A stretch of DNA of 56,076 nucleotides from a virus. Lineage: Duplodnaviria > Caudoviricetes. The notes under the pieces are model-generated. The model made no database searches. It was not told the DNA's origin and saw nothing but the letters and a program-made list of their open reading frames with translations. This document shows positions 1 through 56,076 of this stretch, in pieces (positions within the stretch are counted from its first letter, which is position 1; each line of letters starts with the position of its first letter). The stretch covers positions 1-56,076 of IMG/VR virus record IMGVR_UViG_3300034093_001920. The stretch is one strand, 5' to 3'. A program made the translations under genes and the position numbers.

Positions 1-41
1 ATTACTGACGCTAGACTTATTATTGAATACTTAGGAGCATA

Positions 42-932
42 ATGCCTGCACGTAATACTTATGTAAAAACTGCTAGTGGTTGGGAACAAATTGCCACCAC
101 TATCCAAGCGGTTCCGCAAGGCCTCGTGCCCATCGTTCCAACATCGGTCGTAAACGGTTCGTTCACTGGAGACGGTGTCGTTTCATTCGCGAGTGCTGGA
201 AGCGTAAGCTTGAACGGCGTGTTCACTTCGGCGTTCACGAACTACATCATCACTTACAACCTTATCTCTGGAAGTTCCGACGCCGCAGTTCAGATACGGT
301 TCAGGGCGAGCGGCACGGATGATTCCGCAACTTCGTATGTGACATCTTATCAAGAGTCAACGGCTGGGGGCGCGTTCACTGCGTCTGGAGGAACAACAAG
401 CAGTATCCGTGTGGGTCGAATGTCGACAACTGGCGCTGGTGGTGAGATTCAAGTTTTTGCACCACAACTTTCAACCACGCGAAGTCGAGCGGTTGCTAGG
501 TCTATGGATAGCACCCACTTCGCTCAAGGCGGAGGAACTTGGAACGCTAACAAGACCCACGATGGTGTGACGCTAATCCTTAGTGGTATTACTGGGACAG
601 GCACTTTGCAGGTCTTCGGGTATTCAAAGGGCGGACTAACACAGCCTCAGACCATCCAACCGTACGCAATGTCCGCTGGAACCGCTACGGCAGTCGGTAC
701 TGGTGGAACAACCGCAAGCGCAACCGTGACCTTTCCTACTGGTCGGTTTAGCGTAGCCCCGATAGTAACTGCATCGTTTACACAGGGAAGTATCTTTATC
801 GCAAACGCAAACACCGCAACATCAACGGGCGTAACTATTGTTCTCCGTGACCGTAACGACGCTGCAATAACGGGTTCTTACAGCGTGGCTTGGCAAGCAA
901 TTCAAATGACCTCCGCAAGCGGAAGTGGATAG
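42..932 (+). CDS. Tail fiber / minor tail protein with C-terminal H-type-lectin/gp53-like domain
   Basis: Rich in Gly/Ser/Thr. C-terminal 'TVTFPTGRFSVAPIVTAS...VAWQAIQ' is typical of fiber ends. AGGAG SD. Confidence 0.65.
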   Translation: MPARNTYVKTASGWEQIATTIQAVPQGLVPIVPTSVVNGSFTGDGVVSFASAGSVSLNGVFTSAFTNYIITYNLISGSSDAAVQIRFRASGTDDSATSYVTSYQESTAGGAFTASGGTTSSIRVGRMSTTGAGGEIQVFAPQLSTTRSRAVARSMDSTHFAQGGGTWNANKTHDGVTLILSGITGTGTLQVFGYSKGGLTQPQTIQPYAMSAGTATAVGTGGTTASATVTFPTGRFSVAPIVTASFTQGSIFIANANTATSTGVTIVLRDRNDAAITGSYSVAWQAIQMTSASGSG

Positions 933-941
933 GATAAAACA

Positions 942-1148
942 ATGGATGAAATGGAATTTCAAGAGTACATGGTTACGTGCCACACCCAAAGTTGTAGCAA
1001 CGGTAACACCCCCATCCTTGTAATGGCTCCTGTCATTGCTCCCACGGTTGTATGCGGAGTGTGCACCGTCGAAATAACCGACGTGGTAGTGGCTTCTGAA
1101 TGGGTGCCTCCCATTGAAGAACAAGTAAGCCCTGAAGAAACCGCGTAA
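942..1148 (+). CDS. Small Cys-containing protein, possible fiber chaperone
   Basis: CxxxxC...CxxC, directly after the fiber gene. Confidence 0.5.
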   Translation: MDEMEFQEYMVTCHTQSCSNGNTPILVMAPVIAPTVVCGVCTVEITDVVVASEWVPPIEEQVSPEETA

Positions 1149-1185
1149 ATAAGCGACAATAGATAAAGAGACTTAGGAGACAATC

Positions 1186-1623
1186 ATGGTAGCTAGTTAC
1201 CCCGTATCTGCACCCGTTTTGCCCGCAACGCAGGTTGACGGAACGAGTACCGTAAACGCAGAAGACGTAAACCTTGTGTACGATGAGCTTGCGGCAGTTG
1301 CGACTACTTTGGGCGTGGCCCCCGCAACGCGAAGTGCTGCTTGGGGCAGCAACTCGTACAACACAGGTACTTTAACGTTTGGAACTGTTGGTGCTCGCAT
1401 CAAAAATGTTGAAGACGGAGTTCAGGTAATTACGGCATCCGCACTTACCACCGTAGGAAACAAGACTGTTACCGTTGCCAGTGACGCAAACGTCAGCCTT
1501 GCGCTCAAAGCTAAGTCTGGTCAGACAGGGAACTTGTTTGAAACTCGATTGAGCGACAATACTCTTGTGACAGAAATCAACGCGTCAGGCTACATTGTAG
1601 CTATTGACGGCGGCACTGCCTAG
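1186..1623 (+). CDS. Virion structural protein (tail region)
   Basis: AGGAG SD, 'VNAEDVNLVYDEL' motif, tail gene context. Confidence 0.55.
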   Translation: MVASYPVSAPVLPATQVDGTSTVNAEDVNLVYDELAAVATTLGVAPATRSAAWGSNSYNTGTLTFGTVGARIKNVEDGVQVITASALTTVGNKTVTVASDANVSLALKAKSGQTGNLFETRLSDNTLVTEINASGYIVAIDGGTA

Positions 1624-1632
1624 GAGTAATTC

Positions 1633-4167
1633 GTGGCTAAATACGGCGGGTTTCTGTACTACCCTAGCGGGAATGCTCTAGCAAAAGTCTACGGTGGCGC
1701 TGCGCTTCCTTCGCTCTCGGTTGAGCCGTTTACCGCGCTCACTGTCGATTACGACCAAGTTGAACTTTCATGGGTCAATCCTGTGGGGGACTTTCGTAGG
1801 TTTAGGCTTCTGCGGAGTCAAGAAGGAATCCCCGACACAGAAGAAGACGGGCTGATTCTTTACGACAGTGCAACTGTTCCGTCTTTCACAACGTTTACCG
1901 ACAACGGCACTCTTCAGTCGGGAAACGTCGTCCCCATTATTCGCGGACGGCACGTGTACTACAGCATCTGGCTGTGGCTCGGGGAAGATGAGTTTAACCG
2001 CTGGTATTTAGTGGGAAATGTGTACACCACAATGCCTACTTCTCACCCTGTTATCACGGGAACTGGAACAGAGTCCACCACCCACACTAGGTTGATGGAA
2101 AGTCTTCCAAAGATTTTAACTAGCAGTGATTTAAACGCGCTAGGAACCACGGACTACGAGTCTGATTTAGCAAAGTTCCTCCAAGGGTTTTCGTTTACGA
2201 CGGACCAGCTGCTCACTCTTACTGACTTGTTGCTTCCTAACAGCAGTTTTATAAATCTTACCCCTGAGCTTCTTAACGCCTATGCGGGAAACTTGGGAGT
2301 AGAGCCAGAAAACAGGCTTTCAACAAAGTATCAGCGAAAGCTTGTTCGTAACGCACTGCTGCTGTACGCAGAAAAGGGCACAAGTTCTTCTCTTAACGGA
2401 TTCGTAGAGTCCCTGACTGGGTACTCAACAGACATAGTTTTGTCTCCTAACTTAATGCTTAGCGCTCAAGACTCTACTTTTTACAAGGGAGTGGGAAACT
2501 GGGTTGCGGGAGCAAACTGTGCAATTACGTCGGTGGTTGGAACACCACCAGATGTGGGTGAGGCAACTACCTCTGAACTTCGTTACCGCGTAGATTCAAA
2601 CTACATTGGTCAGGTGATTACCAGTGCGGCAGACGCGGTAGTGACAAACGGTGCGGCAAATGTTCGCACCAAAGGAATTCCTGTCATTGGCGATACTCTT
2701 TACGTTTTTTCGTTTTACCAAAAAACAGTAGCAACTACTCCCACTCTGACGCTCGGTGTTTCGTGGTACGACTACACGGGGAACATCATTGGCACTCAAG
2801 TAACGGGAACTGGTACGGGAACCGCTGCGTGGACCAAACTCTCTTCGGCTGAGTTGCTTTCTCCGACTAACGCTGTGTATGCGGTTGTGTCCATAAAGTT
2901 TAGCGCGGCTAATACTTACTTCATTGACATGATTCAGTTTGCAGAATCTTCGGTTGTAGAAACTTCTGAGGCGCGAGGAGTGGGCGTTGTTTTATCTCCC
3001 ACCAAACAAAACCTTATTCTTAATCCTTCTGTAGAAGACAACACAACTGGCTGGACGGGTACAAACACCACTCTAACAACCGCTTTGCTTGGAACCCCAA
3101 TTAGTGGAGTTCCGACAGGTCTGGACTACTTGGTATCCACGGCGTCCTCGGCGGCAAACGTTGTAATCGCAACGACCTCGCCTGCGGCAACGGTTAACCC
3201 TGGCGATTACACCTTCTCTGCGTATTTAAAATCAGCCACTTCCCCAACCGCGGGCTACAACGTAACCATTGAAGCGTATAACTCAACCCCGTATTCAAAC
3301 TATGTGGCAGTCCCTACTCCCACAGGTGCGTCTACTGGTTGGTCTTACGCCGCGGGGACTGGTGGGACCTTTACCACTACATACCCGTCTTCTGGTGGCC
3401 CGCCCGATAACGCAACTAATGTTTCCCTTGCGTTTTCTGCAACACCTACTAGCGGTGACGTTAGCGTAGCGGTCTCTTCGGCAGGAATTGCCCCGACGCT
3501 TGTTGCCGACACCGAATACGCCTTTAAGATATGGGTGCGGACATCTCGCACCGCCACTCTTTTCCCTGTAATTACGTGGACTGGCGCGGACGAAGAAACG
3601 GGTGATGACGTAGTAATCGCGGCAAACACGTGGACACAAGTTCAGTTTACAACTACAGCTCCCAGTGAAGCAACCGACGTAGGTGTTGCACTTGTCTTCG
3701 CGGTGAGCGACAACAGTTTTGCAAGTGGTGACACAATCAAAGTTGCAAAAGCGGAATTTGGCCCAGTAACGTACATAAGTACAACTAACTGGGACCCGTC
3801 GGATAATGTATGGGAAAGATTCGCCGCCACTGTGTCGGTTCCTTCCTCGGCAGTAATTCCCGACGCCATGTCGTTTAAAACAACGATTTCGTATGTTGCT
3901 ACCGCCGCTACTGTTGGCCTTGACGGTGCGCAGTTAGAGTACGGAAACCACGCTACGGACTATTTTGACGGGTCGTCGTACAACGCTAACTGGAATGGTG
4001 GCGACACCGCTGCGGGTGCCGCGTACTCCCACATGTACGGAAGTCGTGATTCCAAAATTGCTCGTCTTGGGCAAGAACTTGTAAACTATCTACCGCTCGG
4101 CACACCTTACTACGTAGAAACCACTGAGGGCGTTGAGTTTATAGGAACATTTAAGGGGTACGCATAG
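1633..4167 (+). CDS. Baseplate wedge / tail protein (FN3-like + P2 gpI-like + carbohydrate-binding-like repeats)
   Basis: 'LLNAYAGNLG...QRKLVRNALLLYAEKGT' resembles Tail_P2_I. Repeated NL(I/M)xN...GW beta-sandwich modules. 'YFDGS..W' near the C-terminus. Confidence 0.7.
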   Translation: MAKYGGFLYYPSGNALAKVYGGAALPSLSVEPFTALTVDYDQVELSWVNPVGDFRRFRLLRSQEGIPDTEEDGLILYDSATVPSFTTFTDNGTLQSGNVVPIIRGRHVYYSIWLWLGEDEFNRWYLVGNVYTTMPTSHPVITGTGTESTTHTRLMESLPKILTSSDLNALGTTDYESDLAKFLQGFSFTTDQLLTLTDLLLPNSSFINLTPELLNAYAGNLGVEPENRLSTKYQRKLVRNALLLYAEKGTSSSLNGFVESLTGYSTDIVLSPNLMLSAQDSTFYKGVGNWVAGANCAITSVVGTPPDVGEATTSELRYRVDSNYIGQVITSAADAVVTNGAANVRTKGIPVIGDTLYVFSFYQKTVATTPTLTLGVSWYDYTGNIIGTQVTGTGTGTAAWTKLSSAELLSPTNAVYAVVSIKFSAANTYFIDMIQFAESSVVETSEARGVGVVLSPTKQNLILNPSVEDNTTGWTGTNTTLTTALLGTPISGVPTGLDYLVSTASSAANVVIATTSPAATVNPGDYTFSAYLKSATSPTAGYNVTIEAYNSTPYSNYVAVPTPTGASTGWSYAAGTGGTFTTTYPSSGGPPDNATNVSLAFSATPTSGDVSVAVSSAGIAPTLVADTEYAFKIWVRTSRTATLFPVITWTGADEETGDDVVIAANTWTQVQFTTTAPSEATDVGVALVFAVSDNSFASGDTIKVAKAEFGPVTYISTTNWDPSDNVWERFAATVSVPSSAVIPDAMSFKTTISYVATAATVGLDGAQLEYGNHATDYFDGSSYNANWNGGDTAAGAAYSHMYGSRDSKIARLGQELVNYLPLGTPYYVETTEGVEFIGTFKGYA

Positions 4168-4173
4168 TAGACT
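4168..4173 (+). promoter_or_regulatory. -10 element of a leaderless promoter
   Basis: TAGACT exactly 6 nt before ATG 4180, no SD. Confidence 0.6.
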
Positions 4174-4179
4174 GCGGGA

Positions 4180-4458
4180 ATGGACACATTACTCGTAGTA
4201 CTTCTCGTCTCTTTCGCAGTTGCATTTACAACTGAACTTCTTTCCTTTATCTTTGGATTGATTCCTTTTCTGAACCAGGTTAGTGTCGCTATGTTGACAT
4301 TACCTGTGTCTGTGGTCTACCATAGCATTCTCGGTACAACGTACCCAGACATAGTGATTGAGTCGACGGCAACGGCGTTCTTGGCGCTTGTTCTTGGTGT
4401 TATTGTTGAACGAGTAAATACTGAACCAATTGAAATACGGAGGGGGAAGCGTGGATAA
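4180..4458 (+). CDS. Small membrane protein (about 3 TM, holin-like)
   Basis: Hydrophobic segments and a basic C-terminus. Confidence 0.55.
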   Translation: MDTLLVVLLVSFAVAFTTELLSFIFGLIPFLNQVSVAMLTLPVSVVYHSILGTTYPDIVIESTATAFLALVLGVIVERVNTEPIEIRRGKRG

Positions 4459-4594
4459 GGAAGACCGACTTCGCGAACTTATCGCGGAATGGGCACCAGA
4501 AGCAACTGACTTGGAGCGGGACGCTTTGGTGTTTATGTTTCTGAACAACATTGACGCCGTAAAGAATTACTTTGAGGGGCCTAAGACAGAGTGA
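4451..4594 (+). CDS. Hypothetical 47-aa protein (not in ORF track)
   Basis: GTG start, MDKEDRLRELIAEW..., stop overlaps the next start (GTGA). Confidence 0.55.
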   Translation: MDKEDRLRELIAEWAPEATDLERDALVFMFLNNIDAVKNYFEGPKTE

Positions 4595-5538
4595 GTATTC
4601 CTGAGGAGATTTTTTCTCTTCCGCTAAGACACTCTGAACTCAAGACCTTTGTAGCCATCTATCGCACTAGCGTGGATGGTGTTTCAGACATCTCTACGGA
4701 AGAACTTAAGAGCCAAACAGGCTACAGCACTGAGACACTCAGGCGGGCTTTTCGCGCGCTCGAATCCCATGGGGTAATTGTGACTGAGCGTACCAAAAAG
4801 AGCTACAGCCACGTCTACAGCAACAGGTACTCGAACAATCGGTACCACGTCAAGTTGTGGTCCTCAGTTGTGGGGTCCTCATCTGATACAGGTAGTAGTA
4901 ACTACAACACAGTAGGGAAAACAGTAGGGAAAGAAGATACTGCGTATCTTCTTATGCCGCAAGCGGCAGAAACGGAGGCTGGTGCAATGGTGGGATGGAA
5001 GAACGAAGACGATGACTCGGTAGGTGGCTTCGGGCTCTTCGAGGAAGAGGTCGAGGAGAAGGTCGCGTCGAAGGTCAAGCCACCGAGCAAACGAGACCCG
5101 CGGACTCGCGGTCGCAGACCTATCGAAGACTGGACCGTGTACGATGTTGCCTCAGAGTTTTCCTTCAGGCTGGGCCGAAAGTTCCCGTACAGTCCTGGGC
5201 TGGTAAACGTCCAAGCCATCAGTGGCGCGCTCCGCCAATGGCGAAACGCACACGGAATCACTCCCACGGTTGAGGTTGAGATTATGAACTCCTTCTTTGC
5301 CGATGACAGGAACTACCTTGGTGCCGACAAGAACCCCGAACAAGTTCACAAGTGGTACTTGAGAATGTTCAAGACTGAAATGGCGGACACCCTGATTAAC
5401 TTCGGCATACACGCCGATGCAGACCCCGATTCGACAAAGCCCGAAGAGTTCGTATATGCTTCAGACGGAAAGCGTTTTGACAACTCAAACTTTGGACGAC
5501 GCGAACGCGACCGTTACGAATCATCTTTGGAGGGGTAA
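4591..5538 (+). CDS. HTH replication initiator-like protein
   Basis: N-terminal wHTH 'STEELKSQTGYSTETLRRAFRALESHGVI', upstream of a DnaC-like gene. Confidence 0.65.
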   Translation: MSIPEEIFSLPLRHSELKTFVAIYRTSVDGVSDISTEELKSQTGYSTETLRRAFRALESHGVIVTERTKKSYSHVYSNRYSNNRYHVKLWSSVVGSSSDTGSSNYNTVGKTVGKEDTAYLLMPQAAETEAGAMVGWKNEDDDSVGGFGLFEEEVEEKVASKVKPPSKRDPRTRGRRPIEDWTVYDVASEFSFRLGRKFPYSPGLVNVQAISGALRQWRNAHGITPTVEVEIMNSFFADDRNYLGADKNPEQVHKWYLRMFKTEMADTLINFGIHADADPDSTKPEEFVYASDGKRFDNSNFGRRERDRYESSLEG

Positions 5539-6257
5539 TGACTTACAACATTGGGGAACTCAGTCCGATGAAGCGACACTGGATTAGCAAGAGTTCTAAC
5601 ATTCCCACGCGCTTCTGGGGCTTTGAGCCGAGCGACATCGTCCGTGACAAAGGTTCTTTTCCTGACGACATCTACGACTGGATGAAGACCCTGCAGGAAG
5701 GGCTGTGTATCAAGCACCCTGGCGGACTTGGGACTACAGGCCGAGGACTGCTGTTTGACGGCAAGCCAGGAATGGGAAAGACTACCCACGCGGTAACGAC
5801 CCTCATGGAGATTGTCCGCTACCTCCCCGACGAGGATGACGAGTGTCGCAAACTTCTTCACTACTCGATGCAGGACTTCACCCACAACGCTCGACCCGTG
5901 TATTACCTGACCATGACAGACCTTTTGTGGAAAAAGAAGAGCGCATGGGACGCTGAGGGCGAGGAACAAAAGCGTCTTGTTTCCGAAATGGAAGGCTTTC
6001 ACGGTAGGTCCCGAGATGATAGACTGAACGTAAGAGTTCTTGTTCTTGATGACCTTGGCAAAGAGTACGGTTCGGAATACGATAAGTTTTCGTTTGATGA
6101 AATCCTTCGCTCACGCTACGACCAGGGACTCCCCACGATTATTACCACCAACACCCCGCGCGAAAACTGGAAGACAAAGTACGGCGAAGTTATGGCAAGC
6201 TTTGCGTTCGAGGCGTTCAAGCGGGTATCCCTCACTGGCTCAGATTTGAGGGCATAA
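5538..6257 (+). CDS. dnaC: DnaC/IstB-like helicase loader ATPase
   Basis: Walker A GKPGMGKT, Walker B LVLDDLGKE, 'RY...PTIITTN'. Confidence 0.85.
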   Translation: MTYNIGELSPMKRHWISKSSNIPTRFWGFEPSDIVRDKGSFPDDIYDWMKTLQEGLCIKHPGGLGTTGRGLLFDGKPGMGKTTHAVTTLMEIVRYLPDEDDECRKLLHYSMQDFTHNARPVYYLTMTDLLWKKKSAWDAEGEEQKRLVSEMEGFHGRSRDDRLNVRVLVLDDLGKEYGSEYDKFSFDEILRSRYDQGLPTIITTNTPRENWKTKYGEVMASFAFEAFKRVSLTGSDLRA

Positions 6258-6259
6258 CG

Positions 6260-6565
6260 ATGAGAGGAACGGACATGGCGGATTGGCTTACCATCCAGAT
6301 GTTCGTCTCAGACGACGGCGTGTGTGAGGTTCTCGGGAACCATGACGATTACCGCAAGATGCGATGCACCTGCGCCGCGTGGAATCCTTTTGCAAAATGT
6401 AAGCACGTTAGGCACATGCGGAAGACAATGGAAGACAACGGGGGAGTACTGAACGTGTCTATCCCCGAGACTGCTACTGAAGAAGAGATTGACGCCGCGA
6501 TGGATAGCGCATCCAACTTTCGCGCACTGCTAATTAAGTACAGCAAGATTGAGTACATTCCGTGA
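6260..6565 (+). CDS. SWIM zinc-finger protein
   Basis: CxC...CKH motif. Start may be ATG 6275. Confidence 0.65.
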   Translation: MRGTDMADWLTIQMFVSDDGVCEVLGNHDDYRKMRCTCAAWNPFAKCKHVRHMRKTMEDNGGVLNVSIPETATEEEIDAAMDSASNFRALLIKYSKIEYIP

Positions 6566-6999
6566 TTGGTGGAGACATCTCCAACTCCACGCCTCCGCGA
6601 ATTATTGTTGTTGCGGATGTAGTTGTAGAATCAATCGTTACCGATAACAGCGATGTTCCCGCCCTCAAGAAGTTCTTTACTCGAGCACCTGAGGCCAAGA
6701 AGATTATTAAATGGAACAACATGGCTCTCTCTCACTTGTGGCGAGTTGCGGACAGGTACGGATTGTCGGTAGAGTTAGTGGCGTACGCAGACGAGGACTG
6801 GACGCAGAAAGACCTCGACAACTTGATGGCGAAACTAGACGCAAGGGGCGGCAACCCGTTTAACTACGCACAGATTTACGATGATTTCCACGAGCTGGTA
6901 GGGGAACTCCCATACCGTGGTAATCTGAAAGCAGTAATCGACCAACCTGGTGGAGTTGCTCGCTACGGGTCCTACGGACTCGAACTACAAAATCTTTAG
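6562..6999 (+). CDS. Hypothetical protein
   Basis: Coupled ORF in the replication operon. Confidence 0.6.
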   Translation: MIGGDISNSTPPRIIVVADVVVESIVTDNSDVPALKKFFTRAPEAKKIIKWNNMALSHLWRVADRYGLSVELVAYADEDWTQKDLDNLMAKLDARGGNPFNYAQIYDDFHELVGELPYRGNLKAVIDQPGGVARYGSYGLELQNL

Positions 7000-7027
7000 A
7001 TACAATTAACACTGGAGGGGAATCCAA

Positions 7028-8275
7028 ATGGCGCACGACAACGAGTATCGGCTAGTAAGCAAGGTAGTTACTGACCGCAACATCATTCCTGTCATGGAGG
7101 CAGGAGTTAAAGACGAGTGGATTGTCGATGACGACCTCCGCCGTGTATGGAAGTTTGTTCGTGACCACTACGCACGGTACAGCGAGGTTCCGACCTACAC
7201 CACGGTCAAGGACAACTACCCTAACTTCCAGGCGCTCAAGGTCGAAGACACAATTGACTATCTCATCGACCAGATGGTGTCATTCCGACGGAAGACCCTC
7301 ACGCTCCAGGGCGCAGAGCAAATCATTGAGAAGCTTCAGACCAACGACCACGAGTCAGCCATCAACGCCATGGGCAAGACCATTCAGTTGGTCAACGAGC
7401 AGGGTGTCCAAGGAACCACTCACATCGACATTTCTAAAGATGCAGACAAGTTTTGGGAAGAGTACGAGCGAGTTCAGAACTCAGAGTTTCTCGGTATCCC
7501 TACTGGGTTTGAGAAGATTGATGAAGCAACTGCTGGACTCCAGGGCGGTCAGCTGATTACCTTTATTGCCCCACCAAAAACTGGTAAGTCCCAGATTGCA
7601 CTTCAGATGGCAATCAACGTTCACGAAATTGGCAAGGTTCCGATGTTCCAATCCTTTGAGATGAACAACCACGAGCAGAGCCAACGCCACAGCGCCATGC
7701 GCTCCCACATTTCGCACACCAATCTTCGCCGTGGAAAGCTCAAGTCCGCAGAAGAAGACCGTTTCGTCGAGATGATTGACCGCATGAAGACTATGCAACC
7801 CTTCCACCTGGTTGACGCCATTAACGGTCTTACGGTCGATTCTTTGGTTGCCAAAGCCGAGCAGTTGAAGCCCGATATTCTCTTTGTAGACGGCGTATAC
7901 TTGATGATGGACCAAGTTACTGGGGAAGCGAACACGCCCCAAGCACTGACAAATATCACGCGAGCGTTGAAGCGCGTTGCCCAAAGACTTGACATCCCCG
8001 TAGTAATTACCACCCAGACCCTTTTGTGGAAAATGAAGGGTGGCAAAGTGTCGGCAGATTCGATTGGTTACTCCTCCTCGTTCTTCCAGGACTCCGACGT
8101 TATTTTGGGACTTGAGCCTGTAGAAGACGACGAGTCAATCCGTGTCCTCAAGGTAGTCCAGTCGCGTAACTGTCCCCCTTCCCAAACATCTATTACGTGG
8201 GGCTGGGACACGGGGTGTTTCCACGACGAGACAAAGCAGTCCGCCTGTAAGTTCTGCGTACCCTGGACGCCCTAA
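7028..8275 (+). CDS. dnaB: DnaB-like replicative helicase
   Basis: GIPTGF..ID, Walker A APPKTGKS, SFEM, ILFVDG, QDSDVIL. Confidence 0.92.
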   Translation: MAHDNEYRLVSKVVTDRNIIPVMEAGVKDEWIVDDDLRRVWKFVRDHYARYSEVPTYTTVKDNYPNFQALKVEDTIDYLIDQMVSFRRKTLTLQGAEQIIEKLQTNDHESAINAMGKTIQLVNEQGVQGTTHIDISKDADKFWEEYERVQNSEFLGIPTGFEKIDEATAGLQGGQLITFIAPPKTGKSQIALQMAINVHEIGKVPMFQSFEMNNHEQSQRHSAMRSHISHTNLRRGKLKSAEEDRFVEMIDRMKTMQPFHLVDAINGLTVDSLVAKAEQLKPDILFVDGVYLMMDQVTGEANTPQALTNITRALKRVAQRLDIPVVITTQTLLWKMKGGKVSADSIGYSSSFFQDSDVILGLEPVEDDESIRVLKVVQSRNCPPSQTSITWGWDTGCFHDETKQSACKFCVPWTP

Positions 8276-9246
8276 TGTACGACATCGAAACGGTCCTTGC
8301 GGAACTCGAGATTAGCTTTGATGTCCGTAATAACGAGGCGTTGGCGCTGTGCCCCATGCACAGAGCGCGCACAGGAGCCGCTGACCACTCGCCGTCGTGG
8401 TGGATTAACCTTGATACAGGGGCGCACATGTGCTTCTCCTGCCACTACAAGGGCAGTATTCTCCAACTTATTTGTGACATCAAAGACTTTTTTACAGACA
8501 CTTGGGGAGTAAAAGAGCACGACTACGAGTCCGCAAAAGCCTGGCTCGCAAATGTTTCTGAGATTACTCCCGAGAAGTTGGCAATGGCGCTAGCCAAGAT
8601 TCCTCGTCAACACGAAGAGTACGTACGCCCACTGGAGATGTCAGAAGCCCGTCTTGCCGTGTTCGTTAGCCCACCTCAGGAACACCTTGAGCAAAGGAAG
8701 ATTACACATGAATCCGCGAAAGCCTACGAGATACTCTGGGACGCAACAAAAGAGTGCTGGGTACTCCCTCTCCGAAACCCCCAAACGGGAAAGCTCCTTG
8801 GGTGGCAAGAAAAAGGAACAATCAACCGCTCGTTCTTCAACCGTCCGACAGGACTCAAGAAGTCCTCGACGCTTTTCGGGTACACAACTCTCGTCGATGG
8901 TGACGTTGTTGTGGTTGAGTCTCCTCTTGATTGCGCTCGTCTGCGCAGCGCTGGAGTTAGCAACGTTGTAGCCATCTGTGGGTCAACCATCAGCGAGGAC
9001 CAGTTCAAACTTATTCGGTATGCCGACCGTGTCATTGCCGCGTTTGACAACCCCAAGATAGACAACGCGGGTAAGTCGGCCTCGCAAGATATTCGTAAAC
9101 TCGCTAGTAAATACGGTGTAAACCTCCTCTTTTTCAACTATGGTGAAACTGGGAAGAAAGACCCTGGCGACCTTACCGAGGACGAGATTGCGTGGGGACT
9201 TTCCAACGCACAATCGGCACTAATCGGTGAGAAAGCGTATGTTTAA
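8275..9246 (+). CDS. dnaG: DNA primase (CHC2 zinc finger + TOPRIM)
   Basis: CPMH...CFSC, VVVESPLD, AFDN...AG, KDPGD. Confidence 0.9.
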   Translation: MYDIETVLAELEISFDVRNNEALALCPMHRARTGAADHSPSWWINLDTGAHMCFSCHYKGSILQLICDIKDFFTDTWGVKEHDYESAKAWLANVSEITPEKLAMALAKIPRQHEEYVRPLEMSEARLAVFVSPPQEHLEQRKITHESAKAYEILWDATKECWVLPLRNPQTGKLLGWQEKGTINRSFFNRPTGLKKSSTLFGYTTLVDGDVVVVESPLDCARLRSAGVSNVVAICGSTISEDQFKLIRYADRVIAAFDNPKIDNAGKSASQDIRKLASKYGVNLLFFNYGETGKKDPGDLTEDEIAWGLSNAQSALIGEKAYV

Positions 9247-10810
9247 AGGAACACTAAAACCGTACCAAGTAGAAGCGGTCGACAAGATGGTCGACAAAAA
9301 ACAAGTTCTTGTTGCCTACCAGATGGGTCTTGGCAAAACGCCAATGACAATCGCCGCTATCGAGGCGCTTCGAAAGAACAACGAGATTACAGAGACAGTT
9401 CTGATTCTTTGTTTAGCGAGCCTAAAGTATCAGTGGCAAAAAGAGATTGAGAAGTTTACTGGATACGAATCTTTGGTGATTGACGGTTCTCCCAAAGTGC
9501 GTAAAGACCAGTATGACCGTGCAAAACAATACCGTTACATCATCATGAACTACGAGCAAGTGGTGAACGACTGGGACTTCATCAAAGACGAAGTATTCAG
9601 CGCCATCATCTGTGACGAAGCAACCGCCATCAAGGGATTCCGCGCTAAGCGTGCCAAGAAGGTAAAGGAACTCGCCAAGAAGATTCCCGTTCGATATGCC
9701 CTCACGGGTACACCAATTGAGAACGGACGTCCAGAAGAAATCTTTTCTATCATGCAGTTTGTTAATCCAACCATCCTGGGTCGCTTTGATTTATTCGACA
9801 AGACGTTCATCGTCCGCAATCACTTTGGGGGAGTACAGCGATACCGCAATCTAGAGACGTTGCACAAAGCCTTGACAGAACACTCTGTCCGTAAGGCACA
9901 GACCGACGACGACGTAAAGCCGTATCTACCCGACGCAATCTACCGTGAACCACTGTTAGTTCCTGTAGATGCAAAGACCAAGAAGTTGTACAACCACATT
10001 GCAACTGACCTTCTTGACCTTCTAACGCAGGCATCTTCTTTATTTGGAAGTGGGTTCAGCCTCCAGGCGCACTACGGTCAGGGCCAACAGATGGGCGACC
10101 CCGCCAGCGAAATGCGTGGGCACATCATGTCCCGAATCACAGCCTTACGGATGCTTTGCTCAAATCCTAAACTCCTTACGGATAGCTACGCTAACTTTGC
10201 CAAGATGGAAGGTAAGGGAAGTGCATACGCTCATCAGCTCGGTGAGGCAGGACTTCTAGAGGGACTCACTAAGACGCCTAAGTTAGATGCAACTATTGGT
10301 TACCTCATGGAACACCTGGACATTGACCCAAGCTACAAGGCAGTGATTTTTTCTAGTTACCTTGGTTCTGTTGACCAGTTACAGCAGCGCATCGCCGCAA
10401 AGGGCATTGACTCAGTTATCTACACGGGCGAAATGAACGCGTTGCAGAAGGAAGCCAACAAGACGTTGTTTAAGACTGACCCCGATACTCGCGTTATCAT
10501 CTCGTCGGATGCAGGCGGATACGGCGTGGACTTGCCTGAAGGTAATCTACTCATCAACTACGACCAGCCGTGGTCGAGTGGACTAAGCATGCAGCGCAAC
10601 GGGCGAATCAACCGCGCAAGTAGTGAATGGGAAACAATTACTATTCAAGACATTCTTATTCGCGATTCGATAGAACAGCGACAACATGATATGCTGAAGC
10701 AGAAGGTGGCAGTCGCTAACGCAGTTCTCGACGGAAGTGGTATCAACGAGAAGGGCGGAGTTGACCTCACCGTAGGAAGTCTGATAAGCTTTCTAACACC
10801 AAGAATATAG
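9239..10810 (+). CDS. SNF2-family helicase
   Basis: LKPYQ, QMGLGKT, DEA, LTGTPIEN, QRNGRINR. ATG 9239 preferred as start. Confidence 0.9.
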   Translation: MFKGTLKPYQVEAVDKMVDKKQVLVAYQMGLGKTPMTIAAIEALRKNNEITETVLILCLASLKYQWQKEIEKFTGYESLVIDGSPKVRKDQYDRAKQYRYIIMNYEQVVNDWDFIKDEVFSAIICDEATAIKGFRAKRAKKVKELAKKIPVRYALTGTPIENGRPEEIFSIMQFVNPTILGRFDLFDKTFIVRNHFGGVQRYRNLETLHKALTEHSVRKAQTDDDVKPYLPDAIYREPLLVPVDAKTKKLYNHIATDLLDLLTQASSLFGSGFSLQAHYGQGQQMGDPASEMRGHIMSRITALRMLCSNPKLLTDSYANFAKMEGKGSAYAHQLGEAGLLEGLTKTPKLDATIGYLMEHLDIDPSYKAVIFSSYLGSVDQLQQRIAAKGIDSVIYTGEMNALQKEANKTLFKTDPDTRVIISSDAGGYGVDLPEGNLLINYDQPWSSGLSMQRNGRINRASSEWETITIQDILIRDSIEQRQHDMLKQKVAVANAVLDGSGINEKGGVDLTVGSLISFLTPRI

Positions 10811-10820
10811 GAGGGGCAGT

Positions 10821-11009
10821 ATGGGTAAGGTACGGGTTTCATTCGAAGCTACATTCACCGATGGCGACTCAAACCTCGTGACTACTGACAAGCGATTTGT
10901 TCGCAAGGTCTTGAACAAGCGGTTTAAGACTATGCCAGAAATCATCGGGTTTATTCGCGTGCTGGAAGAAGAAGATTGGCAGAAACAACTTGAGGAGGAC
11001 GAAGACTAA
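10821..11009 (+). CDS. Hypothetical protein
   Basis: GGAGG SD, coupled to the next gene. Confidence 0.6.
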   Translation: MGKVRVSFEATFTDGDSNLVTTDKRFVRKVLNKRFKTMPEIIGFIRVLEEEDWQKQLEEDED

Positions 11010-11449
11010 TGGCTAATGTCACTGATGAAGGACCCCGCGAGTTTGCAAACCCTGACCAGTTTGACTCGCAGGTTCGCGAATACGCGCAGGTACGAGACAG
11101 CATGACTGTTCTCGAAGCACGCAAGAAAGAACTTCACGGCAAGCTCATGAGCAAGCTGGAAGAAGACGGTATCGAAGACGAGGGTGGAAACATTGTCCTT
11201 GAACTTCCCGACGCTATCGCAGGCATCACGGCACTCGTAAAGACTCGCCGTGTCAGCCGCAAGGTAGACCTCGAACGCGCCCTTGAGATTGTGAAAGAGC
11301 ACGGACTTGAGGACGACCTCATCGAGATGGTTCCTCAGTTGGTAGAAGACGCCGTCATGGCGAAACTCTACGAAGGAGAACTGAACGAAAACGAAGTTGA
11401 CCAGATGTACCCACAGACGGTCACGTGGGCATTGAACACCAAGAAGTAA
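11009..11449 (+). CDS. Coiled-coil protein (Gam/gp157-like)
   Basis: N-terminal coiled coil, replication context. Confidence 0.45.
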   Translation: MANVTDEGPREFANPDQFDSQVREYAQVRDSMTVLEARKKELHGKLMSKLEEDGIEDEGGNIVLELPDAIAGITALVKTRRVSRKVDLERALEIVKEHGLEDDLIEMVPQLVEDAVMAKLYEGELNENEVDQMYPQTVTWALNTKK

Positions 11450-11452
11450 TTC

Positions 11453-11926
11453 ATGGTAGGAATGCGCAGCGAAGCCGAAATCCTCAAAGCCTTTGAGGGT
11501 CTCGACACGCGCCCTGGTTCACGACACGCCCGAGTTGCAACGAGTTCTGTTGCAGAGAAGAAGCGTGCTAAAGTTCTGGGAGAAGGAAGTGGTTGGGATG
11601 AAAATCCCATCATCAAATCTGTACGAGGAGTAGAGACCGAATTGTTCACCATCAGTGCTTTGGCACAGGCGTTGGAGAAGGAAGTCGTTACGATTCGGTA
11701 CTGGGAGAAGAAGGGCCATATCCCTGGCGCTCCCTTCAGACTTCGTTCCAAGATAATTAACGGTAACAAGGTCAACGGCAATCGGGTGTATACTCGGGAA
11801 CTGATTGAAATTGCTATCGAAGAATTTCAAGAACGAGGTCTGCTAGGTTCCGCTCGTGTAGACTGGAACCGAAACAGCGACTTGACATCTGCTATTGTTA
11901 GCAAGTGGCAAGAAGCCCTCAAATAA
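11453..11926 (+). CDS. MerR-like HTH DNA-binding protein
   Basis: 'FTISALAQALEKEVVTIRYWEKKGHIP...RVYT'. Confidence 0.75.
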   Translation: MVGMRSEAEILKAFEGLDTRPGSRHARVATSSVAEKKRAKVLGEGSGWDENPIIKSVRGVETELFTISALAQALEKEVVTIRYWEKKGHIPGAPFRLRSKIINGNKVNGNRVYTRELIEIAIEEFQERGLLGSARVDWNRNSDLTSAIVSKWQEALK

Positions 11927-11987
11927 CTAAATACACCGATTCATCCAAAGAGTGCGAAAGCCTCATAACCAATAAGGAGACCAGCCG

Positions 11988-12647
11988 ATGGTCAATGCGC
12001 CTACTGTAGACGCTTCCAACTACACGGACGACGAGTTCGTTGTAGACTCCCCCGACGCATCACCCAAGCACGGAACTTCGGTTCAGGCTGGCTGGGGTGC
12101 TGCCGCTGACAAGCTGACCGTGAAGAATTCGGAATACCCGAATGACTTCAAGTTCTCGGACAAGCCTCAGCTCGTTCGTTTCCTCGAAGACGCTCCGTTT
12201 GCTGTTTACCAGCAGCACTGGATTGAGCGTGAAGGCAAGAAGTCTTTTGTCTGCCTCGAGGACGAGTGCCCCTTGTGCATCATTTCTGGTGACAAGCCCC
12301 GTGGACGCTTTGCGTTCAACGTTCTCGTCCTTTCGGAAGAGACCCCTACCGTCCAGATTCTGACGGCTCCCCCGACGTTTGCCCGTATGCTTCGTTCTGC
12401 GAACGAGGACGAGCGCCGTGGACCCCTGACGAAGTACTACTGGGCTATCTCTCGCGAGGGAACTGGTCCTCAGACCACGTTCAACCTTGAGCGCGTCCGT
12501 GCGACCGACCTCGCTGAAGAGTGGGAGATGGACGCTGAGTCCATCGACGAATTCGCGGCGACTGCTGTCAAGTACGACGCTTCGACCGTCTACGTCAGCC
12601 CGAAGGACGAGATGACCACTATCGCTCGTTCGCTCATCAACGCGTAG
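11988..12647 (+). CDS. Single-stranded DNA-binding protein (gp32-like)
   Basis: VRFL..., H...C...CPLC zinc site, OB-like core, AAGGAG SD, upstream of the polymerase. Confidence 0.7.
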   Translation: MVNAPTVDASNYTDDEFVVDSPDASPKHGTSVQAGWGAAADKLTVKNSEYPNDFKFSDKPQLVRFLEDAPFAVYQQHWIEREGKKSFVCLEDECPLCIISGDKPRGRFAFNVLVLSEETPTVQILTAPPTFARMLRSANEDERRGPLTKYYWAISREGTGPQTTFNLERVRATDLAEEWEMDAESIDEFAATAVKYDASTVYVSPKDEMTTIARSLINA

Positions 12648-12661
12648 TAGGTCCCACTCAC

Positions 12662-12706
12662 AAGAGCGGGAGGTTGGTACCCCTCCGACCTCCCGCTCTT
12701 ATCTTT
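12662..12706 (+). terminator. Intrinsic terminator after ssb
   Basis: 16-bp stem (one G-U) 12662-12677/12685-12700, followed by ATCTTT. Confidence 0.7.
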
Positions 12707-12731
12707 GGGGAACAGGGGAAACAAAGGAACC

Positions 12732-14723
12732 ATGAACGTCATAACGACTCAGGACCAACTCGACGAGTTCATCCGCGCCTACAGCAATGTGGGTGCATTT
12801 GCGTTTGACGTGGAAACTATTGGGGAGAACCGTCTGTACCCCATCATCAACGACGTGTGCTGGATTTCTTTTGCGACCGAGGGTCGTGTAGATGTGATTC
12901 CGATGGGTCACCCCAACGGTTCTTTTGAGGGATGGAAGAAGCCCCTTTTGCTCGACGGTCAGCGACGCCTTGCTGCGGGCAAAGACATCCTTGAGTCGCA
13001 CTACTCAAAGGACCAGCGTAAGTGGGTACCTAAGTTTGGCGAAGCACCCGAACAACTTACTCCTGGACAAGTCTTCTCTGCTATTAAGCCCATCATGTTT
13101 GGACCAGCGCTAAAGATTGGTCACAACCTTAAGTTCGACCTTAAGTCCGTAGCCAAGTACTTCGGTAAGACCATCCCTGCTGGACCATACTTTGACACGC
13201 TTATGGCGGCGTTCATTGTTGACAACCGTAACCGTCTCGGTCTGAAACTCAAGGACTGCGTCAAGCGAGAACTGGGAATCGAAGTTGCTAAGGGAATTGG
13301 TGAGAACGTAGCCGAGCACTCGTTTGAGGATGTTGCTGAGTACTCTGGCATCGACGCGGATGTAACGTACAAATTGTACAAAAAGCTCAACGAGAAGATT
13401 GTTGGACGACTTCGCAAGGTATGGAAGTTGGAGATGGATTGCCTGCCCGCCCTGTGCGACATGGAACTTGCGGGAGCACCCATTGACCAAGCACAGCTGG
13501 ACATCATCGCCGCCCAGATTGAAGAAGACAAGATTAAAGCAGAAGGAAACGTCTACCGTATTGCGGGCAAGGCGTTTAGCATCAACAGTGTTCCTGTTAA
13601 GCAGGAACTCTTGTTTGGTGGAGCAAAGCCACGCATTATTCCTAACACTAAGATTCCTACCACTCTTACCCCTAAAGGTAAAGACGCAAAGATGCGTGGG
13701 GAAGAGTTGAGCCACATCCACTACTCATGCGCCGCGGATGCTCTGGAGTTCTACCGCGAGAAAGACGACTTGGTCGCAGCACTTCTGGAGTACCAGGACC
13801 TCAACAAGCTGATGACTACTTATGTCACGCCGTACAAGGGCGGAGATGTCAAGCGCGTTACTAACGGTAAAGAACGAATTATCCAAAAGGCAAGTCTTCT
13901 CATCAACGGTCGCGTGCACACGAACTTCAAGGCACACGGCGCAGAGACTGGGCGTCTGTCGTCGAGTGAGCCAAACCTGCAGAACATCCCGTCGTCGGGA
14001 GACTACGGCAAGTTGATTCGTAACTTGTTCGTTGCTCCTCCTGGGTACAAGTTGGTTGTTGCTGACTACTCGCAGATTGAGCCTCGCGTTATCGCCGCGT
14101 TCAGTGGTGACCCGATTCTCATGAACAACTACCTGAGTGGCGGAGATATCTACACAACTATTGGTGACACCATGGGTGTAGACCGCAAGGCGGGCAAGGT
14201 TCTCGTTCTCGCCATCTCGTATGGCGTAGGCCCCGACAAGATTGCGTCAAGCATTGGGTGTACCCTCAAAGAGGCCAAGGACCTGATGTCCGCATTTGAG
14301 CAGAAGTTTTCCACCATTCCTCGGTACAAGTCGCGCGTCATCCGACAGGCCAAGGACGGTAATGGTATTCCGTTTGTTGAGACTATCTTTGGTCGTCGTC
14401 GTTACTTGCCCGACCTCCGAAGCACCGACCGTGGTCTGATGTCTCGGGCAGAACGACAGGCATTTAATACGGTAATCCAGGGAAGTGCCGCGGACATCAT
14501 GAAGTTGGCTATCGTCCGTGCACACTCCTGCTTCATCGACGAGCCTGACATCAATGTCCTCCTTACCGTCCACGACGAACTGGTGACGGTTTGTCCTGAG
14601 GACCGAGTGGACGAGACCGTGGAAGCAATTCGTGTATCGATGGAAGGAATTACGATTAAGGAAATGACTGTGCCCCTCATTGCGGGAATCGAAGTTGTAG
14701 ACAAGTGGGGAGAGGCAAAGTAA
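12732..14723 (+). CDS. polA: DNA polymerase family A (3'-5' exonuclease + polymerase)
   Basis: DVET, HNLKFD, TGRLSSSEPNLQNIP, DYSQIE, RKAGKVLVLAISYG, VHDE. Confidence 0.95.
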   Translation: MNVITTQDQLDEFIRAYSNVGAFAFDVETIGENRLYPIINDVCWISFATEGRVDVIPMGHPNGSFEGWKKPLLLDGQRRLAAGKDILESHYSKDQRKWVPKFGEAPEQLTPGQVFSAIKPIMFGPALKIGHNLKFDLKSVAKYFGKTIPAGPYFDTLMAAFIVDNRNRLGLKLKDCVKRELGIEVAKGIGENVAEHSFEDVAEYSGIDADVTYKLYKKLNEKIVGRLRKVWKLEMDCLPALCDMELAGAPIDQAQLDIIAAQIEEDKIKAEGNVYRIAGKAFSINSVPVKQELLFGGAKPRIIPNTKIPTTLTPKGKDAKMRGEELSHIHYSCAADALEFYREKDDLVAALLEYQDLNKLMTTYVTPYKGGDVKRVTNGKERIIQKASLLINGRVHTNFKAHGAETGRLSSSEPNLQNIPSSGDYGKLIRNLFVAPPGYKLVVADYSQIEPRVIAAFSGDPILMNNYLSGGDIYTTIGDTMGVDRKAGKVLVLAISYGVGPDKIASSIGCTLKEAKDLMSAFEQKFSTIPRYKSRVIRQAKDGNGIPFVETIFGRRRYLPDLRSTDRGLMSRAERQAFNTVIQGSAADIMKLAIVRAHSCFIDEPDINVLLTVHDELVTVCPEDRVDETVEAIRVSMEGITIKEMTVPLIAGIEVVDKWGEAK

Positions 14724-15121
14724 TGTTCTGGAAGAAGAAGCCCAAAGTCAAAACGATAGAAATCCTGTCCCACATACGGGAGTTCCTTTACGACTCTCAG
14801 TTTAAAGAGGCCGATGCCCTCGCCGTTATTCTTGGCGCTCCAATTATTAGCGAAGAACTTATGGACAAAGAGTTTGAGCAAAGCGATTTGCGCATTGAAG
14901 AAATTGCACATTTGATTCCTATTGTTCACTCGTACGCACACCTTCTCGCGGGTGCAATGATTACTTTGGAAAAGAAAGCGTCCGAGACCGAGAACGATGA
15001 GCACCCCGAAGAGTTCTGGGAAATGATGCGGACACTCCTTGAGCAGATTTCCATGTCGCTAACAATTGGTGTAGTATCTCAATTAAACCAGTTAGACCTT
15101 ATCAAAGTGAAGGCACCATGA
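14723..15121 (+). CDS. Hypothetical protein
   Basis: TAATG coupling to polA. Confidence 0.6.
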   Translation: MFWKKKPKVKTIEILSHIREFLYDSQFKEADALAVILGAPIISEELMDKEFEQSDLRIEEIAHLIPIVHSYAHLLAGAMITLEKKASETENDEHPEEFWEMMRTLLEQISMSLTIGVVSQLNQLDLIKVKAP

Positions 15122-15318
15122 AAATTAGTTCAGCAGACGTAGCCGCGGCAACGATGGCGGTTACTCTAAACAAGGTTCTCTCCTTTATTGAAGAGCCCTG
15201 CAATCGATTGGACTTCGACGACTTTGAACGAGGAGAAGCCGCTATGGCAGCTCAAATATTTTGGATTATCAACGACAACTTAGGAGATGGGAAGGTGTAC
15301 GGTGCAGAACACAACTAA
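15118..15318 (+). CDS. Hypothetical protein
   Basis: ATGA coupling. Confidence 0.5.
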   Translation: MKISSADVAAATMAVTLNKVLSFIEEPCNRLDFDDFERGEAAMAAQIFWIINDNLGDGKVYGAEHN

Positions 15319-15520
15319 AGGACGTCTTTTGATTGCTGTCCTTGTCATTACTAGCGGACTTCTTGGTGGGGCATTGGGCGCACATCTTGGTCGCAATGAA
15401 TTCGAGATATTTCTTTTTGCCGCAGGTTTTGGGTTTCTTGCGTATATCTCCCTCGTGTCTTTGGTAATCATCATGATGTACACCGCACTGAAAGCAATGA
15501 AAAGGATGAACAATGAGTAG
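15287..15520 (+). CDS. Small 2-TM membrane protein
   Basis: Two hydrophobic helices. Start may be GTG 15302. Confidence 0.5.
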   Translation: MGRCTVQNTTKGRLLIAVLVITSGLLGGALGAHLGRNEFEIFLFAAGFGFLAYISLVSLVIIMMYTALKAMKRMNNE

Positions 15521-15902
15521 TAGTGCAGACTGGTTTGCGCGCAAACTGCAGGGCGCACCGCCCGCAGTGCAGCAGGGGCGACCTGAAGTGTCCCCTCCCA
15601 TGCCCGCTACACAGCAGCCGATGGCGGAGATGCCCCAACAGTTCCAGCAGTCAAATGACCCCTCCAGACTTGCTCAGAGCGCCTCTCAGACCGCCTCCTG
15701 CCCCGACTGTAACTCGGGCAACTACTTCGCGTTCCAGAACTCACAAGCGCGCTGTTACGATTGCGGATACCCCATCCAACAGCAGGGAAGCAAGTACGGA
15801 AGCCTCTCAACCGCCCACGTCGAGGGGGCAACCGCAACCGCTCTTGGAAACAACACCGCCAACAACTACAACCCACAAGGTATTATCGGAAGGATTCAGT
15901 AA
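15513..15902 (+). CDS. Zinc-ribbon protein with Q/P-rich N-terminus
   Basis: CPDC...CYDCG. Confidence 0.65.
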   Translation: MSSSADWFARKLQGAPPAVQQGRPEVSPPMPATQQPMAEMPQQFQQSNDPSRLAQSASQTASCPDCNSGNYFAFQNSQARCYDCGYPIQQQGSKYGSLSTAHVEGATATALGNNTANNYNPQGIIGRIQ

Positions 15903-16057
15903 TGAATAGCCCAGAAAAAACACCAGAATACGACAAGGCGTTTCTTGACGGATACAACTCCGCTCTTGACGACTTCCTAAATGATGAAGCCAACAGCCCG
16001 TTAGTTGTCCAGGCCCGTGAATGGTACGAGAAGAAGGCCCGCCGTGCTAACAGCTGA
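15902..16057 (+). CDS. Hypothetical protein
   Basis: TAATG coupling, MNSPEKTPEY... Confidence 0.5.
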   Translation: MNSPEKTPEYDKAFLDGYNSALDDFLNDEANSPLVVQAREWYEKKARRANS

Positions 16058-17102
16058 ACTTAAAACTATTGTTGCTAAGCTCAACAAGAAGATGGGTTAC
16101 GACGCTGTTGTAATCGGTTCCAGTATCCGTGAGGGGCTTGTCTCGCGCCACACTACAGGCTCCACAACGTTTGACTACGTACTCGGCGGAGGATTTCCCG
16201 CTAACCAATGGAACGAACTTATTGGGGAAGCATCGCACGGTAAGACCGCAGTAGCACTCAAGTGCATCGCGGCAAACCAACAGCGTGACCCAAACTTTGT
16301 GACCGTCTGGATTGCTGCGGAGCAGTGGGTCCCCGAGTACGCAGCGATGTGTGGCGTTGACGCGTCCCGCGTCTTTGTGGTGGAGACCAACATCATGGAG
16401 GAGGCATACCAGGCGGTCCTTGAATTCGCGGAAAGCAAGCAGGTAGACGCTATCGTACTTGACTCACTCCCTGCGTTAATCCCTGGTCCCGAGAACGAAA
16501 AAGACATGGACGAAATAACTGTTGGTCGCGGAGCAATGCTTACCAACAAGTTTTTCCGAAAGGCAGGCGCGGCAATGAAGCGTAGCCTTACAGAAGAAGA
16601 ACGCCCGATTCTTGGAATCGTCATTAACCAGTACCGCATGAAGATTGGTGTCATGCACGGAGACCCACGAACTACCCCTGGTGGAGAGGGCAAGAACTAC
16701 GCGTTCTTCACTCGTTGCGAGGTTCGCCGTGATGAATGGATTGAGTCTGGGTCTGGAGCCAACAAGGTACGCGTCGGACAGCGCATCAAGATTCGCACGC
16801 TCAAGAACAAGACCGCACCGCCTCAACAGGTCGCTTACGTAGACTTCTACTTCAAGGACCACAGCATCTACGAGGCAGGAGACTATGACACCGCGAAAGA
16901 GGTTGCGGCAATGTCGGTAGTTCTTGGAATTGTGGACCGCAAGGGCGGTTGGATTTACCACGGAGAACGCAAGTGGAACGGTAACGAAGCGTTTACACAA
17001 AGCCTGCGCGAAGAGTTTGACTTGTTTGAAGAACTTCGTGACCAGGTTCTTACCCACCAGGTATCGTTCCTGGAACCTAGCGAGGAGAGCACGGATGAGT
17101 AA
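16044..17102 (+). CDS. recA: RecA-like recombinase
   Basis: Walker A GEASHGKT, IVLDSL, INQYRMKIGVMHGDPRTTPGG, KNKTAPP. Confidence 0.93.
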   Translation: MLTAELKTIVAKLNKKMGYDAVVIGSSIREGLVSRHTTGSTTFDYVLGGGFPANQWNELIGEASHGKTAVALKCIAANQQRDPNFVTVWIAAEQWVPEYAAMCGVDASRVFVVETNIMEEAYQAVLEFAESKQVDAIVLDSLPALIPGPENEKDMDEITVGRGAMLTNKFFRKAGAAMKRSLTEEERPILGIVINQYRMKIGVMHGDPRTTPGGEGKNYAFFTRCEVRRDEWIESGSGANKVRVGQRIKIRTLKNKTAPPQQVAYVDFYFKDHSIYEAGDYDTAKEVAAMSVVLGIVDRKGGWIYHGERKWNGNEAFTQSLREEFDLFEELRDQVLTHQVSFLEPSEESTDE

Positions 17103-17340
17103 CTTCAACATCAACGACACCGAATGGGCGCAAGAACTCGAACAAGGTCTCGAAGAATACATGCAGGGACTCTACGAGGCGCTTGACGCCGAAAACAATG
17201 ACGAGGGAGTAGGTCCCGTAACTTTGTCGGGACAACCTTTCTGCGGTTGTGAAACATGTATTACCCGCGAAATGCTTTGGTACGCTACCCCCATCATTCT
17301 GCAAGGTCAGAAGGACGGGGCGGTGGAACTTGAAGTCTGA
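17095..17340 (+). CDS. Hypothetical protein (CGCxxC)
   Basis: ATG 17095 with GGAG SD. Confidence 0.55.
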   Translation: MSNFNINDTEWAQELEQGLEEYMQGLYEALDAENNDEGVGPVTLSGQPFCGCETCITREMLWYATPIILQGQKDGAVELEV

Positions 17341-17644
17341 AGGACAGAAGCAGTCACAGAAACACGAGAAGCGACTAGCTAAAGAGGTTGGTGGAGCAAC
17401 TACCGCTGCTTCGGGAGCGTTCTGGTCGCGGAAGGGCGATGTACGCAATGGCGACCTCCTCATTGAGCACAAGTGGACTGGGAAGAAAACCAAGACCATT
17501 AGCTCAGCAGAACTCAAGAAAATTACTAACGAAGCGATTATGGACGGTCGCCTTCCTGTATTTGGGATTCATCTTGACGGAGTTGATTACGTTATTCTTC
17601 TTGAGACAGATTTCCTAGAAATGTGGCGAGACCGTGTTTCTTAG
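17330..17644 (+). CDS. PD-(D/E)XK Holliday junction resolvase-like nuclease
   Basis: E..LAK...ASGA...KGDV...LIEHK. TTG start. Confidence 0.75.
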   Translation: MKSEGQKQSQKHEKRLAKEVGGATTAASGAFWSRKGDVRNGDLLIEHKWTGKKTKTISSAELKKITNEAIMDGRLPVFGIHLDGVDYVILLETDFLEMWRDRVS

Positions 17645-18020
17645 TGAGCATACCTGGATGGAAAAAGCCGCGTGCAGCGGAGTTAACATCGGAGTCTTTG
17701 GCAAGGGGACAGACCTGTTCTTTCCCCCACGCGACAAAGAACTGTACAAAAAGATTTCAACAGAAGGAAAGAAGTACTGTTTTGGGGACGAGGAAACAGG
17801 TCGACCTCCCTGCCCCGTTAGAAACGAGTGCCTCTGGTTTGCAGTAGAGCTAGATGAGCAACACGGCATCTGGGGCGGTTTGTCACATCGCGAAAGAAAT
17901 GCTAGAGTTAGAAAGTGGCACAGAGACCACCGACATGAGATGACTTTGAAAGAGTACATGCTCAACCTTCAGGAGGGGAAAAATGGTAGTTCAGTCGAAA
18001 GACTTGAAAAACTTTCTTGA
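17634..18020 (+). CDS. whiB: WhiB-family transcription factor
   Basis: W...AAC, FFP, C..CPVRNEC, GIWGG. Confidence 0.9.
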   Translation: MFLSEHTWMEKAACSGVNIGVFGKGTDLFFPPRDKELYKKISTEGKKYCFGDEETGRPPCPVRNECLWFAVELDEQHGIWGGLSHRERNARVRKWHRDHRHEMTLKEYMLNLQEGKNGSSVERLEKLS

Positions 18021-18843
18021 CGCTAAGAAACGTCCGACACGATTGCTTGGGGACATAGACCGTTTCCTCATCATGCAACCCGCGGGAGACCGTAGCACCA
18101 CGGTGTTGCACCCTTCCGAAATCACCAAGAAGGACTGGTGTAAGCGTTCCTCGTGGTTCCTCCTTCAAGGTGCGCCCAAGAAGCAAGACAAGCACCCCTT
18201 CAAACTTCAGTCAATCTTTGACACGGGACACGCTCTTCACGCTAAGTGGCAGAAGTACTTCCAAGACATGGGAGTACTACACGGTCGTTTCAGCTGCCTT
18301 GCGTGTGACCACATTACTTTTGGGACTTCTCCCGAGGCGTGTGAATCGTGCGGGGCTCCTTCGCGCAAACTTGTGTATGACGAGGTCACTCTGTTTGACA
18401 ACGACCTCCGCATCAAAGGCCACACCGATGGTTGGGTCAAGGGAATTGGTGAAGACACCTTGATTGAGATTAAGACTGTCGGACCTGGAACTCTTCGTAT
18501 GGAAGCTCCGTCCCTGATGCAGGAGGCAGACGGAAACTTCCTCAAAGCATTCAGCAATGTGAACCGACCCTTTGGTCCGCACGTACTTCAGGGGCAGGTG
18601 TACCTTGAGTTGATGAAGCGCATGGGTCACGATGTAAACGAGATTACGTTTATCTACGAACTTAAAGCGGACCAGTCAATGAAAGAGTTTAGCGTCAAGG
18701 CAGACTACGAACTTGTTCGCCACGTGTTTGAAGGCGCTGCGCGTGTCGTTGAAGCAATCGAGTCTGGCGAGGTGCTAGACTGTAGCAACAACCCTGGGGG
18801 CACCTGCTCTCAGTGTGATTCTTACAAAGAAGGGGATATCTAA
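17983..18843 (+). CDS. Cas4-like / RecB-family exonuclease
   Basis: HPSE..C, G..LH, GHTDG, IEIKT, Q..Y, C-terminal C..C..C. Confidence 0.8.
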   Translation: MVVQSKDLKNFLDAKKRPTRLLGDIDRFLIMQPAGDRSTTVLHPSEITKKDWCKRSSWFLLQGAPKKQDKHPFKLQSIFDTGHALHAKWQKYFQDMGVLHGRFSCLACDHITFGTSPEACESCGAPSRKLVYDEVTLFDNDLRIKGHTDGWVKGIGEDTLIEIKTVGPGTLRMEAPSLMQEADGNFLKAFSNVNRPFGPHVLQGQVYLELMKRMGHDVNEITFIYELKADQSMKEFSVKADYELVRHVFEGAARVVEAIESGEVLDCSNNPGGTCSQCDSYKEGDI

Positions 18844-19121
18844 TGCAGGAGACATCAAAGGCCGCAGAACGCAGCCTGAACAAGAAGACCATTGAGGTGG
18901 TCCGACAGAACATCTACATGATTCTCAAGTCCAAGCCGATGGTTGACTGGGACATGATTGACAAGTACCGCACTCGTAAGCGTGCACCCAAGGCATCGAC
19001 CAGCGGTCTTCGTAGCCGTCGTGCGGAACTCGTGCGCATGGGCCTTGTAAAAGACAGCGGAAAGCGCGCCAAGCTTCGTTCGGGCCGCTACGCCATTGTG
19101 TGGGAAGCGGTGAAGAAGTAA
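18843..19121 (+). CDS. wHTH-like DNA-binding protein
   Basis: 'SGLRSRRAELVRMGLVKDSG...SGR.AIVW'. Confidence 0.6.
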   Translation: MQETSKAAERSLNKKTIEVVRQNIYMILKSKPMVDWDMIDKYRTRKRAPKASTSGLRSRRAELVRMGLVKDSGKRAKLRSGRYAIVWEAVKK

Positions 19122-19342
19122 TGGAACACGACCACGACCACGCAGGAGAATCAATCTGGCAAGTAGCCTGGGAAATCTTTAGTGACCCAGGCCACATTCT
19201 TGCAGAGTTGGGGTGGACAATCATTCAGGACGGGTTGTTCGTAGCTGTACTGTACGGAATTGTCTTCAAGAAGATGATTCTTCCCAAGTTGCGCAAAGAC
19301 ATCCACCGCGAAATTGACGAAGAACACGGAATCGAGCACTAA
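19121..19342 (+). CDS. Small membrane protein with His-rich ends
   Basis: MEHDHDH..., one TM segment. Confidence 0.55.
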   Translation: MEHDHDHAGESIWQVAWEIFSDPGHILAELGWTIIQDGLFVAVLYGIVFKKMILPKLRKDIHREIDEEHGIEH

Positions 19343-19806
19343 TGAGCGTTATCAGCACCATTGCCTCTGACTGGGGACTGGACTTTACCAAACCTGACCT
19401 TGAACAGGTCCAGATGCCTGCTGATATCACGATGTTGTCGTCCGAGCAGTTAGCCGAGAAGTTTACTCAGCTGACTGCTTGGGCGGACTACATTGCTTCA
19501 CAACTTGCTGTTGCACAGATTGAAGAACGAGCAGCACAACGCTCGCTGGATGTTGCCGAGAACAAGCTTCTTGTTAAGTTGATGGCCTCAGCAGGTCGCG
19601 GAGACCGCATTACCTTGGTAAAAGCGCAGGTATCCGTGGATGATACGGTTCTTGCACTTGCTCAGACCGCCGAAGAAAAGTACGCTTACCGCAAACTTGT
19701 TGAGATGATGCTCAACAACCACGAGCGGGACCTGCAGTTGGTCAGCCGTGAAATCACTCGTCGCACCAATGACCAGCGTGCAAACCGAAAGGACTACGGA
19801 ATCTAA
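19342..19806 (+). CDS. Coiled-coil protein (UvsY-like recombination mediator?)
   Basis: Helical, 'VSREITRR' C-terminus, near recA. Confidence 0.45.
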   Translation: MSVISTIASDWGLDFTKPDLEQVQMPADITMLSSEQLAEKFTQLTAWADYIASQLAVAQIEERAAQRSLDVAENKLLVKLMASAGRGDRITLVKAQVSVDDTVLALAQTAEEKYAYRKLVEMMLNNHERDLQLVSREITRRTNDQRANRKDYGI

Positions 19807-20228
19807 TGGGATTTACTGAAGATGAGTTTTACCGAACCCCCATGGGGAAAAATGACGAAGAGTGGGTACAAGACTTCCTTTCGGGCAGGTTCCTCAATAA
19901 AGGTAAGCCCGTAGAGCGGTCTGAAGACGAGCAGTTTCGTGCAATTTCTGGTGAGTACTACGAGTACCTCCACAACATTCTTGCCGAGAAGCAACAGGAT
20001 TACGGTCCCCTGAACATCGCCCTTGCTCCTGGAGGGCCCCTCAACGGTCTTCTCGTGCGCATGAACGATAAGTTGCAGAGACTCATTAACTTGACATATA
20101 ACCCTACGGGCAAGCCCAACAACGAGGCTATCGCGGATTCTTACGCAGACCTCGCCAACTACTGTGTTATTTCCATGATGGTTTTGGACGGGGTGTGGAA
20201 GGGAGTTCCTGAGGAGTATCTCCCGTGA
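19806..20228 (+). CDS. Nucleotide-modification-associated domain 1 (DUF1599-like) protein
   Basis: KQQDYG...VRMNDKLQRL...DSYADLANY. Confidence 0.8.
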   Translation: MGFTEDEFYRTPMGKNDEEWVQDFLSGRFLNKGKPVERSEDEQFRAISGEYYEYLHNILAEKQQDYGPLNIALAPGGPLNGLLVRMNDKLQRLINLTYNPTGKPNNEAIADSYADLANYCVISMMVLDGVWKGVPEEYLP

Positions 20229-20776
20229 AGGAATTCTATCGCCTGACCGTCCAGGAAGAAGCCCTTGCAGCCCGCGTAGGGTGGGAACGCCAACTCCCAA
20301 TGCTTGGTCAGCCCGAACGTAACCGCAATTACAGTGAAGGTGACATCTGGGAAGCGTGGCAGCACATGATTTGTGCAGCTTCTGAGATTGCCGCAGCGCG
20401 TATGCTGGGGATGGACAACTTCGAGCCCCACGCCAATACTTTCAAGACTAAACTCGACATCCCTGGGTATGAAGTTCGATACTCGTTTACTAAAAAGGGG
20501 CGGTCAGAGGGCGAAAAGTGGTCTTTGAGATTTAATCCCAAAGTAGATGACCCTAACCAGGTGTACATCCTTATTGCGGGCGGACCCGAGACCAAGAACC
20601 GACGCGATGAGACCACTAACTACGAAGGTCCCGCTTTCTTTTCTCTCGGATGGATGCGGGGAAGTGACTGTTTTACGGATGAGTTCGTAGCTCCTTACGG
20701 ACAGAACAACTATTCTGTTCCCTGCGACAAGCTCAACCCCATGTCAACACTCCCCATCATGGAAGACTCAAAATGA
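20225..20776 (+). CDS. Hypothetical protein (restriction-endonuclease-like?)
   Basis: A.SE.AAA...D....EVR pattern. Confidence 0.45.
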
Positions 20777-21405
20777 GCCCCAGAAAATGTTCTTTTGACG
20801 GATGTGAACGGCGGTTTTATTCGCAAGACCTTTGCCAAGCACACTATCAACAGTCGAAGCGCATAGGAGAGGTAACTGAGTTGTCCAGTAACCGCACAAA
20901 AGACACGAAAACATGTGTAGAAGAAAACTGTGCAGAAAACGTTTACTTTAGTCGCCTTTGCACCGAGCACCACTCCGTCAAACAAGCGGATAGCCCATGC
21001 TCATTTGATGGGTGTGACCGAATTGCCACGTCTAAATCCCTGTGTAAAACACACTACGGACAATTAAACGCAGGCAAAGACCTTACTCCAATACGTAAGT
21101 ATGACTCGTCACAGCCGTACGTCACCAAGGCTGGGTATGTTCTTATCTCAATGAATGGAGAGCAGATTACCGAGCACCGACTTGTTATGGAACAACATCT
21201 TGGTCGTCCCCTTAAGTCAGGCGAGAATGTTCACCACAAGAACCGCCGACGTGATGATAATCGTATTGAAAACCTGGAACTATGGTCTCAGCATCAACCG
21301 CGCGGAGCTCGAGTAGAGGATTTGCTAGAAGACGCTGTTTACGTTCTTTCCACTTACGGAGAACAATACTGGGGAAAGGATGATAGTGCCCCCGAAGATG
21401 AGTAA
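20773..21405 (+). CDS. HNH endonuclease with Cys/His repeats
   Basis: EHRLVME...VHHKN...[10 protein letters not shown], three CxxxxC...LCxxH repeats. Confidence 0.9.
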
Positions 21406-21988
21406 CCCCAAGGTATTTGGAAAAGCGTTAGCACGCGGGACTAAGGTAGCGGTAGGGATTGACCAGTCGTTAACTGGTTTTGCGGTATCCGTAATCAATC
21501 TAGATAATCCAACGGACCATTTAACTTTGGTCTATAAAAGCCCGTACAACGGAGTTCAGCGCCTGTCGGATATCCAACAGTTTTTGCACAGTGAAATTAC
21601 ATCTCTTATGGACGACGGATGCAAAATAGCTGACATTGCTATGGAAGGAACTGTTTTAGCCAGCCACGCAGCCCTAGTTCTCGGAGAATTATCTGCCACA
21701 GTAAAGCTTGAGTTGTTTTTCTCTTTTGCTGGACACGCAAAGCACTTGCGAACCCCGCTGCTAGTTCCTCCCATGACCCTGAAGAAGTACGCTACGGGCA
21801 AGGGAACCTCCAAGAAGCAGGAGATGCTCATGCAGATTTACAAGCGTTGGCACGTAGAGTTTAATGACGACAACGCCGCGGATGCCTACGCCCTTGCCCG
21901 ATTAGCGGGAGGAATAGCAATAGACGCCATTGAAAAGGCAGTTGTAGAGCAAATCAAAGACCCAAAGTTCAGGGATACAATCCTTTAG
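21398..21988 (+). CDS. ruvC: RuvC-like resolvase
   Basis: [26 protein letters not shown]. Confidence 0.85.
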
Positions 21989-22047
21989 ATACCCCTGTAC
22001 CATTGGTTATGAGGCGGGCGGACCCCTAATAATAAGGAATACCCCTC

Positions 22048-22335
22048 GTGACTAACATCGAAACACCAGCAGAAGAACAGTTTCTCCGCGTAAGCGCGAG
22101 TTCTAATCCACAATCCGTTGCATCCGCAATTGCACACGCAGTCTACGATACTCGCTCAGTCAAACTGCGCGCAGTAGGCGCGGGAGCGGTAAACCAATCG
22201 GTAAAGGCCATTGCCATTGCCCGTGGTTACGTCGCTCCCCGAGGTTTTGACCTCAGTTGCGTACCTGGATTTACAACGATTGATTCACGCGAAGGCGAGA
22301 TTAGCGCCATCGTGTTCACCGTGACATCCAGCTAA
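22048..22335 (+). CDS. spoVS: SpoVS-family protein
   Basis: LRVSASSNPQSVASAIA...AVGAGAVNQSVKAIAIARGYVAP.G.DL...P.F. Confidence 0.9.
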   Translation: MTNIETPAEEQFLRVSASSNPQSVASAIAHAVYDTRSVKLRAVGAGAVNQSVKAIAIARGYVAPRGFDLSCVPGFTTIDSREGEISAIVFTVTSS

Positions 22336-22373
22336 ATTACACGTACTCTAGAAGTAAGAGTAAGGAGTTCCCA

Positions 22374-22823
22374 ATGGCAAATTGGGCAAGTATTGGTCAC
22401 GGGATGCGCCGCCGTATGGGTGCACCGTCGAGCCACCATGAAGCGGCAGGAGCCAACATGACACGTCAGCACTACACCTCAGACGAAGCCTACGAGCTTG
22501 CCTCGCAGCAGTCCTCTTCGCGTATCCCCATGGGTGACGACGCGTACATGGGTTCTGGTCAGAACGATGAGTTCAGCCCCGAGCAGTTCCAAGGAACTCT
22601 CGTCCCCAAGCAAAGCACGCAGTCGATGGACCCCACCGCAGGTGGTAAGGCCAACCGCGTAAACATTGAGCGAATCGGTGCAACGTACCGTGTTACTGCT
22701 GGTGTTGCAGGTCTGGTTGACCCCACATTCGGTCCCACGCAGTCCAGCGGACGCATTGTTCCCTCGGTCCACGGTCGTAACACCATGGACTTCCAGAGCG
22801 CTGAGGAAAGCTCCTACCTCTAA
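22374..22823 (+). CDS. Hypothetical low-complexity protein
   Basis: AAGGAG SD, rich in G/S/Q. Confidence 0.65.
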   Translation: MANWASIGHGMRRRMGAPSSHHEAAGANMTRQHYTSDEAYELASQQSSSRIPMGDDAYMGSGQNDEFSPEQFQGTLVPKQSTQSMDPTAGGKANRVNIERIGATYRVTAGVAGLVDPTFGPTQSSGRIVPSVHGRNTMDFQSAEESSYL

Positions 22824-22832
22824 GGAGTAACC

Positions 22833-23111
22833 ATGGGACTCTTGTCCTTCCAGCACCAGACTGGTCAGCAGTACTTGGGTAAAGCAATGAACTCGGGTAT
22901 CGACGTTCCTGGCGGCGGCGGTTACAACGACGCAACTAGCGCAACTCTTCAGGACGACCGACCTTTAGCCCTGTCAGCAACGACAATGGGTTCATTTGGA
23001 GCAGGAACTTCTTGGCGAAGCAAGCACATTGGTCTAAAAGGTATTCAAAAGGGTAACGTCGGTTCGACAATTAACTTTAATACTAATCAAGTTGACCCGA
23101 ACGTAAGGTAA
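22833..23111 (+). CDS. Hypothetical Gly-rich protein
   Basis: AAGGAG SD. Confidence 0.6.
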   Translation: MGLLSFQHQTGQQYLGKAMNSGIDVPGGGGYNDATSATLQDDRPLALSATTMGSFGAGTSWRSKHIGLKGIQKGNVGSTINFNTNQVDPNVR

Positions 23112-23115
23112 GCAG

Positions 23116-23886
23116 ATGCCCGCAAACTTTCCCGACATGTTCCAAGGAGCACAGTTTGGTCGCGATGGAAACGTTCCCTTTGCAGCCCAGGGAGCTCAGT
23201 ACTACGCAAATATCCACATGGGTCAAGTTCGCGACGCCGAAGATATCCGTCGCTCCGTAGTCAACATTCACCAAGCCAAAGACATCAGCCGCGCCTACCA
23301 GGCAGCGCCAACGTATCAGCCTGAAGCCGAACAACACTGGCGTAAACTTGCCGAGGAAACAAAGCACCAGTTTGACTTTCTTACAGGTTCCGAGCGCCGC
23401 GGAGGACTTGGGGTAGACGTTGAGGTCCACCCCAATGACCCGTATGTTAAGTTCTCGGGAGCACCTGACCCCCACGGTATGATGGTTGACCTTAACCAGA
23501 ACCGCCGAGTAAAGGTTCTTGCTACCGCCACAACGGGAAGCCACCCGTTCTTATCAAACGACGAGAACGACATGTTTCGCGCAATTCACGATGTGTTTGG
23601 TCACGCAGCAACAGGACGCCCATTTGACCCGCACGGCGAAGAAGCAGCCTACCGCAGCCACGCCTCGATGTTTTCTCCTGAAGCCCGCATCGCAATGGCG
23701 GCAGAAACTCGCGGTCAAAACTCTGTCAACAACTTTGGCGGTCTTCCTCGTGGCGAATATGCCGAGCAAAAGGTCGCAATTATTCCTAACATTAACGACG
23801 TTATGCCAATCACTAACCCGCACCAATTCAACGTGGCGCAGGTACAGGCACGACGGTCGATGCGGTATGCCTTCGGAAGGAGCTAG
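23116..23886 (+). CDS. Phage protein with FRAxHDxxGH domain (zincin-like?)
   Basis: NDMFRAIHDVFGH...GEEAA..SH...ETRGQNS. Confidence 0.6.
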   Translation: MPANFPDMFQGAQFGRDGNVPFAAQGAQYYANIHMGQVRDAEDIRRSVVNIHQAKDISRAYQAAPTYQPEAEQHWRKLAEETKHQFDFLTGSERRGGLGVDVEVHPNDPYVKFSGAPDPHGMMVDLNQNRRVKVLATATTGSHPFLSNDENDMFRAIHDVFGHAATGRPFDPHGEEAAYRSHASMFSPEARIAMAAETRGQNSVNNFGGLPRGEYAEQKVAIIPNINDVMPITNPHQFNVAQVQARRSMRYAFGRS

Positions 23887-23889
23887 CCC

Positions 23890-24411
23890 ATGACGGGAAT
23901 GTCTCCTTCACAGAACTGGCAATCCCTTGGCGGTAACGGTTTCAACGGTTACAACAACCAAGGTGGATTCGGTGGTCCAGTAGCGCGTGGTGAACTTGAC
24001 GGTATCCGTATGGGTATTGGAAGCGTGCCTTCCGCCGAGTACCCTGACGGATACCTCGGAACCATGCGCAGCCGCCGCGATGACCGCCTGTTGGACAGCA
24101 TCAAGAATCGTGTCGGACAGAAGTCGTACCAGCGCGGTGTCCACAAGGGTGAGCGTGTTGAGGCGTCTGCATACTTTTGGTCACCTGACTTTAACTCTCA
24201 GAGTGGTATCAAGCGCCAGATGAAGTCTAAGTTGGTCAATGTAAACGGTGTTAACGTCTGGATGCAACCCCGTAGCGCACCTCGTATCGACCTTGTGCCC
24301 GCACCTCACCTTGTCAACGACGGTAAGGCGAACACTGTGGCAAACAGTCCCGCAGAGTTTAACGTGCAGCGTGCCAGCCACATGGCGTACCTCAAGCCTG
24401 TTTGGGGATAG
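23890..24411 (+). CDS. Hypothetical protein
   Basis: Full-length ORF in the operon, YPDGYLG motif. Confidence 0.6.
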   Translation: MTGMSPSQNWQSLGGNGFNGYNNQGGFGGPVARGELDGIRMGIGSVPSAEYPDGYLGTMRSRRDDRLLDSIKNRVGQKSYQRGVHKGERVEASAYFWSPDFNSQSGIKRQMKSKLVNVNGVNVWMQPRSAPRIDLVPAPHLVNDGKANTVANSPAEFNVQRASHMAYLKPVWG

Positions 24412-24413
24412 CC

Positions 24414-25088
24414 ATGGCGTACATTTCTACCGACGTTTTTGCACAAAAGCTTACTGACAAAGGCAAAAAAGTATGGGCTCCCGAGATTGCTGCTGAAGCG
24501 TTTCCTTCCCATGTCGAAAACATCATCCGTAAGAGTGAGGCAGCTACGCCTGCCGACCGTAAACACGGAGAAATGTGGTATCGAGACGCTCACATCCAGT
24601 CTTTTGCTGTCGGACAGGGAAACATTGAACGGGGAGCGGGAATTATTGCCGCATTATCGCCGCGTGCCCCGTGGGATGACAACATCGCCGCCGCTCGCCG
24701 TCTCTCTCAAACAGGGGAATCCTGGGAAAAGCACACTTTGCACGCGCAAGACAAGGGTCAGGTTGCTGTCCAAAACGCCAAAGCACTTCGAATTCTTGCG
24801 GGTGAGCATCCGTTAGACGTTCTCGGAGGCATGAAAGAGCGTTCTTTTTACCACAATATTCTTGACCCAGAGAACCCAGAGCACATTACTATTGACAAGC
24901 ACGCCCACGATATTGCTATGGGAATCCCGCAAGGAGTCCGCCGCACCATTCCAGAACTTGGATTAGGTGCTAAGGGTCGATACCAGCACTTTTCCGACGC
25001 GTACCGCGCTGCTGCGGACGCGTCTGGATTTGTTATCCCGAACGTCCTTCAAGCAACCACGTGGGTCGCCCACCGAGAGGGTCGATAA
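24414..25088 (+). CDS. HhH-glycosylase-like phage protein (DUF7178-like)
   Basis: G..WY, AALSP...W..N, K..SFY.NI, TID.HA, Y...AY..AA, LQA.TW. Confidence 0.6.
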   Translation: MAYISTDVFAQKLTDKGKKVWAPEIAAEAFPSHVENIIRKSEAATPADRKHGEMWYRDAHIQSFAVGQGNIERGAGIIAALSPRAPWDDNIAAARRLSQTGESWEKHTLHAQDKGQVAVQNAKALRILAGEHPLDVLGGMKERSFYHNILDPENPEHITIDKHAHDIAMGIPQGVRRTIPELGLGAKGRYQHFSDAYRAAADASGFVIPNVLQATTWVAHREGR

Positions 25089-25450
25089 TGCCACAGTCAG
25101 TTGATGGAGTATACGACTACACCAAGCCATGGCGTGGTACAGAGCCGTCAGACGTCGTACAAAAGCGGTGGACGTACGCTGGTCCGTGGGCGTCTAACGA
25201 AGAACGCCTTACACAGCAAGCAATTGCGGTAGGAACGCTGACCGCTTCACAGATTCAGGAGATGGTTCGCCCCAATCTCCCACAGATTCGGTTGTTTCCC
25301 GACCGATTTGGGTACGGAGACCGTACTCAACCCACAATCGAGGATGTTGTATCCGCAGACCGCGTGTACATGGAGCCTCGAGTTTCTTGGTACTCAGGCG
25401 GAGTTGGAGACTTCTCTGGTTCCAGCCGCAATAGTTTGCAGGATATCTAA
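25088..25450 (+). CDS. Hypothetical protein
   Basis: TAATG coupling on both sides. Confidence 0.6.
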   Translation: MPQSVDGVYDYTKPWRGTEPSDVVQKRWTYAGPWASNEERLTQQAIAVGTLTASQIQEMVRPNLPQIRLFPDRFGYGDRTQPTIEDVVSADRVYMEPRVSWYSGGVGDFSGSSRNSLQDI

Positions 25451-25632
25451 TGAACCCAGTCCCAAATCGCGCCCCGAAGTACGTTCCAGTTCGTAATGAA
25501 GAACTTCACCGTGCCATGCTAGAATTGAGGCAGGGCAGCCGTACATCCCCACAGGATACGGACAAAAATCGTAACAACAGAACGCGCAAAGCATCAAAGC
25601 GCTCTGCGATTAAAGAAAGCATGGATAGCTGA
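25450..25632 (+). CDS. Small basic protein
   Basis: Rich in R/K, coupled. Confidence 0.55.
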   Translation: MNPVPNRAPKYVPVRNEELHRAMLELRQGSRTSPQDTDKNRNNRTRKASKRSAIKESMDS

Positions 25633-26036
25633 TGAAGAAGATTTTAGGAGCACGTCTCGACACTGTTGTCGACCCAGTAAATGATTCGGACTGGTTTGGA
25701 CAGGAAGAACGTGAGTCGTACCCTATGTCGTCGGAACTTCACGCAGGAATGGCCCAGTACATCGGTGCTCTTCGCGCAGAGTGGTCAAACCCTAACAACG
25801 GTGCTTACGTTGCTGCCCAGCATGACCTTCGTTCTGCTGACACATCTGTTCGCGCAAGCGTAGAGGCCCACGCCAAGGGAGACTTCCATCTAGCGACTCA
25901 GCACCTCGAAGCCGCCGCGCTTCGTATTGAGTCCGCAGACTCTAAAGCCAACGCTGAAAGCCCCGCACTTCGCGGAGTTGAGCCAATCCACGCTGTAGTA
26001 GCGGCGTACAAGCACAAGGTCAAGGACTACATCTAA
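25632..26036 (+). CDS. Helical hypothetical protein
   Basis: Coupled. Shares a helical motif with 26505 and 27055. Confidence 0.6.
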   Translation: MKKILGARLDTVVDPVNDSDWFGQEERESYPMSSELHAGMAQYIGALRAEWSNPNNGAYVAAQHDLRSADTSVRASVEAHAKGDFHLATQHLEAAALRIESADSKANAESPALRGVEPIHAVVAAYKHKVKDYI

Positions 26037-26236
26037 TGGACCTCGATGGCGGCGGATACACTCTCGACTTACAGGCACAGAAAATAGCAGAAAATGCTAT
26101 CCTGTATAGAGGTTCTGCCCCATGCCCCATGTGCGGAATCATCATGGACCCAGTGAAATACATGTACAGCCGTGGGTTGTGCGAACCCTGCGATAACGAC
26201 CGCAGGACCAAGCGGTTGAAAGGACGAATCGTCTAA
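26036..26236 (+). CDS. Small zinc-finger protein
   Basis: CPMC...CEPC. Confidence 0.6.
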   Translation: MDLDGGGYTLDLQAQKIAENAILYRGSAPCPMCGIIMDPVKYMYSRGLCEPCDNDRRTKRLKGRIV

Positions 26237-26505
26237 TGGTTAAGACAGCAGTCGGAGGCATGGAGCCCGAAGACCCGCGCATGCACCCAAACGCCGAGGC
26301 ATACCTAAAGCGCAACACAGTTGACCGACGTTTTGGTCGTACAGGGATGAACGTTGAGCGCGTGTACCCTAGCGGTGCATACCGCATTGGGCACAATGAT
26401 GCGCCCTACGAGTCAAACAAAGATTACTACGGTTACCCCAAGCGCGAGGCAATGGACGTCCACGCCAAGTACCTCCGCAACAAGTACCCTCGAGGTGAAT
26501 ACTGA
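26236..26505 (+). CDS. Hypothetical protein
   Basis: Coupled. Confidence 0.55.
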   Translation: MVKTAVGGMEPEDPRMHPNAEAYLKRNTVDRRFGRTGMNVERVYPSGAYRIGHNDAPYESNKDYYGYPKREAMDVHAKYLRNKYPRGEY

Positions 26506-26828
26506 TGAACGAACACCACCAAGATATGATTGACCTCGCCAATGATGTCGATGATATTGCAGAGCGACAGGACCTTGACCAGCCCATTCGCGGTCAGTTC
26601 CGTAAAGCCAACAGCGACGCAATGGGTGCAATCTTTGACTCGCACGACCACCACGAGAATGGGAATACGCAAGCCGCCCATGCAGGTCTTCTTGTCGCTG
26701 CTCGACACGTTATTAACTCCGCAAAGCTGGTTGAAGGTGCTGCAGGATACCGCATCCCCGAGCTTGCAGGTATAAAGAACAACGCTGAAATTTACGCAAA
26801 CCAATACAAGAATGCATTTAGGAGCTAA
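26505..26828 (+). CDS. Helical hypothetical protein
   Basis: Coupled, GAGGTG SD. Confidence 0.6.
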   Translation: MNEHHQDMIDLANDVDDIAERQDLDQPIRGQFRKANSDAMGAIFDSHDHHENGNTQAAHAGLLVAARHVINSAKLVEGAAGYRIPELAGIKNNAEIYANQYKNAFRS

Positions 26829-26830
26829 TC

Positions 26831-27043
26831 ATGGCAGTAAACACATCACGTTCAATGAACGCGGGCCTCAAAGAAGGTTCGACAGACGGCAAGTACCGCA
26901 AGGCTCGCCCCGATACTGAGGTCGGAGACACCCTCGGTAACGAGAAGACCCTCGACAACAAGCAGACACTTCACCCGTTCTACGGATACGGGTTCGCTAC
27001 ATCGGAATACCCCGATGAAGCAAAAGTAAACCCTGGTAAGTAA
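26831..27043 (+). CDS. Small hypothetical protein
   Basis: AGGAG SD. Confidence 0.6.
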   Translation: MAVNTSRSMNAGLKEGSTDGKYRKARPDTEVGDTLGNEKTLDNKQTLHPFYGYGFATSEYPDEAKVNPGK

Positions 27044-27054
27044 GGACTACAATC

Positions 27055-28572
27055 ATGGCAGAGAAGAAGCCCGCGGCTAAGAAGCCCGCAGCAAAAGCGC
27101 CCGCTAAGAAGCCCGCAGCAGCACCCGCTGCTCCTGCCAAGACGCCTCTTCGCGCCTCAGAGACCCGCACATCGGGTCAATTTGACGCCTCTGGTGTTGA
27201 GTTAAGCAATGCCGATGCAGGCAAGATTGCTGGAGAAGTTATTCTTCGACCAGCGGGAGCTACTCGTGGCGGAAAAACAAAGGCAGCAAATCAAAAACTA
27301 GACCTACCTTCCCGCCCAATTGGTTCTGTCCGAACCGTTGGAGGTCAACGAGTTAAACTGGTCAAAGGCGAAGGTGTAGACACCAAAGAACTGGCAAAGT
27401 TTTCTGCCGAAACTGACGCCGCCATTGCCGCGAAGAAACTTGCTGACCGTACCCGCAAGGGAGCCTCAGCCACAATCGACGCCCCCGCACCCCGTAAGTT
27501 CAAGACGGGACGAGTTGCCAAAGCCAGTGCCGTTAAAGAAACTGCCGCCAAGCGTACTCCTTCTGCCCGTAAAGTTCAGCGCGATGCCCAAGCCGCAGCA
27601 GCCGAAGCAGCAACAAGGCCAGTAGAGAAGACCGCCAGTGACTACTTGGGCGCAGCAGAGCGTCAGGTAAAAGAGATTGTCCCCGTATGGCACTCTCCCG
27701 CCAGCGACTTGCTCACGCGTTTCTCAAACACGCCTCACACCCGTACAATGAAACTTGTCAGTGCGATTGACGCGAAGATTGGCTACAACGGAGAAAACCT
27801 CCCCAGCAGCATCTCTCCTGAGGTTCGCCAAGAAGTGTCCGCACGCATGGCGTCTGTAAAAGAAAGTCACAACCGTGCGTACCACGCAGCCATTACGGGT
27901 GACCCCGTAGCATCTCTACAGCGCGCACACGAAGCACACGAGACCCTCCAGAGTGTCGGATACATCTTGAGTCAAGACCCAGAAGCCAACAAGACCCGCG
28001 CGCTGTCGGTTGCACGAGACATTGTTGCTCCAATTAAGCAGCACGGGGATATTGTCAAGCGCGCTCTGTCCGACCAAAAGAAGAACATGAGCATCGAGAC
28101 CACTGACCCTCAGTGGAAAACCGCCGATAGCGTAATGGGACTTCGCAATGAGAAGACCACCGTTAAAGAAGGTCCGTATGCAGGTCTTCGACCAGCAAAA
28201 GACTTCCGAACCCCTGACGCACGCAATTCCCGTCGCGGGCACGCCATTTTCCCCACGATTAAAACTTTGGTAACGACTGCTATGAACCACTCAGCAGACC
28301 CTCGCGACCAGATGCACGCAGAGAGGCTTCTCCAAACCGCTCGAGGCTTTGGTGGAGCAGTAGAGTCGGGAGACCGTACTGCAGCCGTAAACCTCGGTCA
28401 GCAGACCCTGATGCACTTGTCAGCTCTTCACAACAGCGTTCGTAACCAATTGAACTCTCGTTACCCTGCTGGCTACTTGGGAAACCGCGTTGTCAACCTG
28501 TACGCAAACACCCTTGCGCAGCACCACGATATTGCTGCTGACCGCATTAAAGAAATCTTGGGAGAAAAGTAA
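27055..28572 (+). CDS. Protein with histone-H1-like K/P/A N-terminus and helical C-terminal repeats
   Basis: KKPAAKKPAAKAPAKKPAA. Confidence 0.65.
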   Translation: MAEKKPAAKKPAAKAPAKKPAAAPAAPAKTPLRASETRTSGQFDASGVELSNADAGKIAGEVILRPAGATRGGKTKAANQKLDLPSRPIGSVRTVGGQRVKLVKGEGVDTKELAKFSAETDAAIAAKKLADRTRKGASATIDAPAPRKFKTGRVAKASAVKETAAKRTPSARKVQRDAQAAAAEAATRPVEKTASDYLGAAERQVKEIVPVWHSPASDLLTRFSNTPHTRTMKLVSAIDAKIGYNGENLPSSISPEVRQEVSARMASVKESHNRAYHAAITGDPVASLQRAHEAHETLQSVGYILSQDPEANKTRALSVARDIVAPIKQHGDIVKRALSDQKKNMSIETTDPQWKTADSVMGLRNEKTTVKEGPYAGLRPAKDFRTPDARNSRRGHAIFPTIKTLVTTAMNHSADPRDQMHAERLLQTARGFGGAVESGDRTAAVNLGQQTLMHLSALHNSVRNQLNSRYPAGYLGNRVVNLYANTLAQHHDIAADRIKEILGEK

Positions 28573-28799
28573 TGTCAGAGAACGACGCAAAGCGATTTAT
28601 TGCTGAAAACACTAGCGACCGCCGCAAGACGACTACCGTTGTTCGAATGATGCGCAACGTTGGCGGTCAAGAACCTTTTACGATGGACCTTTGCCCTTCG
28701 TGCGTCGGCATCTACACCAAGTCTGGTGACTTTGACAAATCCGACTCCAGCCACCTTGTGCATGGAGGAACTTGCGAGCACTGTGGAGCGCAAGCGTAG
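28572..28799 (+). CDS. Small zinc-finger protein
   Basis: CPSC...CEHC. Confidence 0.55.
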   Translation: MSENDAKRFIAENTSDRRKTTTVVRMMRNVGGQEPFTMDLCPSCVGIYTKSGDFDKSDSSHLVHGGTCEHCGAQA

Positions 28800-28835
28800 T
28801 ATAGACTAAACCGTAACACTTACTAGGAGCACAAC

Positions 28836-29393
28836 ATGGCAGAAATCCCCCTTATTGGTTCGCGCAATCTTGATGACGGTCCAGTCATCAGACTGCTGTA
28901 TTGCCTTGTCTGCAAGAGCCTCGAAGAACTCCCTATGCACCACGGACCGTCAGATACCGACACTCTTCTCCAGATTTCTGTTGAGAAGCACGTATTTCCC
29001 TCGGGTGACCCGCATACGGGCAAACTCTTTGTCATCCCTGTAAAGATGTGGGCAGAGCCAAAGAACAAGAAGGCTATTATTCAGCAACTCAAGGGCGGTG
29101 GCTCAGAGGGGCTTGCGGAGATTGACCCCGATTATTACGACACTAAAATGACGTTTCACGAAGACGCCATGAAGTGCTGGGAAGCGCACAGCCGTCCTGG
29201 AGACAAGACTGTTGGTTGTGGAGATTATCAGTCAGAGAGCAAGCGTCTTCTTCCCAACACGGAGAAAGAACGCCGTGACCTTGGGCTTCCCTCCGCAGCC
29301 GAGAGCAGCCTCAAAGTGTACCTGTGCCAGTTCTGCCCGTATCAGCAGCGCGTAATTGAAACAAAGCGATTTGAGCAAGGAATGTACAACTAA
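28836..29393 (+). CDS. Cys/His-containing hypothetical protein
   Basis: CLVC, C..H...C, CQFCP. AGGAG SD; TAGACT -10 at 28802. Confidence 0.65.
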   Translation: MAEIPLIGSRNLDDGPVIRLLYCLVCKSLEELPMHHGPSDTDTLLQISVEKHVFPSGDPHTGKLFVIPVKMWAEPKNKKAIIQQLKGGGSEGLAEIDPDYYDTKMTFHEDAMKCWEAHSRPGDKTVGCGDYQSESKRLLPNTEKERRDLGLPSAAESSLKVYLCQFCPYQQRVIETKRFEQGMYN

Positions 29394-29617
29394 TGGACAT
29401 GTTTACCGTTTCGCTCAACAACAATCGGGAGTATGTCGTCACAACTACCGAGGCTAGCCTTACGGATGAGGATGTCTTTCACATTCTCCGTCGGATGGTT
29501 TTTGACATGGAACAGAAGCGTTTGGCTAAAGAACTTGCGGGCCAGGTAGCTCCTTCAGAAAGTAACGTCGCTAGTCTTATCCGTAAGCGTTTGTCCGACA
29601 GAAAAACTAATTCATAA
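29393..29617 (+). CDS. Hypothetical protein
   Basis: TAATG coupling. Confidence 0.55.
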   Translation: MDMFTVSLNNNREYVVTTTEASLTDEDVFHILRRMVFDMEQKRLAKELAGQVAPSESNVASLIRKRLSDRKTNS

Positions 29618-29649
29618 CATTTCCACCAGAACAGTGCTAGACTGTACAC

Positions 29650-30555
29650 ATGGTTGGTGAAAGTTACTCTACGTCGTATTTCAGTACGCCGTCAAACTCC
29701 CTTGACCCCACGTTGTTCGAGGGGCGTAACTTGCGTTCGCCTATTCGGCAGGGAATCATGACCCTCATCAACGACTTTTTAGGGCGCAAGTACCGTCACC
29801 CTGAGTTTTGGTCGCACCCGTGGCTCGCTGGCTCTGCTGTATCGTACCAATGGGAAGCCTCTCGGCAACCTGGAGACTTAGATTGTCTCGTAGGTGTCGA
29901 CTTTGTTCAATTCCGTAAGGCTAATCCAGAGTTTGCTGGGCTGTCCGACAACGAGGTCGCGTACGAAATCAACGACGATTTTCGCAATGGGCTTCAGCCA
30001 AAGACTGCTGATTGGAACGGGTTTGAACTTACCTTTTATGTAAACCCAGGTGGGGCAGACATCCGCGACATCAAACCCTACGCCGCATACGATTTAAAAT
30101 ACGATGAATGGACAGTAACTCCTAGCCCGCTGGCTTCTCCCCCCGCCGCCCCTGCTTGGGAAACGTCTGTTAGCGCAGACAAGGCTATGGCGTCGCAGAT
30201 TGTTGCGCGGTATCTAGCGGCTCTCAATTCAGCGCAAATTTCGACATCTGAAGCAACCCGCCGCAACGCAGAGACCAACATGAAGATGTCTATGGAACAG
30301 GCTATCAACATGTTTGAGGACATTCACATGGGTCGCCGCTTGGCGTTCTCTACGGATGGCGAAGGCTATGCAGACTTCCACAACTACCGCTGGCAGGCAG
30401 CAAAGCGTGAGGGAATCATCCAGCAACTTAAGCCAATACGCGATAAGGCTATGGATGTCGCCTCACAGACTGCTCAGGAACTCTACGGAGTTGATTTGCC
30501 CGATACAACTACCCTCATTCGTCGCGCGGCTTTGTACGGAAAGAGACCGCAGTAA
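29650..30555 (+). CDS. Pol-beta-superfamily nucleotidyltransferase
   Basis: hAGS...GDLD...E.TFYV. Leaderless TGcTAGACT-N6-ATG. Confidence 0.75.
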   Translation: MVGESYSTSYFSTPSNSLDPTLFEGRNLRSPIRQGIMTLINDFLGRKYRHPEFWSHPWLAGSAVSYQWEASRQPGDLDCLVGVDFVQFRKANPEFAGLSDNEVAYEINDDFRNGLQPKTADWNGFELTFYVNPGGADIRDIKPYAAYDLKYDEWTVTPSPLASPPAAPAWETSVSADKAMASQIVARYLAALNSAQISTSEATRRNAETNMKMSMEQAINMFEDIHMGRRLAFSTDGEGYADFHNYRWQAAKREGIIQQLKPIRDKAMDVASQTAQELYGVDLPDTTTLIRRAALYGKRPQ

Positions 30556-30571
30556 CGACTAGGCTTACTTC

Positions 30572-31063
30572 ATGCACATACTCGTAGAACTTAACGGCGT
30601 CCTTCGCAATCAAGATGATGCTCCGATTCCTGTCGGACAGATTATGGTTGGAACGCTTAGTGCTTTCCACAAGATTACTATTTTGTCGTTTATGGATGAA
30701 CGCGGAACAAAGCACTGGCTCGACTCCAACAAGATTGTCGACATGGATGACATCATTGACTCATCCGTAGGGCTTACGGACGAACACCTTACGGAGCGAC
30801 AAATCAAACTCGCTCGCAGCCGAGGGGCTGTTGACCTGTTCATTACGGGAGACCCGTCAATGTGGGCTTTTGCTTTTGAGATGGGGATTCCCTCGGTTAT
30901 GATGGGGCAACCGTCTTATCTTCGCCCCGAGTTTCGCCCTGATGCTCCAAAACGCTTGCGGGCATGGAATGACATTGAAGAAGCCATCCGTAAGGAAAAC
31001 ATCAAACGCACTAACGACGCCAGGCTCGTCCGCACAGATGAGGGTTTGAGGTTTGACGGATGA
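30572..31063 (+). CDS. HAD-like protein (degenerate motif I)
   Basis: 'ILVELNGVL' in place of hhhDxDGxL. Leaderless TAGGCT-N6-ATG. Confidence 0.55.
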   Translation: MHILVELNGVLRNQDDAPIPVGQIMVGTLSAFHKITILSFMDERGTKHWLDSNKIVDMDDIIDSSVGLTDEHLTERQIKLARSRGAVDLFITGDPSMWAFAFEMGIPSVMMGQPSYLRPEFRPDAPKRLRAWNDIEEAIRKENIKRTNDARLVRTDEGLRFDG

Positions 31064-32547
31064 TTATCTTTGGTGGAGTAGAGATTCCATCCAACAGGAC
31101 GCTACTTGAACGCTCTGGTGTACAGAATGTTATGCTCAACTACTGGGGTTTGCGTAAACGCGGGCTTCCTAAAACAAAAGCGTATCTAATTGGTGAGCAT
31201 TTCCTTACGGACATGAAAGTCTGGGTCGACTCTGGGTCTACACAGGCTGACAAAGCAACCCTATCGCCGCGCGAATTAGCGGAATACGCAGCCGACTATG
31301 AAGAGTTTATTGCGCTCAACTACGACCGCATTGAGGGCTTTACAGAGTTTGACTCCACATCGCTGGGGATGCCTGCCGTTATTCAGAATCGAGCTGTGTA
31401 TGAGAATGACCCGAAGCTGTGGGTAGTATGGAAAGAGTCTTACGGACAGCCTGTCCTACGGATGTGGGCTAACGAGTACTCCAACATCGCTATCCCCCAT
31501 GAAACAATTGAGTCGGTCACTACTCTGGCTGGGGTGACTCGGGGGCTGGCTCAGACTACTGGGGTTCGCTTCCATGCGCTCGCTACGGCTAAGCCTGATA
31601 ATTTACGCCAGATACCGTTTAGCACCACCAGCACGCTCTCATGGCTCTCTCCAATGCGCCGAGGAGAGACGATTATCTGGGACGGCAACAAGATTGTCCG
31701 TTATCCCAAGAAGATGAAGTCGCAAGCCCGCATTAGATACAAGAGCATTGTCGAAAAGGCTGGGCTGAATTACGAATTGTTTGTGTCGGATGACACCCTA
31801 GAAGCAACAAAGGTTGCTATCTGGTCTTACTTACAGTTAGAGAGAACCATGACAGACAACAATGACAACATTACCCCCATCAACAAGAACAAGTTAGTTG
31901 ACAATAGTGATGACACCCTATACACAGGTTTGATGGAAACAGGGTTGGGGTCTTCTGCTAACAGCGGTGTTGAGATGCGGAAAAAAGAACGGGCTGAGGT
32001 AGTCCAAAGAGACCCGCAAGAGGTAGTTGCTATGCCCGTAGTCGGCTACCAGATGAAAACGATTGTTGATTCGGACGGCTCTCACGATGTGCTCAAAGAT
32101 GTGCCTATCGTACAGTCCACGGCTAGTACTTTACGCCAATGTAATACCTGCTTTGTGGCTTCTAATTGCCCTGCTTTCAAAGAAGATAACACCTGTGCTT
32201 TCAGTCTTCCTATCGAGGTAAAGACTCGTGAACAATTACAGGCTTTGAACACGGCTCTCTTAGAGATGCAGGCTCAGAGAGTAATGTTTATGCGGTTTGC
32301 AGAGGAACTGAACGGTGGCTACGCCGACCCCAATGTGTCGCAAGAGATAGACCGATACCAGAAGATGTTGAAGAACATCAAGGAGTTAGACGAGTCCAAA
32401 GAGTTCATCCAGATTACGGCTCAACGCAACGCAAGTCAGGGCGTGCTTTCCGCTATCTTTGGAGACCGAGCAACGGTACTTCGGGAGATGGAACAGCCTT
32501 TGAATGAAGTCGAGACTACTCAAATCATTCGCGATTCCCTGGAATAA
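31060..32547 (+). CDS. TGT/DpdA-like barrel fused to a Cys-rich C-terminal domain
   Basis: V.VDSG, EFD, V.W, RFHAL, S..SW..R.GE pattern; C-terminal CxxC..C...C. Confidence 0.5.
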   Translation: MIIFGGVEIPSNRTLLERSGVQNVMLNYWGLRKRGLPKTKAYLIGEHFLTDMKVWVDSGSTQADKATLSPRELAEYAADYEEFIALNYDRIEGFTEFDSTSLGMPAVIQNRAVYENDPKLWVVWKESYGQPVLRMWANEYSNIAIPHETIESVTTLAGVTRGLAQTTGVRFHALATAKPDNLRQIPFSTTSTLSWLSPMRRGETIIWDGNKIVRYPKKMKSQARIRYKSIVEKAGLNYELFVSDDTLEATKVAIWSYLQLERTMTDNNDNITPINKNKLVDNSDDTLYTGLMETGLGSSANSGVEMRKKERAEVVQRDPQEVVAMPVVGYQMKTIVDSDGSHDVLKDVPIVQSTASTLRQCNTCFVASNCPAFKEDNTCAFSLPIEVKTREQLQALNTALLEMQAQRVMFMRFAEELNGGYADPNVSQEIDRYQKMLKNIKELDESKEFIQITAQRNASQGVLSAIFGDRATVLREMEQPLNEVETTQIIRDSLE

Positions 32548-32638
32548 CCCGCAGCGAAGTTAGTTGATAAGAGCCTACGGATAGGTTTGAATCCTTACGG
32601 ACAGAAAATCGACAGCCTTACGGATTGAAAAACGGCAT

Positions 32639-32686
32639 AAAAAAACCCCCATGCCATCCCGATTAGGGACAGCATGGGGGTTCTTG
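32639..32686. terminator. Bidirectional intrinsic terminator
   Basis: Stem 32644-32654/32672-32682 with an A-run on the left and TTCTT on the right, between convergent operons. Confidence 0.8.
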
Positions 32687-32708
32687 TATAGCATGAACGG
32701 TTATTTAG

Positions 32709-33077
32709 TTATAGCGAGTAGGGCGTGTTCTTGTTGTATGAGGGTAGTTTTCTTCCAGCCTCACGGATAGAGACCTCACGGATGGCAAGGGCAACCCTCT
32801 CGGATGTTTCTTTGGCTTCCGCAAAGATGCGAAGCCGAGTGTTGGGAGTACGCAACATTGTCTTTCGCTCCTCGGGCGTAGTACCGCCCCAGATGCCCCA
32901 CTTACGCAGGTCAGAGTCAGCCATGGCTGTCTCCAAGCAGTCAAACGCTATCGGGCATCCAGCGCAGATTCTCTTTGCTTTGTCAATTCCCTCGCGGTCG
33001 GTTGGGTCTGGGAAAAACAAGTCAGGGTCGCTGACTATGTTACAAGACGCGAGGTCTTGGTTTTCTGGGGTTAGCAT
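32709..33077 (-). CDS. whiB: WhiB-family transcription factor (second copy)
   Basis: C....PDLFFP...AKRICAGCPI..DC...GIWGGTT..ER. Confidence 0.92.
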   Translation of the reverse strand: MLTPENQDLASCNIVSDPDLFFPDPTDREGIDKAKRICAGCPIAFDCLETAMADSDLRKWGIWGGTTPEERKTMLRTPNTRLRIFAEAKETSERVALAIREVSIREAGRKLPSYNKNTPYSL

Positions 33078-33079
33078 GG

Positions 33080-33289
33080 CTACTCCTTGTATCCGTGTCG
33101 TTTCATTTCGGCTAGGACATTCCGTAGGCTACGGAAGTCCGATGGTGTTGACGGTGCGAACATTACTTCACCGTCAGGGGCAAACATCTTGAAGTGGCAC
33201 TTCTTGGTAAACTCAATCTGCCAACCCTGTTTCTCCGCCTTGGCGAAGAGGATGCGGAGTTCCTTACTGCTTACCTTGGGCTTACTCAT
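33080..33289 (-). CDS. HicA-like protein
   Basis: GW......H.K...PDG......TPSD....N....KR.G. Confidence 0.7.
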   Translation of the reverse strand: MSKPKVSSKELRILFAKAEKQGWQIEFTKKCHFKMFAPDGEVMFAPSTPSDFRSLRNVLAEMKRHGYKE

Positions 33290-33476
33290 ACTCGTCCGAT
33301 GAAACTGCCTCGGCTTCGGCAATCAGAATAGAACTAAACGCTTCGCCCATAGCCTCTTCGACTGTGCTACGGACAATCCGCCATTCGCTGTCGGACAACT
33401 TTCGCCCACCGAGCAGGTCTTCCTCAAACTCCAAACGAGTAAGTTCGTAGTCTAGGCTGAGAGTTTCTTCATCCAT
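33282..33476 (-). CDS. Small acidic protein
   Basis: AAGGAG SD, MDEETL start. Confidence 0.6.
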   Translation of the reverse strand: MDEETLSLDYELTRLEFEEDLLGGRKLSDSEWRIVRSTVEEAMGEAFSSILIAEAEAVSSDEYE

Positions 33477-33487
33477 TGTGTTTCTCC

Positions 33488-33598
33488 TTATTGGTTGATG
33501 AGGATAGTGATGTAAACGAGAGTCGCGAGGTGGGCAAGTACCGCTCCGAAGAACGCTCCCTGCCATCGGGCTTTGGACTTGTAGATGTTTTTAGTCAT
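33488..33598 (-). CDS. 36-aa single-TM peptide (not in ORF track)
   Basis: MTKNIYKSKARWQGAFFGAVLAHLATLVYITILINQ, ATGA coupling. Confidence 0.55.
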   Translation of the reverse strand: MTKNIYKSKARWQGAFFGAVLAHLATLVYITILINQ

Positions 33599-33798
33599 CC
33601 GTCGTATCCGTAAGAGTAGTCTTCGCCTGTGTGTTGATACTCACAAGCGTTACAGATAGTGACTATCGTTGCGTGGTAACGACCCACTACCTCTGTCCAC
33701 ACAGTACAGTACGCCAAGTCTTCACAACTGGGGCACTCCCACTCTGATTCTTCGGACATCCCCTCGTCTGGGGGGTCGATTGGTGCTTGTACACTCAT
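33595..33798 (-). CDS. Zinc-ribbon protein
   Basis: CPSC...CNAC. Confidence 0.6.
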   Translation of the reverse strand: MSVQAPIDPPDEGMSEESEWECPSCEDLAYCTVWTEVVGRYHATIVTICNACEYQHTGEDYSYGYDG

Positions 33799-33926
33799 TG
33801 GTTCTCCTTATGGCAGTCGCACACACATTGTGGCGAGTCGGAATGATACGGCGTTTCGACTGGACATCCCTCATGATGACCAGTCATACACCAACCTGTG
33901 GGAAGTATGCCCCTACTTTTGGACAT
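33795..33926 (-). CDS. Small Cys/His protein
   Basis: GWCMTGHH..C...CVCDCH. Confidence 0.5.
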   Translation of the reverse strand: MSKSRGILPTGWCMTGHHEGCPVETPYHSDSPQCVCDCHKENQ

Positions 33927-34158
33927 CAGCGGTAGTTCCACAGACGAGGCAAGCATCCTCGTAGATAGGGCAGTCCTCTTCGCAGGGTTCACACAACGCC
34001 CAACGGACATCCGACAGTTGTTGTCCGTCACGCTGACGGCTATGGATAAACGCATCCACAGCCCATGTACCAAACCCTTGCGAGATAAGGTAGCACAGGT
34101 CATCGAGGCTTACCTCGTTGCCCTGCTTGTCGTAGATGACATCCATTCCTTGTGCCAT
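33913..34158 (-). CDS. Small zinc-finger protein
   Basis: CEPC...CLVC. Confidence 0.55.
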   Translation of the reverse strand: MAQGMDVIYDKQGNEVSLDDLCYLISQGFGTWAVDAFIHSRQRDGQQLSDVRWALCEPCEEDCPIYEDACLVCGTTADVQK

Positions 34159-34403
34159 TACTGCACCTCTCCCTCAACGATGACCGCGTAGTACAAGTCG
34201 TTTGGGTTGTTTGCCAAGTCAAAGTGACATCCCCACTTTTCGCACATTGACTTTGCGCCAGCGAAAGTCTTGTAATAGTTGTAGTTACGGATAGCGTGAC
34301 TTTCCTGACGGATGATTACGGCACAGAACTTCTTGTCATCGTCCCATCCCGTGAAATCGTTTTCCGTTCCATCCAACTTCTGAACGGTGTATTTGATTGC
34401 CAT
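34158..34403 (-). CDS. Hypothetical protein
   Basis: MAIKY start with GAGGAG SD. Confidence 0.55.
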   Translation of the reverse strand: MAIKYTVQKLDGTENDFTGWDDDKKFCAVIIRQESHAIRNYNYYKTFAGAKSMCEKWGCHFDLANNPNDLYYAVIVEGEVQ

Positions 34404-34405
34404 GT

Positions 34406-34687
34406 TTATCTCCTCTCGTACTGCCACATTACGGCATTACAGTAGTTATGTACAGCCCCCTCGGTCATTCCTGACTCGTGGCTGTGTTGTAGGTGAACTG
34501 GGTAGTCCATGAACTTTGGCGGAAACAAGTTCCAGTTTATGGGCTTATCGGTAATCCGCTTGGGGGCTGTCCAGTCGAGCGTTTCCTCACAGTAGAAACA
34601 CTTGCCCTGTTGGACACGGATGTATTCCTCACGGACAGCCCTGCGCTCTTGCCAAGTGAGCGTGGTGTAATCGACAGGTAGTTCCAT
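34406..34687 (-). CDS. Endonuclease VII-like protein
   Basis: Q.GKCFYC...VHLQHSH..GM..G..H..CN. Confidence 0.6.
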   Translation of the reverse strand: MELPVDYTTLTWQERRAVREEYIRVQQGKCFYCEETLDWTAPKRITDKPINWNLFPPKFMDYPVHLQHSHESGMTEGAVHNYCNAVMWQYERR

Positions 34688-34760
34688 TACTCTGTCTCCA
34701 TGTCGCAGAAGTAACAGGATGTTCCTTCTCCGTAACATTCGTCTGTCATCTCGTGCATGG

Positions 34761-34952
34761 TTACTTCTCTTCCAGGATTGAGTAGGTTGCGGTTGTCGCA
34801 TCGTCTCCGATGTAGTACAACTCAATGTAGTCTTCGACCGCGAGTCGTGCGAGGCTCTCACTCTCTGCCTCAACAGCGTACTCGAAGTCATCCGACAGGG
34901 GATACCACCCCTCGGGATACTGGATGTGTACTTGCGCTGTCCAGTTACTCAC
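34761..34952 (-). CDS. Small acidic protein, VEAxS family
   Basis: VEAESESLA. Confidence 0.55.
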   Translation of the reverse strand: MSNWTAQVHIQYPEGWYPLSDDFEYAVEAESESLARLAVEDYIELYYIGDDATTATYSILEEK

Positions 34953-35188
34953 AGGCGGATGCCCAGTCTTTCGGCTGTCTTCGCCAAGTCCAGATTGTTT
35001 CCGCCCTGCTTGGCAACCATGTCAATCAGCCACGACCGTTCATCGAGGCAAGACTGGTGCGCCCAGATGTTGTCATCTTCCATAAAGAAAGTTTCGACAT
35101 CAGCACTACCGTCATCAAGTTCTCCGAACTCGTAACCGCAGATGTCGCACCATTCTTCTTCGGGCTTGCGTTGGATTTTCTTAGTCAT
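34949..35188 (-). CDS. Small zinc-binding protein
   Basis: CDIC...H..C, AGGAG SD. Confidence 0.55.
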   Translation of the reverse strand: MTKKIQRKPEEEWCDICGYEFGELDDGSADVETFFMEDDNIWAHQSCLDERSWLIDMVAKQGGNNLDLAKTAERLGIRL

Positions 35189-35196
35189 TAGTTCTC

Positions 35197-35364
35197 CTAG
35201 TCTTCGTAAGGGTCGGCGTAGTCAACGGTAAACTCTCCACCATCGTGGCTGAACTCGGACATCTCGCAGTTGCGAGCGATGTCGAGGGCATCATCTCGGT
35301 CTTCCGCCTCGACCAACATAGTGTAGTTCTTGATTTCACTTGCGGTGATAAGCCACTTGCTCAT
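35197..35364 (-). CDS. 55-aa acidic protein, VEAxS family (not in ORF track)
   Basis: MSKWLIT...VEAEDRDDALDIA. Confidence 0.6.
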   Translation of the reverse strand: MSKWLITASEIKNYTMLVEAEDRDDALDIARNCEMSEFSHDGGEFTVDYADPYED

Positions 35365-35528
35365 TTGGTCTCCTCAACATCAAAGTCCCACTTGTGGGTT
35401 CTGGCGTACTGGTCAAAGTCATCGGCAATCCAGCCGTCAAGGCTCTCGTGAGCCTCTTGTGCGCTGTCTGCCTCGACCTCAATCTCGTACAGGCTTGTTC
35501 GGGTCGCGGTGATAAGGTACTTGGTCAT
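35361..35528 (-). CDS. 55-aa acidic protein, VEAxS family (not in ORF track)
   Basis: MTKYLIT...VEADSAQEA. Confidence 0.6.
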   Translation of the reverse strand: MTKYLITATRTSLYEIEVEADSAQEAHESLDGWIADDFDQYARTHKWDFDVEETK

Positions 35529-35737
35529 TCGTCTTTCTCCTCTTCCTCGGGGCGGATGTCAATGGTCTCGTAGTGCCGACCCTCGGTGGTGAGCGATACA
35601 ACACCCTCGATGTCGTGAGCCTCACCGATGTAGGCAATAGCCTCGTCGGCAAGCATCACGGCATCGCTTTTGCTGGGGGCAGTCACAACAACAGTATGTT
35701 CGACTACCTCTTGTACGACAATGGTGTAATCGGTCAT
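35525..35737 (-). CDS. Small acidic protein, VEAxS family
   Basis: MTDYTIV...VTAPSKSDA. Confidence 0.55.
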   Translation of the reverse strand: MTDYTIVVQEVVEHTVVVTAPSKSDAVMLADEAIAYIGEAHDIEGVVSLTTEGRHYETIDIRPEEEEKDE

Positions 35738-35910
35738 TCCATGTCCTCCTTTATCTCGTCTTCGGTCTCAAAGGGAATCAAACGGCTGTTCTCCAACCGC
35801 TTGTTCAGGATGATGACGATGTTGCCGTCAGACTCCTCGTCAATCATGTAGTGCGGTGCGTATTTAGCCACCTCGGTGAGCAGGTCGCTCAATAATGGTT
35901 GCTTGTCCAT
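35734..35910 (-). CDS. Hypothetical protein
   Basis: MDKQPLL start, coupled. Confidence 0.5.
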   Translation of the reverse strand: MDKQPLLSDLLTEVAKYAPHYMIDEESDGNIVIILNKRLENSRLIPFETEDEIKEDME

Positions 35911-36044
35911 TAGAACCTTTCTTCCAACGCGCTGGCGTTGGGGTTGTCGTAGTAGAACTTCATTACACAGGTGTCGCACAAGTCAAAGATGTGACTGTGG
36001 ATAGTTGCCCCACAATCGGGGCATTGGTAGTGCTCGGTCAGCAT
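35910..36044 (-). CDS. 44-aa zinc-ribbon peptide (not in ORF track)
   Basis: CPDC...CDTC, AAGGAG SD. Confidence 0.5.
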   Translation of the reverse strand: MLTEHYQCPDCGATIHSHIFDLCDTCVMKFYYDNPNASALEERF

Positions 36045-36052
36045 GACACTCC

Positions 36053-36325
36053 TTACGGACGGGCTATGGATAAGTTCGTCCGTAAGACAGGGATGCTCGC
36101 CGCCGACATTCTCACGCTTGCTTCGAGCATGATACTTGCTACGGATACTCGAAGTACATCAGCAATCGACTCAATAATCTCTTCCGATGTGGATGTGACT
36201 CCGCGCTCGGTGTCGGAGATAGTGGCGATAGAGATGTACCCAAAGTTAGATACATCCGTGAGGGTCAATCCGTGAGACTGTCTAATCTCACGGATGACCT
36301 GTCCTACATAGTCGCGGAACTTCAC
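36053..36325 (-). CDS. XRE/Cro-like HTH regulator
   Basis: G..IREIR...GLTL.DVS....IS..TISD.ERG. Confidence 0.85.
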   Translation of the reverse strand: MKFRDYVGQVIREIRQSHGLTLTDVSNFGYISIATISDTERGVTSTSEEIIESIADVLRVSVASIMLEASVRMSAASIPVLRTNLSIARP

Positions 36326-36453
36326 TTGTTTTCCTCGAACTCGCGCTGTTGCTGTTCGAGGTTTGCCTGACCCATGGCGGTGATGAGGTCGGTCAGCGAA
36401 CCAATCGACTTGTCAAACTCACCCCATGAGTCGAACTTGATTTCTATGGTCAT
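36322..36453 (-). CDS. Small hypothetical protein
   Basis: MTIEIKF start. Confidence 0.45.
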   Translation of the reverse strand: MTIEIKFDSWGEFDKSIGSLTDLITAMGQANLEQQQREFEENK

Positions 36454-36463
36454 GTTATTCCCC

Positions 36464-36958
36464 TTATTTTGTCCAGATGTAATCGTACTGCGTAGGTGCG
36501 ACACCGTTGTCTTCTTCCCAGTCAAACTGACTATACCACTCGTACTTCTTAGTGAGCAGAGCGACACGGTGTGATGATGCGAGGGCATCGTAGATAGGCT
36601 CGTACATCCAGTCTGGCAGGTCGGCAGTACCGTTCTCCCAGACCAAGCCAAGGTCAATGGCGCGGTCGTAGGTTGCCATAGCCTTGTCAGCGATAGTGGA
36701 CTTGTATCCACGGCGTTTCCACTCAACGACCATTTCTACAATGTAGTTGAGCAGACCCGACTCGTGCCCTCGCCACATCTTGACGGCAGGATGATTGACC
36801 CAGCCCTTGGGCTGACGGTGGTTGCCAGCAGGGTCTAGTTCGAGCAGGGTCATCATAATCTGCCAACCCTCTAACGCCTGCTTGTTGAGGCGTTGGTTGT
36901 CCAGCACACGAGCGACCTCTGCGAAGTCGTGCGTGGCATACGGCAGGAATGTCTGAAT
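36464..36958 (-). CDS. Pyrimidine-dimer DNA glycosylase (MSMEG_6728/DenV-like), ATT start
   Basis: (I)QTFLPY...LD..RL.KQ..E..QI...GW.NHPA.KMW.G. Confidence 0.85.
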   Translation of the reverse strand: MQTFLPYATHDFAEVARVLDNQRLNKQALEGWQIMMTLLELDPAGNHRQPKGWVNHPAVKMWRGHESGLLNYIVEMVVEWKRRGYKSTIADKAMATYDRAIDLGLVWENGTADLPDWMYEPIYDALASSHRVALLTKKYEWYSQFDWEEDNGVAPTQYDYIWTK

Positions 36959-36967
36959 GGTGTTCTC

Positions 36968-37258
36968 CTATCGCTTGTCAATGATGTTGTAGGCTTTGGT
37001 CAGGCTTTCATCGTAGTAATCAAGGATTGACTCCATGACTTCTAACTTCATGTTGACTCGAAGTTTGCCTATTCCCTGTGACTCCACGGTGATGCCACCG
37101 CTGTTCACATAGCCTGTAATGGGGTCGAGTACCTCGTTGATGCCCAAAGGCACAGCGACTCGCGTTCGGAACGCAAGAACTCTCTCGTCATCCAACTCGA
37201 TGTCGTTGGCGTAGTTCTCCTCGAATGAAGGGAACTCGGTGCGCGTTTCTTCCGCCAT
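36968..37258 (-). CDS. Hypothetical protein
   Basis: Coupled ORF. Confidence 0.55.
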   Translation of the reverse strand: MAEETRTEFPSFEENYANDIELDDERVLAFRTRVAVPLGINEVLDPITGYVNSGGITVESQGIGKLRVNMKLEVMESILDYYDESLTKAYNIIDKR

Positions 37259-37506
37259 TAGTTTGTGTTGGACTGGTCTTCGAGCAGGCTCAACAGGTAG
37301 TCGTTGCCTGCGATGATAGCACCGTCAAGGTTCTGCCCAAAGGTTTCAGCCACCGCTTCCCACAGTTCTTCTGCTCGGCTGTCGGATACAGGCTCATCCA
37401 ACAGGTTGTTTACATCGTCCTTTGACCACCAAGTGACTACGATTCTGTCCGTAAGCGCATGGTTCTTTGTCAGTCCAGCGATGAGTGATTCGATTGAGGT
37501 TTCCAT
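37258..37506 (-). CDS. Hypothetical protein
   Basis: AAGGAG SD. Confidence 0.55.
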   Translation of the reverse strand: METSIESLIAGLTKNHALTDRIVVTWWSKDDVNNLLDEPVSDSRAEELWEAVAETFGQNLDGAIIAGNDYLLSLLEDQSNTN

Positions 37507-37626
37507 TTACTGCTCCTTTGTTTCATTGGTCATGTCTCCCCACGCCTCACACTCTTCCATACAGCATGGACAGTACGAGTCGTAGATGTGTTCGCAACAA
37601 GCGTGCTTGGTTTCCATTGTCATCTC

Positions 37627-37854
37627 CTAGTCAATCTCTCGGATGATTGTGAACTCCGAGCAGTCGTTGTCTTTGTCAAAGGCATCGAGGAACTCCTGCT
37701 CGTTCATAAAGTAGTACATGATGCGCGCATCAAAGTCCTCGTCTGCGCTCATGCGGTAATACTCTTCCGCGCTGTTCACGATACAAACGGTGGCGGTCTC
37801 CGAGGGGAATGTCTCCGCATCTTTCCAGCGGTATTCGATGTCGGTGGTACGCAT
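37627..37854 (-). CDS. Hypothetical acidic protein
   Basis: Coupled ORF. Confidence 0.55.
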   Translation of the reverse strand: MRTTDIEYRWKDAETFPSETATVCIVNSAEEYYRMSADEDFDARIMYYFMNEQEFLDAFDKDNDCSEFTIIREID

Positions 37855-38069
37855 TAGTCAGCCTTACGGATGATGTGGGTCAGGGTGTCCGTAAGGTTGC
37901 GGAGAGTCTCTACAACTCCGTCGGATTCATCCAGAAAGACCCACTCACCGAGGTCATCATCCCAAGTGTCGTGCTGAAACCGCGCCTCGGCGGTGTCGCT
38001 GTCCACATAGAACTTGCCGTCCGTGTGGTCGTACTTTACAACGAAGTATGTTTCCAAGTTGCTTGACAT
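37854..38069 (-). CDS. Hypothetical acidic protein
   Basis: GAGGAG SD. Confidence 0.55.
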   Translation of the reverse strand: MSSNLETYFVVKYDHTDGKFYVDSDTAEARFQHDTWDDDLGEWVFLDESDGVVETLRNLTDTLTHIIRKAD

Positions 38070-38252
38070 TTACTTCTCCTCTGCTTTGTACTCGTTCATG
38101 AAACGGAGTACGAACTGATACGCCATATACGCTCCTTGCGCGTAAGCATAGTCGTACTCCATACCTGCCTCTTCGGACTCCGCCATGTCGGTGGCAAAGC
38201 CGTCTGCTTGTTGCGTGAGGAAGTCACGCAACTCTTGTTCGGTGTATCGCAT
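38070..38252 (-). CDS. Hypothetical protein
   Basis: AGGAG SD. Confidence 0.55.
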   Translation of the reverse strand: MRYTEQELRDFLTQQADGFATDMAESEEAGMEYDYAYAQGAYMAYQFVLRFMNEYKAEEK

Positions 38253-38923
38253 TACTTGTTCTCCTGTTCGGTTGGTTGGTCAGGCGCAATCTTGATGAGA
38301 GGCTCGTGGCTATTGTCCTCTCGGGGGCAGTCATCGTACCAGTCTTCTTCATCGAGCCAGTCGCAGTTACAGGTACGACCGCGCTCCTCGAAGTCGGCGT
38401 GGGATTCAGGGATGTCGTAAGACTCACTCTCAACGATGCCGTCTCGGTCAATCTCAAACTCTCCACCAAAGCCCTGCTCCTCTTCCCACGCCCAAGTAAA
38501 CGAGAGGCTGGGGAACTTTGTGGGGAGTGCTTCCATGATTCCAATGGGAACGCCCCACGGAGTCTCAAAGCGAACTACGGCGTAGGTGTCATCGTCTCGC
38601 TCTATCTCGGCGTTGTTGGCATCCCACTTACATCCCCAGTTTGTGTTGTTCCAGTTGTACCAGTTGTTGTCGGGCTTTTCGGAGTCGGCAACCGACCAAT
38701 ACTCTTTCCACAGGCTCTTCTTGGGAGAGAGAATGTTCCAGAACGAGAAATCGGTTTTGGTGTATTCGAGAACATGAATGAGGTTCTCCTTACGGACAGA
38801 GGGGGGCAGATTCTCATCCTGTTTGACATACGGAATCTCTGCGGTGGTCTTGGCGATGAACTTGTCCAGTTGAGCCTTGGTCTTGGCGTGGACATGGACT
38901 TGGTTGTAAACCCAGTTAGGCAT
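38252..38923 (-). CDS. DUF1281/YubB ferredoxin-like domain protein
   Basis: MPNW..N, WYNW...NWGCKWD, FETPW..P, EE.GF.G. Confidence 0.8.
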   Translation of the reverse strand: MPNWVYNQVHVHAKTKAQLDKFIAKTTAEIPYVKQDENLPPSVRKENLIHVLEYTKTDFSFWNILSPKKSLWKEYWSVADSEKPDNNWYNWNNTNWGCKWDANNAEIERDDDTYAVVRFETPWGVPIGIMEALPTKFPSLSFTWAWEEEQGFGGEFEIDRDGIVESESYDIPESHADFEERGRTCNCDWLDEEDWYDDCPREDNSHEPLIKIAPDQPTEQENK

Positions 38924-39080
38924 TACTCTGCCTCGCATCCACCGCAGAGGTAGTCTCCGCCGTATGGGTTGCCAATGAATGTTCCATGCTTACAGCGGTA
39001 ATCGCTGTTGGTGAGGTCATCCTCGTCAAACAATGGGTCGTTGTACATGGTTTTTCCTTTCTGTTGGACGAGCCTGTCCG

Positions 39081-39479
39081 TTAGGACAGTCCGTCAATAA
39101 TCTGACGCAGTTCTTCGATGAGTTCCTGATGTTTCTCAATGATGATGAGCAGGATGCTGGCAGGGATTCCCACCACAGGGTCATCCCTACGGATGACTGC
39201 GATGCGGTCGAGTTGTTCTTTGGTCAGGATGTCTTTGAGCGACTCACGAATACGCGCAGTAACCTCTTCTACCTTGCGCTTGCGCTCCTCTTCGCGTTTG
39301 CGGTCATCCGCCTCGCCTAGTTCATCCTCAACGGTGCGAGGCACAGGCATCTCATAAGGCTTGCTCGGCACGCGACTGGTTTTCCAACCGCTGTTCTTGT
39401 GTGGGTACTCCCATGTACATTGACCAGTTTTGAGGTAAACCTCGTCCTGTTGACCGCAGTAGGGGCAGTTGGGGTACAT
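39081..39479 (-). CDS. Hypothetical protein (zinc finger + coiled coil)
   Basis: MYPNCPYC start, AAGGAG SD. Confidence 0.55.
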   Translation of the reverse strand: MYPNCPYCGQQDEVYLKTGQCTWEYPHKNSGWKTSRVPSKPYEMPVPRTVEDELGEADDRKREEERKRKVEEVTARIRESLKDILTKEQLDRIAVIRRDDPVVGIPASILLIIIEKHQELIEELRQIIDGLS

Positions 39480-39489
39480 TGGGTTCTCC

Positions 39490-40035
39490 TTATTCTCCGA
39501 AGAATGTCGGTACGATGCGTGCTGTGCGCCCTCTGTCCGTGTAGTAACGAATATCCGCGCTGTTGACTTTCTTTTGGGCAAGAGCGAGGCTACCACACCA
39601 GTTGGATGCGAAGTATTCTCCGACTGTCGGATGTCCGTCGGCAATAGCCTTGTCGCGTTTGTCTTCGATGTTTTTGATGCGTTCAGCGATGTTGTCTCGC
39701 GCCTCGGCGTATCTCTCAACCGAATACCACTTGGCGTTGCTGTCGATGGCTGACAAGATGTTCCTAGTTTTGTCTTCCTCGCTCAACCAGTTCCATGCGC
39801 TGATGCGGTTAGTGTCGCTGACATTCTCGGCGTACATTTGTTCGGCAATCTCTTCTGGGGTCTTGTTGTGACTTTCCCAGTTATCGTTCTCATTGTCTAT
39901 CAACCTGTTGAGGTCAGCGATGTACCCCTCAATGCTTTGGGGGCTTATCTCAATCAGGTGGGTGTACTCGCGGAACGAACTGCGCTTGGCAATCGTGCCG
40001 TCAGCAAGTTCGACTTTGTAATGAAACTTTGGCAT
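39490..40035 (-). CDS. Hypothetical protein
   Basis: AGGAG SD, 181 aa. Confidence 0.65.
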   Translation of the reverse strand: MPKFHYKVELADGTIAKRSSFREYTHLIEISPQSIEGYIADLNRLIDNENDNWESHNKTPEEIAEQMYAENVSDTNRISAWNWLSEEDKTRNILSAIDSNAKWYSVERYAEARDNIAERIKNIEDKRDKAIADGHPTVGEYFASNWCGSLALAQKKVNSADIRYYTDRGRTARIVPTFFGE

Positions 40036-40044
40036 GGTGTTCTC

Positions 40045-40152
40045 CTAGTAGGACTGGTGGATAGCGACAAGCAGGTTACGGATAGCAGGAACAAGTCCGA
40101 AGTGCTTACGGACAACGCGGAAATCGCGAATGGCTTTGCGGATGTCTAGCAT
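40045..40152 (-). CDS. 35-aa basic peptide downstream of the ncRNA
   Basis: AAGGAG-N6-ATG, MLDIRKAIRDFRVVRKHF... Confidence 0.5.
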   Translation of the reverse strand: MLDIRKAIRDFRVVRKHFGLVPAIRNLLVAIHQSY

Positions 40153-40185
40153 GGGCATCTCCTTATGGATGTCTAACGGATAGAA

Positions 40186-40660
40186 TGGGGAGACAAGTTT
40201 GTGTCGGTCTCCCCAACGACAGCCCAGTTTCTCAATACCATGTGGCAGGGCACACTCCCCTCGTTGATACTTCGGAGAGGCAAACACTTCTACCACGCGA
40301 CCGAGGGGCGTACCCACCGCATCTCCTAGACTGCTCTACAACATCTCCCATAGGGCAAACAGCCCAACCCCTATGGCGTATCCTGTGTTATTCCGACACC
40401 ACACCCCACAGGCAAGGTATGGTGAAGTTGTCGATGCGGATTCGGAATCCTTGCTTGGAGTTTCTCGTACTCCCGAGGCGTTACGACTTCGCCCGATGCT
40501 GTCGGACACGGATGTCCGACAGAATAATGTGAGCAGTTGTTTCGACATACTCGGGTCGCTCCTCGGTGGCAATCGCTTGTTCTAAATAATGGCACTCAAC
40601 CTGAACAAGCGAACCACCGAGGAGTGGTGTTGAGTGAGGTCAGTTTTCCGCCGTGACCTA
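40186..40660 (-). ncRNA. Large structured non-coding RNA candidate (~480 nt)
   Basis: About 10 stems plus several loop and long-range complements in the only long gap of a tightly packed operon. G-U pairs favour the minus strand. Confidence 0.7.
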
Positions 40661-40667
40661 GGGGGTT

Positions 40668-41324
40668 CTAGCGCGCATCCAACTGCGCGTACATCTTCTC
40701 GACCAGTTCCTCGAACAACTTGTAGTCGAGGGAGACACTACCCGAGAGTGTGGGGTCTGCCTTGGTGCGCTGTTCATCGAGCCAGCGGTGGCTGTCCTGT
40801 CGGATGTGGATGTTTATCTCTCGGTCAGCAGGGTCGAACTTCCGACCGAGGAGACCCTCTACGGTGTCACGGACACTCGTAGTGCGAGACTCTGCCTCAC
40901 GCCGACCACGCTCTTCTGCCTCTTGGATGATTGAGCGTGTGCGCGCATCTTCCGCATCTTGGTCTTCTTTTGCCTTGGCGTAGTCATCCCACAACTTCTG
41001 GGTCGTGGTGTCGTACACTCCGAGAATGGTCTGACCGTCAACGAGGGTCTTGACCTTTTCGACCGAGCCGTCTTGCTTTGTCATCGTGGTCGTGATGTAG
41101 TACCGCTTGGTGCGCGACTTGGGGTCAGTCGGTGTCCAGAGGCTACTGGCATCCGACATGGCGCGCCAGTACAGCCCTGACCAATGAGGCTTTTGGAAGT
41201 TGGCGTGAGATTCGAGGACAGCGATGACCGAGTTGGTCATGTTGGCTCGGTGTAGTTCGCTGGCGCGCTCGGATACAACAATCTTCGAGCCGACTGGGAT
41301 TGCGAGGACTTCTGCGTGTTTCAT
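40668..41324 (-). CDS. Hypothetical protein (directly upstream of the ncRNA)
   Basis: AAGGAG SD, 218 aa. Confidence 0.65.
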   Translation of the reverse strand: MKHAEVLAIPVGSKIVVSERASELHRANMTNSVIAVLESHANFQKPHWSGLYWRAMSDASSLWTPTDPKSRTKRYYITTTMTKQDGSVEKVKTLVDGQTILGVYDTTTQKLWDDYAKAKEDQDAEDARTRSIIQEAEERGRREAESRTTSVRDTVEGLLGRKFDPADREINIHIRQDSHRWLDEQRTKADPTLSGSVSLDYKLFEELVEKMYAQLDAR

Positions 41325-41369
41325 GGTTTGGTTCTCCTTATGGATAGTTGAGGTGTTGCTTACGGACGG

Positions 41370-41888
41370 TTAGACGATGCGACAATGCGTGAGGATAGTC
41401 GAGGTCGAGCCTCGGAAGTCATCGACTCCCTTGACCTTACCCACTATTGTAACCTCGTCACCCACGGCGAGGTCGTTCACCCAGTCGCGTGTCGTGAATG
41501 TCTTGACTCGGTGCTTGTCGTTGATGAAGACGAGCAGGGTTGTTCCACCAAAGCCCGAGTAGATGTCGCGCTTGGAGTCGAGCCGACCTGTGAACCGAGC
41601 CTTGTCACCAACGCTTACGGACAGAGCCGTCAGAGTATCCGACAGGGCACGCTGGGCATTGAGATACGGTGTCGCGATGTTGCGGATGCGGTCGATGAGG
41701 AATGATGCTCCCGATGAGTTGATGCCGTCAAGAGTGTCATCCTCGATGCCAACTGCTTGGACGAGTTTGAGTGCGTACCCCAACTGCTTGTCCGATGCTG
41801 GGTAGCGCGAGGACATGGTGCGTGCCGTGGCAAGAGTCTCACGGACAGCCTCGATGTCGGCATTGGTGAGGAGTTCGGTATCAGTCAT
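41370..41888 (-). CDS. Protein with C-terminal OB-fold-like domain
   Basis: 'ASDKQL' motif; VGDK..F.G...GDEVTI.GKVK...Y/F.G...T.LT. Confidence 0.55.
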   Translation of the reverse strand: MTDTELLTNADIEAVRETLATARTMSSRYPASDKQLGYALKLVQAVGIEDDTLDGINSSGASFLIDRIRNIATPYLNAQRALSDTLTALSVSVGDKARFTGRLDSKRDIYSGFGGTTLLVFINDKHRVKTFTTRDWVNDLAVGDEVTIVGKVKGVDDFRGSTSTILTHCRIV

Positions 41889-42023
41889 GAGTTTGACCCC
41901 CTAGTGTGGTAAAGCAGTCGTGGCAAAGGATGTCGAAGTTTAGATACCCAGTACGAGTCCACTCCGAGCCACCCCATTCGGGAATGGTAAGTTGCGTACA
42001 GCGTTCGCAGGTTTCGAGTTCAG

Positions 42024-42248
42024 TCATGATTGGTCTCCTACGAAGTTGAGCAGAGGGGTGATGTTCCCCTCGCGGTCTAGGGCGAGTTCGATGTTGTCGC
42101 GGATAACGCTACGACCGTTGGCAAGAAGAATCTCGATAACGATTTCACGGAATCGCTCGGCGGTAGGCGTGTACCCCTTGCCGTATCCCTCACCTACTTC
42201 ATAGGCAAGAGCATCGAGAGCGAGGTTGTTGGTGAGTTCTTTGGACAT
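42024..42248 (-). CDS. Hypothetical protein
   Basis: MSKELTNN start, AGGAG SD. Confidence 0.55.
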   Translation of the reverse strand: MSKELTNNLALDALAYEVGEGYGKGYTPTAERFREIVIEILLANGRSVIRDNIELALDREGNITPLLNFVGDQS

Positions 42249-42268
42249 GATTGTTCTCCTGATGTTTG

Positions 42269-42303
42269 TGTCGGACAGCCTCACGGATAGAGGCTGTCCG
42301 ACA
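42269..42303. repeat. 14-bp perfect inverted repeat built from CGGACAG motifs
   Basis: TGTCGGACAGCCTC-N7-GAGGCTGTCCGACA. Confidence 0.85.
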
Positions 42304-42309
42304 GGGTGA

Positions 42310-44196
42310 TTAGTTTGCGAGGTTGCGGGCTGTCGCGGTTGCGACCAACTCGCGACCGAGAGCGATGATGCCTCGGACTTCGCTGATGTCGGCAACGAAC
42401 TCGAATCCGTGGTCGTTGTCGATGCGGTAGCCTGTGTTGAGATTGACGAGACCTGTAAGGACTCCGCCGAGGCGCAGGTCACTCGCAATCTTGTCGCACT
42501 TATCTTCGCTCTCCCATTGACCGTCCGTAATCGTAAGCATGACCTTGATTGCTCGGGTCGAGTCAGCGAGGATGCCTTGTGCTTTGGAGAGACCAACGAG
42601 AGGTTCAGTACCACCGCTGTGGTGGCTGTGTCGCATCTGACTGGTCGCGCTGTCACCCGAGCCGTAGAGGACTTCCGAGTCCGAGGCAAAGGTGATGACA
42701 GTCGTGCTGGCGTTCACCGTGTCGAGTGCGCGCTTGACCGCCCACATCGCCTCGAACGCCTCACGGCGAACACCGCTCATTGAGCCAGAGACATCCAGCA
42801 GGACAACACACTCGATGTCCACAGCATCCTCACGACCAACCTCGAATCGGTCGAACGCGGTGTCGAAGTCCTTGTCTGCCAGCCAGCGACCAAGGTTGAC
42901 CTTGCCAGACGAGACCTGCCTGTTCCAGCCAGAGTCGTGCTTGGCTTGGAGTTCTTCGAGGACTCGGGCAAAGCCGTTGGATGCTTGTGCCGTCTCGGGA
43001 GTGACCGACTCCATGTCGTAAGTTGCCTTACGGATGTTCTGGTCGACTCCGTTGAGGGGGTTCTCCATGCCGTTGATAGCGTTGGCATCGTTGATGATGT
43101 CTTCCCGAGCCTCGTTCACAACCTTGTCGAGAGCATCGCGGAGAGTGTCGACAATCGACTCGCCAGTTCCAGCACCCTGACCGTCAGAGGGCTGGTCATC
43201 GTCCGAGTCATCGTTCGACTGTGGAGCAGGGTTGCTCGGTGACGGCGACTTGTTTGTGCTGGGCGTGCTGTCGGATGAATCGTCCGTAGGCTGTCCGTTA
43301 GAACCGCCCGACTCTTCATCCCCGTCCGAATCCGAGTCGCTCGGAGCAGGGTTGCTCGGAGCAGGTTCGGGTGGAGCAGGGTTGCTCGGGAACTGTGGCT
43401 CGGGCTGGTTGCTCGGCGCACGCTCGGAATCCTTGGACTGTTCGGACTGGGGTACAGGTCGAACCGACCCCGACTCCTGTGACGAGCCACCCTTACATCC
43501 ACCCTCGGGCGGAGTGAACTGATTGAGCAGGTGGTAGAACTCTTCGAGCAGAGCCTCGCCTCGGTCGTTGTCCTTGGGGAAGACGAGAAGACGGTACTCG
43601 TCAATCACTCGGGCAAGGTCGGGCATGAGTTCGGGTCGAGCGAACTTGTCGGCAACTGCCTGTCGGACATCCAACGGCAGGTACTTGCGACCATGAGTCA
43701 GGATGAACGCTCCCGATACATCGTCCTGTCCGAGAATCAGAGTGAGGACGGTTGGGGTGAGCCAGAGTCGTGCCGACTTGCCCCAGCGACCAGTCGCGAG
43801 AGTCTCGATGCGCTGGTCTTCGAGGATGTTGAGTTCGCGAGTGTAGCCGTTGTCGATTGCGAACTTGGTGATGCCAGCACCCTTGCGAGGCGTGTACAGG
43901 ATGTGGAGCATCTCGTGGACGGACAGACCCTTGTTGGATGCGATGTCCGACAGGCTGTCGAATGAGAGCGACTCGGAGTCGAACCAGATTTGCGTGGGAA
44001 TCGACCAAGCAGGGGCAGGTGCTTTGCCCGAGGCGCGAACATCGTGGAGCGTGACCTTGATTGGAGACCAAGTGTCGAGCGACTGCTTGACCACGGTGTT
44101 GATGAACTTACGGCTGTGTTCGATGAACCGAGCCTTGCGCTCGGCATCGGGGTCGACAGCCGACAATGGGCTGGACTGGAAGTTGGGGGTAGACAT
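42310..44196 (-). CDS. vWA-domain protein with N-terminal HExxH domain (CobT-like)
   Basis: HEMLH...N.LED.RIE, acidic/Pro linker with SNPAP repeats, MIDAS DVSGSM, GGT, ITDG. Confidence 0.88.
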   Translation of the reverse strand: MSTPNFQSSPLSAVDPDAERKARFIEHSRKFINTVVKQSLDTWSPIKVTLHDVRASGKAPAPAWSIPTQIWFDSESLSFDSLSDIASNKGLSVHEMLHILYTPRKGAGITKFAIDNGYTRELNILEDQRIETLATGRWGKSARLWLTPTVLTLILGQDDVSGAFILTHGRKYLPLDVRQAVADKFARPELMPDLARVIDEYRLLVFPKDNDRGEALLEEFYHLLNQFTPPEGGCKGGSSQESGSVRPVPQSEQSKDSERAPSNQPEPQFPSNPAPPEPAPSNPAPSDSDSDGDEESGGSNGQPTDDSSDSTPSTNKSPSPSNPAPQSNDDSDDDQPSDGQGAGTGESIVDTLRDALDKVVNEAREDIINDANAINGMENPLNGVDQNIRKATYDMESVTPETAQASNGFARVLEELQAKHDSGWNRQVSSGKVNLGRWLADKDFDTAFDRFEVGREDAVDIECVVLLDVSGSMSGVRREAFEAMWAVKRALDTVNASTTVITFASDSEVLYGSGDSATSQMRHSHHSGGTEPLVGLSKAQGILADSTRAIKVMLTITDGQWESEDKCDKIASDLRLGGVLTGLVNLNTGYRIDNDHGFEFVADISEVRGIIALGRELVATATARNLAN

Positions 44197-44245
44197 GGTG
44201 TGAACCTTTCGGGTTGGGATGATGTGGGGTTGTTTGTGCTGGGAT

Positions 44246-44279
44246 GACGGCTGACGGACACCCCTATCCGTCAGCCGTC
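44246..44279. repeat. 13-bp perfect inverted repeat between the AAA and vWA genes
   Basis: GACGGCTGACGGA-N8-TCCGTCAGCCGTC. Confidence 0.8.
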
Positions 44280-44291
44280 CGTAAGCCTCGG

Positions 44292-45596
44292 TTAGACCGA
44301 GGCTGTGAACGCGATGCCCAACTCGCCACAGATGTTCGAGGCGTTGAGGTCGAGCGTGTTGGCGATGCCACCACGGTCTGGAACTTTCATCGAGTTCAGG
44401 AGAGAGTGTCGTGCGAACTCCCAGCCCAACTCCGTGTTGCTCACGAAGTCTTTGAGTACTCGGGTCGAGAAGATAGAACTGAACTCGCCCAACTCGTACT
44501 GGTCGCGGATTGCGAACGCGACATCCAACAGCGACTTGCTGGGGATGAACTTGGACTCGATGTCGCGGTCATAGGTGAACTCGACCTTGATGCCGTAGCG
44601 GTCGAGGAACGCCTCGTCTGGCTGTGCGACTCCCTTGTAGTTCCAGTTGCCGTCAGCGATAATGAGGCACTCGGGGTGAATCTTGATGACCTGCCCCTTG
44701 TCTCGGGTCATGCGAATCTCGCGCTCCATGAGAACAGCGAGGAAGTACGAGTTCGCCTTGGGAGACATACGAGTTGCCTCGTTGATGAGGACAACGGACG
44801 GCTGTTGGATAGCATCCACCAGCGCGCTGTTGCGCCACTCGAAGTGCCCCTCGGCAGTCGGTATGAGTTCGCCCTGAATCTGCCCCTCGTCCATGCTCGG
44901 GTCACAGTTGACCGTTGCGAACGGCACGCCACGGCGCGATGCCTGACGGCGCGCGCTGGTCGACTTGCCAGTTCCAGCGTGACCGCCGACCCAGACATTC
45001 CGTTGCTCACGGAGTGCCTTGTCGAAGAACGCATCCTCGGGTGTGCCAGCCACGACTCGTGGAATGTAGCCAGCGATGTCGGGGTCAGTCGGCAACGGAT
45101 AGAGCAGAGTCGAGTAGGCGTGAACCAACTCGGGCTGTCGGACAGGCTGTACGACAGGCGGTGCGACCTGTACGACAGGCGCGACTGGTTCGACTGGGAC
45201 AGGCGGAGCGACAGCGACAGGTGGAGCGATGTTTGTGCTGGGCGCACCTTGTCCGTTGTACACGGAATCGAAGACAGGCTCGACAGGCGTGCTTGTCATC
45301 GTGGTGTCAGCGCGAACCTTGCGCTCGATGCTTTGGAGCAGGGTGGCTGGTTTCTCGCCAGCCTTGACCTGCTCGATGTTGTTGTCGGTCAGGGTGACGG
45401 TCAGCGGTGTGCCGACCAACATCTCGCCCATGTCGAATGTTGGGATGTCGAAGTTCCACGCGGTGTGGACTCCTTGACCTGCGCCGTTGTGTCGGGTGTA
45501 CACAATCGGGTCTCCGTTCGAGTCGTGAATCACGACTGTCTGTCGGATAGGGCTGTCGTATGAGGTACGACTCTGGATGATGCTTGCGGTGTTCAT
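44292..45596 (-). CDS. MoxR/CbbQ/CobS-type AAA+ ATPase
   Basis: GHAGTGKS, LINEA, N..Y.G...DEAFLDRY, STR. ATG 45596 with AAGGAG SD. Confidence 0.88.
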   Translation of the reverse strand: MNTASIIQSRTSYDSPIRQTVVIHDSNGDPIVYTRHNGAGQGVHTAWNFDIPTFDMGEMLVGTPLTVTLTDNNIEQVKAGEKPATLLQSIERKVRADTTMTSTPVEPVFDSVYNGQGAPSTNIAPPVAVAPPVPVEPVAPVVQVAPPVVQPVRQPELVHAYSTLLYPLPTDPDIAGYIPRVVAGTPEDAFFDKALREQRNVWVGGHAGTGKSTSARRQASRRGVPFATVNCDPSMDEGQIQGELIPTAEGHFEWRNSALVDAIQQPSVVLINEATRMSPKANSYFLAVLMEREIRMTRDKGQVIKIHPECLIIADGNWNYKGVAQPDEAFLDRYGIKVEFTYDRDIESKFIPSKSLLDVAFAIRDQYELGEFSSIFSTRVLKDFVSNTELGWEFARHSLLNSMKVPDRGGIANTLDLNASNICGELGIAFTASV

Positions 45597-45630
45597 GTTG
45601 CTCTCCTTGGTTGGGGTTACTTGGTTGGGG

Positions 45631-45861
45631 TTACTGCTTGGGCAGGGGGTGAGAATCGGTGAGTCGGGCGGTGAGGTCATCGCCCCAGAACATGGTGTCG
45701 AGGTTGTACACCGTGTCGGACAGAACGACCAGTCGCTCACGGACAACATCGCTGTTGCGAGTCGTGAGGTCGAATATCTTGGCTCTGCGGTTCAGGTAAA
45801 CATTGACGAGTTCATCCCGAACAATTCGGGCTGTCTTGCGGTCAAGGGTGATGTCGGTCAT
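45631..45861 (-). CDS. Hypothetical protein
   Basis: AAGGAG SD. Confidence 0.6.
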   Translation of the reverse strand: MTDITLDRKTARIVRDELVNVYLNRRAKIFDLTTRNSDVVRERLVVLSDTVYNLDTMFWGDDLTARLTDSHPLPKQ

Positions 45862-45891
45862 GAGTTGGTCTCCTTGGTCTGTCGGACGGAA

Positions 45892-46254
45892 TCAGATGCG
45901 CGCCATGCGTGCGAGTCGCTTGGCATCCGTAGGGCTGGTCTCGTTGAGTCGGACGAGGTAGTTGTGAACCGTCTCGCGAGGCAGGTTGCGAAGAATCCGA
46001 CCGACCAGAGTGCTGGTGGTCTGACTACGCGACCATGAGAGCAGGTGGGTAATCGTCATGGTGTCGAGGTCGAGTTCGAGGATGTCGGTCGACCAATGCG
46101 TGATGCCGTAGGTCGGGCGTGACTCGTTGGTCTCCATGTCGTACTTGTTCCAGCGAGTCGCGACAATCGTGTCGTTGTAGTTGTGGAACGAGGCGAGGTC
46201 GGCAACGAGCGAGTCAATCTTGTAGTTGGGGATGCGGTTGTTGGTCATGGTCAT
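45892..46254 (-). CDS. Hypothetical protein
   Basis: AAGGAG SD, 'SQTTS' motif. Confidence 0.6.
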   Translation of the reverse strand: MTMTNNRIPNYKIDSLVADLASFHNYNDTIVATRWNKYDMETNESRPTYGITHWSTDILELDLDTMTITHLLSWSRSQTTSTLVGRILRNLPRETVHNYLVRLNETSPTDAKRLARMARI

Positions 46255-46267
46255 GGTCTCCTTGGGG

Positions 46268-46417
46268 TTAGAGGATTGCGTTGATGTCATCGGACATCGC
46301 TCGGCTGGCGAACTCGTTGAGGTGAGTCTCGCAGAGCGAATCGTGGAACTGGACGATGAAGACATCGCCAGAGCAGGTGTTGGGCTGACGGTCGGCGTGA
46401 ACGCAGGTCGGGGTCAT
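46268..46417 (-). CDS. 49-aa Cys/His peptide (not in ORF track)
   Basis: ATGA coupling, MTPTCVH...LCETH. Confidence 0.45.
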   Translation of the reverse strand: MTPTCVHADRQPNTCSGDVFIVQFHDSLCETHLNEFASRAMSDDINAIL

Positions 46418-46704
46418 GCTTGCGCCTCGACCGTCTGGCGTGCCTTGGCAATCGCATCGAAGATGATGCGCTTGCGCGCTCCCTTGGGCATCGACTGGTA
46501 GAAGTCGAAGTCGACTGTTTCGAGAGACTCGGCAATTCGGTTCACCAGTCCGTAAGCGGTGAAGAGGACTTCTTCCTCGTCCTTGGTGAAGTGCCAGTAA
46601 TCGCCACCGACTACGGCAGACGGCGAGAGTTCGAGGTGCGTGGAGAAGAGGTACGCGATGATGCGTGCGTACTCTTCGCGACTTGGGGTCAGGTCAATCA
46701 TCAT
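46414..46704 (-). CDS. First gene of the leftward operon, hypothetical
   Basis: AAGGAG SD. Confidence 0.6.
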   Translation of the reverse strand: MMIDLTPSREEYARIIAYLFSTHLELSPSAVVGGDYWHFTKDEEEVLFTAYGLVNRIAESLETVDFDFYQSMPKGARKRIIFDAIAKARQTVEAQA

Positions 46705-46731
46705 GGGTCGGTCTCCTTGGGGTAGAGGAAT

Positions 46732-46936
46732 GGGGAGCGCACGATGCGCCCCCCAACAGATACAACAATACGCCTACGCCCCAACCACGATGACGATAGG
46801 TCGAAACTAATTCGAGGAGTTTCAGACCGACCAATCGAGGCGAGGCGAGACGAGAATCGGGGAGCGCGTATTGTCGCGCCCCCCAACAAAGACAACTTTA
46901 CGCCTACGCCCCAAGCAGGATGACGATAGGTCGAAA
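46732..46936 (-). repeat. Two ~75-bp direct repeats (promoter + GC hairpin), 130-bp period
   Basis: 46732-46806 compared with 46859-46936. Confidence 0.85.
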
Positions 46937-47131
46937 TTGCCCAAGAAATAATGTTTACCTGAAATCGCCCCTATCGTCATCGTAGATGGGGTCGTATGGT
47001 AGGGCGGGGGTTCGAGGGGGCGGCAGCCCCCTTATACCACAACACCCCAACTAGGATGACGATAGAGAGAAAGAGAATAAGAGAGAGAGGGAGAGAATAG
47101 TACACCCCGACCCCAACTAGGATGACGATAG
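46779..47131. promoter_or_regulatory. Five copies of a 21-bp motif, CCCCAWNNANGATGACGATAG
   Basis: At 46779, 46909, 47045, 47111 and inverted at 46971. -10-like hexamers sit 8 nt downstream. Confidence 0.8.
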
Positions 47132-47525
47132 CCCCAAACTGTTACCTGATAGTAACATTCGACCTGTACCGTAGACCTGGGGTCACCAGCGACCGTCTGA
47201 GCCGATTTAGCCACAGTAGCCATAATTAGTCACCTCGACCGCGTTAGCCCGTCAGACAGGCGCGTACGGTCTTACGGACGGTCTGTCCGACAGCCCCCAC
47301 CCGTTACCGCAACCCGCGAGATGGCCCCCCAGGTCAGACGCCCAGGTAACGATGGTCATCCTAGGCAGTAGCCAAGGTGGCCCGTGTAAGCCATTGAGCG
47401 CCCCTGCAGCAAGGCCAAGGTGTCAGTTGGCGTAGAGAGAGTGTATACCCCCGCCAAGGACGCCAGAGGAGGGCTGAGGGCCTTTTAGAGGGTTATCCTA
47501 AGGTCGCCCCTGCTATCCTGAAGAC

Positions 47526-47690
47526 ATGACAACGAGCAAGCGCCAGTTCGCGGAGACCATTACGCAGAGGGAGCTCAATCGGCTACCCTACATGGCTGGC
47601 TATACTACTCACCTGTCCTTCTATCAGCCTAACATGCCCCCTGCTATCCCTGCGGTACCCATGGGAGTTCCCATCAAAGACGTGAAGTAA
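47526..47690 (+). CDS. 54-aa leaderless peptide, MTTSKRQF... (not in ORF track)
   Basis: TGcTATCCT-N6-ATG. Confidence 0.55.
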   Translation: MTTSKRQFAETITQRELNRLPYMAGYTTHLSFYQPNMPPAIPAVPMGVPIKDVK

Positions 47691-47782
47691 AGCGGGCCAC
47701 CATAGTCGGGGCGTTTTTAGGTAAGCCTGTGCTCTACTCTCTCTCTATGGCATACTTAATTATCTGAACTTAAGGAGCCACA

Positions 47783-48058
47783 ATGGCTAAGAAAGAACCA
47801 ATGCGCCTCGCGCAGGATTTCAAAGACAACCTCAAGGCTGGCACTGGCATTGGTGCCGTGATGGTCGGGGGCTCCATGGCTAACTCTGTTACAGGAGCAG
47901 TTGTTGGCGGCCTGGCTGGTGCTGTACTCGGTGCAGGCATGGGCGTTGCCAAGACGGTCATCGATGCACACAAGGCCCGTAAGGCTCAGGACCGTGCCGA
48001 CCTCGTTCGTTCCATTGCACGACACCCTGCTCTCGGGCGTCAGTTCCCTCAAGACTAA
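47783..48058 (+). CDS. Glycine-zipper membrane protein
   Basis: AAGGAG SD, GAVVGGLAGAVLGAG, C-terminal HPALGRQF. Confidence 0.65.
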   Translation: MAKKEPMRLAQDFKDNLKAGTGIGAVMVGGSMANSVTGAVVGGLAGAVLGAGMGVAKTVIDAHKARKAQDRADLVRSIARHPALGRQFPQD

Positions 48059-48089
48059 AAAAGGTCGGGGCCTTCGAAGGTAAAAAATT

Positions 48090-48320
48090 ATGGCAAACGT
48101 AAGCCACCAGTTCAATGACATCATTGCTCGGAACATTACCCACAACGAAGAGCACAGAATGACTGCTCGTGCCTTCTTTGGCAATAATCATGACTACAAG
48201 GGTGCTCTTCCGTGTCAGACGTGCGGGGACCCAGTTCCTGAGGACACTTGGCATGAAGAGATGGGTTATTGCGTCGAATGTCAGCACAATGCGTTCGACC
48301 ACTCCGATGAGGAGAAGTAA
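48090..48320 (+). CDS. Small zinc-finger protein with an NVSHQF tag
   Basis: CQTC...CVEC. Confidence 0.6.
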   Translation: MANVSHQFNDIIARNITHNEEHRMTARAFFGNNHDYKGALPCQTCGDPVPEDTWHEEMGYCVECQHNAFDHSDEEK

Positions 48321-49300
48321 TGACTCGAGAAGACGAAAATAGGCTTGAAGGTCTCCGTGATGCGGACAAGAAAGCCGCTATTGAGGACAGTCGTACGCGG
48401 CACGGGCTTACAGCCTCGATGTATACGCGTGAGAACTGGAACTCGATGGACGGCCCGTCTACTCGGTTTGACCAAGAGGAACACTACAACGAGTTAAAAA
48501 AGAAAGCTCTAGAGAAAAGTAGTATCCCTAACGAAGGAGATTATCTTCCTGGGATGACATCTAGAGAAATGTACCCTGTTGTACAGCGTAACGAAAACGT
48601 TGGTACGCAATTCATTGAACACGTCAACAAAATATCTCGTAGGTCTGAGCTTCGACCGTCAAAAGATTACACAACGATTCTTCGTCCTGGTCTTACAGAT
48701 GAAGGAACTAAGATGAGCCTTTACCATATCCCCTCAAATGATGTCGTAGGAGATGTAGCGTGGAAAAGTGCTACTGGGCACGTCGAGTGGCTTGGAGTCG
48801 AGCACGGGCATCGGCACATGACCAGCTACTTAGTGGCTCAAGCCTGGAATCACGCTCGTACGAAGGGTGAGCTTGGACCCGCATCGTCGGCTGAGCTAAG
48901 TCCCGATTCCCGAAAGATTATGGCAAAGTACAACCCCGACTCGTCGGATTACCGTAGGAACCAAGGGCTCGACCCCAATACAGTAGAGTGCCCTACGTGC
49001 GAAGGCACTGGGCATGGAATTATGCATCCTGTGAGCCGTGATGAGGGAAGAACTGTCCAGTACCACTACTCCGATGGTTCGGGGCGAGTTAATATCCCCG
49101 AAGCACCCAACACCGAAGCGGGTCGTAAGATGGGAATAGGGTACGCACTACAGGAAGAGCCAGGTGCGCACACTATGGGTCACTTTGACAATAGCAACGC
49201 TTTTCTACACCCTGAGTCAGGGAGCTCTCACTACTGGCCCGATATAAGCCACTTTTGCCGAAACTGTGGTGGAACTGGCTCAAAGATGGCGCACGAATGA
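48320..49300 (+). CDS. GNAT-like domain + CxxCxGxG zinc finger
   Basis: VG.V.W....G.V....V...HR; CPTCEGTG, CRNCGGTG; internal ENVGTQF. Confidence 0.6.
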   Translation: MTREDENRLEGLRDADKKAAIEDSRTRHGLTASMYTRENWNSMDGPSTRFDQEEHYNELKKKALEKSSIPNEGDYLPGMTSREMYPVVQRNENVGTQFIEHVNKISRRSELRPSKDYTTILRPGLTDEGTKMSLYHIPSNDVVGDVAWKSATGHVEWLGVEHGHRHMTSYLVAQAWNHARTKGELGPASSAELSPDSRKIMAKYNPDSSDYRRNQGLDPNTVECPTCEGTGHGIMHPVSRDEGRTVQYHYSDGSGRVNIPEAPNTEAGRKMGIGYALQEEPGAHTMGHFDNSNAFLHPESGSSHYWPDISHFCRNCGGTGSKMAHE

Positions 49301-49701
49301 CTCCTGAAAACGTAGGACAACAGTTCAGAGAACTCTACCACGCCTCCTGGCGACAGAACAGGGACAGCATCGAGGAACGTGGTCTGAGAGCCAGCCAGCC
49401 CTGGGATGATGCACATGAGGGCGTCTACACCATGCCTAACCCACACCAAACTGTAGGGTATGGGCATGATATCTATAAGATTACTGTACCTGCGGACGAG
49501 AAGCTTGAAGACGACGACATGGAAGAATACGCCAAGGTAATCACGCGCAATGTTGAGCCCGACGAAATTACGCGGGTAGGGCACTTCTACGACGGTCCTC
49601 GAGGCGGCGAGACCCACATGCATCGTGTGGAAGACTGCAGAGGTACTGATTGGGAAGAGTTCCGCATACACCCTCGCTGGACTCGGGGTGGGAAACGGTG
49701 A
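49297..49701 (+). CDS. ADP-ribosyltransferase/Tpt1-like protein
   Basis: LYHAS...SI.ERGL...GVY. Starts MTPENVGQQF. Confidence 0.65.
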   Translation: MTPENVGQQFRELYHASWRQNRDSIEERGLRASQPWDDAHEGVYTMPNPHQTVGYGHDIYKITVPADEKLEDDDMEEYAKVITRNVEPDEITRVGHFYDGPRGGETHMHRVEDCRGTDWEEFRIHPRWTRGGKR

Positions 49702-50126
49702 GCCCAGAAAACGTTGGTCAGCAGTTCATAACCCTCTATAGAGGTCTCTCTGGCGTACAGAAGATGAGCGACATTACAACGGGGTACTTGGGCAACCACT
49801 GGACTCCCAATCGTTCTGTAGCCCACTCTTTTGCGCTCAATGCCCCGTACCAAGTAGTTGGGCAACCACCTGTCAAGTTTAAGAAACTCCGCGGCGTTGT
49901 TCTTACCGCCAATGTGCACCCCGACCACATCTTCGACCCAGAAGAAAGCGAAGGGGAACTACTCGGTATGGGCGTATTTGGCAGGGGTAGTCACGAGGAG
50001 GAGCACACCGTCCGCGATGGCTCACCCATCTCCATTACTGGGGTGGACAAAGTATCGTTCAAAGACGGTGACCACGACGTCACCGCTGTTCCAATGAAGC
50101 GCTTTCCCAAACAGGGCATTGCCTAA
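49698..50126 (+). CDS. ADP-ribosyltransferase-like protein (R-S-E-like)
   Basis: LYRGL...G.HWT....A..FA...EEE. Starts MSPENVGQQF. Confidence 0.65.
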   Translation: MSPENVGQQFITLYRGLSGVQKMSDITTGYLGNHWTPNRSVAHSFALNAPYQVVGQPPVKFKKLRGVVLTANVHPDHIFDPEESEGELLGMGVFGRGSHEEEHTVRDGSPISITGVDKVSFKDGDHDVTAVPMKRFPKQGIA

Positions 50127-50170
50127 AAATTTAGGGCCCGTAATTCGGGGCAGTAGCCTACACTGGTGTA

Positions 50171-50410
50171 ATGAGCAAAGAACGCAAATCACACTTTCTT
50201 CAGGGAATTATGTCCGCCAACTTCCCTTACTACACAGGGTCTGGGTATGGATACGGCGGATATGGGTACTACGGCGGCGGATATGGTTACGGCTACGGCG
50301 GTAACTACACCAGCTCAGAGTCTGCTTCTGGCTCTGCTGGAGAGGGTGGAGACACAGGCATGGGCGCTGATGGCGGCGACATGGGCGGTGGAGACGGCGG
50401 CGGAATGTAA
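50171..50410 (+). CDS. Gly/Tyr-rich low-complexity peptide
   Basis: GYGYGGYGYYGGGYGYGYGG. Leaderless TACACT-N6-ATG. Confidence 0.6.
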   Translation: MSKERKSHFLQGIMSANFPYYTGSGYGYGGYGYYGGGYGYGYGGNYTSSESASGSAGEGGDTGMGADGGDMGGGDGGGM

Positions 50411-50549
50411 CTATCGGGGCCTTTTTAGGTAAAACTCCCGCAAATCTGCTATAGTAGACCATAGGTCATCTTGTAATTAAGGTGGCCTTTTGTCATACCA
50501 AGACAATAAACGACCGAGTACTAACTACCAAGGAAAGGTAGGTCGCTAA

Positions 50550-51137
50550 ATGAAATGGATGATTGCAGCAACACTGGCAGGAAGCACCGCTATCGCGCCA
50601 GTCGCAATTAATGAAGTTGAAATGAAACCAGAAGTTGTTCAGTTTGACTTTGTAGAAAAGAACACACAGGAGTTTACGCTTCCTGTGGACCCCGTGCTCT
50701 GGGCGCAGGAAATGCGTCAAGACGCGGAGCGTGAAATGTGGCCCGAAATTAAAGCCTATAAAGCAATGATTCGGGCTAAACGGATGAAACCCGTAATAAA
50801 GGTTCTTGATGAACTCAAGAGCTACGTAGGAAAGACACCTTATGTCTTTTCTGGAGCATCACCGAGAGCATGGGACTGTAGTGGTCTCGTCATGTGGACT
50901 TACGCACAACTCGGCATTGAGCTACCACACAGTGCATCTGCACAGCTTTCCGCAGGGAAGCACGTCGCAAATCCCCAACCTGGCGATATCGTCGTTTGGG
51001 GCGGCGGATACCATTCAGGTATCTATCTCGGTGATGGCAAGGTTATCAACGCCTTGAACCCTCGCGTCGATACGAACATCATGGGTGTGAACGCAATTAG
51101 CGGTTCTATCACCTACGTTCGCGTCTACGACTACTAA
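50550..51137 (+). CDS. NlpC/P60 peptidoglycan endopeptidase with signal-like N-terminus
   Basis: G.TPYVFSG....DCSGL...LPH...PGD.V...HSGIYLG. Confidence 0.92.
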   Translation: MKWMIAATLAGSTAIAPVAINEVEMKPEVVQFDFVEKNTQEFTLPVDPVLWAQEMRQDAEREMWPEIKAYKAMIRAKRMKPVIKVLDELKSYVGKTPYVFSGASPRAWDCSGLVMWTYAQLGIELPHSASAQLSAGKHVANPQPGDIVVWGGGYHSGIYLGDGKVINALNPRVDTNIMGVNAISGSITYVRVYDY

Positions 51138-51187
51138 CCGCAACAGTTTAGGGGGCCATCCGTTGGGTGGTCCCCTACACTTGTTTT

Positions 51188-51751
51188 ATGACTCTTAGCC
51201 CTTCTCAGTTTGGCTCTCAACCTGTTTATACGGGCCCTGGGCTTGCTGGGCGGGATTCTCATCACTGGAGCAAGTACGCCTTAGCGGAACGCCGTACTGT
51301 CGAAGCTTCTAAAGAACCTGGCGGTAAATGGGGTTTTCAGGTAGCCCTAGTTCCCGTATCTCAACTTGCCAAGTACCGTGAGTTTGACCGAACAAAAGCT
51401 CCCTATGGGTATGCAGACAGCAACGAGACAATCAGCTCTATTGCTGACGACCTCCGCAAAGGCGGCACTGGCGCACTTCGCTCTCCCATCAGCATTTCCT
51501 ATGACCACAAAAATAAATGGGGGTACATTGCCGAGGGGAATCACCGCGTTGCCGCGGCTATTCAAGCGGGAGTAAGTCATTTGCCCGTACAGATTGGTGG
51601 GAACTCAAACGCAGGCTTGCTGGATGACCTCAAGGCTAAAGGAGTCGGTGCACCGCTGCACCTTGACACTCGCCTTGTTGAAGGAGACACGGGATACTTC
51701 CCGTCTTATCAGCACCCTGGAAACTTCAAGGAATTTGAGGGAGCACGATGA
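51188..51751 (+). CDS. ParB/Srx-like N-terminal domain protein
   Basis: PI.I...IAEGNHRVAAA...G...LPV. Leaderless; starts MTLSPSQF. Confidence 0.75.
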   Translation: MTLSPSQFGSQPVYTGPGLAGRDSHHWSKYALAERRTVEASKEPGGKWGFQVALVPVSQLAKYREFDRTKAPYGYADSNETISSIADDLRKGGTGALRSPISISYDHKNKWGYIAEGNHRVAAAIQAGVSHLPVQIGGNSNAGLLDDLKAKGVGAPLHLDTRLVEGDTGYFPSYQHPGNFKEFEGAR

Positions 51752-52242
51752 CTCAGCACCCAGACGACGAGAACTACTGGTACCACGAATCTTCTAGCTC
51801 TAATCGAGAGGGAATTGAAGAGCGTGGTCTTCGTCCTAGTTTTTCCGAGGTGTATGTACACCACGATGATTTCCCCAAGGGCCAGTGTCCCGCGTGTGAG
51901 GCTGGCGATAGCAACACGGAGTATGGTGAGCACGGGTTTGACGCAAGCACAGTTTTCCTACACCATGACTCAAATGAAGTGGGCGCTTACCACGGCGATA
52001 ACAATGCTGACATCTGGGCTGTCCCTAAGCGTGAGATTAAGGTTGACGCAGACACCTCTATTCATGGCGTAATGACCAGCGGTGTTGAGCCCTGGAAGCT
52101 TAGCAGAGTTGGGCACTTTACTGACGGCTACCATACCGCCAAGCACGACCCTTGGAAACCCCTAGAAGATTGTGACGAATGCAAGAACCAAGACAAGCTC
52201 CACGAAGAACACCTGCAAAAGAAGTGGGGACATTCTCTATGA
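51748..52242 (+). CDS. ART/Tpt1-like protein, paralog of 49297
   Basis: YHES...NR..IEERGLR.S, VEP....RVGHF.DG. Confidence 0.6.
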   Translation: MTQHPDDENYWYHESSSSNREGIEERGLRPSFSEVYVHHDDFPKGQCPACEAGDSNTEYGEHGFDASTVFLHHDSNEVGAYHGDNNADIWAVPKREIKVDADTSIHGVMTSGVEPWKLSRVGHFTDGYHTAKHDPWKPLEDCDECKNQDKLHEEHLQKKWGHSL

Positions 52243-52349
52243 CCGTAATATCCCGACAGATGGCTAACCGTATCTACGGTGGTCCTCGTGGCAACTTTAA
52301 GGATTACGTCGTAGGCAATCAGGCGCAGGTTAGTGGAATAAAAAACTAA
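52239..52349 (+). CDS. 36-aa peptide (not in ORF track)
   Basis: Coupled at both ends (ATGA, TAATG), MTVISRQM... Confidence 0.45.
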   Translation: MTVISRQMANRIYGGPRGNFKDYVVGNQAQVSGIKN

Positions 52350-52711
52350 TGGGTAGAAATAACGCAGACTTTAACGAGGGTAGCTTTACTCTGAGTTACA
52401 ACAACGAAACGTTGTTCCACGGTACTCGCCAAAAGCTATCCGTAGGAGACGCCATCAACCTACAGCCTGCCGAACGGGGCAAGGGCATTAACGTCCCCGT
52501 CTCGTGGACTACAACAAGCCCAATTGACGCCGCACACTACGGTGCTCGCGATGAGGGCGACGGTAAGGTTAACGTCTACACCACAGAACCCGTAGACCGC
52601 GCTAGCGTCCGCGGGGCGTACTCGGGAATCCTGCACCCAGGAGAACGCAAAATCAACACGCACTTCATCTCTAAGCACGGCTTTACAGTTACAGGAGTAC
52701 ACAATGGCTAG
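52349..52711 (+). CDS. Arr-like ADP-ribosyltransferase
   Basis: LFHGT...L.VGD.I...TT....A..YG...VY..EP. Starts MGRNNADF. Confidence 0.65.
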   Translation: MGRNNADFNEGSFTLSYNNETLFHGTRQKLSVGDAINLQPAERGKGINVPVSWTTTSPIDAAHYGARDEGDGKVNVYTTEPVDRASVRGAYSGILHPGERKINTHFISKHGFTVTGVHNG

Positions 52712-52922
52712 GAAAGAAGACTTTGATAAGGGCAAAGACAATAGCCCGTTTGGTACTGGTCCCCATGGCGGAGACCGCGACCTGGATGAGCCCAATGACA
52801 ACGGCTGGGGAACTCACGTAGAGCGCCCCAGGATGTCCTGCCCTCATTGCCCCGCCATGTTTCACTTTTCAACTGGACTTTCTACACACAAAAATCAACA
52901 ACACCCAGACTACCTTTGGTAG
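52704..52922 (+). CDS. C2H2 zinc-finger peptide
   Basis: CPHC...F.....L..H....H. Starts MARKEDF. Confidence 0.6.
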   Translation: MARKEDFDKGKDNSPFGTGPHGGDRDLDEPNDNGWGTHVERPRMSCPHCPAMFHFSTGLSTHKNQQHPDYLW

Positions 52923-52944
52923 CCTGAAACTAAAAGGAGAAATA

Positions 52945-53145
52945 ATGAACTGGTTTACCCCAGAACGACGTTTGTTCGTCTACCGCGTTACCGCTAGCCT
53001 CGTCACCGTTGCTGTTGCCCTGAACGTTTTTACCCAGGGAACTGCCGACGAAGTGACGTTGGTTGTCTCAAAGGTTCTGGACGCAATTACCGCAGTGAGT
53101 GCCCTTCTGGCATCTCTCCTCGCGGCTAAGAACGTCGCCAAGTAG
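52945..53145 (+). CDS. Holin-like 2-TM protein
   Basis: R...Y.V + TM + LAA.NV, AAGGAG SD. Confidence 0.65.
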   Translation: MNWFTPERRLFVYRVTASLVTVAVALNVFTQGTADEVTLVVSKVLDAITAVSALLASLLAAKNVAK

Positions 53146-53159
53146 TACCACCCGACAAG

Positions 53160-53201
53160 AAGAAGGCCCCCTAGCCAATAGGCTGGGGGGCCTTATCTTT
53201 T
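53160..53201. terminator. Bidirectional intrinsic terminator
   Basis: Stem 53163-53176/53181-53194 between convergent genes. Confidence 0.8.
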
Positions 53202-53203
53202 AG

Positions 53204-53938
53204 TTAGAGGAAGACCGCGTCGGCAAATACTACGCGGGACGCCATCTTGGACGCGCTAATGATTGCGATAGGGGCTGAGACACTCAGGACCATTCCTGCC
53301 CACATCCGCGGCTCGGTGAAGTCGTAGTTCCAGAAGTCAAGCGTGTGGAAGCCATTGGCGAGGACGGCGATTGCGCCGAAAGCAACCATTCCTGCTACTG
53401 CACCAAAGGTCTTCTCTTTTTCTCCTTCGGGAGTTACTCGAGATGCCAGGAGGAGATACGCAATGAGGAACAGCAGGTACATCAACTCAATGAAGAAGAA
53501 GAACAAGCTTCCCATCCACGGCTGAGACAGTCCGACGAACTCAGCAACCGCAGTGATGCCATTGAACGAAACTACCGCGGATGCGATGAACGCAATAATG
53601 ATTCCCGCAACCCAGAGCCAGAGAACAATCTTCTGGTCAATCTGCACCTTAGGGGCTCGTTTATGCTCTTGCTTCTCAAACCTAGTAACGCGCTGTTCTT
53701 TGGCGCGCTCCTTGGCGTTCTTTTTACGCCCGCCGACATCCGACGGTACGGTGAATGGGCGACTAACCCACTCTTCACTGGGAATTACTTCCTCTAGTGG
53801 GGCCTTGTTTTCAGGCATTTGTTCTTCTTCCTCAGTAGTTGGTTCTTCGAGCTCAAGGTCTTTCTCAAACTTTTCCTTAATGCCCCACAAAGAGGCATAC
53901 GAAGGAACGTGGTATACGTCCTCCTCATACTCGTCCAT
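53204..53938 (-). CDS. 4-TM membrane protein (DUF2637-like)
   Basis: SF..I..VA...G, AN..H, AP. Leaderless TGGTAAAGT-N6-ATG. Confidence 0.6.
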   Translation of the reverse strand: MDEYEEDVYHVPSYASLWGIKEKFEKDLELEEPTTEEEEQMPENKAPLEEVIPSEEWVSRPFTVPSDVGGRKKNAKERAKEQRVTRFEKQEHKRAPKVQIDQKIVLWLWVAGIIIAFIASAVVSFNGITAVAEFVGLSQPWMGSLFFFFIELMYLLFLIAYLLLASRVTPEGEKEKTFGAVAGMVAFGAIAVLANGFHTLDFWNYDFTEPRMWAGMVLSVSAPIAIISASKMASRVVFADAVFL

Positions 53939-54059
53939 ACTTGTACTTTACCATAAACCCCAAACTACGTGCACTCTCTGCGTTGTTATCAGAAGGATGT
54001 TAAGACAAGTTTGATACTCTGGTAGTTCTTCCAATTTTAAGCATAGAAAGAGGCAAAAC

Positions 54060-55040
54060 ATGGCAATTCTCGGAACTGGACTCCAGGACGGACTCCTCCT
54101 CAAGCCAATCCGTTACCAATGGGCGATGGACCTGTACAACCAGGCAGTAGCCAATACCTGGTTCCCCAATGAAATTCAACTGGGCGAAGACATTGCAGAC
54201 TTCAAGAAGATGTCTGAAGAAGAGCAGAACGCTATTACGTTCCTAATGTCCTTCTTTAACCCCTCTGAGCTCATCGTTAACAAAGCCCTAGCATTTGGTG
54301 TCTACCCCTATTTGAACGCGGCAGAGACGCACCTCTACCTCGCCAAGCAGATGTGGGAAGAAGCCAACCACTGCATGAGCTTTGAGTACATCCTCGAGAC
54401 GTTCCCCGTGGACCGTGAGAAGATTTACGCCCAGCACGTTGAGCACCCCGCAATTGCCAACAAAGAAGCGTTTGAAGTTAAGTACATCAAGCGTATGTCC
54501 GACGAGCGTCTCGACATCACTACGGTTGAGGGCAAGCAAGACTTCGTCCGCAACCTCATTGCGTACTCGGTAATCATGGAAGGTATCTGGTTCTACACGG
54601 GATTCATGGTCGCCCTCAGCTTCCGTCAGCGCAACTTGCTCCGCAACTTCGGTTCGCTCGTTGACTGGATTGTTCGCGACGAGTCGCTCCACCTCAAGTT
54701 CGGAATCAACCTCATCCTCACGGTGCTGGAAGAGAACCCAGAGATTGTCACCGATGAGTTTGTGTTGGAAGTCAAGCAGATGATTCTTGACGCTGTGGAC
54801 ATGGAAGTTGAGTACAACAAGGCTATGCTCCCCAACGGTATCCTTGGACTCAACTCTGAGTACATCAGCACCTACACCAAGTACATCGCAGACCGTCGCC
54901 TTGAGGAACTCGGCTTTGAGGCTCACTACAACGTCGCTAATCCCGCAAAGTGGATGGCTACGGCTAACGACACCTTGCAGTTGGTTAACTTCTTCGAAAG
55001 CACCAACACTTCGTATGAGGTCAACGGAGCGACTAAGTAA
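54060..55040 (+). CDS. nrdB: Ribonucleotide reductase class I beta subunit
   Basis: W.P.EI....D, EANH, MEGIWFY.GF, RDESLH, NFFE...SY. Confidence 0.95.
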   Translation: MAILGTGLQDGLLLKPIRYQWAMDLYNQAVANTWFPNEIQLGEDIADFKKMSEEEQNAITFLMSFFNPSELIVNKALAFGVYPYLNAAETHLYLAKQMWEEANHCMSFEYILETFPVDREKIYAQHVEHPAIANKEAFEVKYIKRMSDERLDITTVEGKQDFVRNLIAYSVIMEGIWFYTGFMVALSFRQRNLLRNFGSLVDWIVRDESLHLKFGINLILTVLEENPEIVTDEFVLEVKQMILDAVDMEVEYNKAMLPNGILGLNSEYISTYTKYIADRRLEELGFEAHYNVANPAKWMATANDTLQLVNFFESTNTSYEVNGATK

Positions 55041-55054
55041 GGTAATCTGGTTCT

Positions 55055-55396
55055 ATGGCTTCTATTGAAAACATTGGACGACAGTTTCGCGGTGTGGTGA
55101 CCTTACCTATCCACGAAGTTCACGGGTTTTTGTCTGGTGATTTTCATGACGATGTTGCACACGGGGATGACCCCTTGACTGTGGGTAGGGTCGACTCCGA
55201 CTTGCTTGAGGGCGGGGAGGATGACCGCCAGCAGGAAAACGCTGATTTACTAGCGAGCATTAAGGCTCACGGAGTTACAGAACCTGTTGACGCACATATC
55301 CTTAAAGATAACCGTGTAAGTCTTTTTGACGGACATCACCGAGTCTTTTACGCTACTAAAGCGGGCATAACACACATTCCCGTGAGGTTTAGTTAA
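55055..55396 (+). CDS. ParB/Srx-like N-terminal domain protein
   Basis: L..SIK.HG..EPV...DGHHR...G...IPV. Starts MASIENIGRQF. Confidence 0.75.
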   Translation: MASIENIGRQFRGVVTLPIHEVHGFLSGDFHDDVAHGDDPLTVGRVDSDLLEGGEDDRQQENADLLASIKAHGVTEPVDAHILKDNRVSLFDGHHRVFYATKAGITHIPVRFS

Positions 55397-55602
55397 TGAT
55401 TATCCAACTTAATCCTCCGCTTCCGTTCTACACACCCAAAGGGTCTGCTCTAGCGCATTTTCTCATTGACATGGGACCAGAACACAACATACAATGGGTA
55501 TGTTTCCAAGATGAAACGGGAGAGTGCTGGACGTGGCAAAACTCAGACGTCAGGGCGACTAATAACGTCACCATGCACCGAACGAATGTGAAGAAACTGT
55601 AA
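55396..55602 (+). CDS. Hypothetical protein
   Basis: QLNPPLP..TPKG...W.CF...TGECW. Confidence 0.6.
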   Translation: MIIQLNPPLPFYTPKGSALAHFLIDMGPEHNIQWVCFQDETGECWTWQNSDVRATNNVTMHRTNVKKL

Positions 55603-55973
55603 TGGGTAGAAATAATGCAGACTTCCAGGGAGTGGAACTTCACCATGAGATTCATCCAGGTGGTACAGACATTGAAGCCCACCTAAATGGCAATCCCATA
55701 GGATGGCTACAGTTAGATGAAACTGGAAGAGTGGAAGACATTCAAGTCGATGAAAAGCACCAGGGAAAGGGAGTTGGGAAAGCGATGTGGCGACATGCCG
55801 AAAAGTTGCACCAAACAGGGCAAACCCCTAATCCCCCAAAACACTCTGACTATAGAACGTATGACGGTGAGTTTTTTGCTCGGTCTGTGGGCGGTCATTT
55901 GCCTAGAAATACTGCGGAATGGTTACAAGATTATCCTAAAGACCACATCGTTAGGTCGTACCCCAATGACTAG
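55602..55973 (+). CDS. GNAT acetyltransferase
   Basis: I.VDEKHQGKGVGKAM...HS..RT.DG. Starts MGRNNADF. Confidence 0.8.
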   Translation: MGRNNADFQGVELHHEIHPGGTDIEAHLNGNPIGWLQLDETGRVEDIQVDEKHQGKGVGKAMWRHAEKLHQTGQTPNPPKHSDYRTYDGEFFARSVGGHLPRNTAEWLQDYPKDHIVRSYPND

Positions 55974-56076
55974 AAATAATGCAGACTTTCATGGAGTTCA
56001 CATCTCGGATGGGGAAGACCCTCACTTCTACGACCCAGAAGATAAGGGACGTAGACTGGCTTTACACAAGGATGGG
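55966..56076 (+). CDS. Partial ORF with an MTRNNADF tag (runs off the window)
   Basis: ATG 55966, open to the end. Confidence 0.6.
   Translation, partial: MTRNNADFHGVHISDGEDPHFYDPEDKGRRLALHKDG

What the first reader, a model, noticed from the sequence alone, without database searches (positions are those of the whole stretch)
29459..47278. Strong regional excess of CTTACGGA / CGGAYAG sites ending at ~47.3 kb
SEEN: exact CTTACGGA or its complement at 29459, 29580, 29912, 30773, 30788, 30987, 31204, 31439, 32594, 32617, 33607, 36052, 36079, 37448, 37863, 37888, 38789, 40105, 41359, 41614, 43027, 44278, 46549 and 47271. That is 24 in ~18 kb, against about 0.55 for a random 8-mer on two strands. 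I found only 6 in the first 29 kb and none after 47.3 kb. Variants CTCACGGA, CCTACGGA and TGTCGGACAG are also frequent. Sites occur on both strands, in different frames and between genes, so codon use does not explain them. INFERENCE: a dense array of protein-binding or modification sites on one genome segment, possibly the first DNA to enter the cell. Unlike cluster A mycobacteriophage stoperators, they are not polar. Candidate binders: XRE protein 36053, ParB-like proteins, SpoVS.
Basis: seen in the sequence. Interest (0 to 1): 0.8.

Follow-up and report, generated by a model that had tools for sequence, protein, structure and literature searches.

The report
Lineage-specific DNA word array in phage
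One 18-kb arm of an uncultured lake actinophage carries about sixty copies of a short DNA word that is kept whatever gene or strand it lies in, most likely as docking sites for a phage protein, and a related phage has the same kind of array built from a different word.

Summary
CTTACGGA occurs 30 times on both strands (1.5 expected), with 24 copies at 29459-47278, 6 before and none after. It belongs to an asymmetric 10-bp word, CT-N-W-CGGA-Y-R. That word has 73 copies, 58 of them at 29.4-47.3 kb. The excess survives codon-preserving shuffles. Sites lie on both strands, in all frames and mostly inside genes. They cluster in pairs, with start-to-start spacings mostly of 14-16 or 22-26 bp. A relative at 83% nucleotide identity (L132) has the same word: 6 of 7 window sites are intact there, against 27% of background 9-mers, and it has 7 extra sites. 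A more distant relative (G001, complete, 94.5 kb) has a comparable regional array of a different word, GTACARC. The record is a fragment of a Borockvirus-like freshwater actinophage. The array covers the small-gene arm and the end of the operon that holds a TGT-fold (DpdA-like) gene. My best reading is a non-polar, regionally confined array of binding sites for a fast-evolving phage DNA-binding protein. No binder has been identified. The rivals are DpdA-type base-exchange targets, nick sites and host-factor sites.

The parts
29459..47293 (.). Motif-dense domain: 58 of the record's 73 CTNWCGGAY sites, about 3.2 per kb against 0.39 per kb elsewhere
   Evidence: PWM scan 69 sites against a mean of 3.4 in 50 Markov-1 simulations (the PWM was seeded from the sites, so this is partly circular)
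8844..24815 (.). Sparse outlying copies of the same word (15 CTNWCGGAY sites in 8-28 kb) in the rightward replication/recombination operon
   Evidence: several are conserved in L132 (21563, 24044, 24525, 24808)
32574..32805 (+). Densest cluster: six same-strand sites (32574, 32594, 32617, 32760, 32775, 32797) flanking the convergent junction of the two operons
32637..32689 (.). Bidirectional terminator-like hairpin at the convergent junction (24-nt arms, 83% complementary, 5 nt apart)
   Evidence: (I9)
36052..36295 (.). Five sites in and around the XRE gene: a convergent pair at 36052/36079 at its 3' end and three CTCACGGAT copies at 36254-36295 inside its first about 70 nt
37863..37895 (.). 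Convergent site pair, 24-25 bp start to start
40499..40522 (.). Convergent site pair, 15 bp start to start
42280..42304 (.). Convergent intergenic site pair, 32-48 bp upstream of a leftward gene start
44251..44285 (.). Three intergenic sites between the AAA_5 and VWA genes
47271..47293 (.). Last (convergent) site pair, in the 300-bp divergent non-coding region 47224-47525 that bounds the array
32709..47223 (-). Leftward array of about 35 mostly small genes (WhiB 32709-33077, XRE 36053-36325, DenV-like 36464-36856, Api92-like 38252-38923, VWA 42310-44196, AAA_5 44292-45596). It carries 48 CT-class sites.
36053..36325 (-). XRE-family HTH protein, 90 aa; candidate reader
   Evidence: HTH_3 E 4.6e-9. 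Only 29-34% homologues, in 2 of 20 relatives. No relative found in viral contigs.
27055..28572 (+). Lineage-specific 505-aa orphan with a Lys/Ala/Pro-rich N-terminal tail and a modelled all-helical C-terminal half; candidate reader. It sits in a variable slot just upstream of the dense domain.
   Evidence: No match in any of the 20 relatives. Present at 85% identity in L132, which shares the word. Sequence. AF2 model: residues 1-122 below pLDDT 50, residues about 227-502 helical at about 65-90. No fold match.
31060..32547 (+). TGT-fold (DpdA-like) protein, 495 aa, last gene of the rightward operon; candidate writer
   Evidence: phrog_887 E 5.8e-55. AF2 N-terminal domain pLDDT about 85; Foldseek top hits are tRNA-guanine transglycosylase, E 4e-6, target-normalised TM 0.48. 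No Pfam hit and no PDB sequence hit.

Best explanation
The segment 29.4-47.3 kb carries a lineage-specific array of about 60 copies of an asymmetric 10-bp word, (B)CT-N-W-CGGA-Y-R. Selection keeps the word at the DNA level, regardless of reading frame, strand or gene. I read these copies as binding sites for a fast-evolving, phage-encoded, sequence-specific DNA-binding protein. On this reading one protomer reads one word, and protomers cooperate on neighbouring words, mostly convergent pairs or same-strand pairs about 14-16 or 22-26 bp apart. The protein would thereby load densely on one physical domain of the genome: the small-gene (presumed early) arm plus the 3' end of the operon converging on it. 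The likely purpose is domain-wide control of that arm, either silencing or shut-off of the small genes or protection of that DNA. That makes it a non-polar, regionally confined analogue of the stoperator arrays of cluster A mycobacteriophages. Shown here: the array, its statistics, its conservation with turnover, and a parallel array with another word in a relative. Inferred: that a protein binds, which protein it is, and what binding achieves. Candidate readers are the XRE protein (36053-36325) and the 505-aa orphan with a Lys/Ala/Pro tail (27055-28572).
For: 1. The excess is far beyond composition and codon use and is regionally confined. 2. The word is asymmetric. C, T, CGGA and A were fixed by the search pattern, and the unconstrained flanking positions show preferences (position -1 never A, position +9 A or G in 66 of 69 sites). 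It occurs in all frames and both orientations. By contrast a codon-driven word in the same region (AGGCTAT, 12 of 12 copies on the sense strand) behaves quite differently. 3. Pairing: 23 adjacent pairs at 9-32 bp against a null mean of 5.9 (max 14 in 5000 random placements). They comprise 10 convergent, 10 same-strand and 3 divergent pairs, with spacings mostly of 14-16 or 22-26 bp. 4. Selection on the word: in conserved genes the window's sites are lineage-specific gains, some made by amino-acid changes (for example LTD in the window where relatives have LVD, LAG, LPE or FPG). At 9 of 11 such sites none of the 12-20 aligned relatives has the word. 5. In the closest relative L132 (83.3% identity over 8716 aligned columns) the same word is enriched: 13 CTNWCGGAY sites in 9294 bp, against about 1.1 expected on uniform base frequencies (my arithmetic). 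Six of 7 window CT-class sites are intact there, against 27% of all aligned 9-mers (binomial p 0.002). L132 also has 7 CT-class sites that the window lacks, so positions turn over while density is kept. 6. The relative G001/L002 has its own regional array. GTACARC occurs 71 times in 94.5 kb against 28 for the backwards control, with 40 copies inside 52.7-73.4 kb. In L002 the count is 40 against a synonymous-shuffle mean of 15.6 (max 27 in 300), and sites are mildly paired (6 against 2.1, p 0.014). Related phages with distinct consensus sites and cognate repressors are what is described for stoperators (PMC6550527, passages read). 7. No longer repeat or mobile element carries the word.
Against: No binder is identified and nothing here shows binding. 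Only 12 of 56 sites are intergenic (13.3% of the DNA is), so most sites are not classical operators. There is no consistent position relative to gene starts and no excess of sigma-70-like promoters in the region (11 found, 11.6 expected). The 10-bp footprint is long for the single HTH of a 90-aa XRE protein (my inference). The 505-aa orphan co-occurs with the word in only two closely related genomes, which amounts to one phylogenetic event, and its fold matches nothing. Strong arrays were seen in only 2 lineages: the window with L132, and L002 with L003. The other 18 of the 20 related loci showed none; their top words were ribosome-binding-site junctions, coding repeats or weak. In G001 the domain does not coincide with the small-gene arm, so 'early-arm control' is not a clean fit. 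A TGT-fold enzyme gene lies inside both arrays, which keeps the modification rival alive.
Confidence: 0.5

Rival explanations
1. The words are target sites of a sequence-specific DNA base-exchange or modification enzyme: the TGT-fold, DpdA-like protein at 31060-32547 would swap a guanine of CGGA for a 7-deazaguanine. The array would then be a regional epigenetic mark, for example to protect or label that arm.
For: The gene is a full-length member of phrog_887, and its modelled TIM-barrel domain best matches tRNA-guanine transglycosylases. The gene lies inside the dense domain in the window and near its centre in G001. The word has an invariant GGA, and known phage DpdA motifs include GA (PMC10484667 abstract in a search listing; PMC7544227 title and abstract in a search listing). 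Seventy-three sites make 0.25% of the record's G+C positions, the same order as the low insertion rates (0.1% or less of Gs) reported for the bDpdA and DpdA2 subfamilies (PMC10516641 passage). Orthologues in the window and L002 are 70% identical, leaving room for a change of specificity.
Against: A modification target need not be enriched, paired or regionally confined, and known DpdA motifs are 2-3 nt. No FolE, QueC, QueD or QueE match appeared in the 80 Pfam queries of window ORFs (79 distinct), although the record is a fragment and host genes could supply preQ0. There is no Pfam TGT hit and no PDB sequence hit. Catalytic residues were not checked. Eighteen of the 20 relatives with the same gene show no strong array.
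Confidence: 0.17
2. The words are cleavage, nicking or recombination sites for a phage enzyme, such as localized single-strand interruptions of the T5 or tf type, or core-type sites of a tyrosine recombinase.
For: Five convergent pairs have 9-bp arms with 5-7-bp spacers (47271, 44251, 42280, 40499, 43268), which resembles recombinase core sites (recalled architecture). L002 encodes a tyrosine integrase next to the TGT-like gene. Phage nick sites with lineage-specific consensus sequences are known (recalled, not searched).
Against: No integrase or nickase was found in the window; the HNH protein at 20773-21405 is shared with only one of the 20 IMG/VR relatives, L001. About 60 sites is far too many for recombination sites. 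Most sites are single rather than paired. Contigs from 4 runs bridge the region without recurrent joints at the sites.
Confidence: 0.05
3. The words are read by a host factor: a Chi-like attenuator of an end-processing nuclease, an uptake-type signal or a host nucleoid protein. They would be concentrated where the entering genome end is most exposed.
For: The dense arm is syntenic with the arm at BRock's physical left end. Relatives with a different word could have different hosts. Such host-read words (Chi, DUS/USS, recalled) occur in all frames.
Against: There is no strand polarity, which Chi-type recognition requires (recalled). In 151 sampled Actinomycetota genomes CTTACGGA is never above about 0.04 per kb, at or below random expectation and mostly below the backwards control. 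That sample includes unpublished genomes G127, G008, G055, G025, G155, G089 and G095, and the true host is unknown. In G001 the domain does not reach the presumed terminus.
Confidence: 0.06
4. The array has no function of its own. It would be a by-product of a local mutational or gene-conversion process, or of the composition of a recently acquired segment.
For: Function is unproven. The domain coincides partly with a GC-richer segment (0.55-0.59 at 40-48 kb). Most of the 20 relatives lack a clear array.
Against: The excess survives the dinucleotide, codon-order and synonymous nulls. Flanks are unrelated and no longer repeat is involved. Sites are conserved above background in L132 while new ones arise. 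Pairing with preferred spacings is not expected from mutation bias. A second lineage has evolved an array with another word.
Confidence: 0.07

Closest known systems
Stoperators of cluster A mycobacteriophages (L5 gp71, Bxb1 gp69 and their operator/stoperator sites)
   Same: An actinophage with dozens of copies of a short asymmetric word within transcribed DNA. Related phages have distinct consensus words. A monomeric repressor reading an asymmetric site is known (PMC6550527 passages; PMC9283540 abstract in a search listing).
   Different: Stoperators number 20-30 per genome, are spread over the whole genome and are oriented with transcription (PMC6550527). That they are about 13 bp long and lie mostly between genes is my recollection and comes from no call. 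Here there are about 60 sites at about 3 per kb, confined to 18 kb, on both strands, 79% inside genes and often paired. No immunity repressor or integrase was found in this record.
Domain-restricted chromosomal binding-site families (MatP/matS, Noc/NBS, SlmA/SBS, RacA/ram); recalled, not searched here
   Same: A short word whose copies are confined to one physical domain of a replicon, orientation-independent and tolerated inside genes, read by one dedicated protein that organises that domain.
   Different: Those are bacterial chromosomes, with mostly palindromic 13-16-bp sites at far lower density. No homologue of those readers was found here; the only signal is a sub-threshold ParB_N match.
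Target motifs of phage DpdA guanine transglycosylases (CAjan GA/GGC, iggy GA)
   Same: A TGT-fold gene is present and the word contains an invariant GGA.
   Different: Known motifs are 2-3 nt, genome-wide and not enriched (PMC7544227 and PMC10484667, listing abstracts). No 7-deazaguanine synthesis genes were found here. The protein is not placed in any described DpdA subfamily; supplementary lists could not be opened.
Over-represented host words (Chi, DNA uptake sequences); recalled
   Same: 8-10-mers in large excess, in all frames, sometimes as inverted pairs.
   Different: Those are genome-wide properties of the host. Here the word is not over-represented in 151 sampled Actinomycetota genomes, is confined to part of a phage genome and is not polar.

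Membership tests
Cluster A-type stoperator system | Short asymmetric site present in tens of copies | tested here: met
   73 CTNWCGGAY sites; the word is asymmetric
Cluster A-type stoperator system | [quoted passage not shown] | tested here: not met
   30 plus and 18 minus in the leftward array; 7 plus and 3 minus in the rightward part
Cluster A-type stoperator system | Sites distributed over the whole genome, mostly between genes (the 'between genes' part is recalled) | tested here: not met
   58 of 73 sites lie in 18 kb, with 0 in 1-8 kb and 48-56 kb; 12 of 56 are intergenic
Cluster A-type stoperator system | Cognate immunity repressor that binds the sites, in a temperate life cycle | not testable with these tools
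   An XRE protein is present. No integrase was found in the window among the 80 Pfam queries; relative L002 has one.
Cluster A-type stoperator system | Related phages carry related but distinct consensus words | tested here: met
   Window and L132 use CTNWCGGAY; L002 and L003 use GTACARC
Phage DpdA 7-deazaguanine DNA modification | DpdA/TGT-family transglycosylase encoded | tested here: inconclusive
   phrog_887 E 5.8e-55. Foldseek top hits are TGT, E 4e-6, target-normalised TM 0.48, 13% identity. No Pfam TGT hit and no PDB sequence hit. Catalytic residues not examined.
Phage DpdA 7-deazaguanine DNA modification | preQ0 pathway genes (FolE, QueD, QueE, QueC) in the phage | tested here: not met
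   None found in the 80 Pfam queries of window ORFs (79 distinct). The record is a fragment, so this is weak.
Phage DpdA 7-deazaguanine DNA modification | Modified guanine present in virion DNA at the motif | not testable with these tools
   Only assembled contigs were available
Host Chi or uptake-sequence type words | Word over-represented throughout the host genome | tested here: inconclusive
   Not over-represented in any of 151 sampled Actinomycetota genomes; the host is unknown
Host Chi or uptake-sequence type words | Strand polarity relative to the DNA end (Chi) | tested here: not met
ParB/parS or Noc/NBS type | ParB-family reader with HTH and palindromic 14-16-bp sites | tested here: not met
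   Only a ParB_N match below threshold (E 0.0067, 16.9 bits against 26.3) in a 113-aa ORF. The word is asymmetric.

The most novel reading that the evidence does not exclude
These phages mark one physical domain of about 18-20 kb with a private DNA word that is rewritten between lineages (CTNWCGGAY here, GTACARC in G001). A dedicated reader or writer acts on that domain only. It could be a virion-carried or early protein such as the 505-aa orphan with the Lys/Ala/Pro tail, coating the arm as it enters the cell. Or it could be the TGT-fold enzyme installing a regional 7-deazaguanine mark. Either way it would be a phage-scale 'macrodomain' or self-marking system that times or protects the first-expressed arm.
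Probability: 0.15. Interest if true: 0.85.

Novelty: new variant of a known kind. Interest (0 to 1): 0.62.

Why it matters
Arrays of private DNA words are among the few regulatory features that can be read directly from an uncultured phage genome. This one is unusually strong, about 25-fold over expectation. It ignores genes and strands, is confined to one arm, is conserved with turnover in a close relative, and is replaced by another word in a more distant one. If a cognate reader is found, the case offers a tractable example of co-evolving protein-DNA specificity in freshwater actinophages, whose hosts are largely uncultured. It would also extend the stoperator idea to a non-polar, domain-wide mode. 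If instead the TGT-fold enzyme writes at these words, this would be the first long, regionally targeted DpdA motif.

Tried and rejected
Close relatives in public phage records: megablast of 1-25000 and 29000-48000 found nothing. By protein, the PolA and TGT-like genes are nearest to the Streptomyces phage BRock group at 31-37% identity.

The same word in the 20 IMG/VR relatives found with the TGT-like protein: it is not enriched (9 of 20 loci have 1-2 CTTACGGA).

Top words in the other relatives are not arrays. L019 GATAACTAA is a stop/RBS/start junction, L017 AAAGCCTTA is an in-frame coding repeat, and L007 ACGAGT is strand-biased. BRock has only a weak CCTTACGG excess (7 against 0.5) and TTGACA-type promoters, so I did not pursue it.

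None is array-like (best 1.4 sites per kb in a 3.5-kb locus) and none is a close homologue.

Scans that found no relative: XRE, VWA, the 505-aa orphan and its alignment in viral contigs, and the TGT-like alignment in genome contigs.

Rfam at gathering threshold over the whole window, Rfam at E up to 1 over 46600-47700, and the tRNA scan all found nothing.

Sigma-70 promoter and terminator scan of 29000-48500: no excess.

The 505-aa orphan: no Pfam or PHROG hit, no usable Atlas hit and no fold match at E 0.001 or better.

Sequencing runs: no RNA holder is listed. All four laid runs are contigs, so no molecule ends, strand or modification could be read, and places where many molecules begin or end were 'none'. 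The listed differences between strains (40 rows shown, 12 more not shown) do not fall in the sites, but only about 1.4 would be expected to, so this says nothing.

Literature: a search for the four 8-mers anywhere in text returned 3,251 papers, and the 15 listed are primer or oligonucleotide contexts. This is uninformative rather than proof that the word is unpublished. Searches on DpdA motifs, BRock with deazaguanine and stoperators found no description of this array.

Supplementary Data S1 of PMC10516641 might show whether BRock-type TGT-like proteins are assigned to a DpdA subfamily.

Full report
CTTACGGA occurs 30 times on the two strands of the 56,076-bp record: 24 times between 29459 and 47278, 6 times before (all at 9.9-24.5 kb) and never after. 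One hundred dinucleotide-preserving shuffles gave a mean of 1.5 and at most 4. Counting all NNNNCGGA words shows a family: CTTACGGA 30, CTGTCGGA 26 (order-1 expectation 2.4), CTCACGGA 12 and CCTACGGA 9. Aligning the sites gives an asymmetric word, (B)CT-N-W-CGGA-Y-R. C, T, CGGA and A are fixed by how the sites were collected, and the flanks are otherwise unrelated. CTNWCGGAY has 73 copies, 58 of them in 29.4-47.3 kb (3.2 per kb against 0.39 per kb elsewhere; binomial p 9e-17). There are none in 1-8 kb or 48-56 kb.

I shuffled synonymous codons within each called gene, which keeps the protein and codon usage. CTTACGGA then has a mean of 8.35 (max 14 in 300) against 30 observed. Shuffling codon order gives 7.04 (max 12). 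For CTNWCGGAY the observed 73 compares with 27.9 and 22.1. These nulls are conservative because intergenic copies were left in place and some of my crude gene calls are wrong. Sites lie in all three frames, sense and antisense. In the leftward gene array 12 of 56 sites are intergenic, where 13.3% of the DNA is. A codon-driven word in the same region (AGGCTAT, 12 of 12 copies on the sense strand, reading K-A-M or K-A-I) shows what a coding artefact looks like, and the main word does not behave that way. No longer repeat carries the word.

THE GENOME. The window is the whole held record and comes from lake-water metagenomes. Genes run rightward from 1 to 32.5 kb: O-like initiator, DnaB, primase, SNF2 helicase, PolA, UvsX-like recombinase, SpoVS and, last, a 495-aa TGT-fold protein. 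About 35 mostly small genes run leftward from 47.2 to 32.7 kb: WhiB, XRE, DenV-like glycosylase, Api92-like, VWA and AAA_5. Genes run rightward again from 47.5 kb: NlpC/P60, Arr-like, RNR small subunit and GNAT. WhiB points to an actinobacterial host. Window 16-32.5 kb is collinear with Streptomyces phage BRock gp80 to gp36. No capsid, portal or terminase was found, and complete relatives are 91-95 kb, so the record is probably a fragment. In BRock the small-gene arm beyond the TGT-like gene ends at the left physical end. BRock has a 221-bp terminal repeat (PMC7453282 passage), and genes at both ends point inward. The window's divergent non-coding region at 47.2-47.5 kb, where the array stops, looks like a joined terminus of that kind. 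This is inference from synteny; contigs simply bridge the region.

ANATOMY OF THE ARRAY. Orientation is not polar: CT-class sites run 30 plus and 18 minus in the leftward array and 7 plus and 3 minus in the rightward part. Sites are clustered. Twenty-three adjacent pairs lie 9-32 bp apart, against 5.9 expected (max 14 in 5000 random placements). Ten are convergent, 10 same-strand and 3 divergent, with spacings mostly of 14-16 or 22-26 bp. The densest spots are six same-strand sites around the convergent junction and its terminator hairpin (32574-32805), five sites in and around the XRE gene (36052-36295), and intergenic groups at 42280, 44251 and 47271. There is no excess of sigma-70-type promoters.

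COMPARATIVE EVIDENCE. Twenty IMG/VR loci encode the TGT-like protein at 48-73% identity. None has the window's word enriched. In conserved genes the window's sites are lineage-specific, and several were made by amino-acid replacements. At 9 of 11 such sites none of the 12-20 aligned relatives has the word. One lineage (L002 and L003) has its own word, GTACARC. In the complete 94.5-kb record G001 it occurs 71 times against 28 for the backwards control, with 40 copies within 52.7-73.4 kb. In L002 the count is 40 against a synonymous-shuffle mean of 15.6 (max 27 in 300), on both strands and in all frames, and mildly paired. The remaining relatives gave only trivial or weak words, so a strong array is not universal in the group.

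THE CLOSEST RELATIVE. The most informative relative came from an orphan gene. The 505-aa ORF at 27055-28572 has no match in any of the 20 relatives and only five homologues in the large protein collection. The 85%-identical homologue lies on a 9.3-kb metagenome contig, L132. L132 is 83.3% identical to window 21172-30373 and carries the same word 13 times (about 1.1 expected). Six of the 7 window CT-class sites in the aligned part are intact there, against 27% of all aligned 9-mers (p 0.002). L132 also has 7 CT-class sites that the window lacks. The word is therefore conserved, individual sites are under constraint, and positions turn over. That is the pattern expected when density matters more than exact position.

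WHAT IT MOST LIKELY IS. An asymmetric word kept at the DNA level, paired at preferred spacings, confined to one domain and swapped for another word in a related lineage is best explained as a set of binding sites for a fast-evolving phage DNA-binding protein that loads cooperatively over that domain. The closest known system is the stoperator array of cluster A mycobacteriophages, which has 20-30 asymmetric sites and distinct consensus sequences with cognate repressors in related phages (PMC6550527 passages). Two defining features are not met, however: the sites are neither oriented with transcription nor genome-wide. I therefore call this a new variant, not a member. What binding achieves is inferred only. 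It may shut off or silence the small-gene arm, or protect that DNA. The relative L002 encodes a tyrosine integrase beside the TGT-like gene, so a lysogeny-type silencing role is conceivable in the group.

CANDIDATE READERS. The XRE protein is lineage-specific and surrounded by sites. The 505-aa orphan has an N-terminal Lys/Ala/Pro tail of the kind that confers DNA binding on mycobacterial HupB and Ku (PMC5676037, PMC2932737 and PMC3553676, seen as listing abstracts only). Its C-terminal half is modelled as a helical domain with no fold match. SpoVS is too conserved among relatives without the word to set specificity.

RIVALS. The main rival is that the TGT-fold protein writes at these words. 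Its fold assignment is reasonable, it lies inside both arrays, the word has an invariant GGA, and low-frequency DpdA subfamilies exist (PMC10516641 passage). But enrichment, pairing and regional confinement are not properties of known modification targets. No preQ0 genes were found, and most relatives with the same gene lack an array. A host-factor word is unlikely: there is no polarity, and none of 151 sampled Actinomycetota genomes has an excess (which includes seven unpublished genomes used only in aggregate). Nick or recombination sites and a neutral by-product are minor possibilities. The 'first DNA to enter' idea is neither shown nor excluded. BRock synteny favours a terminal position for the arm, but in G001 the dense domain stops 6 kb short of the equivalent boundary and is centred on the convergent junction.

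VERDICT. The interpretation as a binding or modification array is partly supported. The binder, the function and the link to DNA entry remain open. I rate it a new variant of a known kind, with interest 0.62.

Noticed in passing
window 46746-47140: A separate repeat family lies just inside the array's right edge. There are four direct copies and one inverted copy of a 22-50-nt unit, which reads CTATCGTCATCNTNNTTGGGG on the minus strand, spaced 130, 136 and 66 bp. Two copies are followed by a GC-rich hairpin. It could be iterons, promoters or a packaging signal near the presumed terminus.
   Followed up: partly
window 46928-47591: Summed contig depth is about 10-fold higher than in neighbouring bins in three of four lake metagenome runs (126, 120 and 121 against about 12), and also raised in the fourth (17.4 against about 5). 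Loose ends lie at 47064-47102. This stretch therefore seems to be shared with much more abundant organisms. It is not found in relatives G001, G003, G004, G005 or G006 and has no Rfam match.
   Followed up: partly
L002 11941-13194 (minus strand; G001 63945-65198): The 94.5-kb relative encodes a tyrosine integrase directly after the TGT-like gene, so part of this Borockvirus-like freshwater group may be temperate. No integrase was seen in the window.
   Followed up: no
window 1-56076: No capsid, portal, terminase or tail-sheath hit appeared in the 80 Pfam queries, while complete relatives are 91-95 kb. The record is probably a 56-kb fragment lacking the structural module.
   Followed up: partly
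window 27043-28836 and the equivalent slot in L001, L002, L005, L007, L010: A variable slot follows a conserved 70-aa gene. Each lineage has a different insert: the 505-aa protein with the Lys/Ala/Pro tail here, basic low-complexity proteins in L005 and L007, and zinc-ribbon membrane proteins in L002 and L010.
   Followed up: partly
window 52349-52711: An ORF has a weak match to the rifampin ADP-ribosyltransferase family (Arr-ms, E 8e-5, just below the Pfam cutoff).
   Followed up: no
window 20773-21405: An HNH endonuclease with a small zinc-finger motif, shared with only one of the 20 IMG/VR relatives (L001); a pattern-scan locus, L071, also matched it at 53%. It is likely a mobile homing-type gene.
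   Followed up: no
window 17634-18020 and 32709-33077: There are two WhiB-like genes. The second is confirmed by Pfam (E 1.9e-16). The first is known only by tblastn similarity to BRock's WhiB-like gp68 region.
   Followed up: partly
window 29650-30555: A conserved neighbour of the TGT-like gene (the BRock gp39 equivalent) groups with phage nucleotidyltransferase-like proteins in the ESM Atlas. This is a lead only; it has no Pfam hit.
   Followed up: no
L019 14801-21230: GGATAACTAA(T)CATG recurs at gene junctions on one strand. It is a stop/RBS/start coupling word that mimics an enriched motif and serves as a caution for k-mer scans.
   Followed up: yes

What the first reader, a model, noticed from the sequence alone, without database searches (positions are those of the whole stretch)
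40186..40660. Large pseudoknot-rich phage ncRNA candidate (~480 nt) in the early operon
SEEN: the only ~500-bp gap in an operon of abutting genes is full of complements. Stems (+ coordinates): 40637-42/40654-59; 40559-69/40614-24 (11 bp) stacked on 40573-82/40603-12 (10 bp); 40499-508/40513-22 (10 bp, UCCG loop on the minus strand); 40457-61/40469-73; 40348-55/40369-76; 40257-63/40302-08; 40187-94/40207-14. The loop of the long stem (CACTCAAC, 40593-600) complements 40629-36 outside it, giving an 8-bp pseudoknot. A nested helix 40390-96/40442-48 + 40397-405/40416-24 has a loop pairing with 40382-87 (H-type pseudoknot) and a bulge (40433-39) pairing with 40317-23. A long-range helix joins 40531-37 and 40330-36. 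Several helices need G-U pairs that form only on the minus strand, matching the flanking genes. KNOWN: phages carry large ornate RNAs (GOLLD, ROOL, tmRNA). I see no tmRNA ends or intron core here. INFERENCE: possibly an undescribed large RNA class (scaffold, decoy or ribozyme), perhaps working with the upstream 218-aa protein.
Basis: partly seen in the sequence, partly recalled or inferred. Interest (0 to 1): 0.9.

Follow-up and report, generated by a model that had tools for sequence, protein, structure and literature searches.

The report
Hairpin-rich non-coding spacer in phage operon
A 509-base stretch between two genes of a lake-water phage is truly non-coding and carries a few very strong hairpins and one conserved segment, but it looks like a patchwork of gene-control signals rather than one large folded RNA of a new kind.

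Summary
The listed complements are real: 13 of 13 stems check out. Local perfect hairpins are far above chance: 6 against 0.29 in shuffles, reached by 0 of 300 shuffles and 0 of 227 other windows. The long-range and pseudoknot pairings are at chance level (7 against 4.8; 59 of 300 shuffles reach it).

The folding signal sits almost entirely in the 5' 173 nt, stems H1 to H3 (z -6.81). The 283-nt centre folds no better than shuffles (z -0.84). Both strands fold equally well (-195.1 and -195.0 kcal/mol).

The interval is non-coding. Coding scores are negative in all six frames. The one nearly open frame holds a TAG. A relative's gene call matches the window only by hopping between reading frames.

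The 3' 120 nt, just upstream of the next gene's ribosome site, is conserved in two relatives (36 of 38 and 35 of 38 determinable bases). The centre drifts near the neutral rate.

There is no Rfam match, no DNA of a close relative covering the interval, and no RNA data.

Best reading: a composite control region between cistrons, not one large pseudoknotted RNA. A discrete new ncRNA is not excluded (about 0.2).

The parts
40159..40667 (-). Whole non-coding spacer (509 nt) between the 218-aa gene and the 37-aa ORF of the minus-strand operon
   Evidence: Sequence. Coding score is negative in all six frames for every sub-segment, whereas real in-frame 159-nt segments score -6 bits or less in only 3.5% of 312 samples. 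No Pfam or PHROGs family for its ORFs. No Rfam match.
40637..40659 (-). H1: 6-bp hairpin with an 11-nt loop, starting 8 nt after the stop codon of the 218-aa gene
40559..40624 (-). H2: bulged hairpin with an 11-12-bp lower stem, a 10-bp upper stem and a 20-nt loop. It is the dominant structure of the interval
   Evidence: Perfect arms. The 100-nt window 40540-40639 has z -6.76 on minus and -6.86 on plus.
40593..40636 (-). 8-nt loop segment of H2 (40593-40600) complementary to 40629-40636, just 5' of H2. Read here as an alternative pairing, not a pseudoknot
   Evidence: Perfect 8-bp complement. Only 4 nt separate the 5' arm from H2, so coexistence with the full H2 is judged sterically implausible (my inference).
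40499..40522 (-). H3: 10-bp hairpin with a UCCG loop on the minus strand, made of two inverted copies of the genome-wide 10-mer CTGTCGGACA
   Evidence: The motif CTGTCGGA occurs 26 times against 3.1 expected, and the palindromic 9-mer TGTCSGACA has 15 exact copies.
40306..40498 (-). It has no significant fold and drifts at about the neutral rate
   Evidence: 40216-40498 has z -0.84, and 41 of 200 shuffles fold as well. At determinable positions, 68-78% are identical to relative P0134, with frame-hopping indels. The neutral proxy is 66-74%.
40348..40376 (-). H6: 8-bp hairpin with a 13-nt loop. It is the only central helix with a hint of compensation
   Evidence: Against P0134, 0 of 8 pairs are excluded. 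One pair is a determined A-U to G-C change. Three more pairs change on one side, with the partner being an undetermined third-codon base. One sequence only, so this is weak.
40186..40305 (-). Conserved 3' block of 120 nt (3' half of H7, a linker and H8), ending 22 nt before the ribosome-binding site of the 37-aa ORF
   Evidence: Determinable positions identical: 27 of 31 (40305-40252) and 36 of 38 (40251-40186) against P0134; 18 of 23 and 35 of 38 against P0133. Its fold is not significant: 40183-40318 has z -1.24, and 22 of 200 shuffles fold as well. Coding score is -5.6 bits and ranks 3rd of the six frames.
40186..40215 (-). H8: 9-bp G+C-rich hairpin with a 12-nt loop, followed by AUUCUAUCC (no U-tract)
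   Evidence: All 9 pairs are unchanged in P0133 and P0134. Not called terminator-like.
40045..40158 (-). Downstream 37-aa ORF (or 35 aa from ATG 40152) with AAGGAG at 40164-40159. It is the first gene after the spacer
   Evidence: Coding score +12.8 bits, the best of six frames. About 86% identical over the 35 aa from the second ATG in relative P0133 (my count on the alignments).
40668..41324 (-). Upstream 218-aa gene with no family. It evolves fast
   Evidence: Four relatives among 5.8 billion proteins, 43-57% identical, all ending at the same residues.
42269..42303 (-). Comparable 14-bp hairpin built from the same motif, between the stop of the VWA gene and the next ribosome site
   Evidence: In relative L002, changes on both arms leave an uninterrupted 13-bp stem.
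44246..44279 (-). Comparable 13-bp hairpin between the AAA-ATPase gene and the VWA gene

Best explanation
The interval is a true non-coding spacer inside a co-directional early or replication-type operon of an uncultured lake-water tailed phage. It is a composite of three parts, not one large RNA.

(1) The first 173 nt after the stop codon of the 218-aa gene carry three very stable stem-loops, H1, H2 and H3. H2 is a two-turn (21-22 bp) bulged hairpin. I infer that these act on the polycistronic transcript as processing sites, 3'-end protecting hairpins or partial stop signals. That would uncouple expression of the upstream AAA/VWA/218-aa genes from the small downstream genes. The same kind of hairpin sits behind the stop codons of the AAA and VWA genes. 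H3 may in addition, or instead, be a DNA site, because it consists of two inverted copies of a motif scattered over the whole genome.

(2) The centre, about 190-280 nt, has no significant fold and drifts at about the neutral rate. It is most simply spacer, or the relic of a lost small gene.

(3) The last 120 nt, ending in hairpin H8 just before the ribosome-binding site of the 37-aa ORF, are under purifying selection at the nucleotide level. I infer that they are a cis-acting leader that controls transcription read-through, stability or translation of the downstream genes.

Shown: non-coding status, hairpin excess, where the fold signal lies, and the block-wise conservation.
Inferred: action at the RNA level, and the specific roles.
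For: Non-coding.
- Every sub-segment has a negative coding score in all six frames: ORF-A -14.8 bits, ORF-B upstream part -6.3, 3' block -5.6. The adjacent 37-aa ORF scores +12.8. In real genes the true frame ranks first in 96% of 312 sampled 159-nt segments.
- The gene called here in the source record (ORF-A, P0006) found only itself among 5.8 billion proteins.
- The nearly open frame has an in-frame TAG. Its openness is not unusual: P 0.09 for the sense frames and 0.23 for six frames.
- The relative's 113-aa gene call P0134 aligns best with frame switches, even at a penalty of -16. The block VVTPR..QARI matches another frame of the window (9 of 13 residues, my count) and about 2 of 14 in frame.

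Composite structure.
- 5' part 40495-40667: z -6.81, 0 of 200 shuffles.
- Centre: z -0.84.
- 3' block: z -1.24.

Conservation.
- 3' block: 27 of 31, 36 of 38 and 35 of 38 determinable bases identical.
- Centre: 68-78% identical.
- Neutral proxy, four-fold sites between the window and L002: 76 of 116 and 67 of 90.

Recurrent hairpins behind genes.
- By my reading of the 23 perfect repeats of at least 9 bp against the gene map, about 11 lie in roughly 15% of non-genic sequence. These include 42269-42303 and 44246-44279, directly after the VWA and AAA genes.
- The post-VWA hairpin stays perfect in L002 through changes on both arms.

Other points.
- No iterons in the interval. An iteron-like region lies elsewhere, at 46720-47140.
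- No sigma-70-like promoter or U-tract terminator in the interval.
Against: - There are no RNA data at all. No listed run is RNA, so transcription, processing and strand are unproven.
- Folding energy does not favour the minus strand: -195.1 against -195.0 kcal/mol, with the plus strand z stronger and its ensemble better defined (45.6 against 108).
That pattern also fits DNA-level palindromes.
- H3 is made of a motif found 56 times in both orientations, 41 of them inside genes. That points to a DNA-level role for that element.
- Conservation was read indirectly, from back-translated gene calls of only two relatives. The neutral rate was calibrated on a third lineage. The search was anchored on the best-conserved block.
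- The low divergence of variant X9 in the interval (1 substitution and 1 insertion in 225 nt) extends into the adjacent 218-aa gene (0 differences in 151 nt). It therefore reflects mosaicism, not selection specific to the spacer.
- Nothing shows which nuclease or factor acts on the hairpins. The host is unknown.
Confidence: 0.45

Rival explanations
1. A discrete phage non-coding RNA of an undescribed class. It could be the whole ~480 nt, or a ~130-nt RNA formed by the conserved 3' block and ending at H8. It would be cut out of, or transcribed within, the early operon and would act in trans as a regulator, decoy or scaffold.
For: - Non-coding.
- No Rfam family.
- Overall z -4.05.
- 3' block conserved at 87-95% of determinable positions.
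- H6 shows one determined A-U to G-C change, and none of its pairs is excluded.
- Two determined C-to-U changes in the 5' arm of H7 would keep pairing as G-U on the minus strand only. This is my reading of the alignment printed.
- The UCCG loop of H3 fits the UNCG tetraloop class on the minus strand (class recalled).
Against: - The centre folds no better than shuffles, and so does the conserved 3' block.
- Long-range and pseudoknot pairs are at chance.
- 2 of 5 covered pairs of the outer nested helix and 1 of 8 of the inner one cannot pair in P0134.
- The centre drifts at about the neutral rate with several indels.
- No promoter or terminator was found.
- A covariance model of the 3' block finds only itself in 1.13 Mb of related loci.
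- No DNA match in 78 distant relatives' full records or in 50,697 phage records.
Confidence: 0.2
2. A DNA-level control region. The palindromes (H3, and perhaps H2 and H8) would be protein-binding sites, for example operators for the operon's own HTH regulator. The conserved 3' block would be a promoter or operator for the downstream small genes.
For: - Both strands fold equally, and the listed stems are almost pure Watson-Crick.
- H3 is two inverted copies of a motif over-represented about 9-fold genome-wide, in both orientations.
- Palindromes of the sister motif CTTACGGAC flank or overlap the HTH_3 regulator gene 36053-36325.
- The conserved 3' block has no significant fold.
Against: - Most hairpins have long loops (11-20 nt and more). 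That is unlike dimer operator sites or cruciforms.
- No sigma-70-like promoter in 39400-41400 on either strand. The host is unknown, however, so this is weak.
- No iterons.
- The 41 motif copies inside genes argue against simple operators.
Confidence: 0.17
3. Protein-coding after all: one or two small genes in minus frame 2. ORF-A runs from ATG 40548 and ORF-B from GTG 40317, behind AGGAG. They could be still active, or recently inactivated in this lineage while intact in the relative that carries the 113-aa call P0134/P0135.
For: - Frame 2 has only one stop (TAG 40338-40336) between 40581 and 40045.
- The relative's frame is open for 113 codons and reads a sense codon at the TAG position.
- ORF-B's start context AGGAGAUGC repeats that of the 37-aa ORF (D3).
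- The major conserved blocks return to the same frame after each hop.
- In-frame 'amino-acid' identity is about 55-58%, like the neighbouring 218-aa protein (57%).
Against: - Coding scores are negative and not the best of the six frames.
- ORF-A has no homologue, and there is no Pfam or PHROGs match.
- At least one frame-hop pair is robust, and probably three exist, in 113 codons.
- A further frame change after H8 in P0134 (my reading).
- A 1-nt insertion in natural variant X9. It comes from a single contig at depth 3.2, so it may be an error.
- The TAG sits in a stretch that a second run, X3, covers without any difference.
- The openness of the frame is within chance.
Confidence: 0.1
4. No function: leftover sequence that happens to hold hairpins.
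For: The centre looks neutral.
Against: - The hairpin excess was reached by 0 of 300 shuffles and 0 of 227 other windows.
- The 3' block is conserved well above the neutral proxy.
- A sister hairpin is maintained through changes on both arms.
Confidence: 0.05

Closest known systems
RNase III processing hairpins between the early genes of coliphage T7
   Same: - Long, internally bulged hairpins of about two helical turns, in non-coding gaps between co-directional phage genes. H2 has 11-12 + 10 bp.
- No U-tract after them.
- They recur behind several genes of the same operon.
   Different: - No cleavage data, unknown host, and no sequence similarity claimed.
- H2 has a 20-nt loop, and the other hairpins are only 9-14 bp.
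- Membership cannot be tested with these tools.
Intercistronic stabiliser or attenuator hairpins in bacterial operons (such as REP-type elements; recalled)
   Same: - Perfect G+C-rich palindromes just after stop codons.
- Built from a short motif repeated many times in the genome (H3 and 42269-42303).
   Different: Here 41 of the 56 motif copies lie inside genes, in both orientations. REP elements are extragenic.
Large ornate RNAs GOLLD, ROOL and OLE (PMC12286853; seen only as a search listing with the start of its abstract)
   Same: - Phage or lake-water context.
- Several hundred nucleotides of non-coding sequence containing hairpins.
   Different: - No match to any Rfam 15 model at gathering score, nor at E <= 10 apart from two miRNA chance hits.
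- The fold signal is limited to three hairpins, the centre is no better than shuffles, and no covariation is shown.
Leader RNA elements of phage early operons (lambda nut and HK022 put type; recalled)
   Same: A conserved non-coding segment with a hairpin inside an early operon, upstream of downstream genes (3' block and H8).
   Different: - No sequence or structure match was tested, and none could be.
- No antiterminator gene was identified nearby.
- The fold of the block is not significant.

Membership tests
Any Rfam 15 family (including large ornate RNAs, riboswitches, ribozymes, introns, tmRNA) | Covariance-model score at or above the family's gathering score | tested here: not met
   0 matches in the whole 56,076-nt window at gathering score. 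At E <= 10 over 39900-40900 there are only mir-4887 (19.6 bits against 70) and mir-582 (16.2 against 84), both on hairpin H2. ARAGORN finds 0 tRNA or tmRNA.
Large structured ncRNA (new class) | A fold more stable than shuffles over the whole length | tested here: not met
   Whole interval z -4.05. The centre 40216-40498 has z -0.84 and the 3' block z -1.24. The signal comes from 40495-40667, at z -6.81.
Large structured ncRNA (new class) | Helices supported by covariation in homologues | tested here: inconclusive
   Only degenerate back-translations of two relatives' gene calls were available. H6 has 1 determined compensatory pair. The outer nested helix has 2 of 5 covered pairs excluded and the inner one 1 of 8. 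H7 and H8 are unchanged. No relative's DNA of the interval could be fetched.
Large structured ncRNA (new class) | Pseudoknots and long-range helices beyond chance | tested here: not met
   Complements of at least 7 bp more than 50 nt apart: 7 against 4.8 +/- 2.1, and 59 of 300 shuffles reach it.
Protein-coding gene | Codon statistics of this phage, and a reading frame conserved in relatives | tested here: not met
   All six frames are negative. There is an in-frame TAG. Homology to P0134 hops between frames. ORF-A has no homologue.
Intrinsic (U-tract) terminator | G+C-rich hairpin followed by a run of U | tested here: not met
   The scan of 39400-41400 finds 2 sites, both on the plus strand inside genes and none in the interval. 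Shuffles give 2.3 +/- 1.5. H8 is followed by AUUCUAUCC.
T7-type RNase III site | Intercistronic hairpin of about 20 bp or more with an internal bulge | tested here: met
   H2 has 11-12 bp + 10 bp separated by a small internal loop, and starts 43 nt after the stop codon. This is geometry only.
T7-type RNase III site | Cleavage by RNase III in vivo or in vitro | not testable with these tools
   No RNA run holds the sequence.
Replication origin or iteron region | Several direct repeats (iterons), usually with an A+T-rich stretch | tested here: not met
   Only two-copy direct repeats of 8-14 nt in 40100-40700. A real iteron-like array lies at 46720-47140.

The most novel reading that the evidence does not exclude
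The interval, or at least its conserved 3' ~130 nt ending in hairpin H8, is released from the early transcript (for example by cleavage at H2 or H3). It would then act as a stand-alone phage non-coding RNA of a class absent from Rfam. It is conserved at the nucleotide level in a small clade of lake-water phages, while the neighbouring 218-aa protein has diverged to 57% identity.
Probability: 0.2. Interest if true: 0.55.

Novelty: new member of a known kind. Interest (0 to 1): 0.3.

Why it matters
If the composite reading is right, this is ordinary phage operon punctuation: hairpins behind genes plus a conserved leader. Its main value is for annotation. The gene called here in the source record (P0006) is probably spurious.

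Two points have some wider use.
- Gene calls made on non-coding DNA of relatives can be used to detect nucleotide-level conservation through frame-hopping when the relatives' DNA is out of reach.
- This phage clade keeps a 120-nt non-coding block, and perfect hairpins behind genes, under selection. It also carries a strongly over-represented 8-10-nt motif family of unknown function. These are testable handles on gene regulation in an uncultured freshwater phage group.

A new large RNA class, the reason for the original high score, is not supported by the present evidence.

Tried and rejected
Homologue hunting for the interval itself
- blastn 'distant' against 50,697 phage records: no match.
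- blastn and nhmmer against 79 fetched loci: only one 46-nt match, 72% identical, E 1.5.
- BLAST against the full records of 78 distant relatives: only 14-26-nt matches, best per-genome E 0.02. L002's record was not held and so was not searched.
- Covariance model R1 of the 3' block over 1.13 Mb: only itself.

Fetching close relatives' DNA
- Single-protein scans of viral contigs with the 218-aa, 181-aa, AAA and VWA proteins: none.
- Alignment A1 (218-aa family) in metagenome contigs: one locus, L002, which ends inside the 218-aa gene and so lacks the interval.
- A1 in viral contigs and genome contigs: none.
- Alignment A3 (frame-2 translation plus P0133 and P0134) in viral contigs and genome contigs: none.
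I did not call it.

Expression and cover in public runs
- No RNA holder is listed among the 24 runs.
- The laid contigs are short and of low depth. Parts of the interval have no cover in some runs.

Variant X9
- I first read its low divergence in the interval as constraint. I rejected that, because the adjacent 151 nt of the 218-aa gene are also identical, so the pattern is mosaic.

Genome end or terminal repeat
- Considered and rejected. In relatives with terminal repeats the AAA/VWA module lies 15 kb or more from the contig ends.

Alternative genetic code
- Considered and rejected. The flanking genes end in TAG, and the relatives of the 218-aa protein end at the same residues.

Slid-partner control for helix compatibility
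- Low power, and biased towards the window-derived structure. I did not use it as support.

Other
- Shared sequence between the interval and the second structured region at 46.7-47.4 kb: only an 11-nt motif match.
Full report
SETTING. The window is an IMG/VR virus record: linear, with a CheckV completeness estimate of 58%. Runs holding it are labelled lake-water or freshwater metagenomes. Genes on the minus strand between about 32.7 and 46.7 kb form one co-directional array. Upstream of the finding lie an AAA_5 (CobS-like) ATPase at 44292-45749, a VWA (CobT-like) protein at 42310-44196, a 172-aa protein, and the 218-aa protein at 40668-41324, which matches no family. Downstream lie a 37-aa ORF behind a perfect AAGGAG, a 181-aa protein, and many small genes. 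These include an Api92-like protein, a pyrimidine-dimer glycosylase and an HTH_3 regulator. The interval 40159-40667 is the largest stretch within this array that lacks coding signal.

THE OBSERVATION. The 482 nt fold better than shuffles on both strands: minus -195.1 kcal/mol at z -4.05, plus -195.0 at z -6.78. Against 232 sliding windows of the phage, the interval ranks 2nd on the minus strand and 4th on the plus strand. What is exceptional is the number of local perfect hairpins. There are six of at least 8 bp with loops of at most 50 nt. Shuffles give 0.29 and other windows 0.27, and none of 300 shuffles or 227 windows reaches six. Long-range complements of at least 7 bp number 7 against 4.8 +/- 2.1, and 59 of 300 shuffles reach that. 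The long-range helices and most pseudoknot claims are therefore what chance gives. Only one listed stem has a G-U. The MFE folds of the two strands have the same number of pairs (156) and of G-U pairs (13). The minus strand is therefore not singled out by pairing.

WHERE THE STRUCTURE IS. In a scan of 26 windows of 100 nt, only 40540-40639 (H2) is strongly stable on both strands, at z -6.76 and -6.86. The next strongest are the two plus-strand windows over H3, at -2.66 and -2.97. The 5' 173 nt (H1, H2, H3) give z -6.81, with 0 of 200 shuffles folding as well. Removing H1 and H2 leaves z -2.58 on minus and -3.30 on plus. Also removing H3 and H8 leaves z -0.84, with 41 of 200 shuffles folding as well. 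The proposed nested helix, the H-type pseudoknot and the long-range helices all lie in that unremarkable centre. H3 consists of two inverted copies of CTGTCGGACA. That motif belongs to a family that is strongly over-represented in the window: CTGTCGGA 26 observed against 3.1 expected, and CTTACGGA 30 against 2.8. The family occurs in both orientations, with 41 of 56 copies inside genes. The perfect pairing of H3 therefore follows from the motif and need not reflect selection for an RNA helix.

CODING OR NOT. Minus frame 2 is open from 40581 to 40045 except for one TAG at 40338-40336. ORF-A (ATG 40548), ORF-B (GTG 40317) and the 37-aa ORF all lie in this frame. ORF-A was called as a gene in the source record (P0006), but it finds only itself among 5.8 billion proteins. 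I searched the read-through translation (P0132) with phmmer against 1.84 billion representatives. Besides P0006 it found two gene calls from relatives. P0133 is 79 aa and 81% identical, and covers the 3' part of the interval plus the 37-aa ORF. P0134 is 113 aa and 58% identical, spans the TAG position, and reads a sense codon there. P0135, a near-identical member of P0134's cluster, lies on the 7,604-bp contig that also carries P0002, the 57%-identical relative of the 218-aa protein.

At first sight this looks like the 'conserved translated ORF' that would refute an RNA. It is not one. A frameshift-aware alignment of P0134 to the window's DNA prefers frame switches at 40488 and 40444, even at a penalty of -16. 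There the relative's VVTPR..QARI matches another frame of the window (9 of 13 residues, my count), against about 2 of 14 in frame. At a milder penalty two more hop pairs appear, one of them shared with P0133. By my reading, P0134 changes frame again after H8 and stops within the ribosome site of the 37-aa ORF. The homology is therefore at the nucleotide level.

Coding statistics agree. Every sub-segment is negative in all six frames: ORF-A -14.8 bits, the ORF-B upstream part -6.3, the 3' block -5.6. The adjacent 37-aa ORF scores +12.8 and ranks first. Among 312 real in-frame 159-nt segments, only 3.5% score -6 or less, and the true frame ranks first in 96%. The openness of frame 2 is within chance: P 0.09 for the three sense frames and 0.23 for six. 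There is no Pfam or PHROGs match. A residual possibility remains that a small gene is intact in the relative and decayed here. I give it 0.1.

CONSERVATION. I back-translated P0133 and P0134 along the frame-aware alignment and counted only fully determined bases.
- 40509-40440: 28 of 36 identical to P0134.
- 40439-40370: 28 of 36.
- 40369-40306: 17 of 25.
- 40305-40252: 27 of 31.
- 40251-40186: 36 of 38 to P0134, and 35 of 38 to P0133.

As a neutral yardstick I used L002, the one relative with DNA. Its VWA is 81% and its 172-aa protein 84% identical to the window's at the protein level. Its four-fold sites are identical at 76 of 116 and 67 of 90. The centre thus drifts at about the neutral rate, with several small indels. 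The last 120 nt, ending in H8, are clearly constrained. This block has no significant fold (z -1.24). The caveats are two relatives only, indirect reading, a yardstick from another lineage, and a search anchored on the best block. Variant X9 has 1 substitution and 1 insertion in 225 nt of the interval, against 31 differences in 695 nt of flanking genes. However, the adjoining 151 nt of the 218-aa gene are also identical, so this is mosaicism.

HELIX TESTS. With P0134, H6 has no excluded pair and one determined A-U to G-C change. The bulge helix 40433-39/40317-23 has no excluded pair. The outer nested helix has 2 of 5 covered pairs excluded and the inner one 1 of 8. H7 and H8 are unchanged. This is too little to support or reject individual helices.

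CONTEXT. Long perfect hairpins are a habit of this operon: 14 bp right after the VWA stop (42269-42303, built from the same motif as H3) and 13 bp after the AAA gene (44246-44279). In L002 the post-VWA hairpin differs on both arms yet keeps an uninterrupted 13-bp stem. That shows selection for pairing in this class of element. None of these hairpins has a U-tract, and downstream genes follow within tens of bases. They are therefore not simple terminators. In 78 distant relatives, phages of about 90-100 kb (several records with terminal repeats), only the AAA/VWA module and a few other genes are shared. In at least L003 and L006 the Api92-like gene follows VWA directly. The segment holding the 172-aa gene, the 218-aa gene, the interval and the 37-aa and 181-aa genes is therefore specific to a small clade. 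An iteron-like array that could be an origin or operator lies elsewhere, at 46720-47140.

CONCLUSION. The interval is real, non-coding and not random, but it is best read as three parts:
- a cluster of hairpins behind the upstream gene (H1 to H3);
- a drifting spacer;
- a conserved 120-nt leader with H8 ahead of the next gene.

I put 0.45 on this cis-acting, mainly RNA-level reading. I put 0.2 on a discrete new ncRNA, 0.17 on DNA-level sites, 0.1 on coding and 0.05 on no function. Known comparators are the RNase III sites between T7 early genes and intercistronic stabiliser hairpins (both recalled). It is not a member of any Rfam family. It does not meet the tests for a large ornate RNA of the kind reviewed in PMC12286853, which I saw only as a listing.

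Noticed in passing
window 46705-47525: ORF-free divergent region between the minus-strand array and the plus-strand genes. It holds five copies of GATGACGATAG, one of them inverted and forming a 12-bp repeat at 46919-30/46970-81. Some of the copies lie inside two ~60-nt direct repeats that start near 46731 and 46851. This is iteron-like, so it is a candidate origin or operator region. The overlapping window 46666-47145 is the top window for minus-strand folding (residual z -3.41).
   Followed up: partly
whole window, e.g. 36052-36086, 37862-37896, 40499-40522, 42269-42303, 47271-47294: A motif family CT(TA/GT)CGGA(C) is strongly over-represented: 56 copies, with CTTACGGA at 30 against 2.8 expected and CTGTCGGA at 26 against 3.1. 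It occurs in both orientations, with 41 copies inside genes and 15 between them. Copies often come as inverted pairs that form hairpins at gene junctions. Its function is unknown.
   Followed up: partly
window 36053-36325: A 90-aa HTH_3 (Cro/CI-type) regulator gene. Palindromes of CTTACGGAC and CATCCGTGAG at 36052-36086 and 36253-36296 overlap its ends. These are possible operator sites.
   Followed up: no
window about 42032-42254, against L002: A ~223-nt segment that carries one small gene is present in the window and absent from relative L002. The break points lie at two similar ribosome-site and start contexts, so this looks like a clean gene-cassette gain or loss.
   Followed up: no
window 41881-42027: A 48-aa ORF with two Cys-x-x-Cys pairs (zinc-ribbon-like). 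It is conserved in L002 and has no Pfam or PHROGs family.
   Followed up: no
window 39557-39561 (181-aa gene), run X9: A natural variant has a 1-nt deletion and a 1-nt insertion 4 nt apart. This is a compensated frameshift inside a real gene, within a patch that has 20 differences in 187 nt.
   Followed up: no
window 12662-12700, 32644-32682, 53163-53194: Perfect 13-, 11- and 9-bp G+C-rich hairpins flanked by short A and T runs, at operon ends or after a structural gene. They are probably terminators, two-way where the flanking genes converge.
   Followed up: no
window 40140-40180: UAGACAUCC occurs twice on the minus strand, 27 nt apart. One copy lies just before the ribosome site of the 37-aa ORF and one at its codons 2-4. 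A related GGACAUCC lies in H3. Both copies read as Leu-Asp-Ile in relative P0133.
   Followed up: no
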